Virus record (IMG/VR): IMGVR_UViG_3300049436_000052
Location: 270,327 to 334,326 of that record
DNA length: 64,000 bases
Origin: a virus
Reading direction: 5' to 3' (one strand)
Positions 1 through 64,000 of the stretch are shown here, piece after piece. The position numbers were made by a program, and so were the translations under genes. Below the pieces are notes generated by a model. That model saw nothing but the letters and a program-made list of their open reading frames with translations. It was not told the DNA's origin and made no database searches. How positions within the stretch are numbered: the stretch's first letter is position 1; the number at the start of each line of letters is the position of its first letter.

Positions 1-89
1 TCAAAAAAGGCAACAAAGAAATTAAAGAAAGCAACTGAAGAAGCTAAAAAGAATATTGCCAAACGTTATAAAAATGTAGTATAGTAAAT

Positions 90-118
90 TACCCTGAGAT
101 AAATTTGTTTCAGGGTAT
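90..118 (+). terminator. Putative intrinsic terminator
   Basis: Hairpin TACCCTGAGA...TTTCAGGGTA followed by a T-rich tail, after an ORF ending at ~81. Confidence 0.55.
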
Positions 119-382
119 CTTTATAAAATGTAATTAAGTAAAATTTATCTAATACCCTTTAATATGAATCGACACAATAAAGTAAAAGAAATTTTGGAAC
201 ATGCAAAAGAAATAAATACAAATCTTGCAACTATTGTATTTTTACTAGCAACATTAAACGATAAACAACTTACAAAATTTTATAAGGGATTTTTATCAAA
301 AGTATCTAATGATACACCCAAAGATAATATGACAAACGAATTAAAATAATTTTATCTCATAGCAATTTATTAATCATAATTT

Positions 383-1069
383 ATGAAACATAATGTTATA
401 AAGCACGTTTCCAAACAAGACCTTATAAATTTACTTCTTAACTGGAAATTTGGAACACAACCTGCTTCAATACAATATTTAACTCGACCTGCTTTAAACA
501 AAGAAGGAAAAAAACTATTTGGTTCTATTATAAAACTTGCAAATGTTGGTTGCTTAATTGGATATAACTATCAAAATTCTGTTAATAATAAATTACTAAA
601 AGAAAATAAGATAAGAAAATCCAATGAAATAAAAGTTACTAAAGAAAATTTATCAAACGATAATCCTGAAACAAATTTATCTCAAAACAATTCTTTAAAT
701 AATAATTTATCTCAGGGCAATTCCTTAAACGAATTTAATCAAAAGTCATTTAATAACAAATTTAATTGTAATAAATTTATTAGTGGTGATTTATGGCATG
801 GTAAAGGTAAAAGGATCAGTTCATGCCTCGTTCAACATACTGAAAAGAATACTTTCTATTTATCATTTAAACACCAACAAACATTTAAAAGCTTCTATCT
901 GACAGACGATCTTACTCCTGTTAAGAGTGAAGTACTGGAAAATTATTTGCAAGGCTCTAAACCAACAAACCAAAATGTAAATGAAGGATCTGAAATACTT
1001 CATAGGGAAATTCTAATAGATAACATTAAGAAAATTAAATTCAAAGGGATTACTTACTTAATAACCTAA
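383..1069 (+). CDS. Hypothetical phage protein with internal Asn-rich NLSQxNSLN repeats
   Basis: 228 aa ORF with a low-complexity insert at ~aa 85-130. Confidence 0.6.
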   Translation: MKHNVIKHVSKQDLINLLLNWKFGTQPASIQYLTRPALNKEGKKLFGSIIKLANVGCLIGYNYQNSVNNKLLKENKIRKSNEIKVTKENLSNDNPETNLSQNNSLNNNLSQGNSLNEFNQKSFNNKFNCNKFISGDLWHGKGKRISSCLVQHTEKNTFYLSFKHQQTFKSFYLTDDLTPVKSEVLENYLQGSKPTNQNVNEGSEILHREILIDNIKKIKFKGITYLIT

Positions 1070-1287
1070 TAATAAATGTTGCTAAATAAAGTTATTATAT
1101 AAATGTTATTAGGGGAAATTTATTTAATGACATTCTATAAATGTTGTTAGGGGAAATGTTACTAAATAAATTTTATGTTATGACATTTAATAAACAACCT
1201 TTTATGAATTGGTTTTAATTAACAATATTTAATAAACTTTAACATATAAATATGATTAGATAAATTTATTATATAGACTTTTTATTA

Positions 1288-1303
1288 TGTTCCACGTGGA
1301 ACA
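1288..1303. promoter_or_regulatory. parS: parS-like centromere palindrome TGTTCCACGTGGAACA
   Basis: Perfect 16-bp palindrome (18 bp with flanks) matching the bacterial parS consensus TGTTNCACGTGAAACA, in a non-coding region. Confidence 0.75.
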
Positions 1304-2438
1304 TTTTCTTTGTGTATAATGGACACACACCATAACCGTCCCTTAGTACCCCCGCCATACGCGGCTTCTGTGGGGGTGTGGGTACTACATGAGAAATTCC
1401 TCTAGGAAAAAAAATTCTATAAAAAATTTTCTATAAAAAATTTTCTGTAAAGTATAATTAACATTTTATAAATTCCTATAAAGTTATTATCTTTGCATAA
1501 TTTCTAAGGTCATAATTTTTTCTAAAAATTTTTTTAGAAGTTTAAATTTAAAGCAAGTTTATTAAATATTTTTTTTTCAGGGCTATAAAACAAATTTATT
1601 TTATGAAATACAAATTAATAAAAGGTATAAAGGAAAGATTATATGATGAATTGATGCGTACTAAGTTTGATAAATATCATATAGATGTGTTATATGATAT
1701 TTTGTTTGATGAATTGAATACATATGATGAAGAAATAGATAGGATTATATCGGATTCGCTATATATTTAAATTTAATTAAAAGTATTTTATGGAAAAAAT
1801 TTTAATTGACAATTTAATGAAAAATTTGGTAGATGAATTAATTGACAAGCCTATATTCATCTACTTGCCACCTATTTCAACTATGAAAACGGATTTTTAT
1901 AAAATTTTGTTTAATGATTTATATGAAAAATTATCAGAAGATGAATTTGAATTACGAAGATTATTTTAATAAACATTATTTTATGAAAAGTATAGAAAAC
2001 AATTTTATATCGCCATTCAAAAAGAAAATTCATTTAAATGATGAGTTAATTAATTCTCACACTCATTTTTATTGTTTGGGAGATAATAAAGATTTAACAG
2101 ATGATTTGATAAAGGAAATTTATTCAAAATTAATTAGAGAAATAAACAGAGAACGTATTTCATTAGAGAATGGTGTATTTTTTTTGATAGCTTAATTACA
2201 GAGAAAAGCATGGGGTTTCTGGATTTGCCAGTAAATTATATTTTAAGAAATATTTAGTTATGAAAGATGAATTAAGAAAGAGAATATCAATAAATTGGGA
2301 AGATGAGTTATTAGACTATGGAATTTTATATGCAGTTAAATTTAGCAAAGATACACGTCTAAGTCTTTTACATAAAATTTTATTTAATGAATTGGATTCA
2401 CAAGATGATGAATTAAAAAACATTCTTGAACAAATAAT

Positions 2439-2828
2439 TTAATTCATAGTAATTTCATGAATCTTATTTAAAATAATAGATTCTTTTTTATAGGTTCTGG
2501 GTGAAGATAATCTTATGATATGAATTTCATTATCTTTACAAAATCTATTTTTTAATTTATCGGTTTTTCTAATTCGTTTAAGTTTTTTTAAACCATAAAT
2601 TGGTTGTGTATGATGTAAACCATCATATTCTATAATAAGATTATACTTAGGAAGATAAAAATCAAATGGTAATAAATTTATATTACGACAACTATTAAAC
2701 ACTTTTTGATAAATGAATTCTAAATTATTTTTGATTAAAATCTCAGCAACAATTTTTTCACCTGTTGACATTTTATCCTGTGTTAAATTTGTCATAAATT
2801 TGTTAATTAAATATAAAACAATTCGCAA
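2439..2828 (-). CDS. DUF559/Vsr-like PD-(D/E)XK endonuclease
   Basis: S.GE..V, LPFDFYLP, IIEYDG.HH, D..K..FC motifs. Confidence 0.7.
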   Translation of the reverse strand: MRIVLYLINKFMTNLTQDKMSTGEKIVAEILIKNNLEFIYQKVFNSCRNINLLPFDFYLPKYNLIIEYDGLHHTQPIYGLKKLKRIRKTDKLKNRFCKDNEIHIIRLSSPRTYKKESIILNKIHEITMN

Positions 2829-4118
2829 ATTTAAATAAATATTTTATATTTGTTGGTTAATAATCCTGAAATATTTTCATTTAACAACAAATTTACTATG
2901 AAGTCATTTATTAATAAGAGTTATAAAATTTTAGTTATTGTAATTTATAAAAAAAATGTAAATGATAGATAATTTATTATGTGGTATAAGAAAGAATTTG
3001 TATGATGAATTAATTCAAAACATTTTTTATCGTGATTATATTTCTGGAAAAATAGTAGAAAGAAAATTTATAGATTTGTTGTTTAATAATTTATTTGAAT
3101 TAACTGAACAGGATTTTGAATTGTATGACACTATTGAATAGATAATTTAGCTCAAAAAAATTTATTTCAAAATAATAAGTTTAATTAAATTTACTAAAGA
3201 AATTAATTATGAAATATAAATTATTAACTGGTATAAAAAAGAATTTGTATGATAACTTTATTGGCGAATATATAATTTATACCACAATTTCTTCAATTAT
3301 AGATAATGGTTTATATGATAATTTGCTAAGTAGTTTATATGATGAATTACGTGATATGGATGATGATTTTCATTTTTTATTATGTAGAACAATTTATTTT
3401 ATTTAAACAATATTTAGAGAAATTTAGTTATTATAATTTATGAAAATAAACAAATTAAATAAAAAATTATTAAATAGTTTGTGTGATGAGTTAATTATTA
3501 ATTATTGTTCATTTATTTGTATATCAATAAAAACTTCACCAAATTATATGAAAATTTCAGATAGCTTATCATTTCAAGAATTAAATATGGAATCAGATAT
3601 ATTAGATAGTATGTTTTGTCAAGAAATTAGTGAATAAGATTTATTTCATAACAATGTATTTGAAGTGGTTTCTTTACCCTAATTTATAAAAAAAATTAGT
3701 TATGGACATTGATTTAGAAAATAACATTAGAAGTTTTTTGAATGATGAGTTAATTAATCATTCTATATTTATTGGTATTAATTTGACATATCTGAATAAA
3801 GATATTTATTGGGTTTTATATAATGATTTATTCGATGATTTACATAATATTGAACTTAGGTTACATCAAATAATATCTATAAAAACTTAGTTACTATGTT
3901 TACAGAAAAATTAGATAACAAATTACGAAATTTAGAAATACTTAATATTATATTAACAATAGACAATGATTTAATATATGAATTGTCTGACAAGATTTGG
4001 GATGAAATACATTTAAATAATCAGGAATTGTTTATAACGATAAGTAATATTTTGTTTAATATCAATGATAATATTAAATATGACTAAGATAAATTTGGAT
4101 TATAATGTTATTGCACAT

Positions 4119-4170
4119 ATTGATAGCAATATTATTGATAGCAATATTATTGATAGCAATATTATTGATA
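4119..4170 (+). repeat. In-frame 15-nt tandem repeat ATTGATAGCAATATT, ~3.5 copies (IDSNI)
   Basis: Directly visible inside ORF 4065..4328. Confidence 0.85.
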
Positions 4171-7100
4171 ATTTAAAGGATGAATTAATATCATCTAATA
4201 AATATATAATTACATTAGAATTAGATGATATTAATTTTTTATTGGTAAATGAATTAGATGTTATTTTACTTAGAAGTCTTTTTAATGAAGAAAATGATTT
4301 ACATGAGTTAATGTTAGATGTTATTTAAAACTATTAGTTAAAGGTAATTTATTAAAAGCAGTTTAATAAACTAAGTTTTATGATAAATTTTAATGAGAAC
4401 TTATTAGGAAAAATAAGTAATGAACTTGAGGATTCTTTATTGAAAATAGGTTTAGTGAAGTATAAATATAATATAGAATCGACCATATTTAGTGAATTAC
4501 ATGTGGAAATATTTAGTGAATTGTATGGGGAAGTATATAATTCAGAATCAGAATTATTTTTCTCAATAACGCAATTATTAGATGATGAAGAATATTTATG
4601 ATTATCATTAATAAAAATTTAATAATGATTTTAGTTAAACGGGATGGGAAATTAATAGCCTTTAAATTATAAAATTGATTAATAAGTATTTTTATCTAAA
4701 GGTTAATATGTAAAATTTATATTATGATAAATATAATAAGATTTGAAAATCAACTTATCAATAAATTATCAGATGAATTAATACAAAGTGAAATTGCAGT
4801 TCCACAAAATTATTTAGAAGGTCTATTGTGGTTTGATTTGAATTTTTGGGATACTGAATTAATTCATTCTATTAATATTGAATTATAAAGGACTAATTTA
4901 TAATTTTTATGTTATGATATCATTACAAAAATTTATCTGACGAATTGATAGATAGAAATATTTTTATATATTCTTATTCTAATAATAGAATATTACGAGA
5001 TTTGCTATTGGTTGAAATCTATGTGTGGGATTTTGATTTATTTGATTCTATTAATATTTGTATATAAGATTTTTAGTGAGCATGTGTTATGATAAACATA
5101 GTAAGATTTGAAAATATTATTTTGAACAATATGTCTGATAATTTGATAGATAAAAATGTGTTTATAAAACCTTATTCTATAACATTTTATAATATAATAT
5201 ACGATTTATTAATAACTGAAATAAATGAGCAAGAAAATGATTTATATCGTTGTATTAATAGTAAAATATTTGAATTTTAATAAACATTGTATTATGAAAA
5301 ACAAACTAAATGAAAATTTAATCACAAATTTATCTGATAAATTAATAGATAAAAGTATTGTTATAAGTCCATTTCTTAATAAAAAAATATTATACGAATT
5401 GTTGTTATTTGAAATAGATCTACAAGACAGTCGTTTGATTATGTGTGTTGATAGATGTCTATTTTTTTAATAAACATTATATGAACATGATGACATGAAA
5501 GACCGATTATAATAATTAATTAATGGTGTTTAAGTTATGTTTGAGAAATCTTTAGAATTAAAATTTTATAAATATCGTTCTATGCGTTATGCAGTAAGTT
5601 TTTTTGAGAATCTACTTATCAATAATTTATTAGATGAGTTAATAAAAAGTGAAATTGTTTGTTGGTCTGATGTGTGTTTCTCTACATCACTTAAATTATT
5701 ATACAACGAATTGTATTTTGATATTAATAATAGTAATAGCAAATTAATACATCTAATAAATGCACAAGTTTGAATCATATTTTTACAAAATTAAGATTTT
5801 ATGAAAACATTTTTAAATAAATCTTAATTTTTTTAAATTTATAATTAAATACAATGATGGGTTGGTAAGGATTTCAGTAGATTCTGTTAAAAATAAGAAA
5901 TAATATAAAAAAATATGGTTGATAGTCGATTTTCTTGTAGTCATCTTAATAAGTATGACTTATTTTTTGATGCTGTAGAACCCTATGGTGTTTATATAAA
6001 AGTTGTTTTTGGTGATGTAGTAATCAAAGATGAAGAACTTGATTTATTATTAAGAATATCGATTATTAATAATAATATGTAAAAATATGACTAATAAATC
6101 TTTTAATAAGAAATTTATTCACAAGAAACTAGATAAAGCAATATTTGAATTGGAATTGGAATCAATGGAATACGATGAACTTGGATATAAGTTATATTTT
6201 GAACTTAGAAAAGGTTTATACAATAATATTTTTAGTGATTTACATAACTTAGTAATTTTATCAATTAAATAAAATTTACTAAAGAAATTAATTATGGAAT
6301 ATAAATTAATAATTGCTATAAAAGAAAATTTAGAGGTGTTAGCAATTATGAATTGAATGACATTTCTGGTGAAGTTTTTATTTTTTTAAAGAATAGTTTT
6401 TCAGATATTGAGGACAGAAATAATGAATTATCTACTTCACTTTTTTACTTTATTTGATTAAATAGATAAATTTGTTGATAATAAATTAATAATATATTTT
6501 TAAATAATTATGGAATATGTTGAACTAACTTTTGAAGGAACTGTTGAATCTAACTTATTTCATAATTTCATTTATTCTTTAGATGAAGATGTATTTAGCG
6601 ATGATCTTATTTATAGTGATGTTGGTAGTATATTACAAGATTTCGAACAACTATTAGATAGTATTTTTGTTTGGGAGTTAATAGATTTAATTTAATAAAA
6701 AACATATCATATGTTAAGATTTGATATAGATTCTAAAAATAAACTTTCAAGTGAATTATCTGATGAATTAATTAATATTACCAGTATACTTTTTCTATAT
6801 AGAGAAGATGTGTTGTCGAGTGATTTATATAAGGAATTGCGTGGTATATTATTTATAGAATCATTTAATATATGTGATGATTTAAATGATATTTTAAAAA
6901 ATGAACTAGGATATGTTTATTAATTTAATTGTTCTTTTCTTAGCATTTTAACAAAAAACGAAAAAATGCTATTACATTTAATAATATAATTTTTATATAT
7001 GAAACAAAATTTTTGACTATATTTTCCATCTATGGAAGTTAGAATAAAATCATTATTTGAAGATTCTTGATACCATGCAACCATGTTCTTTTTAAAAATA

Positions 7101-8517
7101 GTTGACATGGGTTTGATGATTTTAACTAAAGTATTTTCCATAAAATAGTTTTAAAATAAATAGTTAAACAATAGACAATAATACATTCAAAAAAATATAA
7201 ATATGAATAATATTTTAACCGGAAATCTTCTTAATTCTTTATCTGATGAACTTATCGATAAATTCCTTTGGTTTAATACCAAACCACATTTTTATTACGA
7301 TCTATATCTTGAAATGAGTAATATATTATATTCAGAAATTTCTGAAAAAACTATTGAATTAGATAATGCAATTTCTGCCGCTTTTAACCAAATAAATTTT
7401 ATCCAATGAAAAAAATAGATGAATTATTTTTTGATAGCGATTTAACAAAAAATCTTCTTGATGGAATTTTAGATAGTTTAATTGATAGTTTTTTTATATA
7501 TTCTTTGCGCACTGTTTGCATTGATAGGGATTTACAAAAAGAATTAAATAAATTAATAATTGATGAAATGAGGAATAATGACGATCAATTAAACGGAGCG
7601 TTTGACAATACAATATATTTTTTACCAAATAACGAATTCTAAAACATGAATAATTTAGAAAATATACTTTTAAATAAATTAAATGATGAACTTATTGATA
7701 ATTATGCTATTTTTTATTTACCTAATAACTTGTTAGAAGAAAAAGTTTATGTAGAATTGATAATATTGGTGAGAGATGAAATGGAAACTCTTGATGATAT
7801 GTTAGTTATTGACTCTTAATTCTTTTGAAATTAAATCTGTAACATCATCCAGTATGTAGTGATTAAATTCTAGGTTATTGAAAATAAAATGCCTTACTAG
7901 AACATCGGTTTTTTTCTCTATTGAAGAATTAAATTTTTCATGTATTTTAACACAAATTTTATCTAATCTATTACAAATCTTTAAAATATTTCTTTTATGA
8001 GGGAATTTCATTTTGACATATAATTATTTCAAGAATTATTATCTTTTTTCCATTTATTAAAAATTTCTATTTGCCTTTTTGTTAATTCTTCAGCCTTTTC
8101 TGATATTTTTCTTAAAAGATTATTTTCTTCTTCGTTAGTTTCGTCCCACATTTTATCTTCACGATAACCCAAATAAGATAATAAATCAATAAACATCATT
8201 TCATTTGAAGTTTTTAATTTACTTTCTAGTGGAATGCTTTTCATCAAATCTTCTATTAATTTTGATGTATATTCTTTGGGTTTAGGAATCTTTTTCATTA
8301 TTATATAACATTAACATTAAATCATGTTCAAAATCTATTTTTAGTAAATCACCAATTTCTAAAAAAAGTCTTCTACTAACCTCATAAAAGAAATCTTTAT
8401 CCTTCATAGTAGTAAAATATTTACATTTTTTTAAAACTTTTTGACGTGTTTTAATGCTATTAGTTTTAAGTAAAGCAAGTGTTGAAGAATCAATGTGGTT
8501 AAAATTCATAGCATATT

Positions 8518-9159
8518 CTATTTTAAATCATAAAATGGATAATTTTCTGAAAACGATGATGAAATTGTAATCATATATAAACCATTATCTGATTTAAATA
8601 TAATTGCACCATCATTCCATCCAGCAATATGACTAAAATCTTTACAGTCAAAATAGGTTAAGATATTTAATAAACTTCTAAAATATTTAATTTTAAATTT
8701 AATTGAATTAATAGTAAATATCTCTTCATCACGTGGGACTAAATTATCAATTTCTTTATAAATTCCAGTTCCATTACAATTTTTACAATCGTTTGTATGT
8801 CCACAAACATTACACGAAATCTTACCAGTTCCATCACATGATTCACAGTCAATAATTTCTTTTGTTTTTGGACATTTATCAATTATTTCCTGAAGAGTTT
8901 CGGTTTTTATTGTAAATGGGTGGTTTATATGTGTATGATTTAGTAAATTAGTTATTTTAATTGCAGCATCTTCATCTAAAAATGAAATTTCATCAATATC
9001 TGGATCTGAAACAATATCTAATGGAAATAACCAAATAACTGTAGTGTTCGTTGCACCAATATATTTAATATCGTTCCATATAATAAAGAATGGTTGTGAA
9101 TATTCTACATGATGTGAATTCTGTTCTACACAATATTTTTTTAAAAATTTTATAATCAT
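8518..9159 (-). CDS. Protein with DnaJ-type CxxCxGxG zinc finger
   Basis: CESCDGTG, CNVCG, CKNCNGTG. Confidence 0.55.
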   Translation of the reverse strand: MIIKFLKKYCVEQNSHHVEYSQPFFIIWNDIKYIGATNTTVIWLFPLDIVSDPDIDEISFLDEDAAIKITNLLNHTHINHPFTIKTETLQEIIDKCPKTKEIIDCESCDGTGKISCNVCGHTNDCKNCNGTGIYKEIDNLVPRDEEIFTINSIKFKIKYFRSLLNILTYFDCKDFSHIAGWNDGAIIFKSDNGLYMITISSSFSENYPFYDLK

Positions 9160-10402
9160 AATTTAATTATAGATAAAAAATAAATGTTTTATTAAAAATA
9201 ATGACCAAATGTTTTTATTTTCTCAAGAATGTTTGTATTATTACTTTCTTTGATTTTATTAATCAAAGGTTTGTGCACTTGTTTGAATTCACCATTATAT
9301 AATTTTATTAAATAAATATCGTTTCTTTTAATTTCGTGAATTCTTCCTATTAATGGAATATGATTAGAATATTGATAGCATTGAACTTCGTCACCAATAT
9401 TTATTTTATTCGAATTATTCTTCAACATCATTATATGAATTTATTTCTTATTATTTCTTTTAATCTTTTTAAAAAAGAGGTTGATGAATTATTAATTTTA
9501 GATAAAATTTCTTCAATTTCTTTTTCCATGCCAGAAATTACATAATTTGCTTTTTCAAGTTCTTCTCCAAGCAATTTATTGTCTTTGGTTAATTCATTAA
9601 TTGCTTCGTTTGTAGTGTAGTAGGCGTCTTTTAGAATATGAATACCTCCAAAAAAACTATTACTTTGTTTAACATTAGCAAAATAAACCTTACCATCAAT
9701 TATTTGTTTTTTAAATTCTTTAAGTTCCTTTAATAATTCTCTGTCTTTTAGATATTCGCTAAGACTTATTGTTACTTTATTTTCTTCCATAATTCTTTTT
9801 ATTACCTTTATTATTATTTTTAGATTCTTTTTTATTTATAAATGTTTTATATTCAACTTTACATTTTGGACATAAGATTCTTTTCTTTACATCTAGGACA
9901 TTTGTAGCTTTTGTTTTAAAATAAACTTTATGTAATTTACAATAAATTATTACATGACTATAATTTGATTTGTACTTACATTTATCAAAACCACAATATT
10001 TTCCCCGTAGCTCAATTCCTTTTTCAATATATTCTTTATTTGACGAATATTGAATTAATTTAACTAAAGACGATAGTGCAAATATAAGAATAATTAATGG
10101 AATTATATAATATAAAATAGCTCTTTTCATTTATCTAAGTTTAAAAAAAATTTCAAAATTAAACAATAAATTCGATAACCAATATAAAGACCAGTTAATT
10201 CGATACAGAGAATCATATTGTGAAATAAATCAAAGGGTTTGATGATTATTAAAACCAATGCCCAAACAATCACTACCAATATTAAATGTTTCATAATTAT
10301 TAAATTAAATTCATAACTAATATTTTCATCTTTTTCTTTTAAAGAATCAAAATGTAAATCTTCTAATTTCATTATATTATACGAATTTATTCAATAATTG
10401 TT

Positions 10403-11119
10403 TCATCTTTTAATTATTTTTAACATCTCATAAAAGGCTTTGGAGAACATAAACGGAATATTTCTCAAATCGGCAAAACCATAAAATCCTGTTGAATAGA
10501 ACCTATGGCATTCAATTATAAACGTGTGTTGGTAATTAACCCCTACATCTAACGAATATGCAATTGGAGCATCATTGTATTCAATTATCATTTCTTTAAT
10601 TAAATTAATATCTGGAAATATTGTAAAATCCCCTAGATAATTCTGAAGTCCAACTAATTTGTTTTCATAAACAAACGCTCGCCATTCTGATTGAATATCA
10701 ATAACATCTGAAATTTGGTAATTTCCTTGAGGAATGTCTTTTATATTGTTTTCGTCATAGATGCCAGTAAAATCAACATCATTTATTTTAAATTTGATAA
10801 TATCATTTGATTTAACGAATTTCTTTCCATAAATATCTTTTTCAGTTCCGTTGATAACGTTTCTTCTGGTGAATTTATAGTGATTTATTGAATCTGGAAT
10901 ATTTAACGGTTTCAATTTTATGTTAAAATATGTTAAAAGATAATTTTCAACGAATTCGATCGATCCTATTGGAATGTAATTAGGAAATAATTTCTCATCC
11001 GTTAATTTAAATTTAATAGAATTTGGTTTGAGCCAATTATTAAATTCAATTGCTTTTAATAAGGTAAAAGCAAATTCATGTTCAATCTTTTTATTGATAG
11101 TTTGTATTAGGAATTTCAT
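10403..11119 (-). CDS. ATP-grasp domain protein (DUF4343/R2K-like)
   Basis: PIGSIEFV, FVKS, SEWRAFV, AYSLDVG, IIECH motifs. Confidence 0.65.
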   Translation of the reverse strand: MKFLIQTINKKIEHEFAFTLLKAIEFNNWLKPNSIKFKLTDEKLFPNYIPIGSIEFVENYLLTYFNIKLKPLNIPDSINHYKFTRRNVINGTEKDIYGKKFVKSNDIIKFKINDVDFTGIYDENNIKDIPQGNYQISDVIDIQSEWRAFVYENKLVGLQNYLGDFTIFPDINLIKEMIIEYNDAPIAYSLDVGVNYQHTFIIECHRFYSTGFYGFADLRNIPFMFSKAFYEMLKIIKR

Positions 11120-11183
11120 GTTAAAATTTTAATACAAAAATACAAAAAAATATTTAATTAATCTATTATATAACTAATAAGAT

Positions 11184-13265
11184 TTAAATCATTTCTAATT
11201 CTTTTTTTATTAATTTAATAATATGTTCTTTAATATTAAAAGGAATTTCTGATTGATCAATATAATTCTTTAGGGATTTAATTGGAATTTTTACTTTTTT
11301 AGATGGTTTCTTATCATCCTTGTATTCAATTGTTGCATTAATATATGGTTCATTATTTTCAGAATTATTAACTACATTATTAATAAATAATGTTCCATTT
11401 TTCATTTCCTTTTGAGCAAAACTATTCCTTGTATCTACAAAGTCAAATTTTAATCTTTTTAACTCATTATCGACTTCAGTACTTATTTTTGAATCCACAT
11501 AATATTCACTATCTGGATCATCAAGATCATTAAGAATCTTAACCAATTCGTCATTAATTTTACGATTAAGATTATCATAATCTGCATTATTCCATCCAGC
11601 TTCAGAAACAGTATCTATTGAAAAATCTGGAAGATTGTTTTTTATTTGGTCGATAAGATCATCAAATGTCATTGCATTAATTTCATTATTAACCACATAT
11701 TCAACCATATCATCAATTACAAATTTAACATTATTGTCATTATCAAAATCAAACGGTATTTTACTCATTTGGTTATTTGCTTCTTTAATTTCTGCTTCAT
11801 TGTGTGCCAATTCAAGTTCTCCTAAATAAACATCTTTTATATCATCTAATTCATATTTTTCGATGAAATTTTTAATTGCACCATCTTCATCATCAAAATC
11901 ATTAATTTTTGTTCTATCATAACCAAAATTCTTTGCAATATCTTTTAATAGATTGAGATTATCGTCATTTAAATAATTCTTTATATAATTCAATTCTTCT
12001 TCGTCTGAATAATAGCCCATATTATATGCATCTTGTTCAGACATTCCTTGTATCCAATTAAAATCACTATAATCAATATCAAAATATTCAATTATTTCTT
12101 TTGGTGTTAATCCAATATAAACATTATTATCAAGAACTTCAACTTTACTCTCATCACCATATTCAGTAACAATATTGCTACTTTGAATTGATGTAATTAA
12201 TAAATCAGGTTCATTTTCACCATTTTTTATAACAGACATAATAGAATCTGAAGTATTGGAAATTGCATCAACTAACTTCTTTTTATATTCTACAATATAA
12301 TTATTAAAAATATCAAAATTTAAATTTTTTTCTTTAACAATTTTATCTAAATTTGTTTGTCTATCATCTTTTAAATGTGTGGTTGAATGTTCTGGATTTT
12401 TTTGATCGTATGCAGTTCCAACCAAATAATTAACATTTTCTGCTGGATAATTGAAGTCCCAAATAAAAAAATAATAATTTTTACCTGCTTTATATTGTTT
12501 CCAATATGAAAAATCTCTTGTAATACACCAATTAGTTGTACATCCTAAAGTTTTAGATGCTTCAAAACTTTTTATCGAAGCAATAATTATATTAGTTTCA
12601 GAATTGTTATAAATAATATCAGCACCACTTGTATTATTAATTTTTTCTTGAATTGAATTAAAATCTTCTTTATTTTCAATACTATTAATATAATTTCTTA
12701 AATTACTAATAAATGTTCGAATATCTTTATAACCTGAAACTTTTTTTATGAAAAAATTTTGCTGTTCTGGTGTTAAAATAGTGTTATATTTATTTGCCAA
12801 TTCTTTTAATCCTTGTTTTTCAAGTTCAGAAAGTGTTGCATATTGTTGTTTTAATGTTGTTGACAATTCATTGTATAATCTTTTCAATTGTCGCATACTC
12901 TCCATATCATCTAAATCTCGTTTTAATTCACGATAATTAGCATATGTTACAACTGGTTTTGGTAAACGAGTAATGTGTTGTTTATTTTGAATTAAATAAT
13001 CATGTAATTTTTGAATATCGCTAAGTGGCATTCTTTCATTAACTAGAAACTTTGTTAATAAATGCGTATAGCCATCACCTTTAGTAATATTATTAATAGA
13101 ATCCAATATCTCTTTTCCCTTTTGATTATTAGTAGGATCTAAATTCTTTTCTTTTAAGAATTTTATTGCTTGGTTTGGATTTTCAAACAATAATCCTTCT
13201 TGTAGATAATATTGTGAAGGATTTGATTTCAATACAATATTTAAAATTTCATTTAATCTATTCAT
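11184..13265 (-). CDS. Large acidic hypothetical protein, possibly virion-associated
   Basis: ~690 aa from ATG at 13265; TNWCI motif; AGTATTTATT motif upstream at 13285-13294. Confidence 0.5.
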   Translation of the reverse strand: MNRLNEILNIVLKSNPSQYYLQEGLLFENPNQAIKFLKEKNLDPTNNQKGKEILDSINNITKGDGYTHLLTKFLVNERMPLSDIQKLHDYLIQNKQHITRLPKPVVTYANYRELKRDLDDMESMRQLKRLYNELSTTLKQQYATLSELEKQGLKELANKYNTILTPEQQNFFIKKVSGYKDIRTFISNLRNYINSIENKEDFNSIQEKINNTSGADIIYNNSETNIIIASIKSFEASKTLGCTTNWCITRDFSYWKQYKAGKNYYFFIWDFNYPAENVNYLVGTAYDQKNPEHSTTHLKDDRQTNLDKIVKEKNLNFDIFNNYIVEYKKKLVDAISNTSDSIMSVIKNGENEPDLLITSIQSSNIVTEYGDESKVEVLDNNVYIGLTPKEIIEYFDIDYSDFNWIQGMSEQDAYNMGYYSDEEELNYIKNYLNDDNLNLLKDIAKNFGYDRTKINDFDDEDGAIKNFIEKYELDDIKDVYLGELELAHNEAEIKEANNQMSKIPFDFDNDNNVKFVIDDMVEYVVNNEINAMTFDDLIDQIKNNLPDFSIDTVSEAGWNNADYDNLNRKINDELVKILNDLDDPDSEYYVDSKISTEVDNELKRLKFDFVDTRNSFAQKEMKNGTLFINNVVNNSENNEPYINATIEYKDDKKPSKKVKIPIKSLKNYIDQSEIPFNIKEHIIKLIKKELEMI

Positions 13266-13363
13266 AACTTTAACATTAATTAACAATAAATACTGAAAAT
13301 TTTTATAACAAATTTAGTTTTTTTTCGTATAATATAATAAATAATATTTAAAAATTTGTTCAT

Positions 13364-13792
13364 ATGCCAAACGGTAAAACGCACGATATTATAGCCTTTG
13401 TAACAACACCAATAGTTGTAGGAATAGCCTATTATGTTACTACAGACATTAAATCCACTACTATTTTAATGTTTACATATCTTTTCGCCTCATTTATGTT
13501 CAATGGTGATTTAGATATGAATAGTAGGCCATATAATCGTTGGTGGTTGTTAAAGATGATCTGGATACCCTACCAATTACTATTTTATCACAGATCAGTG
13601 TTTACTCATGGGATTGTTATTGGAACAGTTGTTAGATTATTATATCTTGGAATAATTCCTATTATAATATTGACAATTAATGGAGATTTGATAAATATTA
13701 TTTCAACTTTGGATGTTAATATAACATTAACAATATTACTAGGTTTGGAATTAGGATCTATTGTCCATACAATATCTGATAAGATGTTTTAG
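13364..13792 (+). CDS. DUF2227-like putative metal-binding membrane protein
   Basis: MP.GKTHD, DLD..S.P..RW, W.PY...HRS..TH, H...D motifs with hydrophobic helices. Confidence 0.7.
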   Translation: MPNGKTHDIIAFVTTPIVVGIAYYVTTDIKSTTILMFTYLFASFMFNGDLDMNSRPYNRWWLLKMIWIPYQLLFYHRSVFTHGIVIGTVVRLLYLGIIPIIILTINGDLINIISTLDVNITLTILLGLELGSIVHTISDKMF

Positions 13793-14338
13793 TTACAATA
13801 TATCATTTTGTCTTTTTTGAACAATCATAGTAATTTCAAAATTACCATCATTTAATCTTCCTTCTAAATATGTATGAAGTTCAAAACCATCTTTGATTAT
13901 TTTATCCAATTCTTCATTGATTTGAGATTCTGTAAAGAATCCATTAATCCTTTTATATTTAATACTTCTTTCCATAATTAATCGTTTAAATTGGTTTTAT
14001 AAAAAAATTCTTTTTTAAATAAATAAACAAAACCCTCATCTTTATCATAATCACTTGACGAAAATTCCAATTCGTTTACATAGTCTTGATAATTTTTCTT
14101 ATGGAAATCAACAAAATCGTCAATTATATCACATATTTCATCATTCTTAGTTAATATTGAACGAATCTCAGGAAATTTTAATAAAAATACTATCCATGAT
14201 TTTAGATCAATAGATAAATCATTATGTTTCTCTTTAATATAACTTATTCCAATTTCAAAGATATTTGCTAGTTGTTCTTTATTTTCACAACTTTTAATGA
14301 ATTCGAAAAGTGGAAAATATTTTTTTACTAAATCAATT

Positions 14339-15418
14339 TTATTTGTTGAAACGATCATAACTATTTTTTGTTATTTTACAAAAATTAACTTTTCCTATAA
14401 AATTATCAAGTGTTTTACAATTACAGTATGACATTGCACTTCTAAGATAATGATTAAAATTCTCTACCCATCCATTTAAAGTATATTCAACATTCCGAAC
14501 TCTATGTACGCCTTCAGAAGTTTTTATAATTGTCTTTCCTAGTGCCTTTTGAACTGCTTTAGTTGACATACCTCTATAATGTTTTTTTATCGTAAAACCT
14601 TTTTTAAAAAGAAATCTGGCTATTTTAATATTTATTCTAAATTTCCAAATATAGTTAGGAGCACAACTTTCAATTGCTTTGTTAAATATAGAACCAATCA
14701 TAACATAATCAGAACCAAGACCAATCGATTTTATAATATCAGAATAATCTTTTATTCCACCATCTACAATTATTTTAGGTAAAACAAGATCAGGATTTTC
14801 TCCAATTAATCTCTTTTTTATTTCATTAATTTCATAAACTAACGAACCTAATGGCATATAAACACCCGTTTGTTTGGCGCTTAAACAGCTTTGTCCACCA
14901 CCAATACCTAGTCTAATGTAGTTGACACACTCATTTTTAACATACCATTCATACGTTTCTGGATTAGCAATATTTCCTACCATAATAACAATATCTGGTC
15001 TTAAACGCTTGATTTCGGTACAATAATCAACGATTTTTTGCATATGTCCATTTGCTATATCGATAAGAATATGGGCGTTTTCGTGAAAACTTTTTGATTT
15101 ATCTTTTATTAGGTTTCTGGTTAGATGATAATCCAAATCATTAAAACCAAAACTGGTAAAAACTGTTTGATATTTCTGAGGATTCTTATCATAAAGCTTT
15201 CTTAAATCTTCATATTTAACAGTTCTGGGAAGAACAACATTAATATTGTTTTCAAGAAAAACATCTATATTACTTAAATCTACAACAGTATCCATTGGTG
15301 CTGTAAACAATGGATAGTTTTTTGGTAGTGAAATATCATCATACCTACTATTGATATGCGTTTTTTTGCTAGGGATAATTACAATGTCATTAAAATCAAA
15401 TTTTTCTTCAAGAACCAT
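14339..15418 (-). CDS. guaC: GMP reductase / IMP dehydrogenase family protein
   Basis: APMDTV, IDIANGH, GNIA, GIGGGQSC (catalytic Cys), DGG, YRGM, SEG, LRSAMSY. Confidence 0.8.
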   Translation of the reverse strand: MVLEEKFDFNDIVIIPSKKTHINSRYDDISLPKNYPLFTAPMDTVVDLSNIDVFLENNINVVLPRTVKYEDLRKLYDKNPQKYQTVFTSFGFNDLDYHLTRNLIKDKSKSFHENAHILIDIANGHMQKIVDYCTEIKRLRPDIVIMVGNIANPETYEWYVKNECVNYIRLGIGGGQSCLSAKQTGVYMPLGSLVYEINEIKKRLIGENPDLVLPKIIVDGGIKDYSDIIKSIGLGSDYVMIGSIFNKAIESCAPNYIWKFRINIKIARFLFKKGFTIKKHYRGMSTKAVQKALGKTIIKTSEGVHRVRNVEYTLNGWVENFNHYLRSAMSYCNCKTLDNFIGKVNFCKITKNSYDRFNK

Positions 15419-15814
15419 GCTTTTAATTATTTTTTAGTTAAAACTACTATTTTTGCTGTGGTTGAATTTTAAAATAAATTGTTGATTTCTTTATTTGGGA
15501 ATCGGTAAATATGAAATTGTCTAATTCATTTATCTCATCTAAAAACGCAACCAATATATCTATATCTTCATTACAAGTGTCTTGTAATTGTTCTTCGTTA
15601 CTAATTGAATCAAATCCATAATATTCATCAGTTTCATCGTAATTATCATCACAACTTTCATCATCTACTATGTCATAACGATAAAACAAATAATTTTTAT
15701 GTAAATCAATATCACCTTTTAAATCATCAATAACGTTGTTTTGAATCTTATCATATAATTTCTTTATGTCTAACATATTAATATCTATTTAATGAAGTAA
15801 TTTTTATTCTTGCA

Positions 15815-17108
15815 GTGAACTACCCACCCACGCCAGAGGCGATGGATTGAGCTTCATAGGTCATAGACTCACCTAGTGGTAACGCCTCACTATGTTTTTG
15901 TTTTGTGTCCGACTGCATCCCACAAGCAGACAATATGTTTATTCCTTGCTTTAATATGTTATTAGCTGCATTTATATCTCTATCGTGAACTTCACCACAA
16001 GATTCGCAAGTCCATTCTCTTATCGAAAGTGTTAAATCTTGTTTTATCCATCCACAACTTGAACACTTTTTACTGCTTGGAAAGAATCTATCAATCTTAA
16101 CGAATTGTCTATCATTCCAATTGGCTTTATATTCAAGCATGGTGTAAAAAGCGCCCAATGAAACATCGCTCATTGCTTGTGCTAAACAATGATTTTTCAT
16201 TATATTCTTAACAGCTAAGTCCTCAACTGATATTATATCGTGGTTTTTGATGATTTCAGTTGATACTTTGTGTAAGTAATCTTTTCTAATGTTTGTGATT
16301 TGTTCGTGTACTAATGCAAGTTTTCTTTTTTGCTTATTTCTTGACTGACTTCCTTTTTGTTTTTTAGAAAGTTGTCTTTGCCCATATTTGATTTTCTTTA
16401 ATTTGGTTTTAAGTGATTTAATATTCCTATATACTTTACCATCTGAAAGTATAGCAAGTTCTTTTATTCCTGTGTCCACACCAACGGATTTGCCTGTTTT
16501 TTCAAACGGCTTATATTCTATTTCACAAGTAATTGAAACATAATATTTACCAGTTGTTGATTTTGATATTGTTGCAAACAATGGTTCGCCCCCCATTTGT
16601 CTGTGAAGGTTCAATTTGATTCCTTCTTTAAATTTAGGAATCACAAGTTTATCATCGTCAACAATTACATTTTGTGGTACTTTAAAACTTTGCCTATCAT
16701 ACTTTGATTTGAAACGTGGAAACTTATTTTGTTTATTGAAGAAATTCTTGTATGCAATATCTAAGTTTCTAATAGATGCTTGTAATGATTGACTATTCAC
16801 CTCTTTTAACCAAATATATTCATCATCTTTTTTCAGTTCAGTTAAAGTCCTTGCATTATCATAATAGTTAAGTGAAGTCTTTTCGTTTAAATACTTCTTT
16901 TTACGTTCATTCAAGAATCTATTAAACACAAATCTACAATGCCCAAAGTGTTTACTCAGCAAAGATTCTTGTTCCTTTGTTGGGTAAATTCTAAACTTAT
17001 ATGATTTATGTATCTGTGTCATTCTATTATTAGATAGTCTAAAGGTTAGCGTTTATCGCTTACATCCTATTCATGCTAAAGCGATGAATGGGTTTTACGC
17101 TCCGTTTT
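15815..17108 (-). mobile_element. Non-autonomous IS200/IS605-family element (tnpB only)
   Basis: Left-end hairpin ~17067-17093; TTTAT immediately outside the left end; right end ...GGGTAGTTCAC; no tnpA. Confidence 0.7.
15820..17022 (-). CDS. tnpB: RNA-guided endonuclease TnpB
   Basis: HKSYKFRIYPT N-terminus, RuvC GVDTG / VEDL / DRDINAA, CSSC..CESC zinc finger. Confidence 0.92.
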   Translation of the reverse strand: MTQIHKSYKFRIYPTKEQESLLSKHFGHCRFVFNRFLNERKKKYLNEKTSLNYYDNARTLTELKKDDEYIWLKEVNSQSLQASIRNLDIAYKNFFNKQNKFPRFKSKYDRQSFKVPQNVIVDDDKLVIPKFKEGIKLNLHRQMGGEPLFATISKSTTGKYYVSITCEIEYKPFEKTGKSVGVDTGIKELAILSDGKVYRNIKSLKTKLKKIKYGQRQLSKKQKGSQSRNKQKRKLALVHEQITNIRKDYLHKVSTEIIKNHDIISVEDLAVKNIMKNHCLAQAMSDVSLGAFYTMLEYKANWNDRQFVKIDRFFPSSKKCSSCGWIKQDLTLSIREWTCESCGEVHDRDINAANNILKQGINILSACGMQSDTKQKHSEALPLGESMTYEAQSIASGVGG

Positions 17109-17923
17109 ATAAATAGATAAATATTTTAAAAAAACTCATTTATTTTATTTATAATATATTATCATCACTTTTGCATAATTTCACACCCTATGCAATTATG
17201 CAAATTTTATGATAATATATTAATTATAATGTTTTTGTGAAATAAAAAGTTAAATAATCCAATTCCTTTTCTTCTTCAATTGTTAGAGTAAAATTATTTG
17301 TTTTTTTATAAAAAAGATAATCGAACTTTTCTTTTAATCTTTTGTTTCTTTCGATTTCTTTTTGTTTAAAAATTTCAATTTGTTGGTATTCTGAAAATTG
17401 TTTTAAGCCATCACCTTTAAGGAAATTCAATGTTAATATTTCTAATTCAGATGGTTTTCTTTTAAAAAAATTTAAAAATTTTCTTATCATAAATTTATTA
17501 ATTATTCTGTTATTTTAACTATTTCCCAATCATATAACTCAGTATCTAAAACTCCCCTGCAATGATAACCATTCGGATCTTTTAAATTATCAGTAATTCC
17601 AAAATCACCAAATCTTGAAACCATCCAGATCCTAACCTTAGTGTCTTTGGGACATAAATGTTTACCATTTGTTCTAGTTGTCGAATCCCAAACGTTCATC
17701 TCAAATTCTTTATTGGTAATTGCAAATAATTGAAATTTATGATAAAATAATAACCAACTAGGATCTGTTTTTACTTCAATAGGATATTTTAAATTGAAAA
17801 CTTCGTCAAATGTTAATGATTTTCTTTTAAGCGTTTCACCAACATTTAATAATTTCAATGTTTCAACAAATTCTGTATTCTTTTCCATTTTATAGATTAT
17901 TTAGTAAAAAAACAAATAATTTC

Positions 17924-19510
17924 TTAATTTTCAATTGGAAAGGTTTTTATTATTCGTTCACCATTTCTTTTTAAGATAATAATATTTTTTTCTATTTTTT
18001 TATAAATCCCAACAAAATCATTTCTATTTAATTTTGTTGAAAAATGGCAAGAACTTATATTTATCGAAGCAGCACATTCTTTAGGTGAATTAAATATAAT
18101 ATTATCTTTAAGAGATAATATTTTAATTTGTGTTGTTGTTTGTATTGTTTCATTATCATAGTTTTCAATTCTTTGTAAATATGATTCATATTTTCTTTCC
18201 AAAAAAACTGTAGCATTTGAATATATATGGTTTAAAAATTTAAGACCATCTTTATAAAAATAACGCATATATACGTTTTTTTCTTTATTAATAAACTTTT
18301 CAAATTTTGTTGCAAAAATATTATAATTTTTTAAGTATTTTAATATGTCATCAACACATTCCTTTGTTGAAATTATACTAACAACCCTTTTACCAATATG
18401 TCCATCACCATCCACCAACCCTCTTATTAAATGTTTAATTAAATCATTATTTATTTTTGGAAGATTTAGATTTTTTGTTTTATCACTACCAACGCCCAAT
18501 TTTAATAAATCATTTATTATTTTTTGTGAATAAATAATTAAATATGTTGAATGTATTTCACGACCATTTCTTTTATCGATATAAATACGATCATTAACTG
18601 GAGCAGTAGTTTTTATCAATTCTTTAAACTTTAAAAGAATATTCTTATCCTTAGTGTTTATAGTAAACGCTAATCTTGTTTTTTTTATCTTATCACTAGC
18701 AATAGATCCATCAGCACAAATAAAACCCAAATAATATGCTTTTTCTTCATTATCTATTATATTGAAAAAATTATCATTTTCTGTTATTTGTGGTTTTTGT
18801 TTTCGTTCAACATTATTTTCTTTAGCAAACTTTACTTTACTTTCTCTAATATTTAATGATATAACTGGTTTTGCAGGAAATTTATTATTATCAAGCCATT
18901 GTTCTGTAATTTCTTTATTAATTGGCCTCGATGTAATGTAACATTCTGGTTCAAATAATAAGTCATTTGATTTGATTAATGGTTTAATGTTTAAATAAAA
19001 ATCATCTAAACTGTTATTATTTTTCATTTCTTCAAATCTTTTTAACATTTGTCTATCACAATAATATGTTGAAGGATTTGATGGAATTTCAGAATATATT
19101 TCATGCCAAGCACCCATAAAATCTGCGATAACTCCATCAACATCTAACGATATTTTAGGTAAGTTTAAAATTTTCTTAACTCTATCATCACCTTGAGGAA
19201 AATCATGATAAAACGCATTTAAAAAATGTGCATTACATGCAAGATGTGCAATATGTAAATTTCCACTTTCTTTATCATAATCTTCACCCTTCTCAATTGC
19301 AATAAGATGTCTTTTAAGTGAAGCAATTAGAGAAGACCAACTCATACCTTTTTGCCAATTTCTAGGTTCGTATTTGTTTGCCCCGTCTGTCAAGACTTTA
19401 ACCATGTCTTCAAGCGCTTTTGAATGAATCAAATCGTGTCTCAATTTACCTTGATTATATCTCAATCCAGTTCCAACACCTGTCGTGAATTTAAATTCAT
19501 TTTCTTCCAT
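17924..19510 (-). CDS. dATP/dGTP diphosphohydrolase (DUF5664) + truncated HAD nucleotidase + LAGLIDADG endonuclease fusion
   Basis: RYNQGK, GANKY..RNW.KG, ESG..H.AH..CN; DVDGV and ITSR; AYYLGFICADG and LIRGLVDGDG. Confidence 0.75.
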   Translation of the reverse strand: MEENEFKFTTGVGTGLRYNQGKLRHDLIHSKALEDMVKVLTDGANKYEPRNWQKGMSWSSLIASLKRHLIAIEKGEDYDKESGNLHIAHLACNAHFLNAFYHDFPQGDDRVKKILNLPKISLDVDGVIADFMGAWHEIYSEIPSNPSTYYCDRQMLKRFEEMKNNNSLDDFYLNIKPLIKSNDLLFEPECYITSRPINKEITEQWLDNNKFPAKPVISLNIRESKVKFAKENNVERKQKPQITENDNFFNIIDNEEKAYYLGFICADGSIASDKIKKTRLAFTINTKDKNILLKFKELIKTTAPVNDRIYIDKRNGREIHSTYLIIYSQKIINDLLKLGVGSDKTKNLNLPKINNDLIKHLIRGLVDGDGHIGKRVVSIISTKECVDDILKYLKNYNIFATKFEKFINKEKNVYMRYFYKDGLKFLNHIYSNATVFLERKYESYLQRIENYDNETIQTTTQIKILSLKDNIIFNSPKECAASINISSCHFSTKLNRNDFVGIYKKIEKNIIILKRNGERIIKTFPIEN

Positions 19511-20689
19511 AATGTTAATTTATTTTGAATAAAACTCTAAAACATTAATAATTTCATTTTTTAAATTTTCCATTTTTTGAATGAAATTATCATATTGTTT
19601 ATTAAAATCTTCTAAATTATTTTTTATTTCATCTTTGGTTGTATAACCATCTCTTAACAAATCTTCAAACGGATTTTGAATAAATGATGCTAGTGATTGT
19701 ATTTGATGTCTCATCCGAATAAAATCTTCAAACAATCTTTTTTGATAATCAAAGTCGATATTTTTATTCATATTATTTTCATTAAATTAATCAATGTTAT
19801 CAGTTTGTTCGTTCTTTGTCCATTTTTTACCACATTTAGCACATCTAACATAATTTGGCATATTATAAGCTTTCCATATATGTTTACAATGAGCTGAATT
19901 GGTAGTGGTTATAGGCACATACAATTGTTTCTTTTGTAATCTAAACAACCATCTAAAAAGTTTTTTCATTTGTTTCTTTTAATTAAATTTATATATTATT
20001 TACACAACAATATATATCTACAATCATTTTAGGCATAATACTACGTTTCTTTATTCAAATACCATTCTCCAGTATGCCAAACTATAAATGACATTATAGT
20101 ATCTTCATTAATAGGTGATTTGTAAACAATAATAGTATTCGAATTTTCAAACTCATTACATATTGTATGCACCAAATCACTATCATCCGAATTTGTAACA
20201 AGTATCCTATTACCATTTGAGTTCATGAACACATTATAATCCCCATACACACTATGTCGGTATTGTAGTTTCTTACCTTCTTTTAGTAATGTCATTATCT
20301 TTTTAGCATTACCAATATGAAAAAAACCAATCATTTCATCATTCCAATCACTATTACAAATAAATTCATATTGGTAATGTTTTTTACTTATCTCTAATTG
20401 CTTTTTTAATTCATCAATTTCTTTTTGAATAATTTCAGGTTTTTTTATATCTTTATCCATGTTATCTTTCATTAAATTAATCAATACTATCAACTGCTCT
20501 TTTAAAACATTCATTATATGCATTTTCAAAAAAATCGTCTGGTAATATTTCTCCACTATCCTCATATGGCCTAGCTAATTCGTCTTCAATATTACTATAG
20601 TTTTTATTCATAAATTTAATAACATTATGAATATCTTCAATAGAATAGAGTTTTTCGTTGGTATTACTAATCTTTTCCATTTTACTAAT

Positions 20690-21751
20690 TTATTTATTAC
20701 GTATTTGTAAAATAATATCATTTACCATGTTTTCATCAACTTCATCAGGTAAGTCTGATTTGGAAAAAACTTCAATCATTTTATTATTTTTTTCCTCTAC
20801 TAATTTCATAATTTCATCATAACTTACCATGCCTTTACGAATCGATAACAACCATTCCCTATTTGGTCTTGCAACGTTTACACCCTTCCCCTCACCTATT
20901 TCAATAGCCATTTCCAACATTCGCAAACAATGCATTAAATTTTTACCGTCATAGTTTTGGCTATTATTTATATTATCATTATATCTATGAGGATTTCGTT
21001 TTTCGACCCACTCCCAATATTCTTTATATTTTTTACAATAACTGGAATATCCATCCTTATTGTAATATAAAAAAGCTTCAACATTGAAGTTTTTGGGAAT
21101 TTCACTATGTTTCAAATCATCACCATTTTTCGAAAGAATGCCTTTAAATCCGTGTATCTGTGATTCATCATAAAAAACTTTATATAGTTGAACACCATTA
21201 GGCATTTCAGACAATCCAATACGATCTTCTATTTTATTGTGTTTTCTCAACCACTGTTCAGCAAGCATCATGTAACCATTTTCCTTTTCAAAGATATAAC
21301 AAAAATCCAATATAGATTTTCTTTCTTTTGGCATTGGATTTACAATTTTCTTGTTTAATCCACGAGCTTTTTTTATTTGAGAAACCGAATATCCACCAAA
21401 TGTAAATTGTAGTTTTTTTGTTAAAAATTTCATTCGATTATCATATAGTGGTTTTATTCTTTCATCAAAATATAATATTTTATCTTCTGGAGTAAATAAA
21501 ATTTCAATAATATTTGGATTATTATCAACCAATAAACTTATAAATCTATTTAATTCATAATAAACTATGTCATTTTTTACATCGTTCAATTGTTCTTTAT
21601 AACCATTGGCTAATAGAAATTCATTTGGTTGTAAATAAATTCCACGAATATCAGTATCTGAAGTTGGTAGTTCTAACCCATATGCTTTACTACCAGTAAT
21701 TACTTTAAACAACAAATCTTTTTCAGCTATGTCAAAATTATAATTTACCAT
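20690..21751 (-). CDS. Pol-beta superfamily nucleotidyltransferase (RlaP-like)
   Basis: GSKAYGL..PTSDTDIRG, NPNIIE.L, YDGKNLMHCLR. Confidence 0.8.
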   Translation of the reverse strand: MVNYNFDIAEKDLLFKVITGSKAYGLELPTSDTDIRGIYLQPNEFLLANGYKEQLNDVKNDIVYYELNRFISLLVDNNPNIIEILFTPEDKILYFDERIKPLYDNRMKFLTKKLQFTFGGYSVSQIKKARGLNKKIVNPMPKERKSILDFCYIFEKENGYMMLAEQWLRKHNKIEDRIGLSEMPNGVQLYKVFYDESQIHGFKGILSKNGDDLKHSEIPKNFNVEAFLYYNKDGYSSYCKKYKEYWEWVEKRNPHRYNDNINNSQNYDGKNLMHCLRMLEMAIEIGEGKGVNVARPNREWLLSIRKGMVSYDEIMKLVEEKNNKMIEVFSKSDLPDEVDENMVNDIILQIRNK

Positions 21752-24401
21752 TTCCTAGAAAATTTTAACGTTAAACAATTCTTCTAATTCTTTAGGGGTT
21801 GCTTCATAATTCTTAGTTTCTGTTTTAACATCATTATCGACTGAATATACTTCCATTTCAGAAACACTCATTTGATAATCGACAACGGCCATAATTTTTT
21901 CTTGTTCGTTTCTGATTTTAATTGAGGTAACGTAGGTAAATATTGCTCTTAAATAACCAGGTCGTAAATCGGGGTGATCTACGATTCTTAACGATCCAAA
22001 AGGTTTATTTGTTTTTTCATTTTTCAAAATCCAACGACCATCAACCCTGTTTTCAGTTACATAACCCTTTAGTCGTTCCCAATATAAATCTTCAAAATTA
22101 TATGAATCCATTATTTATTTTTTTTGTAAAATTAAAATAAAATAATGAAAACAACAAATTAAATTTTAAAAAATGTTAAACTTTTCTCCTGATTTAATTT
22201 TCATTAAGAAATAACATTTTCTTCAAACCATTTCTTAAATTCATCAAAACTTGCCATTCTATTTGCATTATCATATATTTCACGTGTGGTGGGAACTGGT
22301 GTTTGTTCTACGATCCTATCTATTGCCATTATATTTTTTTCTATTTCTATTGAATCATCATCATCTCGATAACATCCACTTACACCCTCATAACAATTAA
22401 TACTATCAGACATTACAGCATATTCCCAATAAAAACAATCTCTACATTTTACCCATTTTTTCATATTAATAATTTTTAATAACCATAATAAATCATTATA
22501 TTACGTTTCCAATCAAACGTCTTATATATTCTAACAAGTTCGAAAACTTCATATTCAAATTTCCAACTTGTAGTAACTTCATTTCCGCGTTCTAAATCAT
22601 ATGGAACTGTATCCATAAAAGTATTTATACCCCATTCTCTTCCAAAACTTCTAATATGTTTAATAATTTTAAACAGTACAGTCTGTTCATTATCGCTTAT
22701 TTTAGTAAAATCAAATGTATATTTAACATCATCAGAAGATAAATATTTTGTTTTAAGTGAATTTAAGAATTCACTAGGTTCTTTTTCTTTAAAAAATGGA
22801 TCAAGCATTTCTGAGTAATAGTTTTTTATTTTACTGGTAAAATGTTCAATTATGTATTTTAAAAAATTACTATCCACTACATATAAATCTCCATCTGAAT
22901 ATTCTTCTTTTAGTTCCTTTTTCTTAAAAAAAGATTTCATAGCTTTTTTAGGAGGATCAAATTCGACATACTTTCCAAATCTGTATAAACTAGTTCCAAA
23001 GTCATAAACACCAATATATGGCTTTTCACCATCTTCGCCCCTCACACGATAAAATTCATATAATTCGTTCTTTGTCAACGATTTTATTTTATTATATTCT
23101 TTTTTTGGCATCATACCAATATACAATCTATATCCCATTATTCAATTTTTATTATTGATTGGTATCAATTTCTTTCCAATGAGTAGGTTTTCTGAAATCA
23201 ACAGTTTTCTCTGGGTTTTGTAATATTGTCCAAGTACCATCAGATCTTAATCTACCAGTAGATTGCCAACCTTCTCGTTCTGGTGATCCAACACCAATTG
23301 GTTCATATTTAACTTCAACTAGTTTATTAAATTCGGGTTTAGATTTGGTTAAACTTCTCCAACCTTTGTAATTATTCATTTGAAATTAATTTAAAGGACA
23401 ATCAAATTCATTTAAAATGGCACTATTAACTTTTGATTTACTCATGTTATTGTTTAATAAATCATGATTAACTATTAAATTAACAGTATCATCCAAATAA
23501 CCAGATAAAATATTTTCATTATTTGCTGTAGATAAAATTTCATGATCTCTAATAAAAATTTTACCAAAAACATTGTTTAATAATCTTTTTATTTCGCCAT
23601 AGAAATATTTACCATTACCGTCTGAGGCAAGAAACATTTCGTTTATGTTCAAATCATTGTTCATAATTACATTAATAAATTAAATAATTATCATATAAAT
23701 TATTCATAAATAGTTTATCAATTTCAATCATATCTTCAATAATGTTTGAATAACAATTAAAATCAATCCTTCCCCATTTTAATTTAACTTGACATATTTG
23801 AAATTGTGAATCAACACTAATACACAAATCTAAAACCTTATCAATAATCTCATTCCAAACTGGATAAATTGGAGTTCCAATTGAAAATCCATAATGACCA
23901 TGAGGAATATATTTTTTATATTTAAGTAAGAAATAATCATCGCTTCTTCTTGGTTCATATTTTTCGCATTCTTTTGGAAAATCTCTCAAATAATCATAAA
24001 TATTCCTATAATTATTAGGTAGAATATTTATTCTTAGCCATTTATATTTCCACAACCATTTAGTTAAACTATAATTCTTACTCCAGTGTTTTTTATAATT
24101 TGATTTAACTTTTTTCAAATCATTCTCATAATTCGAAAATATTATTTTGACATCGTTTATTAATTTCATTTTATATATTTTCTAAAATTGTTTTTATTTG
24201 TTCATCGGTTAATTTGAATCGTAATTTCAATTCATTTGCACCACATGTATGGTTTTTTATTTCACCATATGCATCTTCAAAAATAACAATCATTTTATCT
24301 TTATGTTCATCAGAAAATGGCTTTAATATTGTAATGGCACAATCTTCCTGATTTGGAACTACTAATGTTATTGCTTTTCTTTTTCTCATTTTATACAAAT
24401 T

Positions 24402-24692
24402 TTAATATAAATTTTCTGAAAATAAATTTTTAAACAATTCTTTTGTTTGTTTAGCATTAAATGCAATTTCTGCTGCTTCTGTTCTATCTACAAATCTATT
24501 TGTGTTTGTTAAGAATCCTTGTATATATTCACCAACTTCTGATTGATATTTCCCTGTCATTGCAATCATTTGATGTATGCAATGTGGATGTCTGTGTCCA
24601 CAGAAAACAATTCCTTTATCCACATTTCTTACAGTATAAATAGGGGTTGGTAATTCCTTATACCAAATTGCCGCACATAGAATATATTCCAT
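24402..24692 (-). CDS. Conserved phage hypothetical protein (paralog of 30260..30562)
   Basis: ILCAAI..G.RH..QGFLT..NRFVDR.EA..SENLY. Confidence 0.65.
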   Translation of the reverse strand: MEYILCAAIWYKELPTPIYTVRNVDKGIVFCGHRHPHCIHQMIAMTGKYQSEVGEYIQGFLTNTNRFVDRTEAAEIAFNAKQTKELFKNLFSENLY

Positions 24693-26077
24693 ATTTTTAT
24701 CTAATGTAAAGGAAGAAACATCTAAAAAACTTCCTTAATATATTAACAATTGATTATATACACTTAAATTAACATTGTTAATAAAAATTACTATGTGATG
24801 TTTTTTGAAAGAATTTATTTATCTTCTGAGTTTTTGATATCTTCTTTAAGAATATCTTCAATCCTTTTTTTTTCATTCCAAATTTCACTCAAAACTTTTA
24901 AACAGTTTATGTATTGTGTTGGATTGCCATAGTATAAATTTTTAACAGATTTGTAAAACTCAGTAATCAATAGTTGATCTTTAAACACAATCTTTGGCAA
25001 ATGAAATGTATATTTTTGGTTGTAGTTAAAAACAATTTCTTCACCAGTTTTATAGTGATTTATTAATGCTCTCATTATCGTTCTACTTTTATCAGCAGAA
25101 CAAGTACTTCCTTCAATCTTTTCAATCCAATATTCAAAATGATGTTTTATGAATTGTGAATTTTTATAAATAAAAACCAATTCATCATTATTAGATATTT
25201 CAGTTCTAACAAAACCTGAAAGAAATTTTTCAAAAGGATAAATTAGTTTAAAATAAAAACTGTTAAAATCACTTAATTCAGCAACATTAAACTCATTTTC
25301 TCCAATTATTTTCTTATATAGATCAATGTTTTCCTGACTAATAGAATTAAACATATTATCAAGAAAATTTTTTATTTGATTGTTTTCCATTTCTTTAGTT
25401 TTTATTATATTATACGAAAAAATTAACTATTATTATTAAAATATTTCTTAAAAATTGTTAAATAAATATTAAATTCTGGTTTTTTCATTGGGATCAAAAC
25501 CTCACTCCAATCCATTTTAGTAAATTTGTTAATCCATTCAATGTCATTATACATAGGATGATTTCTATCAGGATTTTTTGTCAAATTTTCATAACATTTA
25601 ATAGCATCATCACCATTTTTCTGAACCAATTCTTTTATCAATAATAATTTATCTATGAACTGTTTTTCAATGAAATATCGCTGTTCGGCATGAATAAAAC
25701 CAACCAAACCATCGTCATTTGAAATTGTTTGAGGAGAATAAATCTCATTTAAATTCTTATCAAAAAATTTAAGATTTTCAGCGATTTCAAATAAATCATT
25801 TTCTTTTATTATCTGTAAAATCATATATAAAACGTTTTTTAATTATCTAATCCGACATATCCACATGCCAGTAAATCTTGCATTTATCACAAATATAAAT
25901 AACATCACTACACCTATTTAAGTACGTTGAATTGTCAAATTCCCTATGTGAATGATTCAAATCGTGACATTTCTTAATTTCATCAGAATTGCCTGAATGT
26001 TTTTGCCAACCAAGATCAGTATAGTTTTTATCAAGACTTAATTTTCCTTTATTATAATTTTTTTGCCACATATTATT

Positions 26078-26551
26078 TTAATTTCTTATTTTATTGTATA
26101 TTACATGATAAAGATCGTTATCTAGTTCCATATCAAGCTGATCTTCAATCAAAATTTGAAGTTCATTTATAAGAATTTGTTCAAGTTCTAAATTTAACTC
26201 TATAAAACCCTTAATATTAATTAAAATTGTTAGATCCATAATTCATCTCTAATTACATAATAAATATCATCATCAACCTCCGTATCAAGCTGGTCATAAA
26301 GCAAATCGCTAAGATCAAACAAAAGATTGTCATCAAGTTGATTTTCAAGTTCATCAAAATCGTCAATATTAAATAACCTATCATGCATTATTTTAAATTT
26401 TTAAAGTATCCCATATTACATCACTAAATTCTATATCAACCTCTATATTAAGCTGGTCATAAAACAAATCGCTAAGATCATACCAAAGAGAGGTTTCAAG
26501 TTGATCATCAAGATCGCCAAAATCATCAATATTTTTTAATTTATCTCGCAT
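26078..26551 (-). repeat. Three tandem 52-53 aa very acidic paralogous ORFs (26393-26551, 26230-26388, 26078-26239)
   Basis: Hand translation, e.g. MHDRLFNIDDFDELENQLDDNLLFDLSDLLYDQLDTEVDDDIYYVIRDELWI; near-identical DNA at ~26287 and ~26450. Confidence 0.75.
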
Positions 26552-27267
26552 TATTTTTTATGTAGATATGGTGAAAATCCGCCTTGATAGCAACCAACTA
26601 CAGGAATCATATTATCCCCACGAACATCAACATGATTTAGTTTTATAATATTATTATACCAAGTTTTCTGATACTCAATATCTATTTTAGATAGTTCTAT
26701 TAAAAGATGGAAGCCACCCCTAGTTTGCACAATATTAATAGATTCTTCATTTAAATATTTTCTTATTTCATCAATCATATCATATGTTGGTTTACCATCA
26801 AAGTTATTTGGATCAAATTCTGGATATAAATCAAAATCAATGTCAAAATATATTTTTCTACTACAAGCTTTTTGAATTTCACTCATTAATTCTTGGTGTG
26901 GATTATAACCAGAATATGGTCTTGTTACTAAATTTGCAAGTTTTATTAAACCGTTTTTGGCAGCATTTTCAAAAGATCTTGGATTTGGATTAATGTATAG
27001 TGCCAATGATTCTTGTGGTAATGGATTGTGTTTTTGATAATAAGATCCAACTTCACATTCCAATTGTTTTATTTTTTCAAACAAAAATTCTTTATTAGAA
27101 GTAAACCTTTTAACTTGCTGTTTATCAGAACCAATGTGAATTATATTTTTACAATATTTAGATCTTGCTAATAAACAACAATAATATGCTTCACCAAATT
27201 CTAAATCAGGCAACCAATTGATAAAATCAATTAAATCATTTTTGTTGACAATTATCTTGTAATTCAT
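26551..27267 (-). CDS. Possible archaeo-eukaryotic primase (prim-pol)-like protein
   Basis: FDIDFD (DxD) and TRGGFH motifs. Confidence 0.4.
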
Positions 27268-28452
27268 AATAAGTTATGTTTGTGAAAATATTTTAATTCG
27301 TTTTTAAACCAATTAATACAATCTTTGGTTGTATGTGAAACATATTCTTTATTAATATAATACTTTTTATAATAATCAATCACATGTTCAGCATTGTCAC
27401 TACCAAACCTATAATTATAAAAATCACAATAAAAATTAATTCTATGTTTCAAATTTTCAATACTTTTATTTTTAGATGAAACATATTTAACTAATTCATT
27501 ATATTGAACTTTATATTGTTCGATACCACTTTCAGTTATATAATAAAAATTTAAATCTAAAAATCGTTGTTTATTGGCAAAACCTCTGTCAATTAGATCA
27601 TCAAACAATTTGTTAGATTCTGCTTGAAAACGATTACGATAAAATTCTTTGGGTAAATTTTTATCTTTTAGTTTATTTGACATAACTGCTTTGAATAAAT
27701 CAATTCCTAATGCATGGGAGATTTCAAGCATTTCAAGTAATGATAGTTTCATAACACTTCCTTTTTTAAATCTTCAATCGATTTAGTTGTGAAAATTGAT
27801 AAAACATTAAATTCCCATTCTTCTTCTGGTTTTGGAATATGTTTAATTAATGTTTGTTGAGTTCTATACCACTGTATTGATTGTTCTGGTGCTTTGTAAA
27901 ACGCATCTTCACAGTTCCACTGAAGATCTTTTATAAATTCCTTTTTATCTTCTGGGATTTGTTTTATCATTTCGATAATAACATAACAACAATTTCTTCT
28001 AATCATCTATTTATTATTTTATAAATCAAATAATCAAAAAATAAATATCCCCACATTCCTGCGACAAAACTAAAACCAAACGATATTTGTGATGGAATTA
28101 CTATCAATATAAATATAATTATTATAATAGAAACTATCGTAAATAGTTTTAACAATTCTTTATAGTTTTTTTTCATTTTTTTTTTATAAATTTTAACCTT
28201 CGAATTTATACAAATCAACATTTGGAGCATAAAAGGAAAAATTAACATCGTTTATAATACGCCCATTATAATATAATTCATCAATGAATTCCGAATAATT
28301 AGACAAACAATATGATTCCTTTTCTTTCACTGCATTTTCAAATTCCTGAATCATCTCAACAATATCTTCATAACAATGATAAAATACAATATGATTGCCA
28401 TTGCTTAAATAAAATTCTGCTCTAAAATTTTCTTTTTTCATTTTCATTAAAT

Positions 28453-29637
28453 TTAATGTGATTTAAAGTTATACAAGGGTTTTAATGTGTCTATAATGTC
28501 AACTGTATCAACAATCATAGATTTTATTTCTTCAATAGATTTATATGCTTGAGGCGCTTCATCTAAGGTTTCTTTAACAACAGATGTACTATAAATTCCT
28601 TTCATCGAACCAATGAAATCATCCATTTTAATATTTTCTTTAGCCTTACTTCTACTAAATAATCTTCCAGCACCATGAGGAGCAGAATAATTCCAATCTT
28701 CATTACCCTTTCCAACACATAACAAAGAACCATCTCTCATATTAATTGGAATTAATAAAATTTCGTTTTTTTCGGCACTCACTGCACCTTTTCTTAAAAT
28801 CATTCGATTTAAATCAATATAATTGTGAATTGTTTCAAATTTTTCATCTATTATCCAACTCATTTCACTAATAATGATCTTGGCCATTGTTTCTCGATTA
28901 AGACTTGCAAATTTTTGAAGAACTGCCATATCATTCATATAATCATTGAAATCGTCTCCTGATAAATATGCAAGTTCTTTATCAGTAACAGGTTTTTTTA
29001 ACTTTTTCAATTCTTCATTAATTTCCCTTTCTCTACCATTTTTTCTTAATTCTTTAATGAGATTTTGCTTAACTTTTGACATTTCGTTAACATTTTGAAA
29101 TGCTTTGTCTTGATAATATTTACACATGTCGCCACCCAATTTTCTACTACCTGAGTGAATTATAAGATAAATATAATCGTAATTATCTGACTTTGAGACC
29201 TCTATGAAGTGATTGCCTCCACCGAGACTACCAATTGACAATATTGCTCTTTCTAAATCAACATGTTTTGCACATCTCAGGTTAGAAAAATCAAACTTAG
29301 CTTGTGAATTTTTATGAATGTTGAATCCATGAGGAACTTTTGTTTTGATAATGCGATCAAGTTTTTCGAAATTAATTTCCTGATTTTTTATTATAACTGT
29401 AAGCATTCCACAACTTACGTCTACCCCTACTAGGTTTGGAGTTATTTTATCTGTAATTGTCATAGTAGTTCCAACAGTACAACCCTTACCTAAATGAGAA
29501 TCTGGCATTATTCTAATTTTTGCATCTTGATATGCTTCAAAATTAGCCATTCTTTTCACTTGTTCATATGTTTCATAATCAAAAGTTTCAGCAAAAACCT
29601 TTGTTTCAACGCCTTTAACATTTTTTATTATCTGCAT
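28453..29637 (-). CDS. rtcB: RNA ligase RtcB
   Basis: MPDSHLGKG, VGVDVSCG, SLGGGNHFIE, HSGSR, HNY, RKGA, SAPHGAGR, DEAPQAYK. Confidence 0.95.
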   Translation of the reverse strand: MQIIKNVKGVETKVFAETFDYETYEQVKRMANFEAYQDAKIRIMPDSHLGKGCTVGTTMTITDKITPNLVGVDVSCGMLTVIIKNQEINFEKLDRIIKTKVPHGFNIHKNSQAKFDFSNLRCAKHVDLERAILSIGSLGGGNHFIEVSKSDNYDYIYLIIHSGSRKLGGDMCKYYQDKAFQNVNEMSKVKQNLIKELRKNGREREINEELKKLKKPVTDKELAYLSGDDFNDYMNDMAVLQKFASLNRETMAKIIISEMSWIIDEKFETIHNYIDLNRMILRKGAVSAEKNEILLIPINMRDGSLLCVGKGNEDWNYSAPHGAGRLFSRSKAKENIKMDDFIGSMKGIYSTSVVKETLDEAPQAYKSIEEIKSMIVDTVDIIDTLKPLYNFKSH

Positions 29638-30259
29638 AAATATTAAATATTATTTGACAACTTCTTCTTCAACTAAAGATTCTAACCATCTTTCTTTAAG
29701 TTTATTACAATTATGTTTGTTTCCTTTACAAACCAGTAGACCATTCTTAGATAAAACCCATTTTATAAACATATTCCAAAGAGAATCATTTTTTTCTTCA
29801 CACGTCTCGATACCATTATTATCTTTTTGATAGCGATCACAATAGTAATTATGTTTTTTTGTTGTCATTTCTATAATTTAATAGCGTAATATAATCCATC
29901 AAGTTCGTTACGTAATGTTTGAAAAAAATCAATTTCAAGTTTCATCCAAATAATATAATCAACATAATTATCTATTATATTTTTTTCAATTTTCATGAAA
30001 TCTTCTTCAAAAATTTCACAGGTATCTAAACTATTCTTTAAATTAAACATCTAATAACATCTTCTTAAAATTCAATAATCTGATTAAGTTCAATAAATTC
30101 ATTTTGTAGTATTTCAAATAAATTTACTTCACAAATATCGATTATAAGACAACAACCAAAAATGGTTATTGCCCTATTTTCGATTCTCATTAATTCTTTA
30201 TGATAATACTGAAAACGTTTATTATCGTTATTAAAATTATAATCAAATAATGTATTCAT

Positions 30260-30562
30260 TTAATACAAATTTTCAGAAATTAATATAGAATCCTCACCAT
30301 TTTCAGAAGCTTCCAAACCATATCTTATTTGATTATTTGCTTTTGCTATGTTCCAAGCTTCTTTCCTATCAACATAACGGTTTTCAGAAGTCAAAAATCC
30401 TTGTTTATCTCGATCTGGTAAAACTGGATTAGAAACTAAATTTTTTAATATTGTGTAACAATCATCGTGTCTTCTGCCACAAATTATAGTTCCATTGTAA
30501 TCAATGGCCGCACAAAGAATTATTTCATTAAATGGTTTTACTAACAAATCTTCGTTTTTCAT
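30260..30562 (-). CDS. Conserved phage hypothetical protein (paralog of 24402..24692)
   Basis: Shared ILCAAI / QGFLT / VDR.EA / SENLY motifs. Confidence 0.65.
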   Translation of the reverse strand: MKNEDLLVKPFNEIILCAAIDYNGTIICGRRHDDCYTILKNLVSNPVLPDRDKQGFLTSENRYVDRKEAWNIAKANNQIRYGLEASENGEDSILISENLY

Positions 30563-30765
30563 AGTCGTTTATTCTTCGTTATAAAATATTTTCCCACAAA
30601 CACAACCTATTTTAATTTTTTTATAGTAGAGATGAATTCCAAAAAATGTTACAGATTGTCTTATAACAAACCCACAATGATCTGTATCTAATCTAATTAG
30701 ATAATAAATTAAATGAAACCATCTTTTAATGTATGCCAATGTTATTTTCATTATAAATATTTTTA

Positions 30766-31278
30766 TTATTCATCCAACAAAGTTTCCAATTCTTTAACCA
30801 TATCATCATAAGGTTCATAAACATTATTAAACAATGATTTTATGAAATGTTTATTCTCTGATTTATAAACATCTTTCATCTTTGAATTTGTATCTACAGA
30901 ATACCTTACATTTGCAAGCCTATCACATAATTTTACAAATTTTGCATATGGGGTATTTTTTATCCCTTCATAATATTTATCGTTTGCTCGTTCTTTTCTA
31001 GTTTTACCTTTTTCATTTGTAAGTGCATAAACAATATCAGCCACAGAAGTGTTTGATATTTTTCTAATGTCATTATATGTTAATCTACAATCTTCAATTG
31101 TATCATGTAACCAACAAGCATCAATTACAATATCTTGGTAATGTTCAGGAATAATATTAAGATATTTCTTTGCATATTCAACAGTCATCATTAAATGTGT
31201 AGAATAGGACTTGCCATCATAAAGATGATTGGTGCTTTGATGTGCTTCAATTGCAAAATCAATAATATTTGAATTCAT
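30766..31278 (-). CDS. HD-domain hydrolase, RelA/SpoT-hydrolase (SAH/Mesh1)-like
   Basis: FA..AH, Y..H, WLHDTIED, V.ALT, VKLCDRLAN. Confidence 0.75.
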   Translation of the reverse strand: MNSNIIDFAIEAHQSTNHLYDGKSYSTHLMMTVEYAKKYLNIIPEHYQDIVIDACWLHDTIEDCRLTYNDIRKISNTSVADIVYALTNEKGKTRKERANDKYYEGIKNTPYAKFVKLCDRLANVRYSVDTNSKMKDVYKSENKHFIKSLFNNVYEPYDDMVKELETLLDE

Positions 31279-31666
31279 AAAATTGTTATTATGATCAATG
31301 TAGGAATATTATATTCAATACTCCTACATTAAACTAGATTTTACTTATACTTAATATTTTTTAAAAATAAATACAATTCTGGTTGTTCAATTTTACTTTC
31401 ATCAAAGTTTGCAAAATTCATTCGAATGGTAGCTTCAATTACAATTTTATCTTCAGGGGTGGCTTTATTCCACTCATGATGTAATTTTATAAGTTCTTGA
31501 CGCTTACCTTCAATGTAGCTTTGTGTTTGCTCAAACACTTCACGTCTTGCATTTTCTTTACGAACTCCCCAAAACCTTGTACCAAATATTTCAAATTCAT
31601 TGGCTAAAAAAATTAAAAGAAATAAACCAATTATTGAACCAATAGTTATTAATGTTATTTTCATGA

Positions 31667-32158
31667 TTAATTAAGTTTAAAAGGTGAAACTAATACTCTT
31701 GGTTCACAATATACTGGTCGTGGTTCGTTGGTAGTTGGGTCAATCAAAAGCAACCATGTACCTTCTGCATTTGAAGGCATAAATAAACCATTGGGATCTG
31801 CTTGTGCAATAACATGTCCACCACCATCGGATATTTTTTCTGGATTTGTGTATTGTGTTGCATAAGGTAATCCAAACCCAATACATTTTCCTAAAAATAC
31901 GGGTTTACCTGTCATTTCTGGTACAATATACGCATAGCAAACTAAGTTTTCTTGATCACGTAATTCAAGTATCATTTTCATCATTTTTCGTTCCTGAAAA
32001 TTTTTAATAGCAGGCATACCTGTTTGGGCATTTGCTTCTTGCATCATCATTTCTTGTTTTTGTCTTAATTTTTGGTCACTAGTTTGTTCACAACCCAAAA
32101 TTGACATTAATAGAACCGTACTTAACATAATTCCAATTACATAAAAAATCTTTTTCAT
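31667..32158 (-). CDS. Putative lipoprotein
   Basis: Hydrophobic signal peptide ending ILGC; QADPNGLF..EGTW. Confidence 0.55.
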   Translation of the reverse strand: MKKIFYVIGIMLSTVLLMSILGCEQTSDQKLRQKQEMMMQEANAQTGMPAIKNFQERKMMKMILELRDQENLVCYAYIVPEMTGKPVFLGKCIGFGLPYATQYTNPEKISDGGGHVIAQADPNGLFMPSNAEGTWLLLIDPTTNEPRPVYCEPRVLVSPFKLN

Positions 32159-32358
32159 TTTTGTTTAAATTTAAAGTGAATAAATAATTTGTTTAAAATA
32201 TATTTGGCTTCATACCATACTATACGAAATTTTTTGAAAAATGTTTTAATTAAATGCAAAAATAGTAAAAAATTTTGTTAAAACAATTATATTTTAACAA
32301 AGTTTAAGAAATGATATGTTAAATATTGTGAATAAATAACGATAATGGTTAATTATTG

Positions 32359-32443
32359 CGGTAAGTGTTAGGATCGAACTAACGCAGCTTTTACACCCTA
32401 TTTGTTTAGCAAACAAACCTCTTAACCACTTGAGTAACTTACC
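32359..32443 (-). tRNA. tRNA-Ser(GCU)
   Basis: Acceptor GGTAAGT/ACTTACC, anticodon arm TTTGT-TTGCTAA-ACAAA, long variable arm, G73. Confidence 0.9.
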
Positions 32444-32449
32444 TAAATG

Positions 32450-32521
32450 TACCCCCAGATGAAATCGAATCACCATCAAAACGGTCGTAACGTTCCATTT
32501 TATCCATTAAACTATGGGGGC
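32450..32521 (-). tRNA. tRNA-Arg(ACG)
   Basis: GCCCCCA/TGGGGGT acceptor, loop TTACGAC, TTCGA T-loop. Confidence 0.9.
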
Positions 32522-32534
32522 ATTGATTATTAAG

Positions 32535-32605
32535 TCTTTCCAGATGGAGTCGAACCACCATTATAAATTTAGAAAATTTAGGTTTTTCCATTAAACTATG
32601 AAAAG
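32535..32605 (-). tRNA. tRNA-Arg(UCU)
   Basis: CTTTTCA/TGGAAAG acceptor, TAAAT-TTTCTAA-ATTTA. Confidence 0.85.
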
Positions 32606-32613
32606 ATGTTTTG

Positions 32614-32703
32614 TTACGGGAATGGGATTAAAACCCACGTTACACGTCTCTTTCGAGCGACATGACTTATGAGGCCACCGAGAAATCACTCCTCTATCCC
32701 ACA
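32614..32703 (-). tRNA. tRNA with CAU anticodon (Met, initiator-like, or Ile2) and a 23-nt variable arm
   Basis: TGTGGGA/TCCCGTA acceptor, GTGGC-CTCATAA-GTCAT, variable arm with GAAA tetraloop. Confidence 0.75.
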
Positions 32704-32710
32704 ATATGGG

Positions 32711-32784
32711 CTGTGCTGGAGAGACTCGGACTCCTAACTTACTGGTTAACAGCCAGTTACTCTAATCAATTGAGTTACAGCACA
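32711..32784 (-). tRNA. tRNA-Asn(GUU)
   Basis: TGTGCTG/CAGCACA, ACTGG-CTGTTAA-CCAGT, G73. Confidence 0.88.
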
Positions 32785-32797
32785 ATATAAATATATT

Positions 32798-33508
32798 TCA
32801 TTTTTTTCTATTTCTGGATGAATTTTTATTCCTTGCTCTAAAATTAATTGTCATTGAATGACAATTAGGACATAAAATTTCTAAATTATTTATATTACAA
32901 TTTTTAGCATCGCCATCAATATGATTAATTTCAGTTAAACTTTTTCCATCAATAGGATGTTTTTCATCCCACCCACATTTACTACATTTAGAACCTCTAA
33001 TCTCTTTTAAATATTTTCTAATAATAGTTTTTAATTGTATTGCCTTTCCATGCCATCCAACAGTTTCACCATTTAACCATCTTTCTATTGCATTTTTTTT
33101 AATACTAATATAAGTACATGTTTTAGAACAGTATATATTTTGTTTTTTTATTAGACGTTTTCCACAAATAAGACAAAATTCGTTTAATCTTTTTCTTTTA
33201 TTTTTTTTCACATAATTCACATTATTATATTTTGCAGAACAAGAATGTGAACAAAACAAATTAATCGACCCATTATGCTTAATATCATTTGCTTTTCGTT
33301 TAAACAATTTTCCACATGTTTTACAAGTACATTCACAAATTTTAACTGAAATGTCATTAATGTCTTTATATTTTAATCCAAGACTATATAATTTTAATTT
33401 AACAGATTTGCTTGTCCTATTTAAAATTTCGCCAATTTCGTTATATTTTTTATGTTTGTTAAATAATTCTATCAATAAATTCAATTCATCTTTATCCCAT
33501 TTTTTCAT
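32798..33508 (-). CDS. HNH homing endonuclease inserted in a tRNA cluster
   Basis: CSKCG, EINHIDGD..N....NLEILCPNCH; zinc-binding CxxC / FCS..C repeats. Confidence 0.85.
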   Translation of the reverse strand: MKKWDKDELNLLIELFNKHKKYNEIGEILNRTSKSVKLKLYSLGLKYKDINDISVKICECTCKTCGKLFKRKANDIKHNGSINLFCSHSCSAKYNNVNYVKKNKRKRLNEFCLICGKRLIKKQNIYCSKTCTYISIKKNAIERWLNGETVGWHGKAIQLKTIIRKYLKEIRGSKCSKCGWDEKHPIDGKSLTEINHIDGDAKNCNINNLEILCPNCHSMTINFRARNKNSSRNRKK

Positions 33509-33574
33509 ATCAATAACTTTTATTATAAATACTCAAATTGAGAAAATGATCGGAATCGAACAGATATTATTTTA

Positions 33575-33647
33575 AGGAGACATCTGGTAATGATCCAGAA
33601 TACATAGATCTTCAATCTGTTATATAAACCATCTTTGCCATATCTTC
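33575..33647 (-). tRNA. tRNA-Phe(GAA), degenerate
   Basis: Loop TTGAAGA and T arm TCTGG-ATCATTA-CCAGA; mismatches in acceptor, D and anticodon stems. Confidence 0.6.
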
Positions 33648-33668
33648 TTAAATTACTAAAACTATTTG

Positions 33669-33741
33669 TTGTCTTGGGAGAGCATGATTCTCCAACCTTC
33701 TCCGTATCAGGGAGTTACTCTACCAATTGAGCTACAAGACA
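33669..33741 (-). tRNA. tRNA-Ile(GAU)
   Basis: TGTCTTG/CAAGACA, CTCC-CTGATAC-GGAG. Confidence 0.85.
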
Positions 33742-33746
33742 ATAAG

Positions 33747-33829
33747 AGATGGGTATTCGATTTGAACGAATGTGTGCACATGCAAACTGTTTTGCAGACA
33801 GTCCCTATCAACCACTCAGGCAACCCATC
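33747..33829 (-). tRNA. tRNA-Cys(GCA) with long variable arm
   Basis: GATGGGT/ACCCATC, ACTGT-CTGCAAA-ACAGT, U73, 14-nt variable region. Confidence 0.85.
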
Positions 33830-33842
33830 AATATTTTATTCA

Positions 33843-33860
33843 CAATACGTCAAAGAACAT
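33843..33860 (-). promoter_or_regulatory. boxA-like antitermination element ATGTTCTTTGACGTATTG
   Basis: Resembles rrn boxA; second copy at 58793-58810. Confidence 0.5.
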
Positions 33861-33865
33861 AAAAC

Positions 33866-33898
33866 AAAAAAACCCGATTCATTTCTGGATCGGGTTGT
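33866..33898 (-). terminator. Attenuator terminator upstream of the 8-tRNA cluster
   Basis: AACCCGATCC-AGAAAT-GAATCGGGTT then TTTTT. Confidence 0.85.
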
Positions 33899-33929
33899 AG
33901 GAATAATGATTATCTATTCTTCTTTTTGC

Positions 33930-34058
33930 TTATATCATTATATATAACAACCCAATACCTATGTCAATACTATTTCTACGGAAGAAACATGACATAAAAT
34001 TTCCATTGCGATTTATTCTCGATATGGACGTTTGAGTTATTGTTATAATAGATTTCAT
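33930..34058 (-). CDS. Leader peptide MKSIITITQTSISRINRNGNFMSCFFRRNSIDIGIGLLYIMI (attenuator of the Cys/Ile/Phe/Asn/Met/Arg/Ser tRNA cluster)
   Basis: Hand translation; 20 of residues 11-31 match the cluster's amino acids; ATTGGGTTGT pairs with the terminator 5' arm. Confidence 0.85.
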   Translation of the reverse strand: MKSIITITQTSISRINRNGNFMSCFFRRNSIDIGIGLLYIMI

Positions 34059-34100
34059 TTTCGAATTCTTTACTTTTTTTTAAATTTTCGCTATTTCATT

Positions 34101-34121
34101 ACTAAATACTTTGCAAAGATA
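34101..34121 (-). promoter_or_regulatory. Tandem promoter motifs (Bacteroidota -7 TATCTTTG and phage AGTATTTA)
   Basis: TATCTTTGCAAAGTATTTAGT 43-63 nt upstream of the leader ATG. Confidence 0.6.
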
Positions 34122-35985
34122 AAAAAGATTTAAATATGATTAAAATATTTTGCAATTATTTTTCACCATCAAACACAAATGACACAAAAAAAAACAACAA
34201 ACCCTATGATTATAAGCCAAATACTCCACCAATTAAATTCTTTATCTTTCACAAGATAAATTAAAAAACTTACAACTGCCCAAATTGCAGATACGTTGAT
34301 TGTCAAAATAGACAAAATTTTAATTAATAGTCCCATAATTTTACATTTATTTGTTATATTTTTCTTTAATTTTAACATATGTTAAAAATTTTATGTTTTT
34401 TTATTCATAATTTCTCTAAGATTGCGTATTAGATTAGTAAAAACATTAACAGAAATCCAAGTACTTTTAAACGCACCCACATAATCACTATCCCACGTCT
34501 CACTACGATTATGTCCTGCTTGAGATTCATCAATAGCATCATTAATTGCTTTTTTTAGTTTTTTTTCTTCTTCTTTAGTCATAATATTAATATTTAAAAA
34601 TTAAAAATAACTCTATTTTCTTTACTATAATAATCTCCATTAAATTCCAATGTAGAATTTTCACTATTTTCTTCAACTAAACAATACAACCATCTAAGTT
34701 TACATAATTGATTGATTGTATTTGTTATTTTATTCCAATTTGGTTTATAAATATCACTTGCCGTATCAATATCGTCTAATAATTTATATTGATGTATTAT
34801 AATATCCAATAATGTTTTAATATTAATTCCTTTACGTTTAGACATTTCTTCATTAAATGTATTATCAAACAATTGAGACAAATTTTTATCATGAATATGA
34901 ATTTCTTTAGATTTTGCATGACAATAATTCAAATAAATATCATTTTTTCCTACATAATCTTCTGTTAAATCTTCAATTACTGACAACACATCAGCAAGTT
35001 TATCAACAACTTCTAGCATTTTAAATTTATCATTTCTCATTTTATATGTATTTAAAATTTTATTAAATCATATTTCTTCTAATCTTTTTAGAGATTTTAT
35101 TCTTAATTGTTCTATTTCTTCAAAACTTTGTCCTTCATAAGAATTTGATTGATTATAGCAATATCCATATCTTATTTCAGATAAAATTTTGCCAAGATGT
35201 TCTCCACCATCTTTCATTACGCCAATTTGGGCATTACCTATTTTAAATAGAAGATTTCTTAGAATTTCGAGTTCTTCTTTTTCGCTTAATTTTTCTTTTT
35301 TCATTATTTTTTTCATATTATTGGTAGTATTACTACTATTATTAGTTAAATTTTAATGAAATAAATCTATTAATTCATTATTCTTCATCTTTTATAAATA
35401 AATTATATTTAACTAATATGTTATATGGTAATGGAAATTCATCTTTCATTGTAGGATGAATAAGTTGTTTATTAGTTTCACCATCTTGGTATGCAAAAAA
35501 AATATCTGGTGACATTCCTGTTGCTGGATATGTTTTTATTCGTTTTATAACAACTTTAGCTGTTGATTTATCACCAAAAATTAATTTTCCTTTATTTCCT
35601 TCTTTTAAATCTAAACTCATGTTATTTATTATTTGTTAAATATTCCAAAACAATTTTCATTTTATTTTCATCATAAACAATGATTATACAACAACCATAT
35701 TCATCAATGATTGCATATCCATTCTTTGTAATGATTTTCTTATCATCCAAAATTATTAATGGAGATATTTTTTCGACTGTTGTTTTCACAGTTTCTTTTA
35801 TCTTTAAACGTTTTCATTTATTTTATTATGAATATCAATGTCATAATAAATTTTCTTATCAAATGCAATTGAACTCATGATAGTAAATGAGCCATTAAAA
35901 TATGACGTTCCTAAATTTTTATAAAGCTTTTTTGCTTCTTTTAAAAGAATTAAAAAATCAATGTAATTTATAGTTTTATTTTTCA

Positions 35986-36690
35986 TCACAGTTCTTTAAT
36001 TTCATTAATTCCTAAAATAGTAAAATCTATCCCCAATATATTTTCGAAATGATATTCATGATAATGTCCTGAGAACCATTTTTTTAAAGGATGATTATTA
36101 TTTATTAAATATTGATAGATCATATCAAATACTTTTCTGCTTTGTTTACAATATTCAATGACATCAGAATCTGTTAAATTATAATTCAATATTGGATATG
36201 TAATTGTTGGCATTCCATGAGTAAGAACATAATCAATTTTATAAGTATCCGATATTTCTTTTAATTTAATTTCATCAAAAACTGGCAATTCATTTTTCCA
36301 ATAATCTTTTCCTTCGGTTCTTAACTTATAATCAATACTTGCTTCACCACCAACGCATAGAACATTTCCTTTAATTGTTTCAATAACAGAATAATCTGAT
36401 AATAATTTTAAATTAGATAAATTCCATAAATCGTTAAAATATAGAGGATTGTCATGATTCCCTCTTATAGCGAGTAAGGTATTATTATTTTCTTTTAGTT
36501 CATCATTCAACCAATTTAAAATATTGATATAATACTTTTCTTTATGAAAACCTACACCGAAATCCCCAAGTTGAATAAATAATGAATCTTTAAACTCAAA
36601 TCTTTTGTGAAGTAAAAAATTTAAAGTTTTAAACTCACCGTGTATATCACCAATTAGATAAATATCTGTATTTGGATTGTTTAAAAACAT
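35986..36690 (-). CDS. Calcineurin-like metallophosphoesterase
   Basis: GDIHG, GDFG, GNHD, THG, GHYH. Confidence 0.9.
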   Translation of the reverse strand: MFLNNPNTDIYLIGDIHGEFKTLNFLLHKRFEFKDSLFIQLGDFGVGFHKEKYYINILNWLNDELKENNNTLLAIRGNHDNPLYFNDLWNLSNLKLLSDYSVIETIKGNVLCVGGEASIDYKLRTEGKDYWKNELPVFDEIKLKEISDTYKIDYVLTHGMPTITYPILNYNLTDSDVIEYCKQSRKVFDMIYQYLINNNHPLKKWFSGHYHEYHFENILGIDFTILGINEIKEL

Positions 36691-38389
36691 AATTTGTTGG
36701 ATATTATTGTGTGAAAATTAAATAAATTTTGTGAATCGTTATCAAATATAAAATTCATATAAAGTAATTGATCAAGTTCTTGGTTTAATTCATCACATGA
36801 TTCAATGTGACGAAATCCTAAATTATATTGATAATAGCTAAAGAATTTATCATCCATAACGTTTTTTATATTTCATCAAGATAATCATCAACAATTCCAG
36901 ATATTGCTTTATAACAATTATTAATTCCATCACTAACACCAGCATAATAAGATGCCGAATTTAATTGTTTTCTTGTTTCTGCATTTACTTCTAATTTATC
37001 ATATTTAATCATTAATTTTTCTAAAAACGAAAGAATAGTATTTCTTTTATCTTCAGATAATAACTTTTTAATTTCAGAAATTTCTCGTTTTGTTTCTTTT
37101 GTTATCATAATAAATCTTCTATAATTTTCTAAAAAATTAACAAACTATTCCATATATAAATCTAATACATGACTTAATGAAGAAATTGGTGTGAGAACAT
37201 CCATAGATAAAAAATCACTAAAACATAAACAATCTTGAGTAATAATAATTCTAATTTCTTTTAGTGCTTCACAAACAAAATAATCAAAGAATCTATCATC
37301 CATAACATTATTTTATATTTCGTCAAGATAATCATCGTTTGTAAATTTTTCATTAACAATATACCCTATTTCATCACACAAATCGTTCAAAATGCTATTA
37401 TCTATATTATCATAAAGAAGAGAACGAAATATAAAATACCTTGATTTAACATCTAATTTATTTCTACCTTCCCAACTTTCAAAACTTTTAAAATTTATAG
37501 AATTATAAAGTTTTTTATGCATAGTTCTGTTTGAATAAAATATTATCGACTATGCTATCAATACCACTAACATCAGGAAAAAAAGTCATAATATCTAGAA
37601 TAATATAATTAGTGTCAAAAGATTCTAATTCTTTAAAATAGTTTAAATATATAATATCTTTAATTGAGATGTCTATTGATTCTTTTTTGTTGTTCATTTT
37701 TATTACACAATTTCTAATCGATACGCTTTACCATCTCCCTTATCTTCACTTGCCTTAATTCCATAAGGGAAGCACATTTCCAATAAAAATCTTTTTGGGT
37801 ATATTATTGTAAAATTTTGTTTTTTATTATCAAACCATCCCCAATAATCTACAACCATATTGTTATCTTTTTTAGGAATTTCTTGATTATCGCTGATTTT
37901 TAAACAAACTTCAATCACATCTTCTGGTTTTTTTCCATATATACTTGCTAAATTAGGATGAATTCCAAAATGTTCATAATTCTTCCCATTAAATGTAGCA
38001 TTATGTTTAAACGTTGTATTCATTTTATTTTATTATACGACAAATATAAGAAAATGTTTTAAACTTTTGATTATTTATTAAATAATTTAGATTTTTTTAA
38101 CATTTCAATTAATTTCTCATTAGGAAATAGGTTGGGGTCAATTATTTTATCACCATCAATTGCTTTAACTTTCATTTGCGAGGGTTTTTGATATATTTTA
38201 AGCAAAATCAATTTTCCAAAATATGTGTCATCAAAATATTTAAATAATGATTTACTAATATTTCTTTCTTCGAATGTTTTTGATTTTATATCTACTAAAC
38301 ATTCTAAAACAACGATTTTATCATAAATATCAATTATTCTACAATTAATAGAATCAATTAATTTCCATTTCTTTTTCATAAAAATTGAT

Positions 38390-38887
38390 TTAGTTCTTCC
38401 TTACCAACAATATTTTAGGATTATCACCATAATTTCTACTGACTATCCGATAATTAGTAGGTGCATTCTTTTTGATATACTGTAGATACATTTCAAACCT
38501 TCTATTGTCTTCTTCATCGTTTTTTGTTGGTACAATTTCAATTTCTTTTGGATCTTCTTCGTTTATAAAATCTTTTACTATGTTAACCACAGTACTCATC
38601 ACTTTAAAAAGTTTGCCTTTGTTAATAATATCAGAAAATTTACCACCTTTTTCCTGATTGGCAAGAAATGAAACATTCCACATTCTTTCTGCTGGATCGT
38701 GATATATAGTTACTTGATAATTATCACCATCTTCAGTAGTAAAGCGATAGTAATAATCGAAATAATAATATTTTGAATCGAATTTTTGTCTTGTTTTTGT
38801 CCATGAATATGGTTGAAGTTTGATTTCGCCAATTTCATTAACAAAAGCAAATATTTCTTCTTTAATTATTTGAAGTAGAGTATTCAT
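38390..38887 (-). CDS. Hypothetical protein with IIKEEI N-terminal motif
   Basis: 165 aa ORF; AGTATTTATA at 38901-38910. Confidence 0.55.
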   Translation of the reverse strand: MNTLLQIIKEEIFAFVNEIGEIKLQPYSWTKTRQKFDSKYYYFDYYYRFTTEDGDNYQVTIYHDPAERMWNVSFLANQEKGGKFSDIINKGKLFKVMSTVVNIVKDFINEEDPKEIEIVPTKNDEEDNRRFEMYLQYIKKNAPTNYRIVSRNYGDNPKILLVRKN

Positions 38888-41554
38888 ATTAAAATTTTTA
38901 TATAAATACTACTTATCGTTCAAATTCTAACATCATAAAAAACTCTAAATCTTCAAATAGATTTGAAGCTAAATAAAAATAAATATTTTTTCTTATTGTT
39001 ATAGTAATCTCAATACAATTATTGGGATTAATTTCTTTAATAAAATTTTTATATTTAGAAGAATCTATTAAAAACATATTCATTTATATTAAATTCTCTA
39101 GGTAATTCGTTATAAAGTTCTATACAAAAACCATATTTAATAATGTTTTCAAATCTATCCCTAAAAACATAAGAAAGATGTTCTTCAATATTATTTTCAA
39201 ATGGTATCTTAAACCCAAATAGTTTAACGCCAAGTTCATTTAAAAAACTTGGATTTAAATAACTATTCATTATTACATTATTCATAACTAATTCATCCAA
39301 AATCCTGTAACCCAATTACCACAAATAGAACCACAATTAGAACAATAACTATTTTTTTCCATGACACAACCTTCAATTCTATCAACAATCTTTTCAGTAA
39401 ATTCTTCATTACCACAATAACGACATTTTCTAGGAGAACCATCGTTATTTGTAAATCCCAATTTACGTTCCCATTTAATAAATTCTCTTACATCTAAAAT
39501 GTTATCAAGAATTGTGCGACAAATTTTTAAATATATTTTTGTAAACATTGTTTTAAATTTATTTAATCATCATTATATTAAACATTTTTACTATGTTCTT
39601 CACAAAACCAACATTGATTTCTTAAATCAGCAACATCTCCATCTTCTGAGACAAACCTACCATTATAACCTTCAGTTCCTTTGATATATTTATTACAGTT
39701 TCCATATTCACAATATAACCTTATTTCAAGAACATCACTTTCATTAGTTCTCTCAGGTTTTATGTAATTATCACCATTGTCAATATAAACCGATTGTATT
39801 TTATTCAATTCTTTTTTCATATCATAAAGTGTTGTTAATTATTGTTCGACTTAATATTTCTTTTAAATTTGTAAATATTAAACATCTAATAATCTCTCTA
39901 TGTAAATCATAATAAAATGCTTTTAAAAGTTCATTTTTGAGAGTATCTTGAAGTTTATCCAGCATACAATTTAAATAATGTTTTTCAAGATCATTTCTAA
40001 ATGTTAATGTAGATAACTCAAATGAAAGTTTATCTGAAAAATTTTGTGCCATATTATAACAATAATTATGTTTTATTCTATTATACGAAAATTTTATGAA
40101 ATTGTTTTAAATTTATTTAATTTTTTTCAGATCTGTAAATCCATGATTGAGCAGTAATAGATATTTGTAATGTTGTAATTAGAAGCAATAATAAGGTTTT
40201 CATAATATTTCGTTTAGTAATTCGTTAAAAAAATGATAAACTAATTACATATAGTGATAATAATATCTACAACACTACTAATTACAGTTATTATAAAAAA
40301 CCAAAATGTGAATCTATTATATCTTTTATCTCTCTTCTCTTTACATTCTTCTAAATATTCTTTATAAAAACCTCCATTTTGCATTTTCATTTCACCTAAT
40401 TTTGTAATATAATTACAATAATATATTTTCTTAAAAAAGATCGAATTATTCATCATATAAGGAATTGATTCATCTTGATTTATATCAATAAAGCTATTTT
40501 CAAATAAATATTCAATACAATATTGAATTATATATTTATTATTTTTAAATTTACTAAAAATAGGTGATAGTGATATTTCTCTTTCAAAGCCAAAATTATC
40601 AACGTCTAATTCAAAAAGATAAAGTTTCTTATTATTATCAATTTGATATGATAATTCATTTAAAACTTTATCATAACATTTGTATTTTGAAATCTTTAAA
40701 TTTCTTTTAGTTTTAAAACTAAATAATTTAATATAAAGTTTAGTGATATTTTTTTTTAAATTTGACATATTTTTAGATTTTTTCTATTTTTTTTCACAAC
40801 ATATTATTTTACACTACTATTATTAAAATATTATTCCAACAAACCATTCACTAAATCATCAAATGATCTTATATCATTTTCAATACTAAAGAAATTATTC
40901 ACATAAATCGCATTATTTTTTATCTTATAATTTTGATAAAAATTATCAAAGCCATCAACATTGCCCAATGTTTCATAAAAATAAAATTCGCTATCAACAG
41001 CAAGCTCAAGATTTTCAAAGATTTTTTCGTTAATCCAATATTTTTTACCAATAATTTTATTGTCAATTGATCTGTTAATTCTTTCTTCAAGTCTTGTGTT
41101 ATTGAAATATTGTTTTACTAAAGGAGAATCTATATTTGATTTTGATGAAAAAATATTTTTTAAATAATTATCATAAAAAGTATTATTGTCAATATAAATT
41201 TCATGATCAGAAACATCACCAAGTTCTTCTAAACCAATTTTTATGTCTCTAAAAAATTTTAAAAATATATTAAAATCACTTATCTCTCCTAATTCATAAA
41301 TATTATTTCGTAACATTATTATTGTTAATAATATTACGAAATTTAGTGGGAAATAAGTTAAACGTTTCATTAAATTTATAGATTTGAATATCTTCAAACT
41401 GAAAATCATCGATATTATCTAATTTAATGATTCTATGTTCAGAAACAAAAATATTTGTATTTAATTTTTCTTCTAAAGTTCTTTTCATATAACAAATTAA
41501 ATTAAAAAAATTCCCCTAACCCTATTTCATTAGAGGAATTTTTTATAAAGTTAT

Positions 41555-43807
41555 TTATATCTTCACTTCAACTTCTTTTATTTCAAAAGTAAAGTTCAAA
41601 TCTTGTTCATCTAGTTTCAAATTCAATTGATTCTCATCAAAAGATTTAAATTCTTTAAACCATTTTTTGCTCAAAATAATTGAAAATACTGCCTGTGCCT
41701 TTAACTGAAGCAATTCTCTTTTTTTCTTATTCAATTCATCAAATTTTTGAGTAAGATATGTATTAAGAACTTCTTTTTGTTGTTCTTCGGATAAAGATTT
41801 ATAAATTTCTGTTTCAGTTTGTGCTTTATAATTCTTAATAGCATCAGCCATAATCCATTCATTTAACTTCAATGACTTATTCTCCAACAATTTCTTTTCA
41901 ACGTCTAAAACCTTTGGAAAACTAGATAGATTTTTAAGCTTCAAGATTAAATTAACCGACATGTAGAAGTCTTTTGAATCTTCAACATCTGTTTTTGGTG
42001 CAAAACCATTGAAATCTGTTATACCAATCTCTTTCAACCAATCAGCACAATCTTGACCATATGATTCAACAAAGGATTTTGATGTTTTGGGAAATAAAAT
42101 ATCTTTATAATATCTATATGTTTTACTTAAACCCTGTATTTTAAGCAATTCCCATTCATGTGTTGCAAGAGATTTTGCTGAAAGTGAAACTACCATTGAT
42201 TTGTTAATAATTGGTAAACTATTAAGATCAATAATAATATATTTAGGTTCAGCAGTTTCTTGATCATAATCAAACGTAAATTTAACGGATTTACTTAATA
42301 AAAAAGTATGAATCTCTGGTGTGTAGTTTATAGGTAATTTATCAATATTTAAGATCCCATCACGAATCAGAGTATATGTCCTCCAAATGTAGGTATCTAT
42401 CTCAGATAAATTATGTTTATTAGAAGGTAATGCTACTTTTCCATTAACTCTAAGTCTAACGCTCAAATTAGCACGTTCTTCGTTGAATACCAAGTCATTA
42501 AGAGAATAACCTTTTTCTAGTTCTGTATTAACAAATTTTAAATCAACATTTTTTTCTTCAAGTTCTTTTAGAATGATTGATGCTTCTTCCACATTTTTTG
42601 CCTCTGCTAAACGTTTTTTATCGTCTTCAGATAGATTACTTCCTTTTGCAACTTTCTTACGACCAATTCTATTATAATTAAATTCAGAATGATTTGGATA
42701 GAATAATATTCCTTGTTCTCCCAAATCTTCCATTAAATTCATTAAACAATATGCATTTTCATCAACTGGTTTAATTCCTGCTTTTCCTTCTGGAAATCTC
42801 TTAGTTGGATCTTCGACACATTCTTTTATTGAATTCTTAAATGCATTAAGTTTTTGTTTACCATATGCATTAACCAACATTTTATAATGATAATTATCTT
42901 TTAAAGCAACCAAAACAAGTTCAGCCATTTCATTAAGTAATTTATCAGAAAGTAAATAAGTGGCAGCGTATAAAACGGTTTCTGGCAAATGTTCATCACC
43001 AACACCAATAGGAGAAAAATAATGAATTTCTTTTACATCTGGATTAATCAATATTTTATTATTGGTTATATTGTATAATAATATTGAACCATCATTAGAA
43101 ACTGAGAAAGCGAAATCGTATAAATAATCATTTTTAATATCTACTTCTACTTTCTTACCACCAGAAATTGTGGAAGTTAGGTATTTTTCAAAAACAGGCT
43201 CATATTCGTCGAAATCTGATGAACTTACCTTCGACCCACCAAGTATTGCACTCATTTCTGTAAGTTTTTGTGAATCTGCATTATAACCATATTCAACTAT
43301 AATTGAGGCATTTAAATCCTTTTCAATTTCTTTGAGAGCTTCTATTACTGACCCATATGAGCAATCATTATTATAACCATCAGATAGGAAGAGCATTGAA
43401 ATCAGAGAGTTAGCTCTATTCTTTTTAATTCTATTAATTGCTTCTTTAGCTAAAACTAAAGGTTTGTAAAATGCAGTCATACCAATAGGCTGAAGCCAAC
43501 GGTCTATTGCTGAATTAATCATATCAAAACTTTTAAAAGATTTTATTTCAACTTCTTCAAGAAGAATTCCAGAATCGTTTCGACCTGAAAACCAGATAAT
43601 TGTGATCGTATCTCCTTCTTTCATCAATGTTGGAATTTTGTTTTTTAGTTGTTGACGTATTAAAGCCAATTCATAATGCATAGATCCACTGACATCAATA
43701 CATATAAGATAATTAACTGATTTATTTACCTCAACAGTTTGTTGATTATTTTCTATCATCTGTGTTAAAAGATGATAATTTTCATTAAATTTTACGTGTT
43801 TTATCAT
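41555..43807 (-). CDS. von Willebrand factor A (VWA) domain protein
   Basis: MIDAS DVSGSM, T.F, FLSDG. Confidence 0.8.
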   Translation of the reverse strand: MIKHVKFNENYHLLTQMIENNQQTVEVNKSVNYLICIDVSGSMHYELALIRQQLKNKIPTLMKEGDTITIIWFSGRNDSGILLEEVEIKSFKSFDMINSAIDRWLQPIGMTAFYKPLVLAKEAINRIKKNRANSLISMLFLSDGYNNDCSYGSVIEALKEIEKDLNASIIVEYGYNADSQKLTEMSAILGGSKVSSSDFDEYEPVFEKYLTSTISGGKKVEVDIKNDYLYDFAFSVSNDGSILLYNITNNKILINPDVKEIHYFSPIGVGDEHLPETVLYAATYLLSDKLLNEMAELVLVALKDNYHYKMLVNAYGKQKLNAFKNSIKECVEDPTKRFPEGKAGIKPVDENAYCLMNLMEDLGEQGILFYPNHSEFNYNRIGRKKVAKGSNLSEDDKKRLAEAKNVEEASIILKELEEKNVDLKFVNTELEKGYSLNDLVFNEERANLSVRLRVNGKVALPSNKHNLSEIDTYIWRTYTLIRDGILNIDKLPINYTPEIHTFLLSKSVKFTFDYDQETAEPKYIIIDLNSLPIINKSMVVSLSAKSLATHEWELLKIQGLSKTYRYYKDILFPKTSKSFVESYGQDCADWLKEIGITDFNGFAPKTDVEDSKDFYMSVNLILKLKNLSSFPKVLDVEKKLLENKSLKLNEWIMADAIKNYKAQTETEIYKSLSEEQQKEVLNTYLTQKFDELNKKKRELLQLKAQAVFSIILSKKWFKEFKSFDENQLNLKLDEQDLNFTFEIKEVEVKI

Positions 43808-44083
43808 AATAATATTAAATTAAGATTTTTTAGTGAGCAAATTTATAACAAAGTTTTTAATTAAAAAAATTTAAATAGGTTAAATTCGTTTTTAACTATC
43901 ATAATAGAAATTAATCACTAAAATAGTTTAAAATGAAAAAGTTATTTGTTCTAATTATTTTAACAACAAACTTATCTTCATGTGTTGTTGATTATCGAAA
44001 TGGAAAGTTATATCTTTTGAAATAAAAAAAAAAATCTCTAACAAATTAATGCTAGAGATTTTAATATTGTCATTTTTTTTATT

Positions 44084-47000
44084 TTAGAAATGTATCTCAC
44101 ACGAATTTCCGTTACATGCGATAGCACCAGTTGAATCAATATCAGTATATTTAGGTTTAACGTTTAACTGTTTCCAATCAATATCTTTTATATCTCTATT
44201 AATCTCAATAAATTTATGGTAGTTGTTTACATCTTTCAAACAGTATGTCATTTCTTTTATTGAATTAAAATATCTATCAGAAAATTGTTTTGCTCTTCTA
44301 AGCCAATCTTTTTTCAACGGATAATTATGTAATGTAGAAATCAATTTACTATCTAAATATCTTTTATATTCCTCTAACTCTGGTTTAATGTTTAATTCAC
44401 TTAATTGTTTTAATGTTCCATTTTTAAATCCCAAATTTTTCCATAAAATTTCAGGTGTAGTATTTTTTATTTTTTCGTTAACTTCAATATCTGAATATTC
44501 CAATTTTTCGCCTAATCCTAAAACAGTATCACAAGCCATCCACAAGTTATTATTAAAAGCATTCAATCCATCAACGATCAAACCTGATGCAAATAAAACT
44601 GCATCCCCATATTTTCTCACAAGTTCTTCAGGTGAAGGTATTGCAGTAAAAGGTGCTTGGTTATAATCTTTATCTCCAGTCATTGGTAATAAACTAATTC
44701 CAGCAAATGTTTGTTTATTATCATAAATATAATTTTCCACAGCATCCCAATCATCTACAATAATAGTATTACTTACATTATGACGTATACTAGGATCAGT
44801 ACATAATTCAACATTTGTCCCATATTCAACCCAATTTTCTTGTGTTGTTTTAACATATTTTAGCAATTTAATCCCCATTAATTCATCTTTTAATATACTA
44901 TTTTTGGGGGTTGTTATTGGAAATGATATAACCCAATCGTTATTATTTGCAGACCAAACCGATTTTTCGACCATTTTAGGGTTAACTTCCACAAAATATT
45001 TGGCAATATCGTCTTCAACATTCACCTGAACATTTCTTATATATTGTTCAGAATGTTCACCATGTATCCCTGACGCACTTTTTAATAAAACGGAAGAATT
45101 TCCCGATGGTTTCACACATGTTGTACGAGCAGCTTGATTAATTCCAATCATTTGGGCAACTTCTTTATTTATTTCTTTAACAATTATTGCACCTTTTCTT
45201 TGAATTTCAGGATTTAGTAATATTTGTGGATTATTCATAAAACCAGTTATAGAAACCCCTAACAATGCTTCTCTGTCAAATATTTGTTTAGTAATTTCGT
45301 CAACATACTTAAAGTCAGTGTATGCTGCTTGCATTGTTCCCATAATTGCCCCAGCCTTACACGCCCCATAAAATTCTTCTTCTGTATTACATTTACTCCC
45401 ATTAATTTCACACAAGTTACATCCAATAGATCCTGATCTTCCATCTTCTGTTTTGGGTGAAAATCCAATCTCGAAACAATTTGAAACATTACAACCTTGA
45501 GTCCAATAAGTATGTGATTTATTATCAACAGTAATATCATATACTTCCTCTTCAGAAATAAAAGATTTGTTTATAATTTGTTTTGAAATATTTTCAGAAT
45601 TTAATTTACACCATTTTTTTAGATGAATTTCTAATTTTTCATTTTTATAGTTTTGTAAAAATCCGATATATTCATAAAACAAATCAACATCTTTAGATAT
45701 ATTTAAATCATAACTTTCTTTACAAATATATTCACCATTTGAAAATTTTGTTTTAGTTGATTTATTTGTTGTATAATAAGATGCAATTCCTATTGAATTT
45801 AACATTAATTGAACATCTTCTATTAAATTAAATGATGTTGATTTTAATGTTACACGTCTTCCAACAAAACTACCATTAGCACTATATAACCCTCTTAAAA
45901 ATGAACATATTATAGATATATCACCCTTTAAGAATCTTTCAGGTATTTTTCTTTCAAATGTTTTATTTAGTTCATCATACTTAATTGAAGTAATTATTTC
46001 ATATTGATATTCACCAACACCGTCTCTTTTTTTCAAGATAAGATTTTTTATTTCACTATCAAAATAATCAAAATCGTTTTTACCTATACATAATAATACT
46101 AAATTATTTGATGCTTTATGAACAGTTCCATCACCAATTACTAGTCCATCCATAATAATATTATTATCAAATATTGGTTTATTTACCATAATACCTCTTA
46201 ATAATTCTATATTTTCGGCTAAATCTATTTCAATTTTTTCATTATTATTTACTATTCTATGATTTTCTGTACCATAAAATGAATTAAATGTTGTTCCATA
46301 TCTATAAACCTTTTTTATTCCCGTTGACCATTTATTTGTTATTTTCGTCCAACCTTCTGAACTCCATATTTCATCACCAATATTAATATCTTTTAATTCT
46401 TTAATACCTTTTGGTGTTAATAATTTGGCCCATGCAGGTTGACAAGGGTTAAAAATATTATCCTCATTTTCCGTAAATCCAAAACCAGGTTCTCCATATT
46501 CTTTAGTTGATTGGAAAAATTTATGAAACTCTTCTTTTGTTAAATTATTTTTATTTAATAAGACACTATTATTAGATCTTGCTCGTTGTGGATTTTCAAT
46601 AAACCAATTTCCTGTTTTAGCTTTCATCATTTTCTCGTCATTGGGACTAAATAGACATACAGAAGCCGAACGCCTTAATCCTCCAGAGATAACAGCATCA
46701 CTCATATGCATGACAATATCATAAGCTAATATTGGTTCAACAACCCCATTAAAATTAGCTTTATCTAGTTCTTTTTCTAAAAGATCTTCTATTTTTTGAA
46801 TTGCATTTCGTAGTCCATCAGAACCTGGAGCTTTAAAGCCACCACTAATCATACTTCCTTTAGGCCTTATTTCACTATAATCAAAATGAATACAACAATT
46901 TTGAAATTTTGGAAAAGTAACATCACCATCAAAATAAGAAGATAGAAGTATTCCAATCGCATCTGCCCAGCCTTCAATACTATCCTCTATAATATGGGTT

Positions 47001-47446
47001 TTTGAACGATTTGATCTTTGTTTAATTTTGGGAAGTTTTTCAATATGTTTGTTTTGAACTGAAAATCCAACACCACAACCACATAAAAGCCAATACATAC
47101 AATCTTGAAAAAATCTTACTCTATCACAATACATTCCAATACAATTATAAATTTTAGCATTGTGTTTAAGTATTGGAGCACCACCGAATTGTAAACCTCT
47201 TTGTGAACCTAATACATATTTTTCTTTGTATTTTTTTCTTGCAAATTCATAATATTCTTTAAATTGTGGATTATTTTCCAATATTTCTTTAAATTTAATT
47301 TGGTGCATTTGATCAAAAACTCTATCAACACTTTCTTCCCAAGTTTCGTATCGTCCCAATTCTTCATTGTATTTACTATAACTTGAATAAAATTTAAAAT
47401 TTGATAACAGATCATGACCTAAGTCATTGAATTTCATTTTCTTCAT
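44084..47446 (-). CDS. nrdJ: Ribonucleotide reductase catalytic subunit (NrdJ/class II-like) with intein
   Basis: GCGVGFS, GGLRRSA, GEPG, NP|CFEI, CNLCE, TTCVKPSG, C-terminal CNGNSC; class assignment tentative. Confidence 0.8.
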   Translation of the reverse strand: MKKMKFNDLGHDLLSNFKFYSSYSKYNEELGRYETWEESVDRVFDQMHQIKFKEILENNPQFKEYYEFARKKYKEKYVLGSQRGLQFGGAPILKHNAKIYNCIGMYCDRVRFFQDCMYWLLCGCGVGFSVQNKHIEKLPKIKQRSNRSKTHIIEDSIEGWADAIGILLSSYFDGDVTFPKFQNCCIHFDYSEIRPKGSMISGGFKAPGSDGLRNAIQKIEDLLEKELDKANFNGVVEPILAYDIVMHMSDAVISGGLRRSASVCLFSPNDEKMMKAKTGNWFIENPQRARSNNSVLLNKNNLTKEEFHKFFQSTKEYGEPGFGFTENEDNIFNPCQPAWAKLLTPKGIKELKDINIGDEIWSSEGWTKITNKWSTGIKKVYRYGTTFNSFYGTENHRIVNNNEKIEIDLAENIELLRGIMVNKPIFDNNIIMDGLVIGDGTVHKASNNLVLLCIGKNDFDYFDSEIKNLILKKRDGVGEYQYEIITSIKYDELNKTFERKIPERFLKGDISIICSFLRGLYSANGSFVGRRVTLKSTSFNLIEDVQLMLNSIGIASYYTTNKSTKTKFSNGEYICKESYDLNISKDVDLFYEYIGFLQNYKNEKLEIHLKKWCKLNSENISKQIINKSFISEEEVYDITVDNKSHTYWTQGCNVSNCFEIGFSPKTEDGRSGSIGCNLCEINGSKCNTEEEFYGACKAGAIMGTMQAAYTDFKYVDEITKQIFDREALLGVSITGFMNNPQILLNPEIQRKGAIIVKEINKEVAQMIGINQAARTTCVKPSGNSSVLLKSASGIHGEHSEQYIRNVQVNVEDDIAKYFVEVNPKMVEKSVWSANNNDWVISFPITTPKNSILKDELMGIKLLKYVKTTQENWVEYGTNVELCTDPSIRHNVSNTIIVDDWDAVENYIYDNKQTFAGISLLPMTGDKDYNQAPFTAIPSPEELVRKYGDAVLFASGLIVDGLNAFNNNLWMACDTVLGLGEKLEYSDIEVNEKIKNTTPEILWKNLGFKNGTLKQLSELNIKPELEEYKRYLDSKLISTLHNYPLKKDWLRRAKQFSDRYFNSIKEMTYCLKDVNNYHKFIEINRDIKDIDWKQLNVKPKYTDIDSTGAIACNGNSCEIHF
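45479..46444 (-). mobile_element. Intein (322 aa) with LAGLIDADG endonuclease, inserted before the RNR catalytic Cys
   Basis: NP|CQPAWAKLLTP...GLVIGDG...FLRGLYSANG...VYDITV...VSN|CFEI. Confidence 0.88.
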
Positions 47447-47964
47447 AACAGATTTTTGTCTAGTTTAAAATTATTTTTGTAAAATTTTGTGATGGGATTT
47501 TTATTTTCATAAAGAGTAAAAAATAACTTTAATAAATAGTGCAAAAATAAACATCTTTGTGAGATTTTTAACATTTGTTAAGAAAATATTTTTCAACAAA
47601 TTTATTCTGTTGTTTGTTAGATTTTTATGAAAAAAAAATTAATAAAAAGATGGTTAAGAAATGATAATAATTAGATTTTATTCAATCATCGTTTCTATAA
47701 AACTTGTCAAATCTGGTAATTGTGCCACTCGGTTTTTCTTCTATTTTTTCATTGTTTTCAAATGAATCCAATGAAGTGGTAGTGTTTTTCTTAAATATTT
47801 CAAAAAGTAATTGTAGGGGGGTAATTATTTGATAGTTATATGATTCAGAATCATCATAGGTTATTATTGTTTTTTTGGCCATGAAAAAGAAATTTTTATA
47901 TCCTATTATTTTCTTGCAAAGATATGAAAAATATGGAAGAAAAACAAAATAATATAAAATTTAG

Positions 47965-48046
47965 TTGTGGTGGTAGGAATCAAACCTACATAGCTGAAAG
48001 CGAAGCATTTACAGTGCTCTGATTTAGTCAATTTACCATCACCACA
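47965..48046 (-). tRNA. tRNA-Tyr(GUA)
   Basis: TGTGGTG/CACCACA, GAGCA-CTGTAAA-TGCTT, long variable arm. Confidence 0.85.
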
Positions 48047-48054
48047 ATATATTG

Positions 48055-48125
48055 TGCCCCCACTTGGTTACGATCCAAGTTCTACAATTTAAAAGATTGT
48101 AGCTCTACCATTGAGCTATAGAGGC
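48055..48125 (-). tRNA. tRNA-Lys(UUU)
   Basis: GCCTCTA/TGGGGGC, ACAAT-CTTTTAA-ATTGT. Confidence 0.9.
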
Positions 48126-48137
48126 ATTTATAAAAAC

Positions 48138-48171
48138 AAAAAAACCCGAAACTTATTCAGAATCGGGTTTT
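48138..48171 (-). terminator. Attenuator terminator upstream of tRNA-Lys/Tyr
   Basis: AAAACCCGA...TCGGGTTTTTTT. Confidence 0.8.
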
Positions 48172-48198
48172 AACTTAATAACCTAAAATTTAAAATTT

Positions 48199-48282
48199 TT
48201 AGCACATAACTTTCCCAATTCTTACTAAGATTTGTTTCTTATAAGATTTTGAGTAATAATATGTGCTGCTTGTCAAAAACAT
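48199..48282 (-). CDS. Leader peptide MFLTSSTYYYSKSYKKQILVRIGKVMC (attenuator of the Lys/Tyr tRNA cluster)
   Basis: Hand translation; YYYSKSYKK run; AGAATTGGG pairs with terminator arm CCCGATTCT; TATCTTTG at 48313-48320. Confidence 0.87.
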   Translation of the reverse strand: MFLTSSTYYYSKSYKKQILVRIGKVMC

Positions 48283-48670
48283 TTTTTAATATGATAAAAT
48301 TTAAAGTAATTACAAAGATAACAATAAATAGTTATTTTTCCAAAAAAATTTCGTTAAAAGTTGTTAATAAACTATTTTATTTTTTAGCTTCTCTATCATT
48401 GTCTTCATCTTCAAGTTCTTCTAGCGTTTCGAGATTATCTTGATAATATCCAGCCAGAGCATTTAAACTAAAATCTTCAACAAATGAAATATTTTCGGTA
48501 TTTGTTATTTGTTTTTTTATTTCATTTATTTTTACTTTTAATACAGACATTAAACTTTTTCTAGGTTCACCCATGATTTTTCGTTTTAAATAAAATTATA
48601 AAAAAAACTACTATTAACTATAAATACTACGGTAAATAGGGATTAGACGGATTTGTTGAAATAAATATTT

Positions 48671-49750
48671 TTAAAAGCCTATTTTCTTTTTTCCATTATC
48701 AAACGACATTTCACTTGTATTATAGATATCTGCTAATGTGAATGAATCAACAACTTCAACTTTTAGTTTTTCTGCTAATTTTCTTGCACGATCATTTGAT
48801 AATTTTTTAAACTCATATTGAGCAATTAATCTACCTTTTCTCAATAATGCCTTATCAATATTAAGTATTGATGTGTTAAATGTTGCGACAATTTGAATAT
48901 TTAAACAATCTGATAATAATCCATCTGTTAAATTTAGTAGATTTGAAATTGCTTGTGATGAATATCCGCTTCTTTTCATTAGAATATTTTCAGCATCTTC
49001 AATAACCAGAATTGAATTTGAAACATCAACAAGAAATTTAATTAAGTGTGGTGATGAAATGGAATCTGTCATATTTGGTGGAAGATAGATAACATTTTTA
49101 TTTAATTTATTAATTAAATGTCTAATATATGTTGTTTTCCCTGTCCCTGGTTCACCATATAGTAAAACCAAACCTTTTGAGTTATCTTTTGAAAGTTTGT
49201 TTACGATTAATTCATTCACTTCTTCAAAATCTTCATTATAATTTAACGAAAAGTCGATTGTTGGTGGTTGAATTTCTTTTTGAAGTAAACTAAATCCATT
49301 CAAACTTGATACTAACAGGTTTATATATTTATTATTATTTTGATCTATTTTATAATTGTTTATTTCATTGACTAAGTTTTCTAGGGATTTGGTTTTAATT
49401 GAAAAATAAAGTTTGATCGCAATTCTACCATCGCAATAATCCTCAACAGCTTTTACATAAACTACATTATTAGGTTCATTAAAACAAAAAAGAATTATAT
49501 GATAGTATTTGTCAACAATTTCCTTTTTATCATAGTAATATTCTGATGTTGTTACAATATTATCTTTATATTTTTCAATAAATGCATTAATTATTTCTCT
49601 ATCAAACATATATTCGAACCCAATACAATTTGGAATTTTCTTAAATTTATCCCAAATCAAATTTTTTATTGGATAGTTACTATCATCATCAACAGATCCA
49701 AAATAATTATGTGTTAATTCATTTCTTTTTTTACTGGTCGATTCTTCCAT
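48671..49750 (-). CDS. AAA+ ATPase
   Basis: GEPGTGKT, LVIEDAE, LLNLTDG, IDKALLRKGR. Confidence 0.88.
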   Translation of the reverse strand: MEESTSKKRNELTHNYFGSVDDDSNYPIKNLIWDKFKKIPNCIGFEYMFDREIINAFIEKYKDNIVTTSEYYYDKKEIVDKYYHIILFCFNEPNNVVYVKAVEDYCDGRIAIKLYFSIKTKSLENLVNEINNYKIDQNNNKYINLLVSSLNGFSLLQKEIQPPTIDFSLNYNEDFEEVNELIVNKLSKDNSKGLVLLYGEPGTGKTTYIRHLINKLNKNVIYLPPNMTDSISSPHLIKFLVDVSNSILVIEDAENILMKRSGYSSQAISNLLNLTDGLLSDCLNIQIVATFNTSILNIDKALLRKGRLIAQYEFKKLSNDRARKLAEKLKVEVVDSFTLADIYNTSEMSFDNGKKKIGF

Positions 49751-50433
49751 AGGATTTTTTTAGAAATTTAAATATATAAACGTTTTTAATCTTTAAATAA
49801 ATCAAAATTATTATTATTTTTTAGAAATACATTAACATTATCTTTTGATAGTAATTCAATAAAATATTCAATTTCCTCAACTGAAGAGAATATTAAGACA
49901 AATCCTTCATGTTTAATAGAATTATCGATTGTGGAGGCTAATTCACCCGTTTTAAACGATAAATAATATTTATCTTCATCTATTTTAAAATTAAAACTTA
50001 AATATATTAAATATTCAATGTTTAGATCTTTTTTATGTTCAAAATACCCACCACCTACAATTGATTTATATTTCATTTTTTTGTTGAAACTATGAATGTT
50101 ATTCTTTTTCGCAATATCAATCCATTCAACATATTTTTGTTTTGCACTATCAAGTATTTGTAGAAAATTTTCATGTTCTACAGTACTAACCATTATTCCA
50201 CCATATTTTCTATTAGAATCTGTTGATAGAAGATCAATAAATAAAACATATTCATTTATATCGTTATGAGCAATATATGTGTTGAAATATTTTTTTGAAA
50301 AGGCATTATAATAGGATTTATAAAGATCTTGTGCATCAATAAATAATGTGAACAATGTTAAAATAAAAAGAATTTTAAATTTAAGCATGATATGTAATAT
50401 TAAATAAAATTATTTTTGGGTTTTGTGTTTGTT

Positions 50434-50715
50434 TTATAGAATATTAGCAACATTATTAGTAATTACATAATGATATTTGTTTGGGCAATTTGTATTTAAA
50501 ATGGATGGAATAAACGATATTTTATTATTCTTTTCAATTAATTTCCATCCATTTTTATCATTTAAATTAAGAACTGACAAATTTACACAACCACATAAAC
50601 ACAAATGAACCACTGTTTTGTATTCTTTTGAAATATAAATAAAATGTTGTTTTAATGTATTAGGAATATATTCAACAAACATTGGTATTATTTCAATCTT
50701 TTTTAGGGTTTTCAT
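50434..50715 (-). CDS. DUF6527-like protein
   Basis: HLCLCGC, W, PSI, C..HY. Confidence 0.5.
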   Translation of the reverse strand: MKTLKKIEIIPMFVEYIPNTLKQHFIYISKEYKTVVHLCLCGCVNLSVLNLNDKNGWKLIEKNNKISFIPSILNTNCPNKYHYVITNNVANIL

Positions 50716-51299
50716 TAGAAATTATTTTTCAAATTTTCTTTTTAACTGTTCATATATTCTACGTTCTTCCAAATCTTGTTTATTTTTTTCCACTTCAAGT
50801 TTTTCTCTTTCAATGTCTGAATATAACTTTTCAAGATCAATATCAATTGTTTGATTAATTTCATACAACTCACAGACTTCAAGTTCTTGCTCATGATCTT
50901 TGGTATAGTTTTCTTTGATTTGATTAGCAATTATTTTTTTAGCTTCTTCAAGATTTGAAGTTTTGATGTTAATTATAGTTTCACCACAAGCAATTGTATA
51001 ATCACAACCTTGTCCTTTTTGTTTAATAAATGCTTTGTATAACATATTTTTAAGAATTAAAAATCATTTTAGAATAACTTTTTATTGATTCATAATCATT
51101 TAATGAAGTTTTTAAACTTTTTATATAATTTTAAATAATAATCTTACTAATTCTTCATTTGATTTAACTGGACGATTGTAATCTGCTCTAATTAAATAAA
51201 AAGGTATTTCTTCTTCGTCTGTAAAAATATCCCATAAATGTGGATGTGGGAGATAACCGTGAAGTTTTTCTGAATAAATTTTAGCTTGTTTCTTTTTCA

Positions 51300-51683
51300 T
51301 TAAATTAAAATATTATTTTCTTTTATTAAATCATAAACTTCATTTGCAACCCAAGTACATATATATGCAACAGGTTCATCGTTATCAAAATCTGCAACAA
51401 ATCCTCTATTTTTTGCAATAATATTAGTAGCGTGTAATATTTCGTGATGAATATCGCCATGAGTTATTTTTTGTAGATGTTTAAAGTTTAATACAATTAA
51501 TGGACAATTAAATCCTTCATAAAAAATTTCAAATGTGTGTGCAAAATTTTCATCTTCATCCAAATCATCTACATATTTAGTAATTTTATTAATGTTATTA
51601 CTAAAAATAATAAGTAAATGACCATTATATAATGGAATTGGGGTTATTTTTTTTATGAAATATTTTTTATTATTTTTTGTCAT
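51300..51683 (-). CDS. Putative zincin-like protein
   Basis: HEILH motif followed by DEPVAY. Confidence 0.45.
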   Translation of the reverse strand: MTKNNKKYFIKKITPIPLYNGHLLIIFSNNINKITKYVDDLDEDENFAHTFEIFYEGFNCPLIVLNFKHLQKITHGDIHHEILHATNIIAKNRGFVADFDNDEPVAYICTWVANEVYDLIKENNILI

Positions 51684-53604
51684 TAAAACGTTTTTTTATT
51701 AGTTACATGTCAATATAAAGTTTTTTACCACAAAATTTACATTTTTCGATATAGTATCTATCTTGATGATCTGTATGAATTGTTTTTGTTTTTTTATGAT
51801 CACAAGTTCTTTGAAGAAGAATTTTGGCAAATCTATTTAACAATCTTTTCATTTGATTTACTGTTTTTAATAATCTATCCAACTACTTTTCTTTGTTTTT
51901 CCATCATACCAAGGCCACGTTTCTTTAGCTTTTTTCAAATCATTATTTGAATATTTCTTCAACCAGAGCCATTGTTCCCAATATTTGTCATCACCCTTGA
52001 ATATATAAAATTGAAACCACAACCATTCGAATAAAATCTTTGGAGATAACTGAACTCGTGGTGAATTATTTTTATCTTTCCATATCAAGCCATTTTTTCT
52101 AAAATAGGGTTTCCATAGGAAATGTGATGATTTGTAAAAACGAAAAATCAATTTTGGTTTTTTCATTCATAATATTTTAATCTTCATCTCCAAATTCTTC
52201 ATATAGTTCATCAACGCAACGGTTACATAACCCATTGTTATAATTATAAACTTCTTCGGATATTGTTCTACCACATTTTTTACAATTATACGTTATGTCA
52301 ACATAATCCGAATCATCATTGTTATTGAATTTATTCTTTTTCATAGACTTTTTAGTTTTTCTTTATATTGTTCAACTGTTTTTAATATTTCTTCTTTAAG
52401 AGATTTATTTGTTCTATCTATCTCGAATTTCTTTAACAAATATATTATCTTACCAAAACTATTTGCAGTACGAGCCACATAACTAAATTGAGATTTAAAT
52501 GCTTTTACTAAGTTTGTATATTCATCAAAATGTTCAATAAAACCATCTTCTTTAACTACTTTAATAGCATTCTTATTAAATTTATATAACGGATCGAATT
52601 CATTATTTTCCATTGTTATCTACTTTAAACGTTTTTTCACAATACTCACACTGAACATAATCATATGGCGTTTCTTCTAATTTTCCACCACATGAAGGAC
52701 ATGGAGCTAAAATCAAATTAAGTTTAATTAATTCTTTTTCAACTTCTTTTAAAAGATCTTGTTTATCGTGCCACGAACTTATTGGTTGTTGATTTTCATC
52801 AAATTTCCAATATCTATCAATTAGATCTAAAATTATATGCATAAAATTAGTTATTATTTTTGAATTTTCTCAAAAAGTGGTTTATTTAGAGTTTCTACAA
52901 AAGAATTCTGTTTTTCAGGCAATTTTTCATCAGTTTCATCAAAATCCAACCAATCTTCCTTATCAGACATTTTATTTTCTGACTGAAATTCAACAGAGTT
53001 AAATTTCTTCATTGGATCAAATTTATTTGCAATTTCTTCCATTGTTTTTTATTTTTAAACGTTTAGTAACTAAAATCCTTCATACTTAATTTCTTCCCAC
53101 ATTTTCTTTTCACAATCAACACATAATCTATGATCAACACATCTATTTGTAGATATAACTTTTCCACATTCTTTACATTTTACAATTAAAAACATATAAA
53201 CAAATTTCTTTATAGTTCTTTTAATGTCTTTTTTAATATATTTGATGAGATTATCTGCAATATCTTTTTCTATTAATTTAATTAAACCAGCCTTAGAATG
53301 ATCATTATTCTTCCATTTTGCAAAAATATCACCATCATAATTATAACAATTATCATAATCATTAACAAGACTATTATATTCATCAATAGAACTAAATCCT
53401 TTTGAATCAGTGGGTAAAACACCCATTTCACTAAATTTCTTTATTGGATTAAATTCATTTATGGTTTTTTTCATTATTTTTTGTTTTTAAAAATTAAATA
53501 ACTACTTTTTATTCTATTATACGAAAAATTATTAAAAATGTTTTATTTTTCATCACAAAATTACAAATTATTTTTTAATTCCTTTATAGTATTTATATTA
53601 AAAA

Positions 53605-54054
53605 ATGTTAAATATTATGAAAAGGTCTTTAAAATCGTTAATTGGCGAAGAAATAAAAAATATTATCAATGAAGGTTATGTGATGAATGATGATCGTTTT
53701 AAATTTCAACATAGGGTTGAAAATCCATCTTTTTTTAACACTAATTCATTTAGTGCTGACTATGATACTGATATAAGTGAAAGCAATATCACAATCTTCT
53801 GGAATGTCTCGTTCTGGTTAAACGATTTTGGTATCGAAAATTTAATTATAAACGTAGAAAAGGTTGAAGGAACATATACATTAGAACTCATTAACAAACA
53901 AAGTGGAGAAACTGAACAAGAATCTGAAAAAAACATTAATGAAATCGAATGGAATTTTATTGTAGATGATGCCACTCTTCAAAAAGGAGGTAGTTTGTAT
54001 GTCTCTGATTTAATATTTGATTTTGCTAAAAAAACTTGTGAAGTTCAATTTTAA
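53605..54054 (+). CDS. Hypothetical acidic protein with LIGEEI motif
   Basis: AGTATTTATA at 53588-53597 upstream. Confidence 0.55.
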   Translation: MLNIMKRSLKSLIGEEIKNIINEGYVMNDDRFKFQHRVENPSFFNTNSFSADYDTDISESNITIFWNVSFWLNDFGIENLIINVEKVEGTYTLELINKQSGETEQESEKNINEIEWNFIVDDATLQKGGSLYVSDLIFDFAKKTCEVQF

Positions 54055-54112
54055 CGAATAAATATAAAACCAAAATCCTATTAATATAATTATTATTAAT
54101 AGGATTTTTTCT

Positions 54113-54403
54113 TTAAAACATAATTTCAACATAATCTCTTTGAAGAACGTTTGAAAAAGTTTTTACAATTTTAACTGTTTTTTTCATCCATTGTTTGCGA
54201 TTCTTTGAAACTAATTTCCAGTTTGGATGTTTTAGATTTTCAATACTATCATATGTTCCAAAGCAATCCCATGTACAATTTTCTCCTCGATGATAACCAC
54301 ATCTTGAACATCTTATTTTACCAACATGTTCAAGATATCTTTTGTAAATTCTATTGAATTCACCACGATTTGTTGTTTTTCCTAAAATTTCTTTTGTTCC
54401 CAT
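54113..54403 (-). CDS. Basic hypothetical protein with a CxxC-H zinc site
   Basis: CSRCGYHRGEN, PNWKLVSKNRKQW. Confidence 0.55.
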   Translation of the reverse strand: MGTKEILGKTTNRGEFNRIYKRYLEHVGKIRCSRCGYHRGENCTWDCFGTYDSIENLKHPNWKLVSKNRKQWMKKTVKIVKTFSNVLQRDYVEIMF

Positions 54404-56551
54404 TGTTTTCTAAGATTTAACCTAGAAAACAGATGCCCCTTCATTAGATAAATTTATTTTCATATTACTTTTTCTTTTTTTTCTTTATTATTGTACTTTT
54501 CTTCCTAACTGGATCGTTAATTTTTATTGGTTTTCCACAGCAATTATCGTTATCGTTTTTCTTTTTCATTTATTCAAATGGTTTTCCAAAAACATCACTA
54601 TCTTTCATAGATAATTTATTGTTTTTTACTAAATCTTGTTTTATTGTGTCAAGAACCAAACAGCAAATGTTTATCATGTCTTTCTCAAAGTAAGAAATAA
54701 ATTCATTCACTTGTTTTTCACTTGCCAATGATATTATTTCTTTTGCTTCTTTTCGATATTCTTTAGCAATTTCATTATCAATGATAATATTTGCTTTGTC
54801 TTTTAATTCCATTGCTTTATTATATAAATAGGTTAAACTTTAGGAATAATATATCCATCACCATTTTTATCATTAAATTCATGACTTGATAAAAATTTCT
54901 TCGATAATTTATCTTTTTCATCAAAATCAATATTATCATCTACATCATTTATAGAATTTTTATAAATTTCCAATAATTCGTTTAATTTATCAAATAAGTT
55001 CCACATAATTTAAAATAATATTCTTTTCTTAATAATTTTATCAAAATCATTAAAGTTATTAAAATCCCATCTAATTCTTTTAGTTCGTTTTTGTTTCATT
55101 AATCGAACCCCACACAATTTATTATTAACAATTTTAGTTCCAATACAATATCCAAAATACCTTAAAATTGGATTAATCAATACTTTTAATAATGAACGAT
55201 GATTAGCGATCTTTCCATTTTTATATAATATTCCTAAATTTAATTTCATTATATTTTTTTATCTTTTCTAAAAGAAGTTTTCAAATCAAAACCATGTTTA
55301 ATGATTTTTGTTCTATTATCAACTTCAACAATTTCTTTTCCATTACTACCCAAAACACCACCAAGAAACATACTTATTTCCTGAAAAGCCTGATAAGAAC
55401 CAAAAACTTTATAAAATTGATAATATTTTAATAGTGGATTAATAATAAATTTTTCATAATAATGTGAATTGAATTTATCAAATCTAAGCGAATATGAACT
55501 TTCGTAAACAAAAATAGGTGTATTATATTCCCTAAATTTATCAATTAGATCAAGATTAGCAATTTTATCATATCGTTCTTTAAAATTATCTCTTTTGCTA
55601 TGAGCAATAATTGTTTTAATCTCATTAAAATCATAAATAATATCAAAATCTAATTCATTATCATCATTAATATAAAAGAATTTAAAACCAATATATAATT
55701 TTCCACAAAATCCAACAACAATATATTGATAAGATTTATATTTAATATTTGGTTTTAGAGAAGGGGAATTGTAATGTTCTAAATCAACAATTGGTGAAAT
55801 ATTATCTTTTTCTTTTTTTGAAGACCAATAAATTTGAAACAACTTTCTTTTAAGAAATTCTGGGAAATCTTTATCCTTCCAATTGGATATTTTTGGTTGT
55901 CGATCATAAACAATAGTTTTGTCAATACCACTTGTCTGAACAACCCCATCATAATAATCTTTTAAAGAAGACTTGGTTAATATTAACATAATAATTCTTT
56001 TTTATAAATAATATGAAGAAAATATACTCTCGTCAAAAATTTCCTCATCAAGTTCATCAATTACATTTTCAATATTTCTAAAAATATCTAAAATATTAGA
56101 ATCAGTTTCATTTACAAGATAGTTAACAAATGTTTCATCAAGATCATCAACCATCATATGCAAATCCTTTATGTTAAAATTTTTAAAATTCATATATATA
56201 CGTGAAAATTATTAAAATTCATATAAAATATTATATTCATTTCATCGTCAAGTTCAAAAATATTATCTCGCAAATTGCTATCAATTATATTTAACATTTC
56301 ATTATCAATTTCAAATATAAGAGATACATTTAAATTATTTTCAATACTATTAATTTTATAAAACAAATTTCCACTTGAAAAATGCATAGGTTATAATATA
56401 TTATAGAAATAAATTTCTAAAAATAATAGAAAATGTGAAAATTTTTGATGATGTCCAACCGCAAATACTATTTAACGTTATTGAGCATAAAATTTAAAAT
56501 AAACATCAATTAATGCCATTCAAAAACTTCACAAATTTAAAGAAATTTTTT

Positions 56552-56965
56552 TTAATATGAATAAATTAATTCAACTTTTTTCCACTTATCGGTGTTGTAG
56601 TTTAAAACCCAAACAGTTATATCGTATTTAATTGCAACAGTCATTAGTCTTTTTACATATGCATCATCTTTCAAACCTTCAACAATTAAAAGAACGCCTG
56701 GTTTTTTATTGAGTTTATATGCATAATACAAAGATTGCCCCACACCCTCACTCCACCTATCAGCAAATTCGACTTCAATGACAAATGTGTCTGTAACGAT
56801 ATCAACCTTTGCCAGATCGTTTAAAACAACTTCAGTTTTACCATTCATTATTTCAGCAAAACCATCACGATAGTAAGATTCTTTCATTTTTTGAGAAAAT
56901 GATGATAATGGAATTATAGATAAAATTATTGTTATTATAATAATGATAATTATATTTTTCTTCAT
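56552..56965 (-). CDS. Signal-peptide-bearing PD-(D/E)XK-like protein
   Basis: Hydrophobic N-terminus; E..L.D..VD..T..IEV..W.E..GQ..Y. Confidence 0.45.
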   Translation of the reverse strand: MKKNIIIIIIITIILSIIPLSSFSQKMKESYYRDGFAEIMNGKTEVVLNDLAKVDIVTDTFVIEVEFADRWSEGVGQSLYYAYKLNKKPGVLLIVEGLKDDAYVKRLMTVAIKYDITVWVLNYNTDKWKKVELIYSY

Positions 56966-58560
56966 GATTTATAATCTATTTGCACCTAATGTTATTATTA
57001 TTGAGATGAATGCTAACATCTCAATCCACCAAAAATATTTTACTTTTAATAAAAATAGTATTAATGATATAATTCCAAATAATAGTGTTAGATACCACAT
57101 ATTGAAATCAACTATTGTTGAAACCTGAGATAAAATTATTCCACCAAATGCTGATGTCATATGGACATTAAAAGTTAATTTACCGTCTTTAAATGAAGTA
57201 GCAGCACCAACAAACATCATCATTCCACCTGAAAAAAACATTAAAGGAGTTGCACCTATTACTATAATTGGTAAAGAAATTCCCCAAATAAATAATGTGA
57301 ATAAAATTTTTTGTTTATTTGGTAAAACATAGTATGATTGAGATATCGATCTTTGTATACCAAATTTTATGGCAATGTAGAATACATAGGAAACAAACGT
57401 TCCAATTAATAAAACGAACAATAATTGATTTAAACTCATAAACTTAAAATTTTAAAGTGATGCTAAAAAAATTAAAACTAATATTACTAATAATACTCCA
57501 GCACAAATTAGAAAGGTTAGCATTGTTCCACAAAATCTACAGAATTTCTTTTTACCTACCAATTCAACATCACATGATAAACATTTATACATATTAATTA
57601 TTTTAATATATATAAATAGTGTAATTTTACATGGTTTCTAAACTAAATCAATAAATTTTATTTAAAATATAAGAAAAAATCAATTGGCGATGGATTATTA
57701 CCACCAATATATGGCCACAACTTATAACCAAATAGTTTATAATTAGTTACAATATTACTAGATTTGGCGATTAGTTCATTATTTCCTTGATCTATGATTT
57801 CAAATAGAATTTCTTTAGATTTTTTCGAAAAAGATATTGAAAATATATATTTTCTATCGTAATCAATATCACATAAAAATTCAGAAAATCTTCTACTTTT
57901 AATGTAATAGTAAGTACCAATATTAATATTTGAATCATTCAACATTCTAAATGCAAATCGATAAGATTCATTTTTTAAATGATGTCCAAAAGAAATTCCT
58001 AATATTTTACTAAAATCTAATTTATCATTTCCTTCAAACTCAAAATAAGATTTTTTAGGAAATTCAATGACATGAGAAATCTTATATTCTTTCTTTATAT
58101 AAAGAATTAAAGAAAATAATCTTCTAAATAGAATTAATGGCGAATGTTTACCTTTTCTAATTTTAATTATCATCAATAGTATTTTTTATGCCCAAAATAA
58201 ATCCAATAATTAACAATATAATAAAATAACCTAAAGAATATAATCCAATAACAAAATATGTTACATTCCTTGTATTATCTGTGATTACCAAACCAATTAA
58301 AAAAACAATAAATGATATTATCATTTTTAACACAGGTGACTTTAAGAAAATTAGGCTAAATAAGGTTTTCAGAAATTTAAATATTTTTTTCATAACTTTT
58401 TAATATAAATAGTTTAATGCAAAGATATGAAATTATTTCAAAATAAAAAAATTTTAAGAAAATTTGGCATATATAGCCAAATATGGATATATAGTCACTA
58501 TATAAGCCTTTAAGACGATATATTAATTATTTCTTAATAAATAAAACTAAATTTGTTTTG

Positions 58561-58635
58561 TAGCACCGATCCGAATCGAACGGATTTTTTCATCCTTGAA
58601 GGGGATGCGGCTCGACCTATATCGCCCTCAGTGCC
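58561..58635 (-). tRNA. tRNA-Glu(UUC)
   Basis: GGCACTG/CGGTGCT, CATCC-CCTTCAA-GGATG, ATCCG-TTCGATT-CGGAT. Confidence 0.8.
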
Positions 58636-58712
58636 ATATTATTTTCATAAAATTTAATCCATTTTTTTGTACTTTATAAAAAAATACTATAAAGTACAAA
58701 AACTGACTAAGG

Positions 58713-58783
58713 CCGTCCCCGTGAGATTCGAACTCCTCCTACACATCGACAGTGTGTCATGCTACCATTACACTACGAAGACG
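58713..58783 (-). tRNA. tRNA-Asp(GUC), 8-bp acceptor stem
   Basis: CGTCTTCG/CGGGGACG, ACACA-CTGTCGA-TGTGT, G73. Confidence 0.82.
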
Positions 58784-58817
58784 TTATTTTAAAAATATTT
58801 CAAAGAACATTAAATTG

Positions 58818-58891
58818 TACCCCCAGAAGAATTCGAATCTTCAACACACAGTATCTAACGCTGCTACCTCTACCAATTGGGCTATGGGGGC
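58818..58891 (-). tRNA. tRNA-Leu(UAG) with short variable loop
   Basis: GCCCCCA/TGGGGGT, loop GTTAGAT, GAAGA-TTCGAAT-TCTTC. Confidence 0.8.
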
Positions 58892-58902
58892 ATATAAAAA
58901 AC

Positions 58903-58934
58903 AAAAAACCCCAACAAATTCATGTCGGGGTTTT
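58903..58934 (-). terminator. Attenuator terminator upstream of tRNA-Leu/Asp/Glu
   Basis: AAAACCCCGACA-TGAATT-TGTTGGGGTTTTTT. Confidence 0.85.
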
Positions 58935-58961
58935 AGATAAAATTATACAATAATTATATAT

Positions 58962-59054
58962 TTATTTCCCGACAAAACATAACAATTCCTCATCAGCAGC
59001 CCATAGAAGAGTATCTGCTAAAGATAAAGTCAATATGTCGAGTAAATTTTTCAT
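58962..59054 (-). CDS. Leader peptide MKNLLDILTLSLADTLLWAADEELLCFVGK (attenuator of the Leu/Asp/Glu tRNA cluster)
   Basis: Hand translation; 9 Leu, 3 Asp and 2 Glu of 30 residues; TGTCGGG pairs with terminator arm CCCGACA. Confidence 0.82.
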   Translation of the reverse strand: MKNLLDILTLSLADTLLWAADEELLCFVGK

Positions 59055-59248
59055 GTTAAACTGTTGTTCCTACCATTTTCATAAAAAGTAATTTTAATTT
59101 TTTCATAAATACTTTGTTTTTTCAAAAACTTCCCCAAATCATAAGAAATGAGGAAGTTTTTTTTAAAAATAACCTTATAATTAAAACTTTCAAAATGAAA
59201 AGCAAAGATAGATATATTTTCTTAATCTACCAAATATTTTAACATTAT

Positions 59249-59707
59249 TTAACTAATATAAACAAAACCATCATTACCAACGTAAATGTTTTTTTCTTTC
59301 ATGTTCCTAGCAATATTTTGTAGAGTATCATTCCAATCATCAAAAAATCCTACACCATGTCCATTTCTTGACAACCATAAATTATGTCCTAATGCATTTG
59401 CATCATAACTATTTAATTCATCTGGTGCTTGTTCTTTTGCTGTTTTGATAAAATCGATAATATCTTGTCGAGCAATTTCTTTTGATTTTTCATCAACATC
59501 AAAAATTGTTTTTTCTTTTAAACCGTTTTCGTCACTTTCTTCTGCCCATAAAGCAGTTTCTAAGTAACTAGGTAAAACTTCATTAACATCTAAATTATTT
59601 TCTAAATTAACGTTCTCATTTAACATTTTTTTGGGTTTATAGGTGTTATCAATTTTTGACATTAATTCAAATAATTGTTTTTTGTTTCTTGTATCTTTAT
59701 TTTTCAT
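59249..59707 (-). CDS. Conserved phage hypothetical protein
   Basis: YLETALW and GHNLWLSRNGHGVGFFD motifs. Confidence 0.55.
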   Translation of the reverse strand: MKNKDTRNKKQLFELMSKIDNTYKPKKMLNENVNLENNLDVNEVLPSYLETALWAEESDENGLKEKTIFDVDEKSKEIARQDIIDFIKTAKEQAPDELNSYDANALGHNLWLSRNGHGVGFFDDWNDTLQNIARNMKEKNIYVGNDGFVYIS

Positions 59708-59971
59708 AGTTTATAATAATTTTTTTAATAATAAGATTTTCAATGTTTTGCCATTGTTCTTAAACGATAATTCAACTTTAGAATTTTCACGAAATTTTAT
59801 ATATGATCTTCCCAATTCATCAATAACTTCAACAGTATTTACATCATTAAGGAAGATTGTATCGTTTTTCATCTCAACCAATTCTTCGTTCGATTTTTTT
59901 AAATTCATTTAAAAAACATTTTATATAAATACTATAAAAAGTTATTAATTAAACGTATTATTTAAAAATAG

Positions 59972-60054
59972 TTGCTCTGGCAGAATTCAAATCTGCACGC
60001 CTTACGGCACAAAAGTCAAAGTTTTGCGAGTCTAATCAATTCCTCCACAGAGCA
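59972..60054 (-). tRNA. tRNA-Gln(UUG) with a Leu-like long variable arm
   Basis: TGCTCTG/CAGAGCA, CAAAA-CTTTGAC-TTTTG, variable TGCCGTAAGGCGT. Confidence 0.78.
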
Positions 60055-60065
60055 ATATAGTATTT

Positions 60066-60142
60066 TGGGGGTTAGGTGGAGTATGATTCCACATCTTTCA
60101 AGGTCACAGCTTGATGCTCTATCCATTTAAGCTACTAATCCC
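60066..60142 (-). tRNA. tRNA-His(GUG)
   Basis: G-1:C73, TCAAG-CTGTGAC-CTTGA. Confidence 0.88.
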
Positions 60143-60174
60143 ATATAAATAATCTTAAATTATTTGATTATCAG

Positions 60175-60246
60175 TCGAGCGTGCCGAAATCGAATCGTTC
60201 CTGAATGTTCCAGACATCCCATGCTAACCATCACACCCCACACTCG
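60175..60246 (-). tRNA. tRNA-Pro(UGG), 8-bp acceptor stem
   Basis: CGAGTGTG/CACGCTCG, GGATG-TCTGGAA-CATTC. Confidence 0.78.
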
Positions 60247-60261
60247 AAAAATTTATAAAAT

Positions 60262-60298
60262 AAAAAACCCCATTCAATTTTTATCTTGAATGGGGTTT
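60262..60298 (-). terminator. Attenuator terminator upstream of tRNA-Pro/His/Gln
   Basis: AAACCCCATTCAA-GATAAAAA-TTGAATGGGGTTTTTT. Confidence 0.88.
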
Positions 60299-60321
60299 GT
60301 GATAAAACCTAAAATCATTTT

Positions 60322-60405
60322 TTAAACATAGATTTCCCATTCAACATTTTGTGGATGTTGTGGTTGGGGATGCTGAACGCACAATATGTTTAAAACATTT
60401 TTCAT
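60322..60405 (-). CDS. Leader peptide MKNVLNILCVQHPQPQHPQNVEWEIYV (attenuator of the Pro/His/Gln tRNA cluster)
   Basis: Hand translation; 9 consecutive Q/H/P codons; TTGAATGGG pairs with terminator arm CCCATTCAA; TAAATTTG at 60423-60430. Confidence 0.9.
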   Translation of the reverse strand: MKNVLNILCVQHPQPQHPQNVEWEIYV

Positions 60406-60661
60406 TTTCCTTAATTAAAATACAAATTTACTCGTTTAAATTCAATTAACCAAATTTATTTAGTTAAAATATATTAAAAATAAACATAACCGCTATTTTC
60501 GGCAAAGAAATCATTTATCATATTTACTACTTTATCAAACATAACTTGAAGAATTTATTTCAAGCAATGACAATAATTCCTTATTTTTACATAAATACTC
60601 AAAAATTTAAAAAAATATTTTAATAGATTATCATAGTATTTATAATAAAAAAATATTTCAC

Positions 60662-61201
60662 ATGAAACTTGATAACAATATATTAAATATTATCAACGAA
60701 GAAATATCGCAAAGTTTTAATTTTTTAAGCAATGATGATATTTTAAAAGAACAGGAAGAGAATCAATTGTTAAATAATGAAGATTTTCAAAAACAATTTA
60801 TTTGCGATTCTTTATTAAATACAAGCAATAAGATAAAATTTATTGAATTTGGTGATGGAAATATTGGAGGGAATTGGGAAGAAGACCCTGAAAATGCTAC
60901 TAATTTATCTATTGATCAATACATTAAATTAGAATTTAAATACGATTCTGAAAAAGATCCTATTGTTCTGGAATTAAATTTTGATGGTGATATTTCAATA
61001 ATTAAAAGCGATTCTTCAGAACAAGGTGATTATAATAGACCATCATATAGTGAAGCATGGTTTAATGGTTTTGATTGGAATGATGTTAATGTTTCTTTAT
61101 ATGATTCTAATGGTAATAAAATTGAATTTGTTGCATTAAAAAAAGCTCCAAATAATATTAGAATATTGTTTGTAAAAATAATATTAGAATATTGTTTATA
61201 A
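60662..61201 (+). CDS. Hypothetical acidic protein with IINEEI motif
   Basis: AGTATTTATA at 60635-60644 upstream. Confidence 0.55.
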   Translation: MKLDNNILNIINEEISQSFNFLSNDDILKEQEENQLLNNEDFQKQFICDSLLNTSNKIKFIEFGDGNIGGNWEEDPENATNLSIDQYIKLEFKYDSEKDPIVLELNFDGDISIIKSDSSEQGDYNRPSYSEAWFNGFDWNDVNVSLYDSNGNKIEFVALKKAPNNIRILFVKIILEYCL

Positions 61202-61260
61202 GAGAATGTTATAATTTTCAACAAAAATAATTAATTTTGTTAAAAATTTTTATAAAATGT

Positions 61261-62496
61261 TTAAATTAAACTTAATTTTATTGGCTGTAACACACAACCT
61301 CTACAAACTAAATTATTGAAATAATTTTCATTTGCTACATTTATTTTTCTTAACATCCCCAAAGAACCATTTATATCTGCGTTTAGTGTAATTCCTGTTG
61401 ATGATCTAAATAAACCTCTTTTAATTCTTCTTCCTAAATATTTTTTAGAATATTTCATTTCTTCATTTGATAGGTGATCAGATTTTGAAGTATAACTTTC
61501 TTCAGTTAATAAAACTTCTATTCCTACTTCTTCTGCCTTATATTTAATCATGTTAATTAAATTATCAAATGGAATGTTAACAAAATTCTGATTATTTTTC
61601 TTATTTAAATTACATTCTTGTTTCCAATTATCATTTTTACCAATAACAATTTTTCCAACATCATGTTTAATACATAATTCTATTAACCATTTACTTGCTT
61701 TATGTAGATAATCATCTATTTTATTTTTTCTTTTTAATGTAATTCTATTTAATTTTTTTGAAAAGTTTTTGTTATTAACAATTTTAATAACCGATTTTTC
61801 TTTGGAAATTAATTTATTATAATATTGATTTATAGTTTTTAATGGTCTACCGTTAACCAAATATGATAATGGTTTTTCTTGGTTTGATGTTATAGCCAAT
61901 AAATTATTCACACCCAAATCAATCCCTATTACATTATTTTTATTTAATTTTAATTCTTTAATGTCTTTTTCATATACAATTTCTATTTTAATCTTATTAT
62001 TTTTTGGTACTAATCTAATTTCTTTTAGTTTGTTTTTTGTTATTTTTGAATTAATGCTGTAATCTGATTTTGGTATTTTAATTTTGTTTTCTTTATTGTA
62101 AGATAAATTTTGTTTAGGAAAAATACAAACAAAATATCCTTTCTTATCCAAGTATTTTGGAAGACTTGGTTTACCTAAATATTTATTTGGATTTTTTACA
62201 TAATCTTTTATAGATCTAAAGAAACTTAACCAATTTCTATCTAATAATTTTAATACTTGTTGAGATGTCTGTGCTGGTAAATCTTTATAGGTTTCATGGG
62301 ATTTAACTAAATTATATAATTCATGATATCTAATCCAATTAGCGTATTCAACTAAGCCTTGTTCTTTTTCTTTAGAAGATTTAATAAATTCTTGTCTAAT
62401 TATATAATTAGAATAATTATAAAGATTTTTTGCTTTATGACAAAAATCAAAAAGTATTTTATCAGATTTAATATGTGATTCTATTCTGGTTGGCAT
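61261..62496 (-). CDS. tnpB: TnpB of an IS607-family element
   Basis: KNLYN, GIDLG..N, DYLHKAS, ESYTSK, NADING. Confidence 0.88.
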   Translation of the reverse strand: MPTRIESHIKSDKILFDFCHKAKNLYNYSNYIIRQEFIKSSKEKEQGLVEYANWIRYHELYNLVKSHETYKDLPAQTSQQVLKLLDRNWLSFFRSIKDYVKNPNKYLGKPSLPKYLDKKGYFVCIFPKQNLSYNKENKIKIPKSDYSINSKITKNKLKEIRLVPKNNKIKIEIVYEKDIKELKLNKNNVIGIDLGVNNLLAITSNQEKPLSYLVNGRPLKTINQYYNKLISKEKSVIKIVNNKNFSKKLNRITLKRKNKIDDYLHKASKWLIELCIKHDVGKIVIGKNDNWKQECNLNKKNNQNFVNIPFDNLINMIKYKAEEVGIEVLLTEESYTSKSDHLSNEEMKYSKKYLGRRIKRGLFRSSTGITLNADINGSLGMLRKINVANENYFNNLVCRGCVLQPIKLSLI

Positions 62497-63071
62497 AATT
62501 CTTCAACAAGGTTTTTTCTTTTATTTGAATATAATTTCATTGAATATGAATGTAATAAAGTAACGATTTCTTCAAAAATTTCTTCTGAATCTAATTTAGG
62601 ATTTCCTATTTCACTAATAACTTCAATATTTGTTCCATATTTTTCGAATAATACTTTAAACAATTCAAATCCAATCCTAGATAATCTATCTTTATATGTT
62701 ATGATAATTCTTTCAATTTTTCCATCAATAACATCATTAATTAAATTAAAAAGTTCTTTTCTATTTTCAAAATTAATACCTGAAGCAATATCATATTTGA
62801 TTTCATTAATAGAATAACCTTTATTAAAACACCATTGTTTTAATAAATTAATTTGATTTTCAAGATCTTTTTTTTGTTTTATTATGGATACTCTTGCATA
62901 TATTATAGTTTTTCTATTCATTTCTTTATTTAAGAAATCATAAATAGATTTATCATCATAAGAATATCTACCATTAGGTAGTGTAGTTGTTTTTACATAT
63001 CCCAATTTAACATATTTGGTTAGTGTTGGTCTACTTATTTTCAATAAATTCAGGACATCATTTGCCTTCAT
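62481..63071 (-). CDS. tnpA: IS607-family serine recombinase transposase
   Basis: N-terminal HTH, IYARVS, DIASG, KDRLSR; overlaps tnpB. Confidence 0.9.
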   Translation of the reverse strand: MKANDVLNLLKISRPTLTKYVKLGYVKTTTLPNGRYSYDDKSIYDFLNKEMNRKTIIYARVSIIKQKKDLENQINLLKQWCFNKGYSINEIKYDIASGINFENRKELFNLINDVIDGKIERIIITYKDRLSRIGFELFKVLFEKYGTNIEVISEIGNPKLDSEEIFEEIVTLLHSYSMKLYSNKRKNLVEELCQPE

Positions 63072-63382
63072 TGTATATTTTTAATATAAATACGTTAAAA
63101 ATTATTAAAAGTAAATATTTTTTAATAAAATTATTTAAAATATTTATTATTTTTATTAATTTTGTGCGTTTTTTTTAATATTTAATTTATTAATTATTTT
63201 AACTGTTCCAAATATCTTCTATAATTATTTATTTTGCTTTCTAATTTTCTTTTTTCAAAACCATCCATATCAGGATTATTTCTTATTTTTTCTTCATTTT
63301 CTTGAATTTTTGCTTCATAAATATCAATTATAACATTTTTTGGTAAAGCCATTTTATAGAATATTATTATTAGATGATATTA

Positions 63383-63598
63383 TTACCATTTTTTTAATGG
63401 ACAATAACTTTTTGAATTTCTTACTTTAGCTGGTGTAAAACACCCACATTTTGAACAAATATTATTTAATAATAATTTTGGACATTGAATACAAATAGCC
63501 ATTCTTTCTTTGGCTTGTTTTTCTGTCTCAGGATTTGGAAATATATAATTTTTCCAACCATCATAAATTTCTTTTAATTTTTCTTCTACACTTATCAT
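63383..63598 (-). CDS. Small Cys-rich protein (DUF6171-like)
   Basis: ER..IC..CP...C..CGCF...K...CP..KW. Confidence 0.55.
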   Translation of the reverse strand: MISVEEKLKEIYDGWKNYIFPNPETEKQAKERMAICIQCPKLLLNNICSKCGCFTPAKVRNSKSYCPLKKW

Positions 63599-64000
63599 AA
63601 TTTATTTTTATTTAAACCTGTCTATTTAATGTAGTTTGAAACGCTTGTACTAGTGAATATAAGTTAGACACATCTATATCAGTTAATCCATTTCCTATGC
63701 TTGCAAATGCGCATTGTTTTGAATCAAAATATTGACCTCCATTTCTTGAAAAAAGAAATACATTACCACTATCATACGAACTACTAAAATCTGTAGTGTT
63801 GGTAGATCCTTGTTGGGTTGCATTTTTAAAGCCTTTGAAAACAATATTAGATGTTCTTGTAGCCGTAAATAACCCTCTTGTATCGGTTTGAGAAGCACCT
63901 ATTGCATTAGCTAAACCACCTAAAATAAATGTATATAGACTACTTTTTAGGTTCATTTGGATGAACTTATTATTGACAAAATAACCAATACTTAAAATAT

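Follow-up and report, generated by a model that had tools for sequence, protein, structure and literature searches.

Putative leader-peptide attenuators upstream of four tRNA clusters in the genome of an uncultivated phage

Each of the four tRNA clusters in the window (the whole 64,000-nt stretch of DNA that was analyzed), all on the minus strand of the 334-kb genome of an uncultivated phage, is likely to form a single transcription unit under the control of a multivalent, ribosome-mediated leader-peptide transcription attenuator, a reading in which leader translation and read-through are inferred. Because the leaders spell out the amino acids carried by the downstream tRNAs and are combined with a terminator/antiterminator switch, the phage tRNAs are probably made only when the matching codons are decoded slowly, for which there are no expression data. 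No description of leader-peptide attenuation of tRNA genes was found in the literature; such control was found only for amino-acid and synthetase genes.

Table 1. Positions in the window of the elements of the four putative attenuator units (minus strand).
Unit	Feature	Position	Details
D	Promoter -7 box TAAATTTG	60423..60430 (-)	25 nt 5' of leader ATG
D	Leader ORF	60322..60405 (-)	27 codons; codons 11-19 (60375-60349) encode QHPQPQHPQ
D	Antiterminator segment TTGAATGGG	60336..60344 (-)	Copy of terminator 3' arm; pairs with 5' arm
D	Intrinsic terminator and T-run	60258..60297 (-)	Hairpin 60297-60266, -17.7 kcal/mol
D	tRNAs	59971..60246 (-)	Pro(TGG) 60246-60174, weak, C33; His(GTG) 60141-60067; Gln(TTG) 60054-59971
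C	Promoter -7 box TATCTTTG	59203..59210 (-)	156 nt 5' of leader ATG
C	Leader ORF	58962..59054 (-)	30 codons; Leu/Asp/Glu 14/29 residues
C	Antiterminator segment TGTCGGG	58968..58974 (-)	
C	Intrinsic terminator and T-run	58897..58934 (-)	Hairpin 58934-58905, -17.1 kcal/mol
C	tRNAs	58560..58891 (-)	Leu(TAG) 58891-58817; Asp(GTC) 58783-58711; Glu(TTC) 58635-58560
B	Promoter -7 box TATCTTTG	48313..48320 (-)	38 nt 5' of ATG
B	Leader ORF	48199..48282 (-)	27 codons; core YYYSKSYKK
B	Antiterminator segment GAATTGGG	48214..48221 (-)	
B	Intrinsic terminator and T-run	48133..48171 (-)	Hairpin 48171-48141, -13.7 kcal/mol
B	tRNAs	47966..48125 (-)	Lys(TTT) 48125-48054; Tyr(GTA) 48045-47966
A	Promoter -7 box TATCTTTG	34114..34121 (-)	63 nt 5' of ATG
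A	Leader ORF	33930..34058 (-)	42 codons; Ser/Ile/Arg/Asn/Phe/Met/Cys 29/41 residues
A	Antiterminator segment ATTGGGTTG	33948..33956 (-)	
A	Intrinsic terminator and T-run	33863..33896 (-)	Hairpin 33896-33871, -11.6 kcal/mol
A	tRNA cluster	32358..33829 (-)	Cys(GCA), Ile(GAT), weak Phe(GAA) 33648-33574, Myb/HNH ORF, Asn(GTT), CAT-anticodon tRNA, Arg(TCT), Arg(ACG), Ser(GCT)

The anatomy of the units is legible in the DNA alone. An earlier note had described the same order of elements before each cluster, and this order was recovered in all four units: a Bacteroidota-type promoter box (TAnnTTTG) 25-156 nt 5' of the ATG, an ORF of 27-42 codons, a GC hairpin with a T-run 24-33 nt after the end of the ORF, and then the tRNAs, the first of which lies 13-41 nt from the end of the stem. 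Upstream of the tRNAs, TAnnTTTG boxes occur solely before the leaders; none lies between a terminator and its downstream tRNAs in any of the four units, and that of unit A is the sole such box in the entire 1.9-kb cluster. In most of the 30 units identified in this phage and its relatives (see below), the box is 20-95 nt from the ATG, with a genome background of 0.21 boxes per 200 nt. In unit C, the stretch from the promoter box to the leader ATG contains a weak hairpin and an ORF of 16 codons.

The leaders were also claimed to be enriched in the amino acids of their own clusters, and this held when tested against shuffled cluster assignments: the true assignment was the best among 24 permutations, and the binomial p values for own-cluster enrichment (A, 7e-6; B, 0.028; C, 1.2e-3; D, 7e-5) gave a Fisher combined p of 1e-10. 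Taken alone, the enrichment in unit B is modest. None of the four leaders was significantly enriched (binomial test) in the amino acids of any other cluster. The match is specific to the reading frame, with 54% of residues covered in the ORF frame across 28 units versus 17% in each other frame; those other frames contain 60 and 65 stops, and the ORF frame none. At the level of codons the match is looser. Six of the nine Leu codons of leader C are TTA or TTG, unread by the sole Leu tRNA (TAG), and four Ser codons of leader A are TCN, unread by Ser(GCT). The Arg codons of leader A (AGA, CGC, CGT, AGA) cover both Arg tRNAs, and its seven ATA codons require the odd CAT tRNA to be of the Ile2 type; that tRNA has a long variable arm. 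Residues without a cognate tRNA in the phage's clusters occur in leader C (Trp, Ala, Thr) and leader A (Thr, Gly).

The 3' end of each leader is complementary to the 5' arm of its own terminator, as had been proposed, over 9 (D), 7 (C), 8 (B), and 9 (A) nt, with one G-U pair each in B and A. These pairings amount to -10.9 to -15.4 kcal/mol. Compared with 5000 random windows of the genome, each has an empirical p value of 2e-4 to 4e-3, and the combined p is ~1e-8. Ranked by upstream complementarity, the four tRNA terminators occupy positions 1-4 among the 32 terminator-like hairpins of the 334-kb genome (chance 2.8e-5). The further claim that the pairing co-varies is upheld both by the specificity of leaders for their own terminators, with values of -12.6 to -13.2 on the diagonal of a 4x4 leader-terminator matrix versus -6.3 to -10.8 off it, and by compensatory changes in region 2 (the antiterminator segment) and the 5' arm among homologs of types D (GAACGGG/CCCGTTC versus GAATGGG/CCCATTC), B (AAGACTGG/CCGGTCTT versus GAATCGGG/CCCGATTC), and C (ATCGGG/CCCGAT versus GTCGGG/CCCGAC).

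All four leader types were found in 10 other viral contigs. Across 11 viral contigs, a unit finder that was automated and blind to composition recovered 30 units of these four homologous types, and further units are present in metagenome contigs. In every homolog the ATG is kept, the frame remains open, and the stop falls at region 2; indels are multiples of three. Units that carry a given tRNA have a higher leader frequency of its amino acid than units without it, and this is so for each of the 20 amino acids. This includes Ala (.119 versus.025 without the tRNA), Gly (.099 versus.054), Thr (.091 versus.040), Val (.135 versus.048), and Trp (.034 versus.017), the five residues for which such leaders had been predicted in other clusters.

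Transcription of a unit would begin at the host-type promoter and enter a short ORF that samples the amino acids of the downstream tRNAs. Fast decoding would carry the ribosome onto the final codons of the ORF, masking the 7-9-nt region 2, so that the GC hairpin could form and RNA polymerase would terminate before the first tRNA. If any sampled aminoacyl-tRNA were scarce, the ribosome would stall upstream of region 2, which would then be free to pair with the 5' arm ahead of synthesis of the 3' arm, allowing polymerase to read through into the tRNA genes. The tRNA product would relieve the stall and the loop would therefore be one of negative feedback, matching phage tRNA supply to decoding demand. 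Such homeostatic feedback on decoding capacity is an interpretation of multivalent attenuation acting on tRNA genes; it is considered likely jointly with the attenuators themselves and has no expression evidence. Constrained folding of the alternative structures reproduced the trp/his logic anticipated for them: a ribosome stalled at the control codons lets the antiterminator form at a stage when the 5' arm alone is present, a ribosome that has reached the stop codon allows formation of the terminator, and naked RNA folds into the terminator with region 2 sequestered. The switch needs kinetic control, since the antiterminators of B, C, and D are less stable at equilibrium than the terminators. 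Statistical support for a region-1/region-2 hairpin is confined to the C type; D is borderline, and by the same test the hairpin is absent from the A and B types. Leader translation, the polarity of the switch, the host phylum, and the coupling of transcription to translation are inferred, as is the physiological trigger, whether a host tRNA pool that runs down, a codon-usage mismatch, or a tRNA-cleaving defense; an anticodon nuclease (PrrC, PARIS, retron) in this role has no supporting data here. It should be noted that the phage is uncultivated, that no expression, translation, or termination data exist, and that regulated read-through at the four terminators has not been shown.

Other explanations can be weighed against these features. 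The mini-ORFs and terminators could be self-contained small-peptide genes, with constitutive tRNAs supplied by leaky read-through or an unrecognized phage promoter and a composition match that is not regulatory. Jumbo phages frequently have their own promoters, leader peptides are conserved as sequences (e.g., the N-terminal MKNLLDIL), and many A and C units, including those of this phage, carry a conserved box of unassigned function (GTTCTTTGA...) after the terminator and before the first tRNA; if a promoter, this box would bypass the attenuator. Units B and D lack this box, however, and have only 13-15 nt before the first tRNA. The variable middle of C leaders shuffles among Val, Ala, Leu, Asp, and Glu rather than keeping fixed positions, and this explanation, considered unlikely, leaves unaccounted for four unrelated peptides that mirror the downstream tRNAs in the ORF frame only and ORF ends that match their own terminators with compensatory changes. 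The reading that small ORFs, terminators, and tRNA genes coincide merely by chance in an AT-rich genome draws on the commonness of short ORFs (at this composition, the probability that a frame of 27-42 codons is open is 0.02-0.08 each); it is rejected, at the level the tests allow, by the combined p values for composition and pairing, the genome-wide rank, and conservation in 10 other contigs.

Two further models retain the switch. An untranslated leader RNA might bind tRNAs directly in the manner of a T-box, its codon-like triplets being complementary to the downstream anticodons and its terminator/antiterminator pair being of the T-box kind. This is quite improbable given the absence of T-box or other Rfam matches at the leaders, the ATG, frame, stop, and indel pattern kept in every homolog with the other frames closed, and runs of at least nine tandem control codons that suit ribosome stalling, not a single specifier. 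Alternatively, efficient leader translation could promote read-through, for example if a coupled ribosome pushed the polymerase forward or opened up the hairpin, so that tRNAs are made in feed-forward fashion when decoding is good. Polarity has not been measured, and units A and B lack a strong region-1/region-2 hairpin, so that naked RNA could default to read-through; but the stop codon, 24-33 nt before the hairpin, leaves the latter out of a terminating ribosome's reach, and the in-ORF segment, being complementary to the 5' arm, constitutes an antiterminator, which would be masked by translation, leaving this polarity an equally slim prospect. For leader-peptide attenuation, by comparison, all predictions testable at the sequence level were borne out: frame-specific match, own-terminator specificity, neither room nor a host-type box between terminator and tRNAs, conservation, leaders that follow tRNA content in relatives, and compensatory changes.

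The classical attenuators trpL, hisL, leuL, pheL, and thrL control amino-acid operons in enterobacteria. The phage units share with them a promoter, a short ORF that carries a series of regulatory codons, a region 2 close to the end of that ORF and in competition for the terminator 5' arm, and, as proposed here, termination upon smooth leader translation; unit D, with nine consecutive Gln/His/Pro codons, is hisL-like in form. Unlike them, the element is carried by a phage, the region-1 hairpin is supported in some types only, and the regulated genes are tRNAs rather than biosynthetic enzymes, so that the product would act directly on the sensed step. Multivalent attenuators, in which shortage of any one sampled amino acid opens the operon, include the ilvGMEDA leader (Ile/Val/Leu) and the thr leader (Thr/Ile); unit A, by contrast, samples up to seven or eight, and the sampled set is that of the tRNAs behind the terminator, the two changing together in relatives. 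The pheST attenuator (pheM leader) likewise acts on a component of the decoding apparatus and senses charged tRNA supply, but it controls a phenylalanyl-tRNA synthetase, specific to one amino acid, and not tRNA genes themselves. T-box riboswitches also report the state of a specific tRNA through a terminator/antiterminator decision, but they do so by direct binding of uncharged tRNA and independently of translation, whereas the phage design relies on an ORF. The Bacteroid-trp motif holds a Trp-codon leader and regulates bacterial tryptophan genes. It is listed (RF01692) among candidate cis-regulatory RNAs of Bacteroidetes (PMC2864571). As an example of leader-peptide attenuation from the presumed host phylum, this motif would set a precedent, although it is not homologous to the phage leaders, which have no Rfam match.

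The tRNA content of the clusters requires qualification. ARAGORN with default settings finds 13 tRNAs in the window; Rfam adds Tyr(GTA) at 31 bits, Pro(TGG), with C at position 33, is detected only at a relaxed ARAGORN threshold, and Phe(GAA) is weak (21.6 bits, Rfam). These three low-scoring genes may be decaying, and the 16 tRNAs reported in the earlier note are thus correct only if they are counted; the arrangement in four minus-strand clusters stands. The earlier note's statement that attenuators control all of the tRNA clusters applies to those of the window, but not to a fifth tRNA-like gene outside it (genome positions 220339-220417) that lacks a leader. A 236-aa Myb/HNH ORF (33508-32798) splits cluster A. 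A more distant relative (G005) has tRNAs without leaders, and the closest relative encodes 54 tRNAs versus 16 in this phage. Leader C retains Trp, three Ala, and one Val, residues whose tRNAs are found in relatives' C clusters, and the phage, which has no Val tRNAs, has that one Val where relatives have 3-5. The phage thus looks like a reduced version of the system, its leaders keeping relict codons for tRNAs no longer encoded.

The window is the final 64 kb of the 334,326-bp virus record, has a G+C content of about 24%, and carries its genes mostly on the minus strand. Thirteen tRNA genes, all on the minus strand, were called in the window by ARAGORN at default settings. The 16 tRNA genes counted in the earlier note could be recovered in number, although three of them (Tyr, Pro, and Phe) are low-scoring. 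These genes form four clusters (A to D; see the table).

Coordinates of tRNA clusters and associated features (window positions unless a genome or contig is named)
Feature	Position	Strand	Details
Cluster A		minus	Cys, Ile, Phe (uncertain), 236-aa Myb/HNH ORF, Asn, CAT tRNA, Arg, Arg, Ser
Cluster B		minus	Lys, Tyr
Cluster C		minus	Leu, Asp, Glu
Cluster D		minus	Pro (uncertain), His, Gln
CAT-anticodon tRNA	32613-32703	minus	91 nt, long variable arm
236-aa ORF	32798-33508	minus	within cluster A; Myb-like domain, weak HNH_3 match
tRNA-Phe(GAA)	33574-33648	minus	weak match
Conserved box	33850-33858		before tRNA-Cys
Extended consensus around -7 box	34090-34125		upstream of leader
Ribonucleotide-reductase-like gene	44084-47446	minus	1120 aa; LAGLIDADG domain at residues 514-595
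tRNA-Tyr(GTA)	47966-48045	minus	added by Rfam scan
Conserved box	58800-58808		after tRNA-Leu, before tRNA-Asp
Unit C promoter box to leader C	59056-59200	minus	
tRNA-Pro(TGG)	60174-60246	minus	detected at relaxed threshold only; position 33 is C instead of U
TnpB-type gene	61261-62496	minus	OrfB_IS605 and Cas12f1-like TNB domain; just upstream of unit D
tRNA-like gene outside the window	genome 220339-220417	minus	called Gly(ACC); enlarged anticodon loop
212-aa ORF of closest relative	L006:966-1604		between terminator and tRNAs
32-codon ORF of contig G004	L010:about 1882-2032	reverse	

Each cluster belongs to a unit with the same order from upstream to downstream, namely a TAnnTTTG box, an ATG-initiated leader ORF, a GC-rich hairpin with a T-run, and the first tRNA. 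The leader ORFs comprise 27, 30, 27, or 42 codons with a stop codon of their own, which lies 24-33 nt from the terminator hairpin in the four units; the hairpins have energies of -11.6 to -17.7 kcal/mol, each with a T-run, and 13-41 nt separate the terminator stem from the first tRNA. The TAnnTTTG box, the -7 element of Bacteroidota promoters, precedes all four leaders of the phage and most of the 30 units identified when relatives are included (described below). On this element and its spacing alone, the boxes qualify as putative sigma-A type promoters of Bacteroidota, and the promoter box is likewise the only ground on which the host is inferred to belong to that phylum. No TAnnTTTG box was found between any of the four terminators and its tRNAs, and cluster A has a single box over all 1.9 kb; on these grounds, the tRNAs would be reachable only for polymerases that pass the terminator.

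The earlier note had claimed that each leader is enriched in the amino acids of its own cluster, and this is upheld when amino acid frequencies in the long ORFs of the phage are used as background. Own-cluster residues account for 29 of 41 positions in leader A (p = 7e-6), 8 of 26 in B (p = 0.028), 14 of 29 in C (p = 1.2e-3), and 9 of 26 in D (p = 7e-5), yielding a Fisher combined p of 1e-10, or 2.5e-9 without the weak Pro and Phe genes. The true assignment of leaders to clusters scores highest among the 24 possible, no leader is enriched for the amino acids of another cluster (four leaders by four clusters), and the match is confined to the ORF frame. Nine control codons, that is, leader codons for amino acids of the downstream tRNAs, stand in a row in unit D (QHPQPQHPQ), and the leader of unit A contains both Arg codon families ahead of both Arg tRNAs. 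At the level of individual codons the fit is partial, being looser for Leu in C and for Ser-TCN and Ile-ATA in A.

The same note had reported complementarity between the end of each leader and its terminator's 5' arm, and this too survived comparison with chance. The segments concerned, termed region 2, are located in the last ORF codons (TTGAATGGG, TGTCGGG in unit C, GAATTGGG, and ATTGGGTTG) and end 2-15 nt upstream of the stop codon in this phage, or about -2 to 36 nt upstream over the units of relatives. Energies of the leader/5'-arm duplexes correspond to p-values of 2e-4 to 4e-3 relative to 5000 stretches of 45 nt drawn at random from the genome, and the 4x4 matrix of leaders versus arms is clearly diagonal. 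The genome has 32 terminator-like hairpins, and when, as a control, the 5' arm of each was scored against the 88 nt upstream of it, the four tRNA terminators occupied ranks 1 to 4 (chance 2.8e-5). As judged from these pairings, the predicted antiterminator would be mutually exclusive with the terminator.

Constrained folding of the alternative structures, proposed in the earlier note as a check, yields the three states of the classical attenuation model in the four units. When a ribosome is stalled at the control codons and the transcript extends no further than the 5' arm, all four units form the antiterminator. Placing the ribosome at the stop codon covers region 2 and yields the terminator, which is also the outcome for naked RNA, where region 2 is sequestered. 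In these modeled folds, region 2 would be masked by a ribosome finishing the leader and free upon a stall at the control codons. Pairing of region 2 with an upstream leader segment (region 1) is less uniform: most C-type units give significant support for this hairpin, a putative anti-antiterminator or pause site, whereas the D type is borderline and A and B show no significant support; overall, 10 of 30 units reach p < 0.05. Its presence accounts for the conserved N-terminal codons of C-type leaders. The terminators are more stable than the antiterminators in B, C, and D, and the decision must therefore be kinetic, as in known attenuators.

Relatives were sought to determine how far this arrangement extends. 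A 364.7-kb contig with 77% identity and 54 tRNAs (G001, the closest relative) was reached through the reductase gene adjoining unit B; it has homologs of all four leaders ahead of larger clusters. A two-sequence alignment of C-type leaders as query then retrieved ten more viral contigs, and a metagenome scan retrieved further ones. No relatives were recovered with the AAA ATPase adjoining unit B or with an A-type leader alignment as query, and a search for the exact D-type pattern returned the closest relative only. The phage itself is uncultivated, and cultured phages provided no DNA match and no leader match, and only distant matches to the reductase; the sequencing runs recorded for the region are DNA only, from bioreactor and wastewater metagenomes. 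A rule blind to composition paired a terminator with the longest ORF that starts at ATG, spans 15-60 codons, and ends no more than 90 nt upstream, and required a tRNA within 1.2 kb; it identified 30 units on 11 contigs, all belonging to these same four types. D-type leaders (with QPQPQQHPQ) stand before Pro/His/Gln tRNAs, C-type leaders before Asp/Glu/Val/Leu/Ala/Trp, B-type leaders (with YYYGKKSYKK) before Tyr/Lys, and A-type leaders before Cys/Asn/Ile/Ser/Phe/Gly/Thr/Arg. Every homolog keeps the leader ORF open, with the other two frames closed.

Across the 30 units, the mean leader frequency of an amino acid is higher where a cognate tRNA follows for 20 of 20 amino acids, as had been predicted for Ala, Gly, Thr, Val, and Trp. 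It should be noted that these units are related, such that the amino acid p-values overstate independence; the four types, however, represent four independent cases. From its C cluster, this phage has lost tRNAs for Val, Ala, and Trp. Its leader C has one Val, versus 3-5 in relatives, and retains Trp and three Ala, which are read as putative relics of the lost tRNAs. Within a narrow window, 27 of 30 units retain the pairing of region 2 with the 5' arm, and nearly all do so when the window is widened; changed arms are matched by changed leaders in the D type (contig G010), the B type (G009 and G001), and the C type (L058). Of the cells in the D alignment, 89% pair, and two pairs are changed on both sides, a result reached in only 9 of 500 shuffles. 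Column-wise counting of pairs succeeded with the D type alone; hairpin indels break the B alignment, and duplex energies per sequence were used instead.

Not all tRNAs of these viruses are preceded by such leaders. The relative G005 has none, its tRNAs directly following protein genes, and in the closest relative some tRNAs (Leu, Leu, Met) are located among protein genes without a leader. In the 238.8-kb relative G004, 39 tRNAs form a single array with a terminator about 195 nt ahead of it, and before that terminator stands a 32-codon ORF with 19 different amino acids (p = 0.004). This ORF is possibly an all-in-one leader, with antiterminator complementarity that is not significant (p = 0.16).

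Phage tRNA genes are usually seen as constitutive cargo offsetting codon bias or tRNA-cleaving defenses, and control of phages' own tRNA genes is largely unknown. A T-box riboswitch would be recognized by a Stem I specifier loop and a T-box antiterminator bulge, and this identity was rejected since Rfam scans, including an E-value mode over the clusters, gave no RF00230-type or other match at the leaders. The trp, his, ilv, and pheST attenuators share their logic and parts with the phage units, the difference residing in the regulated genes and the phage setting: leader-peptide attenuators control genes for amino acid biosynthesis, transport, or synthetases, whereas the genes behind the terminators here are tRNAs plus one HNH ORF. 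The units are probably multivalent leader-peptide attenuators, with leader translation and read-through dependent on tRNA charging being inferred in the absence of RNA data. In such attenuators, the tRNA output would feed back on the very decoding step sensed by the leader. The trigger could be codon mismatch, a host pool that runs down, or a tRNA-cleaving defense, the last being inference only. A more far-reaching and rather doubtful proposal is that the attenuators are decoding-speed sensors serving inducible counter-defense, in which depletion of a tRNA by a host anticodon nuclease or shut-off would stall ribosomes on the matching leader and turn on exactly that replacement block. Under this proposal, the Tyr/Lys unit would serve as a dedicated module against tRNA-Lys and tRNA-Tyr nucleases, and codon-matched test-peptide autoregulation of tRNA genes would be widespread in large phages.

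Full-text searches, with most subscription journals outside their reach, turned up no account of tRNA genes being controlled by leader peptides. If attenuation of this kind operates, the phage measures decoding speed per codon group and tops up the shortage only, a direct feedback from translation to tRNA synthesis not found described for any organism. The rule that the leader spells the cluster can be read from sequence and could be used in annotating tRNA operons, inferring tRNA losses in lineages, and designing codon-specific sensors.

Several further features of the clusters and their surroundings were recorded. The long variable arm of the CAT-anticodon tRNA in cluster A is not typical of Met or Ile2 tRNAs; this tRNA might read ATA, as leader A holds seven ATA codons. 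The Myb/HNH ORF of the same cluster is probably a homing-endonuclease-type insertion, and ORFs between terminator and tRNAs also occur in the closest relative. The LAGLIDADG segment of the reductase-like gene is probably an intein. As a lead to the host, the TnpB-type gene was uninformative, its nearest genomic relatives being spread over unrelated phyla. The tRNA-like gene outside the window is preceded by a protein gene and a hairpin but by no leader ORF.

Around the -7 box, an extended consensus of approximately GTAACATTTTATAYCTTTG....GTATTTAG is common to L024, L026, L027, L035, and L037 (stretches from relatives) and to the window, which suggests that a single putative promoter class serves these units. 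Between the promoter box and leader C, the window contains a weak hairpin followed by a T-run (CTTCC...GGAAG TTTTT), as well as a 16-codon ORF rich in Lys, Leu, and Met that stops 1 nt upstream of the leader ATG; in relatives the promoter is only 40-65 nt from the ATG. An outer helix surrounds the C-type terminator hairpin in L019, L020, L026, L028, L061, and other relatives, and is absent from this phage. Its strands co-vary between contigs (for example CACTCC...GGAGTG, ACACGT...ACGTGT, and ACCTCC...GGGGGT), and it may be a processing stem formed after read-through. Additionally, a conserved GTTCTTTGA... box lies between terminator and first tRNA. It reads GTTCTTTGAC(A/G)T.., extends to about 23 nt ending in GGAAATTT in relatives, and may act either in processing or as a phage promoter. 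It stands immediately before the first tRNA in many A- and C-type units, and in relatives L018-L028 it closely follows the C-type terminators.

Follow-up and report, generated by a model that had tools for sequence, protein, structure and literature searches.

The window analysed here is a stretch of 64,000 nucleotides from a virus (positions 270,327 to 334,326 of the IMG/VR record IMGVR_UViG_3300049436_000052), and in it a cluster of tRNA genes is preceded by an element, hereafter unit A, which is quite probably a ribosome-mediated (trp-type) transcription attenuator gating a phage tRNA operon, where the translation of the leader and the regulated read-through are inferred. Probably the phage makes these tRNAs only while ribosomes read the leader codons slowly. 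A multivalent leader-peptide attenuator had been proposed at this place by the initial annotation, and the proposal is now supported by sister units in the same genome, by four relatives, by the covariation between region 2 and the terminator, and by synonymous codon changes. In unit A the promoter, ORF, alternative pairing, terminator and tRNAs come in succession within 300 nt, and the parts ahead of the tRNAs are the following:

34114-34121, minus strand: promoter -7 box (TA, two free bases, TTTG)
33930-34058, minus strand: leader ORF of 42 codons plus stop, with homologues in four other phage records
34032-34043, minus strand: predicted region 1 (codons 6-9), which would pair with region 2 ahead of the synthesis of region 3; a prediction only
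33966-34019, minus strand: densest sensor stretch (codons 14-31), from the comparison of codons with anticodons
33947-33959, minus strand: region 2, the antiterminator strand in codons 33-38, based on pairing energy, best-partner test and compensatory changes
33889-33898, minus strand: region 3, the 5' arm of the terminator, common to the antiterminator and terminator pairings
33864-33896, minus strand: intrinsic terminator of the attenuator, with an 8-bp stem, a 10-nt loop and a T-run
33849-33858, minus strand: boxA-like element between the terminator and the first tRNA, by sequence resemblance

The -7 box, which we take to be a Bacteroidota-type promoter with its activity only inferred, is conserved together with the next 12 or so bases in all five A-type units. 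The pairing first suggested between 33956-33947 and 33898-33889 does hold at 10 positions, one of them being G-U, and with RNAduplex it extends to 33959-33947 at -17.1 kcal/mol, a value matched by none of 500 shuffles. The terminator is likewise as first described, with a G+C-rich 8-bp stem (33896-33889 with 33878-33871), a 10-nt loop and seven T (-11.7 kcal/mol); a simple terminator scan missed 33896-33864 because it allowed loops of at most 8. Compared by dG, the pairing of regions 2 and 3 reaches -17.1 against -11.6 for that of regions 3 and 4. As for the stretch 33858-33849, an internal promoter was considered for it and set aside, the boxA-like reading being more likely since a similar element is conserved right after the terminator in all five A-type units; its function is inferred, from resemblance only. 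Over the terminator, the Rfam families PyrG leader, OmrA-B and SdsR score far under their thresholds, and these hits are put down to chance matching of a hairpin with a T-run.

The operon behind the terminator is composed as follows:

33746-33829, minus strand: tRNA-Cys(GCA) with a long variable arm (ARAGORN; Rfam 51.6 bits)
33668-33741, minus strand: tRNA-Ile(GAU) (ARAGORN, Rfam)
33574-33648, minus strand: weak tRNA-Phe(GAA) candidate (relaxed ARAGORN; Rfam 21.6 bits against a cut-off of 29)
32798-33508, minus strand: ORF of a probable homing endonuclease that interrupts the tRNA operon and combines a Myb-like DNA-binding domain with an HNH motif
32707-32785, minus strand: tRNA-Asn(GUU) (ARAGORN, Rfam)
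32613-32703, minus strand: 91-nt tRNA, either Met or Ile2, bearing the anticodon CAU and a long variable arm (ARAGORN; Rfam 35.3 bits)
32534-32605, minus strand: tRNA-Arg(UCU) (ARAGORN, Rfam)
32449-32521, minus strand: tRNA-Arg(ACG) (ARAGORN, Rfam)
32358-32443, minus strand: tRNA-Ser(GCU) (ARAGORN, Rfam)
32267-32304, minus strand: A+T-rich terminator-like hairpin with a T-run, which would end the operon (-9.5 kcal/mol)

Eight tRNAs had been counted in this cluster, of which seven are found by ARAGORN and Rfam at default settings and the eighth, tRNA-Phe(GAA), stays below threshold. The HNH endonuclease ORF (33508-32798) divides them into three and five, and may have come with a promoter of its own from which the distal five are transcribed. 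The idea that the CAU tRNA is Ile2 is left without support: its nearest relative is a long-arm CAU tRNA beside a tRNA-Ser(GCU) in another phage, rather than the Ile tRNA with which the relatives read AUA. Farther downstream of unit A there are an HD_4 domain protein of the (p)ppGpp hydrolase family at 3 kb and RtcB at 4 kb.

The leader ORF has a composition which matches this operon. In residues 11-31 of the leader 34058-33930, 20 of the 21 residues are Cys, Ile, Phe, Asn, Met, Arg or Ser, with Gly19 as the sole exception just as had been noticed at first, and the codons then named are all there (two AGA, CGC, CGT, AGT, TGT, TTT, two TTC, four AAT and ATG). In the whole leader, the seven amino acids of the cluster make up 29 of the 41 residues while 14.8 are expected (binomial p = 7e-6), and only the set of its own cluster is enriched. 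The support is weaker at the codon level than at the amino-acid level. In fact 18 of the 41 codons are cognate to the anticodons of the cluster (p = 0.02), a number that would become 23 were the CAU tRNA to read ATA; in codons 14-31 alone, 15 of the 18 are readable by them when ATG is counted. The rest includes seven Ile codons that are ATA, without matching tRNA in the genome, four of the five Ser codons, which are TCN and only the fifth of which is read by tRNA-Ser(GCU), and three Thr and three Gly codons also without tRNA in the genome. The sensor of seven amino acids put forward earlier is thus borne out for the amino acids, and fails for the Thr, Gly, TCN-Ser and ATA codons, where the matching tRNA is absent. 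The codons for Thr and Gly appear to be remnants from an ancestor with a larger operon.

One might suspect that chance has merely put some unremarkable short ORF of this A+T-rich genome before a terminator, as Ile, Asn, Phe and Ser are common at 25% G+C and the amino-acid set was picked after looking. When the 334-kb genome is translated throughout in six frames, however, just 2 of the 1652 ORFs with 25 codons or more, leader A included, contain a 21-residue window with at least 20 residues from the set; three sister units, four related genomes and a covarying pairing would also have to be accidental, which makes chance scarcely credible.

The sister units of the same genome are located as follows:

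48143-48282, minus strand: unit B, leader ORF 48282-48199 and terminator 48169-48143, then tRNA-Lys(UUU) and tRNA-Tyr(GUA)
60266-60405, minus strand: unit C, leader ORF 60405-60322 and terminator 60297-60266, then tRNA-Pro(UGG), His(GUG) and Gln(UUG)
58907-59054, minus strand: unit D, leader ORF 59054-58962 and terminator 58932-58907, then tRNA-Leu(UAG), Asp(GUC) and Glu(UUC)

All four tRNA clusters share one layout, namely a promoter, a short ORF rich in the amino acids of its own cluster, an antiterminator, a terminator and the tRNAs, and these four clusters hold 13 of the 14 tRNAs that default ARAGORN finds in the genome. When four leaders are compared with four clusters, each leader is enriched in the amino acids of its own cluster (p = 7e-6, 0.03, 6.5e-5 and 1.4e-3; Fisher combined 1e-10) and none of the off-diagonal pairs is enriched; for leader D the cognate codons are 6 of 29 (p = 0.23). 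Moreover in units B, C and D only 12-16 nt separate the T-run from the start of the first tRNA, so that there is no room for a promoter and each tRNA transcript must cross the terminator.

It could be argued that the units are independent small genes, for peptides or small RNAs, which end at their own terminators, while the tRNAs come from unrecognised promoters or leak-through and the composition match comes from common descent. In fact every unit has its own promoter and terminator, the terminators of B, C and D are predicted to win at equilibrium, and giant phages frequently have their own polymerases, whose promoters may be unrecognisable here. Such genes would leave unexplained, however, why four leaders in five genomes match their own tRNA set only, why the ORF strand covaries with the terminator arm at the peptide's expense, and why the tRNAs of three units start 12-16 nt past the T-run; the leaders are also without Pfam match. 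We therefore give this explanation little weight, and the attenuator remains the preferred reading.

Beyond this genome, four other giant-phage records have homologous leaders and terminators before syntenic tRNA blocks, with the unit order C, D, B, A identical in the five records and with about 25 to 40% G+C in these loci. All 20 units start with ATG and keep the frame open until near region 2, and the terminator is found in every one of them. For the 20 leaders against the four tRNA groups the chi-square is 395 (9 df), each leader type being enriched in its own group; the 20 leaders are not 20 independent events, because the five genomes are related. The content of leaders and tRNAs also appears to co-vary between genomes, though only in part. 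For example leader D has one Val in this genome, from which the Val tRNAs are lost, while it has five to six in the relatives, and leader A, ahead of an operon lacking tRNAs for Thr and Gly, contains fewer Thr and shares fewer Gly than the corresponding leader of any relative. In IMG/VR, furthermore, seventeen loci have a B-type leader and terminator followed by Lys and Tyr tRNAs, and one of them has an additional Leu tRNA after these two.

Other searches found less. A profile of leader A gave G001 as the sole match in IMG/VR; against GenBank phages, leaders A, D and B had no match by tblastn and the blastn matches were limited to tRNA and HNH, so no cultured relative was found. Neighbouring proteins used as bait were hardly more productive, since the lipoprotein-like ORF (31667-32158) led to 71 loci and RtcB to 80, in both cases with tRNAs that were rare or from unrelated phages without units, and two further neighbour proteins led to zero relatives. 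No Pfam family matched the leaders.

The pairing of regions 2, 3 and 4 itself is conserved through change. Among the A-type units region 3 varies at +2 to +4 past a CCC core, and in four of the five genomes regions 2 and 4 track it by double-sided compensatory changes; at these covarying positions the leader peptide switches between Ile, Ser or Thr and the pairing is retained. (As MAFFT misaligned region 2 in the five A-type units, the pairs were counted by a script anchored on the CCC core.) The own arm is the best partner of the leader in four of five A-type units, which is equalled by 2 of 120 permutations, and over all 20 units the same test is equalled by none of 20000. Region 2 is also predicted to be paired upstream in 20/20 units (mean probability 0.53-0.98); for regions 1 and 2 of the A-type units, the partner codons vary by genome and covariation is not shown. 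Altogether the architecture, the composition match, the conservation and the covariation of regions 2, 3 and 4 can be demonstrated on the nucleotide sequences.

Conservation of the frame bears on another possibility, that the leader RNA senses tRNA directly as in a T-box, by pairing of codon-anticodon type and without translation. Runs of cognate triplets do occur in region 1 of units B and C, paired with region 2. However, a search of 32300-34200 at E up to 1 finds neither a T-box nor another leader family, no conserved platform is visible to which the acceptor end of a tRNA could bind, and 20/20 units retain the ATG, an open frame and a stop near region 2, with synonymous changes at conserved residues. 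More specifically, between the genomes G000 and G001, 23 of 60 conserved leader residues are encoded by different synonymous codons, as is expected of a translated frame. We regard direct sensing as very improbable, and return to a translated leader; its translation is still inferred, with the synonymous changes at conserved residues as the only indirect support.

According to the proposed attenuation, transcription would begin near 34114-34121 and the leader of 42 codons would be translated behind the moving RNA polymerase. When decoding is slow, the ribosome would be held at the codons served by the downstream tRNAs, mainly in codons 3-29 and most densely in 14-31, leaving region 2 (33959-33947) free to pair with region 3 (33898-33889); this pairing would block the terminator stem, and the polymerase could continue to the boxA-like element and the tRNA genes. 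When decoding is fast, the ribosome would cross region 2 to the stop codon, the terminator of regions 3 and 4 would form and transcription would end at the T-run (about 33864). In an untranslated leader, region 2 is predicted to be sequestered by region 1, near the start of the ORF, so that the default state would be off. Since the products are the very tRNAs that read the sensor codons, the result would be a negative feedback on decoding capacity, in which supply follows demand. The stall-dependent switch and its physiological signal are, like the leader translation, inferences made without expression data.

Equilibrium folding with the ribosome footprint masked is informative for unit A only. 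Here the probability of the terminator does not exceed 0.1 when the A site lies in codons 3-17 or 26-29, becomes 0.8-0.9 from codon 31 onward, and is 0.71 without ribosome. The measure of 5'-arm pairing is noisy as other partners are counted too. In units B, C and D the terminator wins at every ribosome position, and therefore a switch there would have to be kinetic. Besides, the end of region 2 in unit A is 13 nt from the stop codon, and in a simple footprint model a ribosome at this stop codon leaves region 2 uncovered; the off state thus needs either the transit of the ribosome over codons 31-41 or steric exclusion.

The signal could be a shortage of cognate charged tRNA, arising from a mismatch between the host tRNA supply and the codon use of the phage or from cleavage of host tRNAs. 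The same attenuator might instead answer to amino-acid starvation, by way of uncharged tRNA, or to a general slowdown of translation, within a programme for starvation or late infection. Any leader-peptide attenuator reads the supply of charged cognate tRNA, the two signals being inseparable by sequence alone, and the (p)ppGpp hydrolase family protein 3 kb downstream would fit starvation. Extra tRNA, however, does not relieve amino-acid starvation, and the strict sorting into four matched groups of leaders and tRNAs fits a feedback on the tRNAs themselves. We hence consider the other signal unlikely and keep to the feedback on decoding capacity.

Unit A resembles the enterobacterial trpL, hisL, leuL, pheL, thrL and ilvGMEDA leaders in its short leader, translated by inference, with many regulatory codons, in its RNA regions with the alternative pairings 2:3 and 3:4 and, as a prediction, a fourth region for the pairing 1:2, and in an intrinsic terminator before the regulated genes; the position of the ribosome would likewise set the outcome. 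It differs in that region 2 lies inside the ORF and not after the stop codon, in that leader A covers seven or eight amino-acid families where thr and ilv cover two or three, and in that it is an element of a phage of Bacteroidota-like host type. Moreover, the classical attenuators regulate biosynthetic enzymes or synthetases, whereas the output here is tRNA genes, and therefore the loop feeds back on decoding capacity. A parallel may also be drawn with pheM, by which the pheST operon of E. coli for an aminoacyl-tRNA synthetase is controlled through leader-peptide attenuation: there too, what is attenuated is a part of the translation machinery needed for the sensed codons, but in a protein-coding operon, for one amino acid and in a cellular genome. 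The E. coli tRNA-Phe genes possibly have an attenuator-like leader, about which literature searches found nothing, and no description of leader-peptide control of phage tRNA clusters or tRNA genes was found in the literature either.

T-boxes likewise switch between terminator and antiterminator on the state of a specific tRNA, before genes of the same amino-acid family; they bind uncharged tRNA directly and need no translation, while unit A has a conserved open frame and the T-box leader model of Rfam has no match to it at the gathering threshold. The tRNA regions of T4 and T5 and the tRNAs that escape host anticodon nucleases, which serve as a supplement or as counter-defence, are comparable as phage tRNA sets beside tRNA repair genes, in that RtcB is located 4 kb downstream here. 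The boxA-like element after the attenuator in the five A-type units recalls the boxA/Nus antitermination of rRNA operons, and by analogy could serve polymerase processivity on an untranslated transcript; in our case, however, the operons are of tRNA, and there is a resemblance only, with no binding data for NusB/NusE.

Taken together, we tentatively suggest a broader picture, which as a whole may well not hold, that a giant Bacteroidota-type phage lineage has a tRNA regulon of four operons, each gated by a codon-matched leader-peptide attenuator; that the four leaders of a larger relative account, taken together, for all twenty amino acids; and that these phages gauge decoding per codon family and replace only the scarce tRNAs, including those cleaved by host defence. 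Leader-peptide attenuation is a textbook mechanism, known as far as we found only from the genes of amino-acid biosynthesis and tRNA charging, whereas in unit A it appears to control tRNA genes themselves, and in a virus. If true, it would answer the question, open so far, of how large phages control their sets of tRNAs, and decoding capacity would have a natural sensor that takes as many as eight inputs; a regulon of four operons, if true, would be the first attenuation system with the sensed molecule as its output. As the units are modular and of about 250 nt, they are easy to test with reporters and in-vitro translation, and may be useful as codon-specific translation sensors. Phage tRNAs, tRNA repair with RtcB nearby, and host defences that target tRNA would then be joined in one testable circuit.

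The initial annotation had proposed that a small leader ORF and a terminator form a multivalent attenuator for a cluster of eight tRNA genes, and what it observed on this unit (unit A hereafter) is confirmed, as the ORF, its composition, its codons, the terminator and the competing pairing are all present. In fact residues 11-31 of the leader match the description, and every codon named there is found. A search with the leader region in the phage's own genome turned up another copy of the terminator ahead of tRNA-Lys, and reading the sequence at each place showed that all three other tRNA clusters of the window repeat the layout of unit A (units B, C and D).

Features of the leader/terminator units in the window
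34058-33930, minus strand: leader ORF of unit A, 42 codons
33896-33889 with 33878-33871: intrinsic terminator of unit A, an 8-bp stem with a 10-nt loop and seven T, beginning 33 nt past the stop codon
After this terminator: tRNA-Cys, tRNA-Ile and a weak tRNA-Phe candidate
32798-33508: ORF carrying an HNH motif and a Myb-like DNA-binding domain, which separates the third tRNA from the fourth
Past this ORF: tRNA-Asn, a CAU tRNA, tRNA-Arg(UCU), tRNA-Arg(ACG) and tRNA-Ser(GCU)
32613-32703: the CAU tRNA, 91 nt; its variable arm is long and its acceptor stem contains two wobble pairs
32304-32267: terminator-like hairpin that would end the unit A operon
48282-48199: leader of unit B, four Tyr and four Lys codons, ahead of tRNA-Lys and tRNA-Tyr
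60405-60322: leader of unit C, a run of nine Gln/His/Pro codons, ahead of tRNA-Pro, tRNA-His and tRNA-Gln
59054-58962: leader of unit D, rich in Leu, Asp and Glu, ahead of tRNA-Leu, tRNA-Asp and tRNA-Glu

The tRNAs for Pro, Tyr and Phe were detected solely at a relaxed threshold or via Rfam, and the terminator of unit A was skipped by a simple terminator scan because its loop is long. The amino acids enriched in a leader are in each case those of its own cluster and not those of any other. The first tRNA of units B, C and D begins 12-16 nt past the T-run, and their tRNAs are therefore obtainable only by reading through the terminator.

In unit A the segment 33956-33947 within the ORF is complementary to 33898-33889, one G-U pair included, as had been noted. 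The extended duplex between region 2 (33959-33947) and region 3 (33898-33889), the putative antiterminator, reaches -17.1 kcal/mol, which is equalled by none of 500 shuffles, and the score of the residue stretch singled out in the initial annotation is attained by only 2 of the 1652 six-frame ORFs of the whole genome. By folding, the probability of the terminator (regions 3:4) without a ribosome is 0.71; with the ribosome footprint masked, it is <=0.1 when the A site is at codons 3-17 or 26-29, and 0.8-0.9 from codon 31 onwards, so modelled unit A would switch in the way expected of an attenuator. In this simple footprint model region 2 stays uncovered when the ribosome pauses at the stop codon, and the off state would then depend on timing or on steric exclusion.

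The same arrangement is found in related giant phages. The closest relative by RtcB is G001, a 357-kb record with some 65 tRNAs and about 40% G+C in the sampled loci, where the tRNA blocks follow the same order of amino-acid groups as in the window; homologous leaders and terminators precede all four corresponding blocks, and each leader matches its own block. Three more records read over their tRNA regions (G006, G007 and G010) bring the set to five genomes, each with exactly four units, always ordered C, D, B, A, and amino acids of the own tRNA group are enriched in 20 of 20 leaders. Taken together, the four groups of the larger relatives span all twenty amino acids. Moreover, the pattern of the B-type leader retrieved 17 IMG/VR loci, every one with leader, terminator and then Lys and Tyr tRNAs, to which a Leu tRNA is added in one.

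The ATG and the open frame are retained in all 20 units, most leaders start with Met-Lys, and between the window's genome and G001, 23 of the 60 conserved leader residues use different synonymous codons. From the conserved frame and the synonymous changes, translation of the leaders is inferred, though the evidence is indirect and without expression data. The leaders match no Pfam family.

With the CCC core as anchor, regions 2, 3 and 4 were put in register across the 20 units. Among A-type units three positions past this core vary between genomes; in four of the five, region 2 (within the ORF) and region 4 have both changed to match, through double-sided compensatory changes, and pairing is kept as the encoded residue switches (Ile, Ser, Thr). 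The best partner of the leader is its own terminator arm in 4/5 A-type units (equalled by 2 of 120 permutations), and own-arm pairing across all 20 units is equalled by none of 20000; the B-type units are near-invariant and thus uninformative on covariation in either direction. Region 2 always lies within the final third of the ORF and ends 1-26 nt before the ORF does, stop codon included. Until region 3 is synthesised, region 2 should, by prediction, pair further upstream within the ORF, the early partner in units B and C being the regulatory codon run itself. The arrangement so predicted would be the four-region design of the trp attenuator.

The codon-level match of leader A is moderate only (18 of 41 codons, p = 0.02): tRNA-Ser(GCU) decodes one of its five Ser codons, and no tRNA encoded in this genome serves its seven ATA, three Thr and three Gly codons. 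Since the A operon of relatives includes Thr, Gly, UCN-Ser and AUA-reading Ile tRNAs, the unserved codons resemble remnants of an ancestral operon that was larger, and with its 16 tRNAs this phage gives the impression of a reduced form. Leader composition has in part tracked the tRNA loss; leader D has one Val here versus 5-6 in relatives retaining Val tRNAs, and leader A has the lowest Thr count and is tied for the lowest Gly. The suggestion that the CAU tRNA is Ile2 gains no support, because it is nearest (66% identity) to an 88-nt long-arm CAU tRNA of G007 that adjoins tRNA-Ser(GCU); Ile2 is not excluded, and Met, Ile2 or another identity is possible. Beside tRNA-Asn, three relatives have a UAU-anticodon Ile tRNA and one a 74-nt CAU tRNA.

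The window is the final 64 kb of a 334,326-bp record with about 25% G+C, and most of its genes are encoded on the minus strand. The units are preceded by a -7 box (TA, two free bases, TTTG), which we take to be of the Bacteroidota promoter type. The HNH ORF, with relatives in other giant phages that bear the annotation HNH endonuclease, probably encodes a homing endonuclease and is mobile, and a promoter of its own inside it may serve the five distal tRNAs. Flanking the operon (28453-31278 and 35986-36690) are RtcB RNA ligase, a calcineurin-like phosphoesterase (metallophosphatase) and an HD_4 domain protein, whose fold is that of (p)ppGpp hydrolases; this set suggests a tRNA repair and stress-signal module.

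Several further elements were observed. A boxA-like element (33849-33858) separates the attenuator terminator from the first tRNA, at the corresponding place in all A-type units (also L185, L211, L213 and L216), and another (58800-58808) stands between tRNA-Leu and tRNA-Asp; such an element may recruit Nus factors and keep polymerase going along the untranslated tRNA transcript. tRNA-Cys(GCA) (33746-33829) and tRNA-Gln(UUG) (59971-60054), 84 nt each, have long variable arms, which in bacterial tRNAs are, to our knowledge, normally confined to Leu, Ser and Tyr. Both recur in G001 (L185:5819-5900; L184:3498-3584), with 95% identity in the first 38 nt of tRNA-Cys, and are therefore conserved features rather than decay. 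Unit D of the window's genome is alone in having, between promoter and leader (59055-59215), another small ORF and an additional terminator-like hairpin (about 59159-59128), whereas in relatives the leader directly follows the promoter. In several B-type loci (L192, L194, L196, L197, L205-L207) the terminator is followed by two copies of a motif of about 20 nt and by another ATG, with the first tRNA some 100 nt farther along, and these could act as a promoter or as a second control element. A CUA-anticodon tRNA, labelled Pyl by ARAGORN and an amber suppressor, closes the array in all four relatives (ends of L185, L211, L214 and L217) and is absent from the window's genome; in these relatives TAG may be decoded as sense at late stages of infection.

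To sum up, the attenuator interpretation of unit A is supported by the sister units, the matched leaders of relatives and the covariation of regions 2, 3 and 4. There was no match to T-box or any other curated leader family, and a full-text literature search yielded no account of tRNA genes, whether phage or cellular, under leader-peptide control. The proposed mechanism is the same as in classical leader-peptide attenuators; what is new, as far as we could find, is the regulated genes and the number of amino-acid families sensed. We thus regard it as rather probable that a trp-type attenuator makes transcription of the phage tRNA operon depend on how fast the very codons read by those tRNAs are decoded.

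What the first reader, a model, noticed from the sequence alone, without database searches (positions are those of the whole stretch)
47965..48320. Lys/Tyr attenuator: leader YYYSKSYKK
Leader 48282-48199 has 7 Tyr/Lys among codons 8-16. AGAATTGGG (48222-48214) pairs with the terminator arm CCCGATTCT, and tRNA-Lys(UUU) and Tyr(GUA) follow. tRNA-Lys is the known target of PrrC and PARIS, and tRNA-Tyr of the retron Ec78 PtuAB effector. This unit may therefore be an inducible counter-defence (inference).
Basis: partly seen in the sequence, partly recalled or inferred. Interest (0 to 1): 0.85.

Follow-up and report, generated by a model that had tools for sequence, protein, structure and literature searches.

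The report
Leader-peptide attenuator gating phage Lys/Tyr tRNAs
A 334-kb phage puts a 27-codon test gene rich in tyrosine and lysine codons, wired to a switchable transcription stop, in front of its lysine and tyrosine tRNA genes. It therefore probably makes these tRNAs only when ribosomes read those codons slowly, a control I found described only for amino-acid genes, not tRNA genes.

Summary
All parts lie on the minus strand:
- a Bacteroidota-type promoter;
- a 27-codon ORF (48282-48199) with 7 Tyr/Lys among codons 8-16;
- a terminator (48171-48141 plus a U-run);
- tRNA-Lys(UUU) and a class II tRNA-Tyr(GUA).

The Tyr/Lys codons lie in the 5' arm of a -20 kcal/mol hairpin. That hairpin locks away the antiterminator strand (48222-48214). 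This is the four-region trp-type layout.

Folding with a ribosome mask forms the antiterminator only for stalls at codons 3-16.

The unit is one of four in this window. Every tRNA block has its own leader written in the amino acids of its own tRNAs.

I found 12 more such units in six related giant-phage records. Leader-to-tRNA matching there gives p<=5e-6, and it also holds at codon-box level.

The best reading is a ribosome-mediated attenuator acting as negative feedback on tRNA supply (confidence 0.75). No experiment or transcript data support it yet.

The counter-defence reading is possible but untested, and it is not specific to this unit.

I found no paper describing such control of tRNA genes. 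This scan has noted the same system before on other phage genomes.

The parts
48341..48344 (-). Promoter, -33 element (Bacteroidota type)
   Evidence: Read. The pattern of -33 element, 20 nt, -7 box was built from these coordinates. It occurs 40 times in the genome, against 12-23 in shuffled genomes.
48313..48320 (-). Promoter, -7 box (TAnnTTTG type); it ends 30 nt before the leader ATG
   Evidence: The same full pattern lies 17 nt and 148 nt before the ATG of two sister leaders.
48199..48282 (-). Leader ORF, 27 codons plus stop; first AUG of the predicted transcript
48235..48261 (-). Regulatory codons 8-16: Tyr x4 (3 TAT, 1 TAC) and Lys x3 (2 AAA, 1 AAG) among 9 codons
   Evidence: Enrichment is 0.0015 against the genome's short ORFs. 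All these codons are read by the two tRNAs downstream.
48237..48267 (-). Region 1: 5' arm of the 1:2 hairpin, overlapping the Tyr/Lys codons
   Evidence: Minimum-energy pairs listed. The hairpin 48267-48201 has -20.2 kcal/mol. The whole-leader fold has z=-3.25.
48201..48230 (-). Region 2: 3' arm of the 1:2 hairpin; it contains the antiterminator strand 48222-48214
48159..48171 (-). Region 3: 5' arm of the terminator plus four loop bases; pairs either with region 2 or with region 4
48141..48149 (-). Region 4: 3' arm of the terminator
   Evidence: terminator -13.7 kcal/mol.
48129..48140 (-). U-run of the terminator; leaves no room for a separate promoter before the tRNA
48054..48125 (-). tRNA-Lys (anticodon UUU)
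   Evidence: ARAGORN; Rfam RF00005, 58.8 bits.
47965..48046 (-). tRNA-Tyr (anticodon GUA), class II with a long variable arm; D-loop and T-loop are unusual
   Evidence: Rfam 31.4 bits against a cut-off of 29. Full cloverleaf as minimum-energy fold. ARAGORN did not call it.
60265..60405 (-). Sister unit: leader 60405-60322, with nine consecutive Gln/His/Pro codons, and terminator 60298-60265, before tRNA-His and tRNA-Gln
   Evidence: Its 3' half is paralogous to the Lys/Tyr unit.
58905..59054 (-). Sister unit: leader 59054-58962 (14 of 29 codons Leu/Asp/Glu) and terminator 58934-58905, before tRNA-Leu, tRNA-Asp and tRNA-Glu
33871..34058 (-). Sister unit: leader 34058-33930 (26 of 41 codons Cys/Ile/Asn/Met/Arg/Ser) and terminator 33896-33871, before tRNA-Cys, Ile, Asn, Met, Arg, Arg and Ser

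Best explanation
This is a ribosome-mediated (leader-peptide) transcription attenuator that controls a two-gene tRNA operon.

Proposed mechanism:
1. Host RNA polymerase starts at a Bacteroidota-type promoter and transcribes a 27-codon leader.
2. If ribosomes read the Tyr and Lys codons at normal speed, they reach the end of the ORF. Region 2 is then covered, or folds back onto region 1.
3. The terminator (regions 3:4) forms, and transcription stops 4 nt before tRNA-Lys.
4. If charged tRNA-Lys or tRNA-Tyr is short, the ribosome stalls on codons 8-16 and holds region 1 open.
5. Region 2 then pairs with region 3, the terminator cannot form, and the polymerase reads into tRNA-Lys and tRNA-Tyr.
6. 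The new tRNAs relieve the stall. The unit is therefore a negative-feedback loop that matches tRNA supply to decoding demand.

Without any translation the 1:2 hairpin forms and the unit terminates.

Shown here: the sequence anatomy, the energetics, the codon matching and its recurrence. Inferred: translation of the leader, coupling of ribosome and polymerase, and the switching itself.
For: Anatomy of this unit:
- Promoter, first AUG, 27-codon ORF, terminator and tRNAs lie in that order, with no room for a second promoter.
- There are three mutually exclusive helices: 1:2 at -20.2, 2:3 at -11 to -14, and 3:4 at -13.7 kcal/mol.
- The 2:3 complementarity has P=0.001 against shuffled leaders.
- I folded the transcript cut off before region 4, with a 28-nt ribosome mask. 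The terminator core is sequestered by distant upstream bases with probability 0.03 (no ribosome), 0.04 (ribosome at the stop) and 0.7-1.0 (A site at codons 3-16). Further downstream the probability falls to 0-0.1.

Codon match:
- 7 of 9 Lys/Tyr codons, a score reached by 0.15% of the genome's short ORFs.
- All four tRNA blocks of the window have such a unit. The correct leader-to-tRNA assignment ranks 1 of 24 permutations.

Related phages:
- An automatic scan found 12 more units in six related giant-phage records.
- The permutation test of leader against tRNA set gives p<=5e-6.
- In 114 of 117 cases a tRNA identity in an operon is present in its leader; the 3 misses are all Met. When the tRNA is absent the figure is 119 of 203 (odds ratio 27).
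- For Leu, Arg and Ser the codon box used follows the anticodon present: 29 of 30 against 9 of 16, p=0.0014.
- CGN codons appear in the leaders before tRNA-Arg(ACG), although only 20% of Arg codons in this genome are CGN.
- Antiterminator complementarity over 16 units gives a combined p=2e-11.
- In every unit region 2 copies region 4 and changes together with region 3.
- Leaders of orthologous units gain Gln, Asp, Thr, Ala or Val codons where the operon gains those tRNAs.
Against: - There are no transcript, ribosome or reporter data.
- I found no close relative of this phage. The Lys/Tyr unit therefore has no orthologue alignment, and covariation rests on paralogues and analogous units.
- At equilibrium the full-length transcript always folds into the terminator. 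The switch works only if folding is kinetic and the ribosome keeps pace with the polymerase, which is untested in Bacteroidota and in infected cells.
- A short ORF followed by a terminator is common in this AT-rich genome.
- Related units are partly homologous, so the permutation p-values overstate independence.
- For Leu and Ser in this window most leader codons fall in boxes that no phage tRNA reads.
- The sensor reads charged tRNA, so amino-acid starvation would also induce it, to no benefit.
- Some related phages have tRNA genes without any leader (L001; L208).
Confidence: 0.75

Rival explanations
1. The same attenuator works mainly as an inducible counter-defence. A host anticodon nuclease destroys tRNA-Lys or tRNA-Tyr, ribosomes stall on the leader, and the phage answers by producing its own, possibly nuclease-resistant, copies. 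It is a special case of the best explanation, not a different mechanism.
For: - Lys and Tyr tRNAs are documented nuclease targets, and phage copies rescue infection in E. coli (PMC11464382, PMC12673091, PMC10264068, bioRxiv 10.1101/2023.03.15.532788).
- In this phage Lys and Tyr have a small operon and a sensor of their own.
- The phage encodes RtcB, an RNA ligase able to reseal cleaved tRNAs, at 28453-29637.
- Earlier notes of this scan report Lys/Tyr-only units in other giant phages. I did not check those notes.
Against: - The same control sits on all other tRNA blocks.
- Lys and Tyr lie in different, large operons in the five related phages I read.
- The host is unknown, so neither a nuclease nor resistance substitutions in the anticodon stem-loop could be examined.
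- The phage has 25% GC, and AAA and TAT are among its most used codons. Plain demand explains the unit equally well.
Confidence: 0.25
2. The short ORF and hairpin are an unrelated small gene, or simply the terminator of the upstream 65-codon gene. The tRNAs are made constitutively by read-through or from a start inside the U-run, and the Tyr/Lys codons are chance in an AT-rich genome.
For: - 44 of 97 terminator-like sites in the genome follow a short ORF.
- Lys plus Tyr make up 14.7% of codons genome-wide.
- Over the whole leader, binomial enrichment is only p=0.028.
Against: - A full promoter lies between the upstream gene and the leader.
- Only 4 nt separate the U-run from the tRNA.
- Four of four tRNA blocks here, and 12 units elsewhere, match their own tRNAs.
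- The antiterminator complementarity is significant in each unit of the window.
Confidence: 0.07
3. The leader RNA senses tRNA directly, like a T-box: uncharged tRNA pairs with codon-like triplets and stabilises the antiterminator. No translation is involved.
For: The leader holds runs of triplets cognate to the downstream tRNAs. T-boxes control translation-related genes through a choice between terminator and antiterminator (established knowledge).
Against: - No T-box or other riboswitch family matched the region, even at E<=1.
- The triplets lie in frame within an ORF that has its own AUG and stop in every unit.
- Leaders with 10-14 different amino acids cannot work as a single specifier.
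- Region 2 always lies a few codons before the stop, as a ribosome-occlusion model requires.
Confidence: 0.03

Closest known systems
Leader-peptide transcription attenuators of amino-acid operons (trpL, hisL, pheL, leuL; multivalent thrL and ilvL) in proteobacteria
   Same: Shared features are a promoter-proximal short ORF, a run of regulatory codons, 1:2, 2:3 and 3:4 alternative helices, and an intrinsic terminator just before the regulated genes. Termination is the default when the leader is fully translated or not translated. The sister units with 6 to 14 amino acids resemble the multivalent thr and ilv leaders.
   Different: The regulated genes are tRNA genes, not biosynthetic enzymes. The sensed molecule is therefore the product itself (direct feedback on tRNA supply). 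The element sits in a phage and uses Bacteroidota-type promoters. The leader has no sequence relation to the enterobacterial leaders.
pheM leader of the E. coli pheST (phenylalanyl-tRNA synthetase) operon
   Same: A leader-peptide attenuator controls a component of the translation apparatus by reading codons of its own amino acid (established knowledge, recalled and not tested here).
   Different: pheM controls a synthetase protein. Here the RNA adaptors themselves are controlled, two or more specificities at a time.
T-box riboswitches of aminoacyl-tRNA synthetase genes in Firmicutes
   Same: Both decide between terminator and antiterminator according to the state of a specific tRNA, upstream of translation-related genes.
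   Different: A T-box binds uncharged tRNA directly and needs no ribosome. No T-box features were found here, and the sensor here is an ORF.
Phage tRNAs as counter-defence (T5 tRNA-Lys against PARIS; T5 tRNA-Tyr against Retron-Eco7)
   Same: The phage encodes the same two specificities, Lys(UUU) and Tyr(GUA).
   Different: No leader peptide or attenuator was reported in what I read of these papers (PMC11464382, PMC10264068; abstract only for bioRxiv 10.1101/2023.03.15.532788). Resistance of the present tRNAs to any nuclease is unknown.
Ordinary bacterial tRNA transcription units (example: E. coli pheV)
   Same: A host-type promoter drives a tRNA gene that is followed by a terminator.
   Different: In pheV the promoter lies directly before the tRNA, with no leader ORF or attenuator.

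Membership tests
Ribosome-mediated leader-peptide attenuator (trpL/hisL class) | Short ORF with its own start and stop, close behind a promoter | tested here: met
   The ORF 48282-48199 is the first AUG 30 nt after the -7 box.
Ribosome-mediated leader-peptide attenuator (trpL/hisL class) | Cluster of regulatory codons cognate to what the operon supplies | tested here: met
   7 of 9 codons are Tyr/Lys, a score reached by 0.15% of short ORFs. The match holds in 16 units, p<=5e-6.
Ribosome-mediated leader-peptide attenuator (trpL/hisL class) | Intrinsic terminator between the leader and the regulated genes | tested here: met
   Hairpin 48171-48141 at -13.7 kcal/mol plus a U-run, 4 nt before tRNA-Lys. 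The simple scanner missed it, probably because of its 13-nt loop.
Ribosome-mediated leader-peptide attenuator (trpL/hisL class) | Antiterminator that excludes the terminator and is blocked by a ribosome at the end of the ORF | tested here: met
   9-bp 2:3 pairing with P=0.001. Ribosome-mask folding gives 0.04 at the stop and 0.7-1.0 for stalls at codons 3-16.
Ribosome-mediated leader-peptide attenuator (trpL/hisL class) | 1:2 hairpin overlapping the regulatory codons | tested here: met
   Hairpin 48267-48201 at -20.2 kcal/mol; its region 1 holds codons 6-16.
Ribosome-mediated leader-peptide attenuator (trpL/hisL class) | Regulated genes encode amino-acid biosynthesis enzymes or a synthetase | tested here: not met
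   The genes downstream are tRNA-Lys and tRNA-Tyr. This is the respect in which the unit is a new variant.
Ribosome-mediated leader-peptide attenuator (trpL/hisL class) | Read-through depends on translation of the leader and on charged-tRNA level | not testable with these tools
   This needs reporter, 3'-end mapping or ribosome profiling data.
T-box riboswitch | Stem I with specifier loop and the conserved T-box sequence | tested here: not met
   No match to any T-box or riboswitch family at E<=1 across 47500-48800.
Phage tRNA counter-defence against tRNA nucleases | The phage encodes an isoacceptor of a tRNA that defence nucleases target | tested here: met
   Lys(UUU) and Tyr(GUA) are present. 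The targets are documented in E. coli (PMC11464382, PMC12673091).
Phage tRNA counter-defence against tRNA nucleases | The phage tRNA carries substitutions that make it resistant, and it rescues infection in a host with the nuclease | not testable with these tools
   The host, its tRNAs and its defence systems are unknown.

The most novel reading that the evidence does not exclude
Giant phages of Bacteroidota run their tRNA genes as a set of self-regulating circuits. Each tRNA block is transcribed only when ribosomes stall on codons read by that block. An attack on particular tRNAs by a host nuclease, for instance on Lys or Tyr, would then automatically switch on the matching phage replacements. 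That would make the Lys/Tyr unit a sensor-coupled, inducible counter-defence.
Probability: 0.25. Interest if true: 0.9.

Novelty: new variant of a known kind. Interest (0 to 1): 0.8.

Why it matters
- Why phages carry tRNA genes, and how they use them, is a long-standing question. The two current answers are codon compensation and escape from tRNA-cleaving defences.
- A codon-sensing switch in front of each tRNA block would show that the phage measures decoding speed for specific codons and answers with the matching tRNAs. That logic serves both answers and makes them testable with one reporter.
- It would extend leader-peptide attenuation from amino-acid metabolism to the tRNA pool itself, with the product feeding back directly on its own sensor.
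- The leaders also give a sequence-only readout of which tRNAs belong to one transcription unit. The short, modular units could serve as sensors of the availability of chosen tRNAs.

Tried and rejected
Searches for close relatives, to obtain orthologues of the Lys/Tyr unit, found nothing usable:
- The phage collection by blastn gave only distant NrdD hits, and nothing for the unit itself.
- IMG/VR with the neighbouring AAA ATPase and with NrdD gave one distant hit, L001. L001 has adjacent Tyr and Lys tRNAs near NrdD but no leader.
- Metagenome contigs with NrdD gave one fragment.
- A degenerate DNA pattern for the Tyr/Lys codon run in IMG/VR gave 118 mostly random hits, none next to a Lys or Tyr tRNA.

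Other steps that led nowhere:
- Contexts of six AAA homologues showed poor synteny. Only L002 carried tRNAs.
- Full-length equilibrium folding with ribosome masks always gave the terminator. I replaced it by folding the transcript cut off before region 4.
- The sigma-70 promoter scan is uninformative here: 10 sites found against 9.3 expected.
- I recalled that E. coli tRNA-Phe genes might have an attenuator-like leader. pheV does not, and a literature search found nothing.
- A formal pair count for the 2:3 helix on alignment A3 was not attempted, because the register of region 2 differs between units.
- The element at 60172-60250 was considered as a tRNA-Pro. Neither Rfam nor folding supports a cloverleaf.

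Full report
**1. What is there**

The window is the last 64 kb of a 334,326-bp virus record with 25.3% GC. All 13 tRNA genes that ARAGORN finds in the window lie on the minus strand.

At the finding, reading the minus strand:
- a Bacteroidota-type promoter: -33 element at 48344-48341, 20 nt, -7 box at 48320-48313;
- a 27-codon ORF from the first AUG, 48282 to 48199;
- a hairpin at 48171-48141 followed by a U-run;
- 4 nt later, tRNA-Lys(UUU) at 48125-48054;
- tRNA-Tyr(GUA) at 48046-47965.

Codons 8-16 read Tyr-Tyr-Tyr-Ser-Lys-Ser-Tyr-Lys-Lys.

ARAGORN missed the tRNA-Tyr. Rfam scores it above the cut-off, 31.4 bits against 29, and its minimum-energy fold is a complete class II cloverleaf.

The next gene downstream appears, by eye in the sequence, to have its own promoter-like box. 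If so, the operon is just these two tRNAs.

**2. The switch**

I confirm it. Its energy is -12.6 kcal/mol, against -5.3 +/- 1.9 for shuffled leaders (P=0.001).

A -20.2 kcal/mol hairpin (48267-48201) has a 5' arm that carries all the Tyr/Lys codons. Its 3' arm contains the antiterminator strand. This gives the classical four regions.

At equilibrium the full transcript always ends in the terminator, so any switch must be kinetic. I therefore folded the transcript as it exists before region 4 is made, with a 28-nt ribosome footprint masked. I scored the probability that the G+C core of the terminator's 5' arm is held by distant upstream bases:

| State | Probability |
|---|---|
| No ribosome | 0.03 |
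| Ribosome at the stop codon | 0.04 |
| A site at codons 3-16 | 0.7-1.0 |
| A site further downstream | 0-0.1 |

The regulatory codons sit in the 3' part of the permissive stretch. This is the behaviour expected of a trp-type attenuator, including termination when the leader is not translated.

**3. It is one of four**

The same layout precedes every other tRNA block of the window.

| Leader | Leader content | tRNAs behind it |
|---|---|---|
| 60405-60322 | Nine consecutive Gln/His/Pro codons | His, Gln |
| 59054-58962 | 14 of 29 codons Leu/Asp/Glu | Leu, Asp, Glu |
| 34058-33930 | 26 of 41 codons Cys/Ile/Asn/Met/Arg/Ser | Cys, Ile, Asn, Met, two Arg, Ser (block split by an inserted endonuclease gene) |

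- Each unit has significant antiterminator complementarity: P<=0.002, 0.009 and 0.010.
- The correct pairing of the four leaders with the four tRNA sets is the best of the 24 possible.
- The full promoter pattern occurs only 17 times on this strand. It lies 30, 17 and 148 nt before three of the four leader AUGs.
- The 3' halves of the Lys/Tyr and His/Gln units align as paralogues.

**4. Related phages**

No close relative exists in the collections I could search.

Through homologues of the neighbouring AAA ATPase (45-53% identity) I reached other giant-phage records. An automatic scan looked for a terminator, a short ORF ending just before it, and tRNAs behind it. It found 12 further units in six records.

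Their leaders are spelled in the amino acids of their own tRNA sets:
- Excess matches total 91.9, against 0 +/- 15 for permuted pairings. None of 200,000 permutations reached the observed value.
- A tRNA identity present in an operon appears in its leader in 114 of 117 cases; the three misses are all Met. Without the tRNA the figure is 119 of 203 (odds ratio 27).
- For Leu, Arg and Ser the match holds at codon-box level: 29 of 30 against 9 of 16, p=0.0014. This argues for sensing of tRNAs rather than a function of the peptide.
- In this window the leader before tRNA-Arg(ACG) and tRNA-Arg(UCU) uses two CGY and two AGA codons. Only 20% of the genome's Arg codons are CGN.
- Orthologous leaders differ where the tRNA content differs.
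- Across units, region 2 is a near copy of region 4, and both change together with region 3.

Two caveats apply. Several of these units are homologous to each other, so the p-values overstate independence. Some related phages have tRNA genes with no leader at all.

**5. What chance can and cannot explain**

In this AT-rich genome, 44 of 97 terminator-like sites follow some short ORF. Lys plus Tyr are 14.7% of codons. The bare layout is therefore weak evidence.

Four things together are not explained by chance:
- the local density of cognate codons;
- the alternative pairing in the right place relative to the stop codon;
- the dedicated promoter;
- the repetition of all of this at every tRNA block, here and in other phages.

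**6. Mechanism and purpose**

The best reading is a ribosome-mediated attenuator that gives negative feedback on the supply of the two tRNAs. Slow decoding of Tyr or Lys codons opens the gate, and the new tRNAs close it again.

Any shortage of charged tRNA-Lys or tRNA-Tyr would open it:
- high demand from an AT-rich phage (AAA is 88% of Lys codons and TAT is 90% of Tyr codons);
- loss of host tRNAs during infection;
- cleavage by a defence nuclease.

Its background facts are correct for E. coli systems (PMC11464382, PMC12673091, PMC10264068). The phage also carries an RtcB ligase gene.

Nothing singles out this unit, however. All blocks have the same control. Lys and Tyr are not co-operonic in the five relatives I read. 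The host is unknown.

**7. Comparison with what is known**

The unit meets every structural criterion of the trpL/hisL class that can be tested in sequence. It differs in what it controls. It is not a T-box. E. coli pheV, taken as an example of an ordinary tRNA gene, has a promoter directly before the tRNA.

Six full-text searches found no paper describing leader-peptide control of tRNA genes. The library does not hold most subscription journals.

Earlier notes of this scan describe the same system on other phage genomes, including Lys/Tyr units. I did not rely on them for evidence.

**8. Verdict**

The attenuator reading is supported by sequence analysis only (confidence 0.75). The counter-defence reading is open (about 0.25). 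It is a new variant of a known kind of control, and the interest is high.

Noticed in passing
window 28453-29637 (-): This ORF matches RtcB (RNA 3'-phosphate ligase, Pfam PF01139, 156 bits). It lies about 2.7 kb downstream of the large tRNA block. A related contig (L002) has RtcB next to the AAA ATPase and its tRNA arrays.
   Followed up: partly
window 60172-60250 (-): A structured element lies between the His/Gln attenuator's terminator and tRNA-His. It has a 9-bp acceptor-like stem and a hairpin loop containing UGG. Neither ARAGORN nor Rfam calls it a tRNA, and it does not fold as a cloverleaf. The leader in front has three Pro codons, so it may be a decayed or aberrant tRNA-Pro.
   Followed up: partly
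window 32798-33508 (-): A 236-aa ORF with Myb-like and weak HNH endonuclease matches sits inside the large tRNA block, between tRNA-Ile and tRNA-Asn. It looks like a homing-endonuclease insertion into a tRNA operon.
   Followed up: partly
window 33575-33647 (-): A weak tRNA-like match (Rfam 21.6 bits, below the cut-off) follows tRNA-Ile. Its fold is not a cloverleaf.
   Followed up: partly
window 44084-47446 (-): This 1120-aa ORF has distant blastn hits to genes annotated as ribonucleoside-triphosphate reductase, a weak ribonucleotide-reductase alpha-domain match below the Pfam cut-off, and a LAGLIDADG homing-endonuclease domain in the middle (likely an intein). In the distant phage contig L001 a Tyr-Lys tRNA pair also lies just upstream of the homologous gene, but without a leader.
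   Followed up: partly
window 59056-59220 (-): In the Leu/Asp/Glu unit the promoter lies 148 nt before the leader. In between are a further terminator-like hairpin (about 59172-59128) and a 16-codon ORF (59106-59056) that ends 1 nt before the leader AUG. Their role is unexplained.
   Followed up: no
window 61261-63071 (-): A TnpB-like gene (OrfB_IS605 plus Cas12f-like TNB domain, 411 aa) overlaps a serine resolvase gene (196 aa). This is an IS607-like element about 0.85 kb upstream of the His/Gln attenuator's leader.
   Followed up: no
window 48126-48240 and 60252-60352 (-); leaders at 60405 and 59054: The Lys/Tyr and His/Gln units are paralogous in their 3' halves. The His/Gln and Leu/Asp/Glu leaders begin with the same Met-Lys-Asn-x-Leu-x-Ile-Leu pattern, which also opens leaders in related phages (L211, L215, L214). 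The leaders therefore seem to evolve by duplication and rewriting of the codon run.
   Followed up: partly
genome C1:220339-220417 (-), outside the window: This is the only tRNA outside the window: a 79-nt tRNA-Gly with the unusual anticodon ACC. It lies directly after a protein gene and a hairpin, with no leader ORF.
   Followed up: no
L208 (G001:C1:88000-94000): A related 336-kb phage has four tRNAs separated by long G+C-richer structured spacers of 200-400 nt. A promoter lies directly before the first tRNA, and there is no leader. The nature of the spacers is unknown.
   Followed up: no

Follow-up and report, generated by a model that had tools for sequence, protein, structure and literature searches.

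The Pro/His/Gln unit and its surroundings

In a 334,326-bp IMG/VR record of a giant uncultured phage, whose G+C content is 25% and whose completeness is 100% (CheckV), a short ORF, an intrinsic terminator, a candidate tRNA-Pro gene and the genes of tRNA-His and tRNA-Gln follow one another on the minus strand. The window, by which I mean the whole stretch of DNA that was analysed, is the final 64 kb of this record. All confident tRNA genes of the genome except one lie inside the window, on the minus strand and in four blocks. The features of the Pro/His/Gln unit are as follows.

60423 to 60454, minus strand: promoter-like site of the Bacteroidota type, a match to the pattern TTTG-N18-22-TAnnTTTG
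60322 to 60405, minus strand: leader ORF of 27 codons plus TAA (ATG at 60405, TAA at 60324-60322), encoding MKNVLNILCVQHPQPQHPQNVEWEIYV
60349 to 60375, minus strand: regulatory run QHPQPQHPQ, codons 11-19 of the leader, from codon reading
60262 to 60298, minus strand: intrinsic terminator, a hairpin of -15.6 kcal/mol followed by a U-tract at 60267-60262
60174 to 60246, minus strand: candidate tRNA-Pro(UGG), found by ARAGORN with -ps90 only
60067 to 60141, minus strand: tRNA-His(GUG), found by ARAGORN and by Rfam (49.8 bits)
59971 to 60054, minus strand: tRNA-Gln(UUG), an 84-nt gene whose variable arm is long, found by ARAGORN and in a local Rfam search (44.5 bits)

The codons of the run are, in order, CAG CAT CCC CAA CCA CAA CAT CCA CAA, and seven of these nine are the Pro, His or Gln codons which the phage prefers (CCA 63%, CAT 83%, CAA 90%). 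QHPQPQHPQ is the longest P/H/Q run of the genome when all six frames of the 334,326 bp are read, the next longest having a length of 7. The three amino acids account for 9 of the 26 leader residues, all of them consecutive, against 7.5% of the residues in the long ORFs of the phage (binomial 7e-5).

The original prediction, made from the sequence alone, had placed a leader with nine consecutive Gln/His/Pro codons at 60405-60322 and tRNA-Pro, tRNA-His and tRNA-Gln downstream of it. The coordinates and sequences given for the leader proved to be exact, and tRNA-His and tRNA-Gln were found by both ARAGORN and Rfam, whereas tRNA-Pro was recovered only at a relaxed ARAGORN threshold; it was not detected by default ARAGORN, nor by Rfam even at E<=10. 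The tRNA-Pro candidate has C33 and weak D and T stems. Its acceptor stem is common to the tRNA-Pro(UGG) sequences at the same position in relatives, and it has C33 in common with one relative. This tRNA is sub-threshold and its function may be impaired.

The promoter-like site consists of TTTG (60454-60451), a 20-nt spacer and TAAATTTG (60430-60423), and it lies 17 nt upstream of the leader ATG. I take TTTG-N20-TAAATTTG to be the promoter type of Bacteroidota. The TTTG-N18-22-TAnnTTTG pattern is also found at the same relative position before two other leaders of this phage (U2 and U3, described below), and it is not enriched across the window (11 matches vs 6.8 expected). The promoter remains putative, being a consensus match without expression data.

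The terminator is composed of the 5′ arm CCCCAUUCAA (60295-60286), a loop of 8 nt and the 3′ arm UUGAAUGGGG (60277-60268). An independent terminator scan, which found 4 sites in the region where 0.8 were expected, also called this one (60298-60265; 13 pairs, U-tract). The closest ORF upstream of the unit, at 60662-61201, is divergent and lies on the plus strand; there is neither an upstream minus-strand gene which the terminator could serve nor a plus-strand gene reading into the hairpin. It was thus ruled out that the terminator serves another gene. A few weak Rfam matches (rli38, 36 bits vs 49; PyrG leader, 24 vs 65; and others) were sub-threshold, lay mainly or largely over the terminator hairpin, and were rejected.

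An RtcB ligase and an RlaP-like RNA-repair gene are encoded nearby. Relatives of the phage were sought via two neighbouring proteins (a 152-aa ORF at 59249-59707 and an AAA ATPase at 48671-49750), and none were found. GenBank phages contained no relative of the unit, the matches being TnpB or generic tRNA similarity only. A scan of bacterial and archaeal genomes for the unit matched two MAG contigs, neither of which gave a clue to the host; the MAG contig labelled Candidatus Paceibacterota is, I take it, the mis-binned phage G003, a view formed without a sequence comparison.

Predicted alternative pairings of the leader RNA

Three further elements on the minus strand, two of them inside the leader ORF, come into play when the leader RNA is considered.

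60355 to 60368, minus strand: region 1, CCCC...CAACAU within the run, from the MFE structures of the full-length and nascent naked RNA
60336 to 60344, minus strand: region 2, the antiterminator strand UUGAAUGGG in codons 21-24, a copy of the terminator 3′ arm
60305 to 60335, minus strand: inner hairpin b, AAAUCUA (60335-60329) paired with UAGGUUU (60311-60305), from the nascent-RNA fold and the family alignment

It had been claimed that the segment 60344-60336 duplicates the 3′ arm of the terminator and so competes for the 5′ arm, and the duplication holds to the letter. UUGAAUGGG is identical to the first 9 nt of UUGAAUGGGG and complementary to CCCAUUCAA in the 5′ arm; the duplex of region 2 with the 5′ arm (60294-60286) has a calculated energy of -13.2 kcal/mol, and none of 1000 dinucleotide shuffles of the leader paired equally well with the 5′ arm. 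Inner hairpin b spans the stop codon and is nested inside the antiterminator, while in RNA that is not being translated the predicted partner of region 1 is region 2 together with its flank.

In equilibrium folding, the full-length transcript always formed the terminator, with or without a masked ribosome site. Thus, the switch must be kinetic, as in classical attenuators. Nascent RNA was modelled as the RNA made before the 3′ arm, with a ribosome footprint of an assumed size (-15 to +14 nt) masked. In the naked nascent RNA, region 2 is held by the run (CCCC...CAACAU paired with AUGUUG...GGG) and the 5′ arm is left free, so that the terminator can form. When the A-site is on any of run codons 11-17, the antiterminator is the MFE structure, with the duplex of region 2 and the 5′ arm stacked on inner hairpin b. 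When the A-site is on codon 19 or on the stop codon, the antiterminator is absent; in this folding model, a stall at either of the final two run codons would leave region 2 covered by the ribosome.

Ten relatives were folded in the same manner. Stalls at all run codons but the last one or two led to the antiterminator, and a ribosome at the stop codon left it absent in 7 relatives and partial in 3. The naked RNA formed the antiterminator in 4 of the 11 family members. The protective pairing of region 1 with region 2 (1:2) is predicted in this genome, but in only about half of the relatives; as far as the predictions go, it is not a general feature of the family. The three ribosome-dependent folds, as modelled, are the three-state logic of classical attenuators.

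Four units in one phage and their relatives

Ahead of each of the other three tRNA blocks in the phage lie a promoter match or TAnnTTTG box, a terminator, and a short ORF that contains a copy of the terminator 3′ arm.

U2: leader MKNLLDILTLSLADTLLWAADEELLCFVGK; tRNAs behind it for Leu, Asp and Glu
U3: leader MFLTSSTYYYSKSYKKQILVRIGKVMC; tRNAs behind it for Lys and Tyr
U4: leader MKSIITITQTSISRINRNGNFMSCFFRRNSIDIGIGLLYIMI; tRNAs behind it for Cys, Ile, Phe, Asn, Met, Arg (two) and Ser

Each of the four leaders is enriched solely in the amino acids of its own block, the true assignment of leaders to blocks ranking 1/24 among the permutations, and the best pairing partner of each leader is its own terminator arm.

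Relatives were found with a leader-start motif scan (MKNxLxIL), which is blind to tRNAs and terminators. It returned five viral contigs with a U2-type leader before tRNA-Asp. The order of the blocks in the relatives is the same ([Pro His Gln], [Asp Glu Val Leu Ala Trp], [Lys Tyr], [Thr Cys Asn Ile Ser Phe Gly Arg]), and every block is headed by a leader and a terminator. The true assignment of leaders to blocks came first in G001 (1/24), G002 (1/6) and G003 (1/24). The leaders of the Pro/His/Gln blocks are of the type MKN..PQPQQHPQ..EWG and read as follows.

MKNLINIVPQPQQHPQSLEWGNYA
MKNFTHTQPQPQQHPQEVEWGKYV
MKNLMNINPQQHPQTLEWGFYA

Those relatives in the U2 family whose blocks include Val, Ala and Trp tRNAs have V-, A- and W-rich leaders. 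The U2 block of the present genome has lost these three tRNAs; its leader has one Val codon vs six in relatives, and it retains Ala and Trp codons despite the lost tRNAs. The leader segment and the 5′ arm occur in this family as UAGUCGGG with CCCGACUA and as CAGUCGGG with CCCGACUG, and the 3′ arm changes to match.

A scan for the codon pattern of the Pro/His/Gln leader found a terminator and Pro/His(/Gln) tRNAs at 11 of 11 matches. An exact-peptide scan of IMG/VR for QHPQPQHPQ, with any synonymous codons allowed, was uninformative; it returned five unrelated GC-rich coding regions without tRNAs. I also performed a structure-only scan of IMG/VR, which used RNA elements only (GAATGGG, a gap, CCCCATTC, a loop and GARTGGGGTTTTT) to avoid selecting on codons. 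It yielded 44 loci, at 43 of which a P/Q/H-run leader is read in frame with GAA TGG G; these leaders encode 31 different peptides. The lone non-family match (L047) is an ordinary gene end without a run or tRNAs and serves as a negative control. Downstream DNA of 1300 nt or more is available at 34 loci, and each of these has Pro and Gln tRNAs, with Pro first in 33; the standard threshold detects a His tRNA in 29 of them, and a relaxed threshold adds 4. One locus (L044) has a His codon in the leader but no detectable His tRNA. Another (L068) had at first seemed to have lost the His codon together with the His tRNA; the case was dropped when the relaxed tRNA scan found its His tRNA.

The unit in the window aligns over its full length with 35 other members, and it belongs to the phage family of the form 'MKN..(P/Q/H run)..EWG' by its homologous leader, its region 2 with GAAUGGG, the CCCCAUUC arm and the Pro/His/Gln tRNAs. 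GAAUGGG is invariant in the 36 family members, although for 33 of them it was required by the search pattern. In the antiterminator helix, 97.6% of the cells pair across the 36 members, but the helix is invariant. Since the antiterminator and terminator arms do not vary, there is no compensatory evidence in the Pro/His/Gln family, and for most members this invariance was imposed by the search patterns. For inner hairpin b, 87.7% of the cells are paired and the covariation score is 0.141, vs 0.118 in shuffles (2/500 reach it), a modest sign of co-variation as judged from the alignment.

A second small ORF (MGNLCL...) begins at the AUG within GAAUGGG and was found again in relatives. Given that it differs among them in length and sequence, and that the RNA motif dictates where it starts, it is taken as a by-product.

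Probable ribosome-mediated attenuation and its alternatives

The unit has a translatable short leader ORF between the promoter match and the genes to be regulated, clustered codons cognate to what the operon supplies (nine Gln/His/Pro codons before tRNA-Pro, -His and -Gln), an intrinsic terminator between the leader and these genes, and an antiterminator which shares a strand with the terminator and uses the 3′ part of the leader. The elements themselves, their complementarity, their conservation and the match of codons to tRNAs are direct observations. The geometry (antiterminator possible while the ribosome stalls on the run, blocked once it is at the stop codon) holds in silico only. The regulation of biosynthetic enzymes, which marks the classical amino-acid operons (hisL, trpL, leuL, pheL, thrL, ilvL), is absent; only tRNA genes follow the terminator.

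It is likely, in the absence of experimental data, that the unit is a ribosome-mediated leader-peptide transcription attenuator which senses decoding speed and controls a phage tRNA operon. Anatomy, statistics, modelling and comparison with relatives all lend this reading good support, while data on expression or termination are lacking. The original prediction had interpreted the locus as an attenuator of this kind; all of its features that can be tested at the level of the sequence are present, and the family recurs in 43 other viral contigs, while the regulation itself remains inferred.

The attenuator would work as follows. Transcription would start some 10-12 nt ahead of the leader ATG, with a ribosome translating the leader while RNA polymerase proceeds. 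If Gln, His and Pro codons are decoded fast, the ribosome would clear the run and reach the stop codon, where it covers or has just unwound region 2. With region 2 unavailable, the terminator at 60298-60262 would form and the transcript would stop short of the tRNA genes. If charged tRNA-Gln, tRNA-His or tRNA-Pro is scarce, decoding would be slow and the ribosome would be parked on the run, occupying region 1. The freed region 2 may then pair with the 5′ arm of the terminator, aided by inner hairpin b, and the terminator would be blocked. Without the terminator, the polymerase would continue into tRNA-Pro, tRNA-His and tRNA-Gln, and the newly made tRNAs would relieve the stall, closing a negative-feedback loop. 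The phage thus probably makes its Pro/His/Gln tRNAs only when ribosomes read the corresponding codons slowly. Translation of the leader, coupling of the ribosome and the polymerase in a host that is unidentified, and a response to tRNA supply are inferences. That termination responds to the decoding of Pro, His and Gln codons is likewise inferred and has not been shown.

Is the codon run necessary for this signal? The same attenuator hardware might report general translation capacity (ribosome availability, a global slowdown or the stage of infection), with the run being incidental to specificity. In the folding model, any slowdown of the leading ribosome before region 2 gives read-through, and the leaders also hold non-cognate codons. 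However, this leaves unexplained why, in four genomes, every one of the four paralogous leaders is rich in exactly the amino acids of its own block. It also does not account for an Arg codon (CGC) that is added before the run in only one member of the family (L036), which is also the only one with a tRNA-Arg(ACG) heading the block. A signal of general capacity is therefore improbable.

It is also conceivable that the C/A-rich run acts as an RNA element, either as the partner of region 2 or as an unstructured translation enhancer; Pro, His and Gln would then be a by-product, and the hairpin would be a constitutive terminator or a processing signal. The run does pair with region 2 in the naked-RNA fold, and a C/A-rich strand naturally encodes CCN and CAN codons. 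Nevertheless, the runs of the other three units, whose base compositions are quite different (Tyr/Lys; Leu/Asp/Glu; Ile/Asn/Arg/Ser/Phe), still match their own tRNAs, and the 1:2 pairing is not conserved among relatives. In addition, the 11 distinct leaders of the family keep the frame, the MKN start and the position of the stop codon, all their indels are multiples of 3, and the changes in their Pro (CCN) and Gln (CAR) codons are synonymous. I regard this explanation as very unlikely.

About equally little can be said for a third possibility, in which the short ORF encodes a functional small protein, the hairpin merely ends its transcript and the tRNAs are expressed separately. The N-terminal MKN.L.I and the C-terminal EWG.Y are conserved at the peptide level, as would be expected of a protein. 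However, the EWG codons fall on the RNA motif GAAUGGGG, the pairing partner of the terminator arm, and the two codons that separate the run from EWG are free to vary among the 11 distinct leaders. One locus (L039) has a frameshift which truncates the peptide, yet the run and the RNA elements are retained. Moreover, tRNA-Pro begins only 21 nt past the T-run (60267-60262) that follows the terminator stem, and this gap is too short to leave room for a promoter.

A T-box-like or other direct tRNA-binding riboswitch, in which translation plays no part, is scarcely credible: its terminator-versus-antiterminator output before translation-apparatus genes recalls T-boxes, but three different tRNAs would need to be read by one RNA, and neither the search of the window nor a permissive local one found a T-box or other cis-regulatory family at threshold (RF00230, the T-box model, matched neither anywhere in the window at the gathering threshold nor within 59900-60500 at E<=10).

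Within the attenuator reading, a more specific role can be proposed, though only tentatively. The four attenuators may be codon-resolved sensors of depleted host tRNAs, each switching on only the matching replacement block as an inducible counter-defence. The depletion might be caused, for example, by host anticodon nucleases or by the phage's own shut-off of the host, and the attenuators would act alongside the RtcB ligase and the RlaP-like RNA-repair gene rather than in plain supply homeostasis. I consider this possible, but less likely than not.

Relation to known attenuators and significance

The leader peptides hisL and trpL are attenuators of enterobacterial amino-acid operons, and hisL has seven consecutive His codons. 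In both, alternative 1:2, 2:3 and 3:4 pairings precede an intrinsic terminator at the end, and the position of the ribosome selects the fold. The phage unit resembles them in its short leader ORF with a run of regulatory codons, its alternative pairings and its intrinsic terminator. It differs in that it regulates the tRNAs which read the regulatory codons and not biosynthetic enzymes, in that it senses three amino acids in a single run, and in its occurrence in a giant phage, where the promoter match is of the Bacteroidota type; sequence homology is absent. Multivalent attenuators are known in thrL (Thr and Ile) and in the leader of ilvGMEDA (Ile, Leu and Val), where, as in the phage unit, one leader senses several amino acids via mixed codons. 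In the phage, however, the output is tRNA genes, and the set of codons tracks the set of tRNAs in the block, including the gain of Arg in L036. The leader pheM precedes pheST, the phenylalanyl-tRNA synthetase operon of E. coli. It likewise governs part of the translation machinery for the codons that it senses, but pheM controls a synthetase and not tRNA genes, and it is bacterial and monovalent. By analogy, thrL and the ilv leader, both multivalent, and pheM with pheST appear to be nearest in logic to the phage unit. T-boxes bind uncharged tRNA directly and need no ORF. Like the phage unit, they sense the status of tRNA and place a terminator/antiterminator switch upstream of translation-related genes; unlike them, the phage unit has a leader ORF and no T-box match.

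In mycobacteria, polycysteine leaderless short ORFs are reported to be Cys-responsive attenuators (bioRxiv 10.1101/834739). They are similar in that short ORFs with runs of one codon type sense for downstream genes, and different in their host and their regulated genes, with no control of tRNA genes. A full-text literature search found no description of leader-peptide attenuation of tRNA genes. The mechanism is known, and what sets the phage unit apart is the regulated product, since the regulatory codons are read by the very tRNAs under control.

The tRNA genes of phages are usually viewed as constitutive helpers for codon usage or as spares against tRNA-cleaving defences of the host, and to my knowledge their regulation is largely unknown. 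The family is widespread, with 43 further viral contigs for the Pro/His/Gln unit alone, and compact, at about 200 nt. The unit could serve as a codon-specific sensor of translation stress. If the attenuator reading is true, the supply of tRNAs in these phages would be tied to the decoding speed of their own codons, a feedback on tRNA genes which I have not found described in any organism. The leaders would also be a built-in annotation of the tRNAs which a block carries or formerly carried.

Leader–terminator units of the tRNA blocks

It was found that three more minus-strand units of this phage have the design of the Pro/His/Gln unit: a leader, a terminator, and, within the leader, a copy of the 3′ arm (the downstream strand of the terminator hairpin).

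58905-59054, minus strand: U2, heading the Leu/Asp/Glu tRNAs
48145-48282, minus strand: U3, heading the Lys/Tyr tRNAs
33873-34058, minus strand: U4, heading the Cys/Ile/Phe/Asn/Met/Arg/Arg/Ser tRNAs
59234-59203, minus strand: promoter match of U2

Two elements separate the U2 promoter match from the U2 leader: an additional hairpin that has a U-run (about 59160-59125, minus strand) and a 16-codon ORF, MKKLKLLFMKMVGTTV (59105-59055, minus strand), whose stop codon is separated by one nucleotide from the ATG of the leader (TAA C ATG).

The motif GTTCTTTGA, similar to boxA of rRNA operons, occurs on the minus strand immediately downstream of the U4 terminator (33850-33858) and between tRNA-Leu and tRNA-Asp (58800-58808). 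In 11 of the 41 related loci (L028-L071) it also lies no more than 70 nt downstream of the Pro/His/Gln terminator, and it is not present in this genome's own Pro/His/Gln unit.

I also found that L073 (JBAZIW010000001.1), a contig that was deposited under the name of a Candidatus Paceibacterota MAG, shares its Pro/His/Gln unit with L032, the locus in the IMG/VR phage record G003. Both L073 and G003 are 362,763 bp in length. Without a sequence comparison, L073 is probably the G003 phage genome binned as a bacterium.

Unusual tRNA genes and probable inserted elements

The tRNA-Gln(UUG) gene (59971-60054) is 84 nt in length and its variable arm is long, an atypical form for Gln. The tRNA-Pro gene (60174-60246) has C33 in place of U33, as does one Pro(UGG) gene of the related phage genome G002. 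Detection of two further tRNA genes rested solely on Rfam (31 bits) or on ARAGORN at a relaxed threshold.

48046-47964, minus strand: tRNA-Tyr
33648-33574, minus strand: tRNA-Phe

Several ORFs resemble mobile elements or carry domains that are probably inserted.

61261-63071, minus strand: 411-aa ORF overlapping a 196-aa ORF, adjoining the Pro/His/Gln unit
15820-17022, minus strand: separate ORF with Pfam OrfB_IS605 and Cas12f1-like TNB domain matches
17924-19510, minus strand: dATP/dGTP diphosphohydrolase N-terminal domain with a LAGLIDADG domain
44084-47446, minus strand: ribonucleotide reductase alpha chain with a LAGLIDADG domain
32800-33506, minus strand: Cys-rich ORF in which an HNH-like CPNCH motif was recognised by eye

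The overlapping pair was read by eye, without a family scan, as an IS607-like TnpB and a serine recombinase; matches to GenBank phages came only from the 411-aa ORF, whose counterpart in Bacillus phage G bears a transposase annotation. The two LAGLIDADG-bearing ORFs probably contain inteins. The dATP/dGTP diphosphohydrolase domain is associated with purine-modifying phages. The Cys-rich ORF, flanked by tRNA-Phe and tRNA-Asn within the eight-tRNA block, looks like a homing-endonuclease insertion.

RNA-repair genes

Two RNA-repair genes lie close to the tRNA blocks.

28453-29637, minus strand: RtcB RNA ligase (Pfam E-value 1e-60)
20690-21751, minus strand: RlaP-family RNA-repair nucleotidyltransferase (E-value 1e-17)

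Their presence near these blocks suggests that damaged tRNA is also repaired by the phage.
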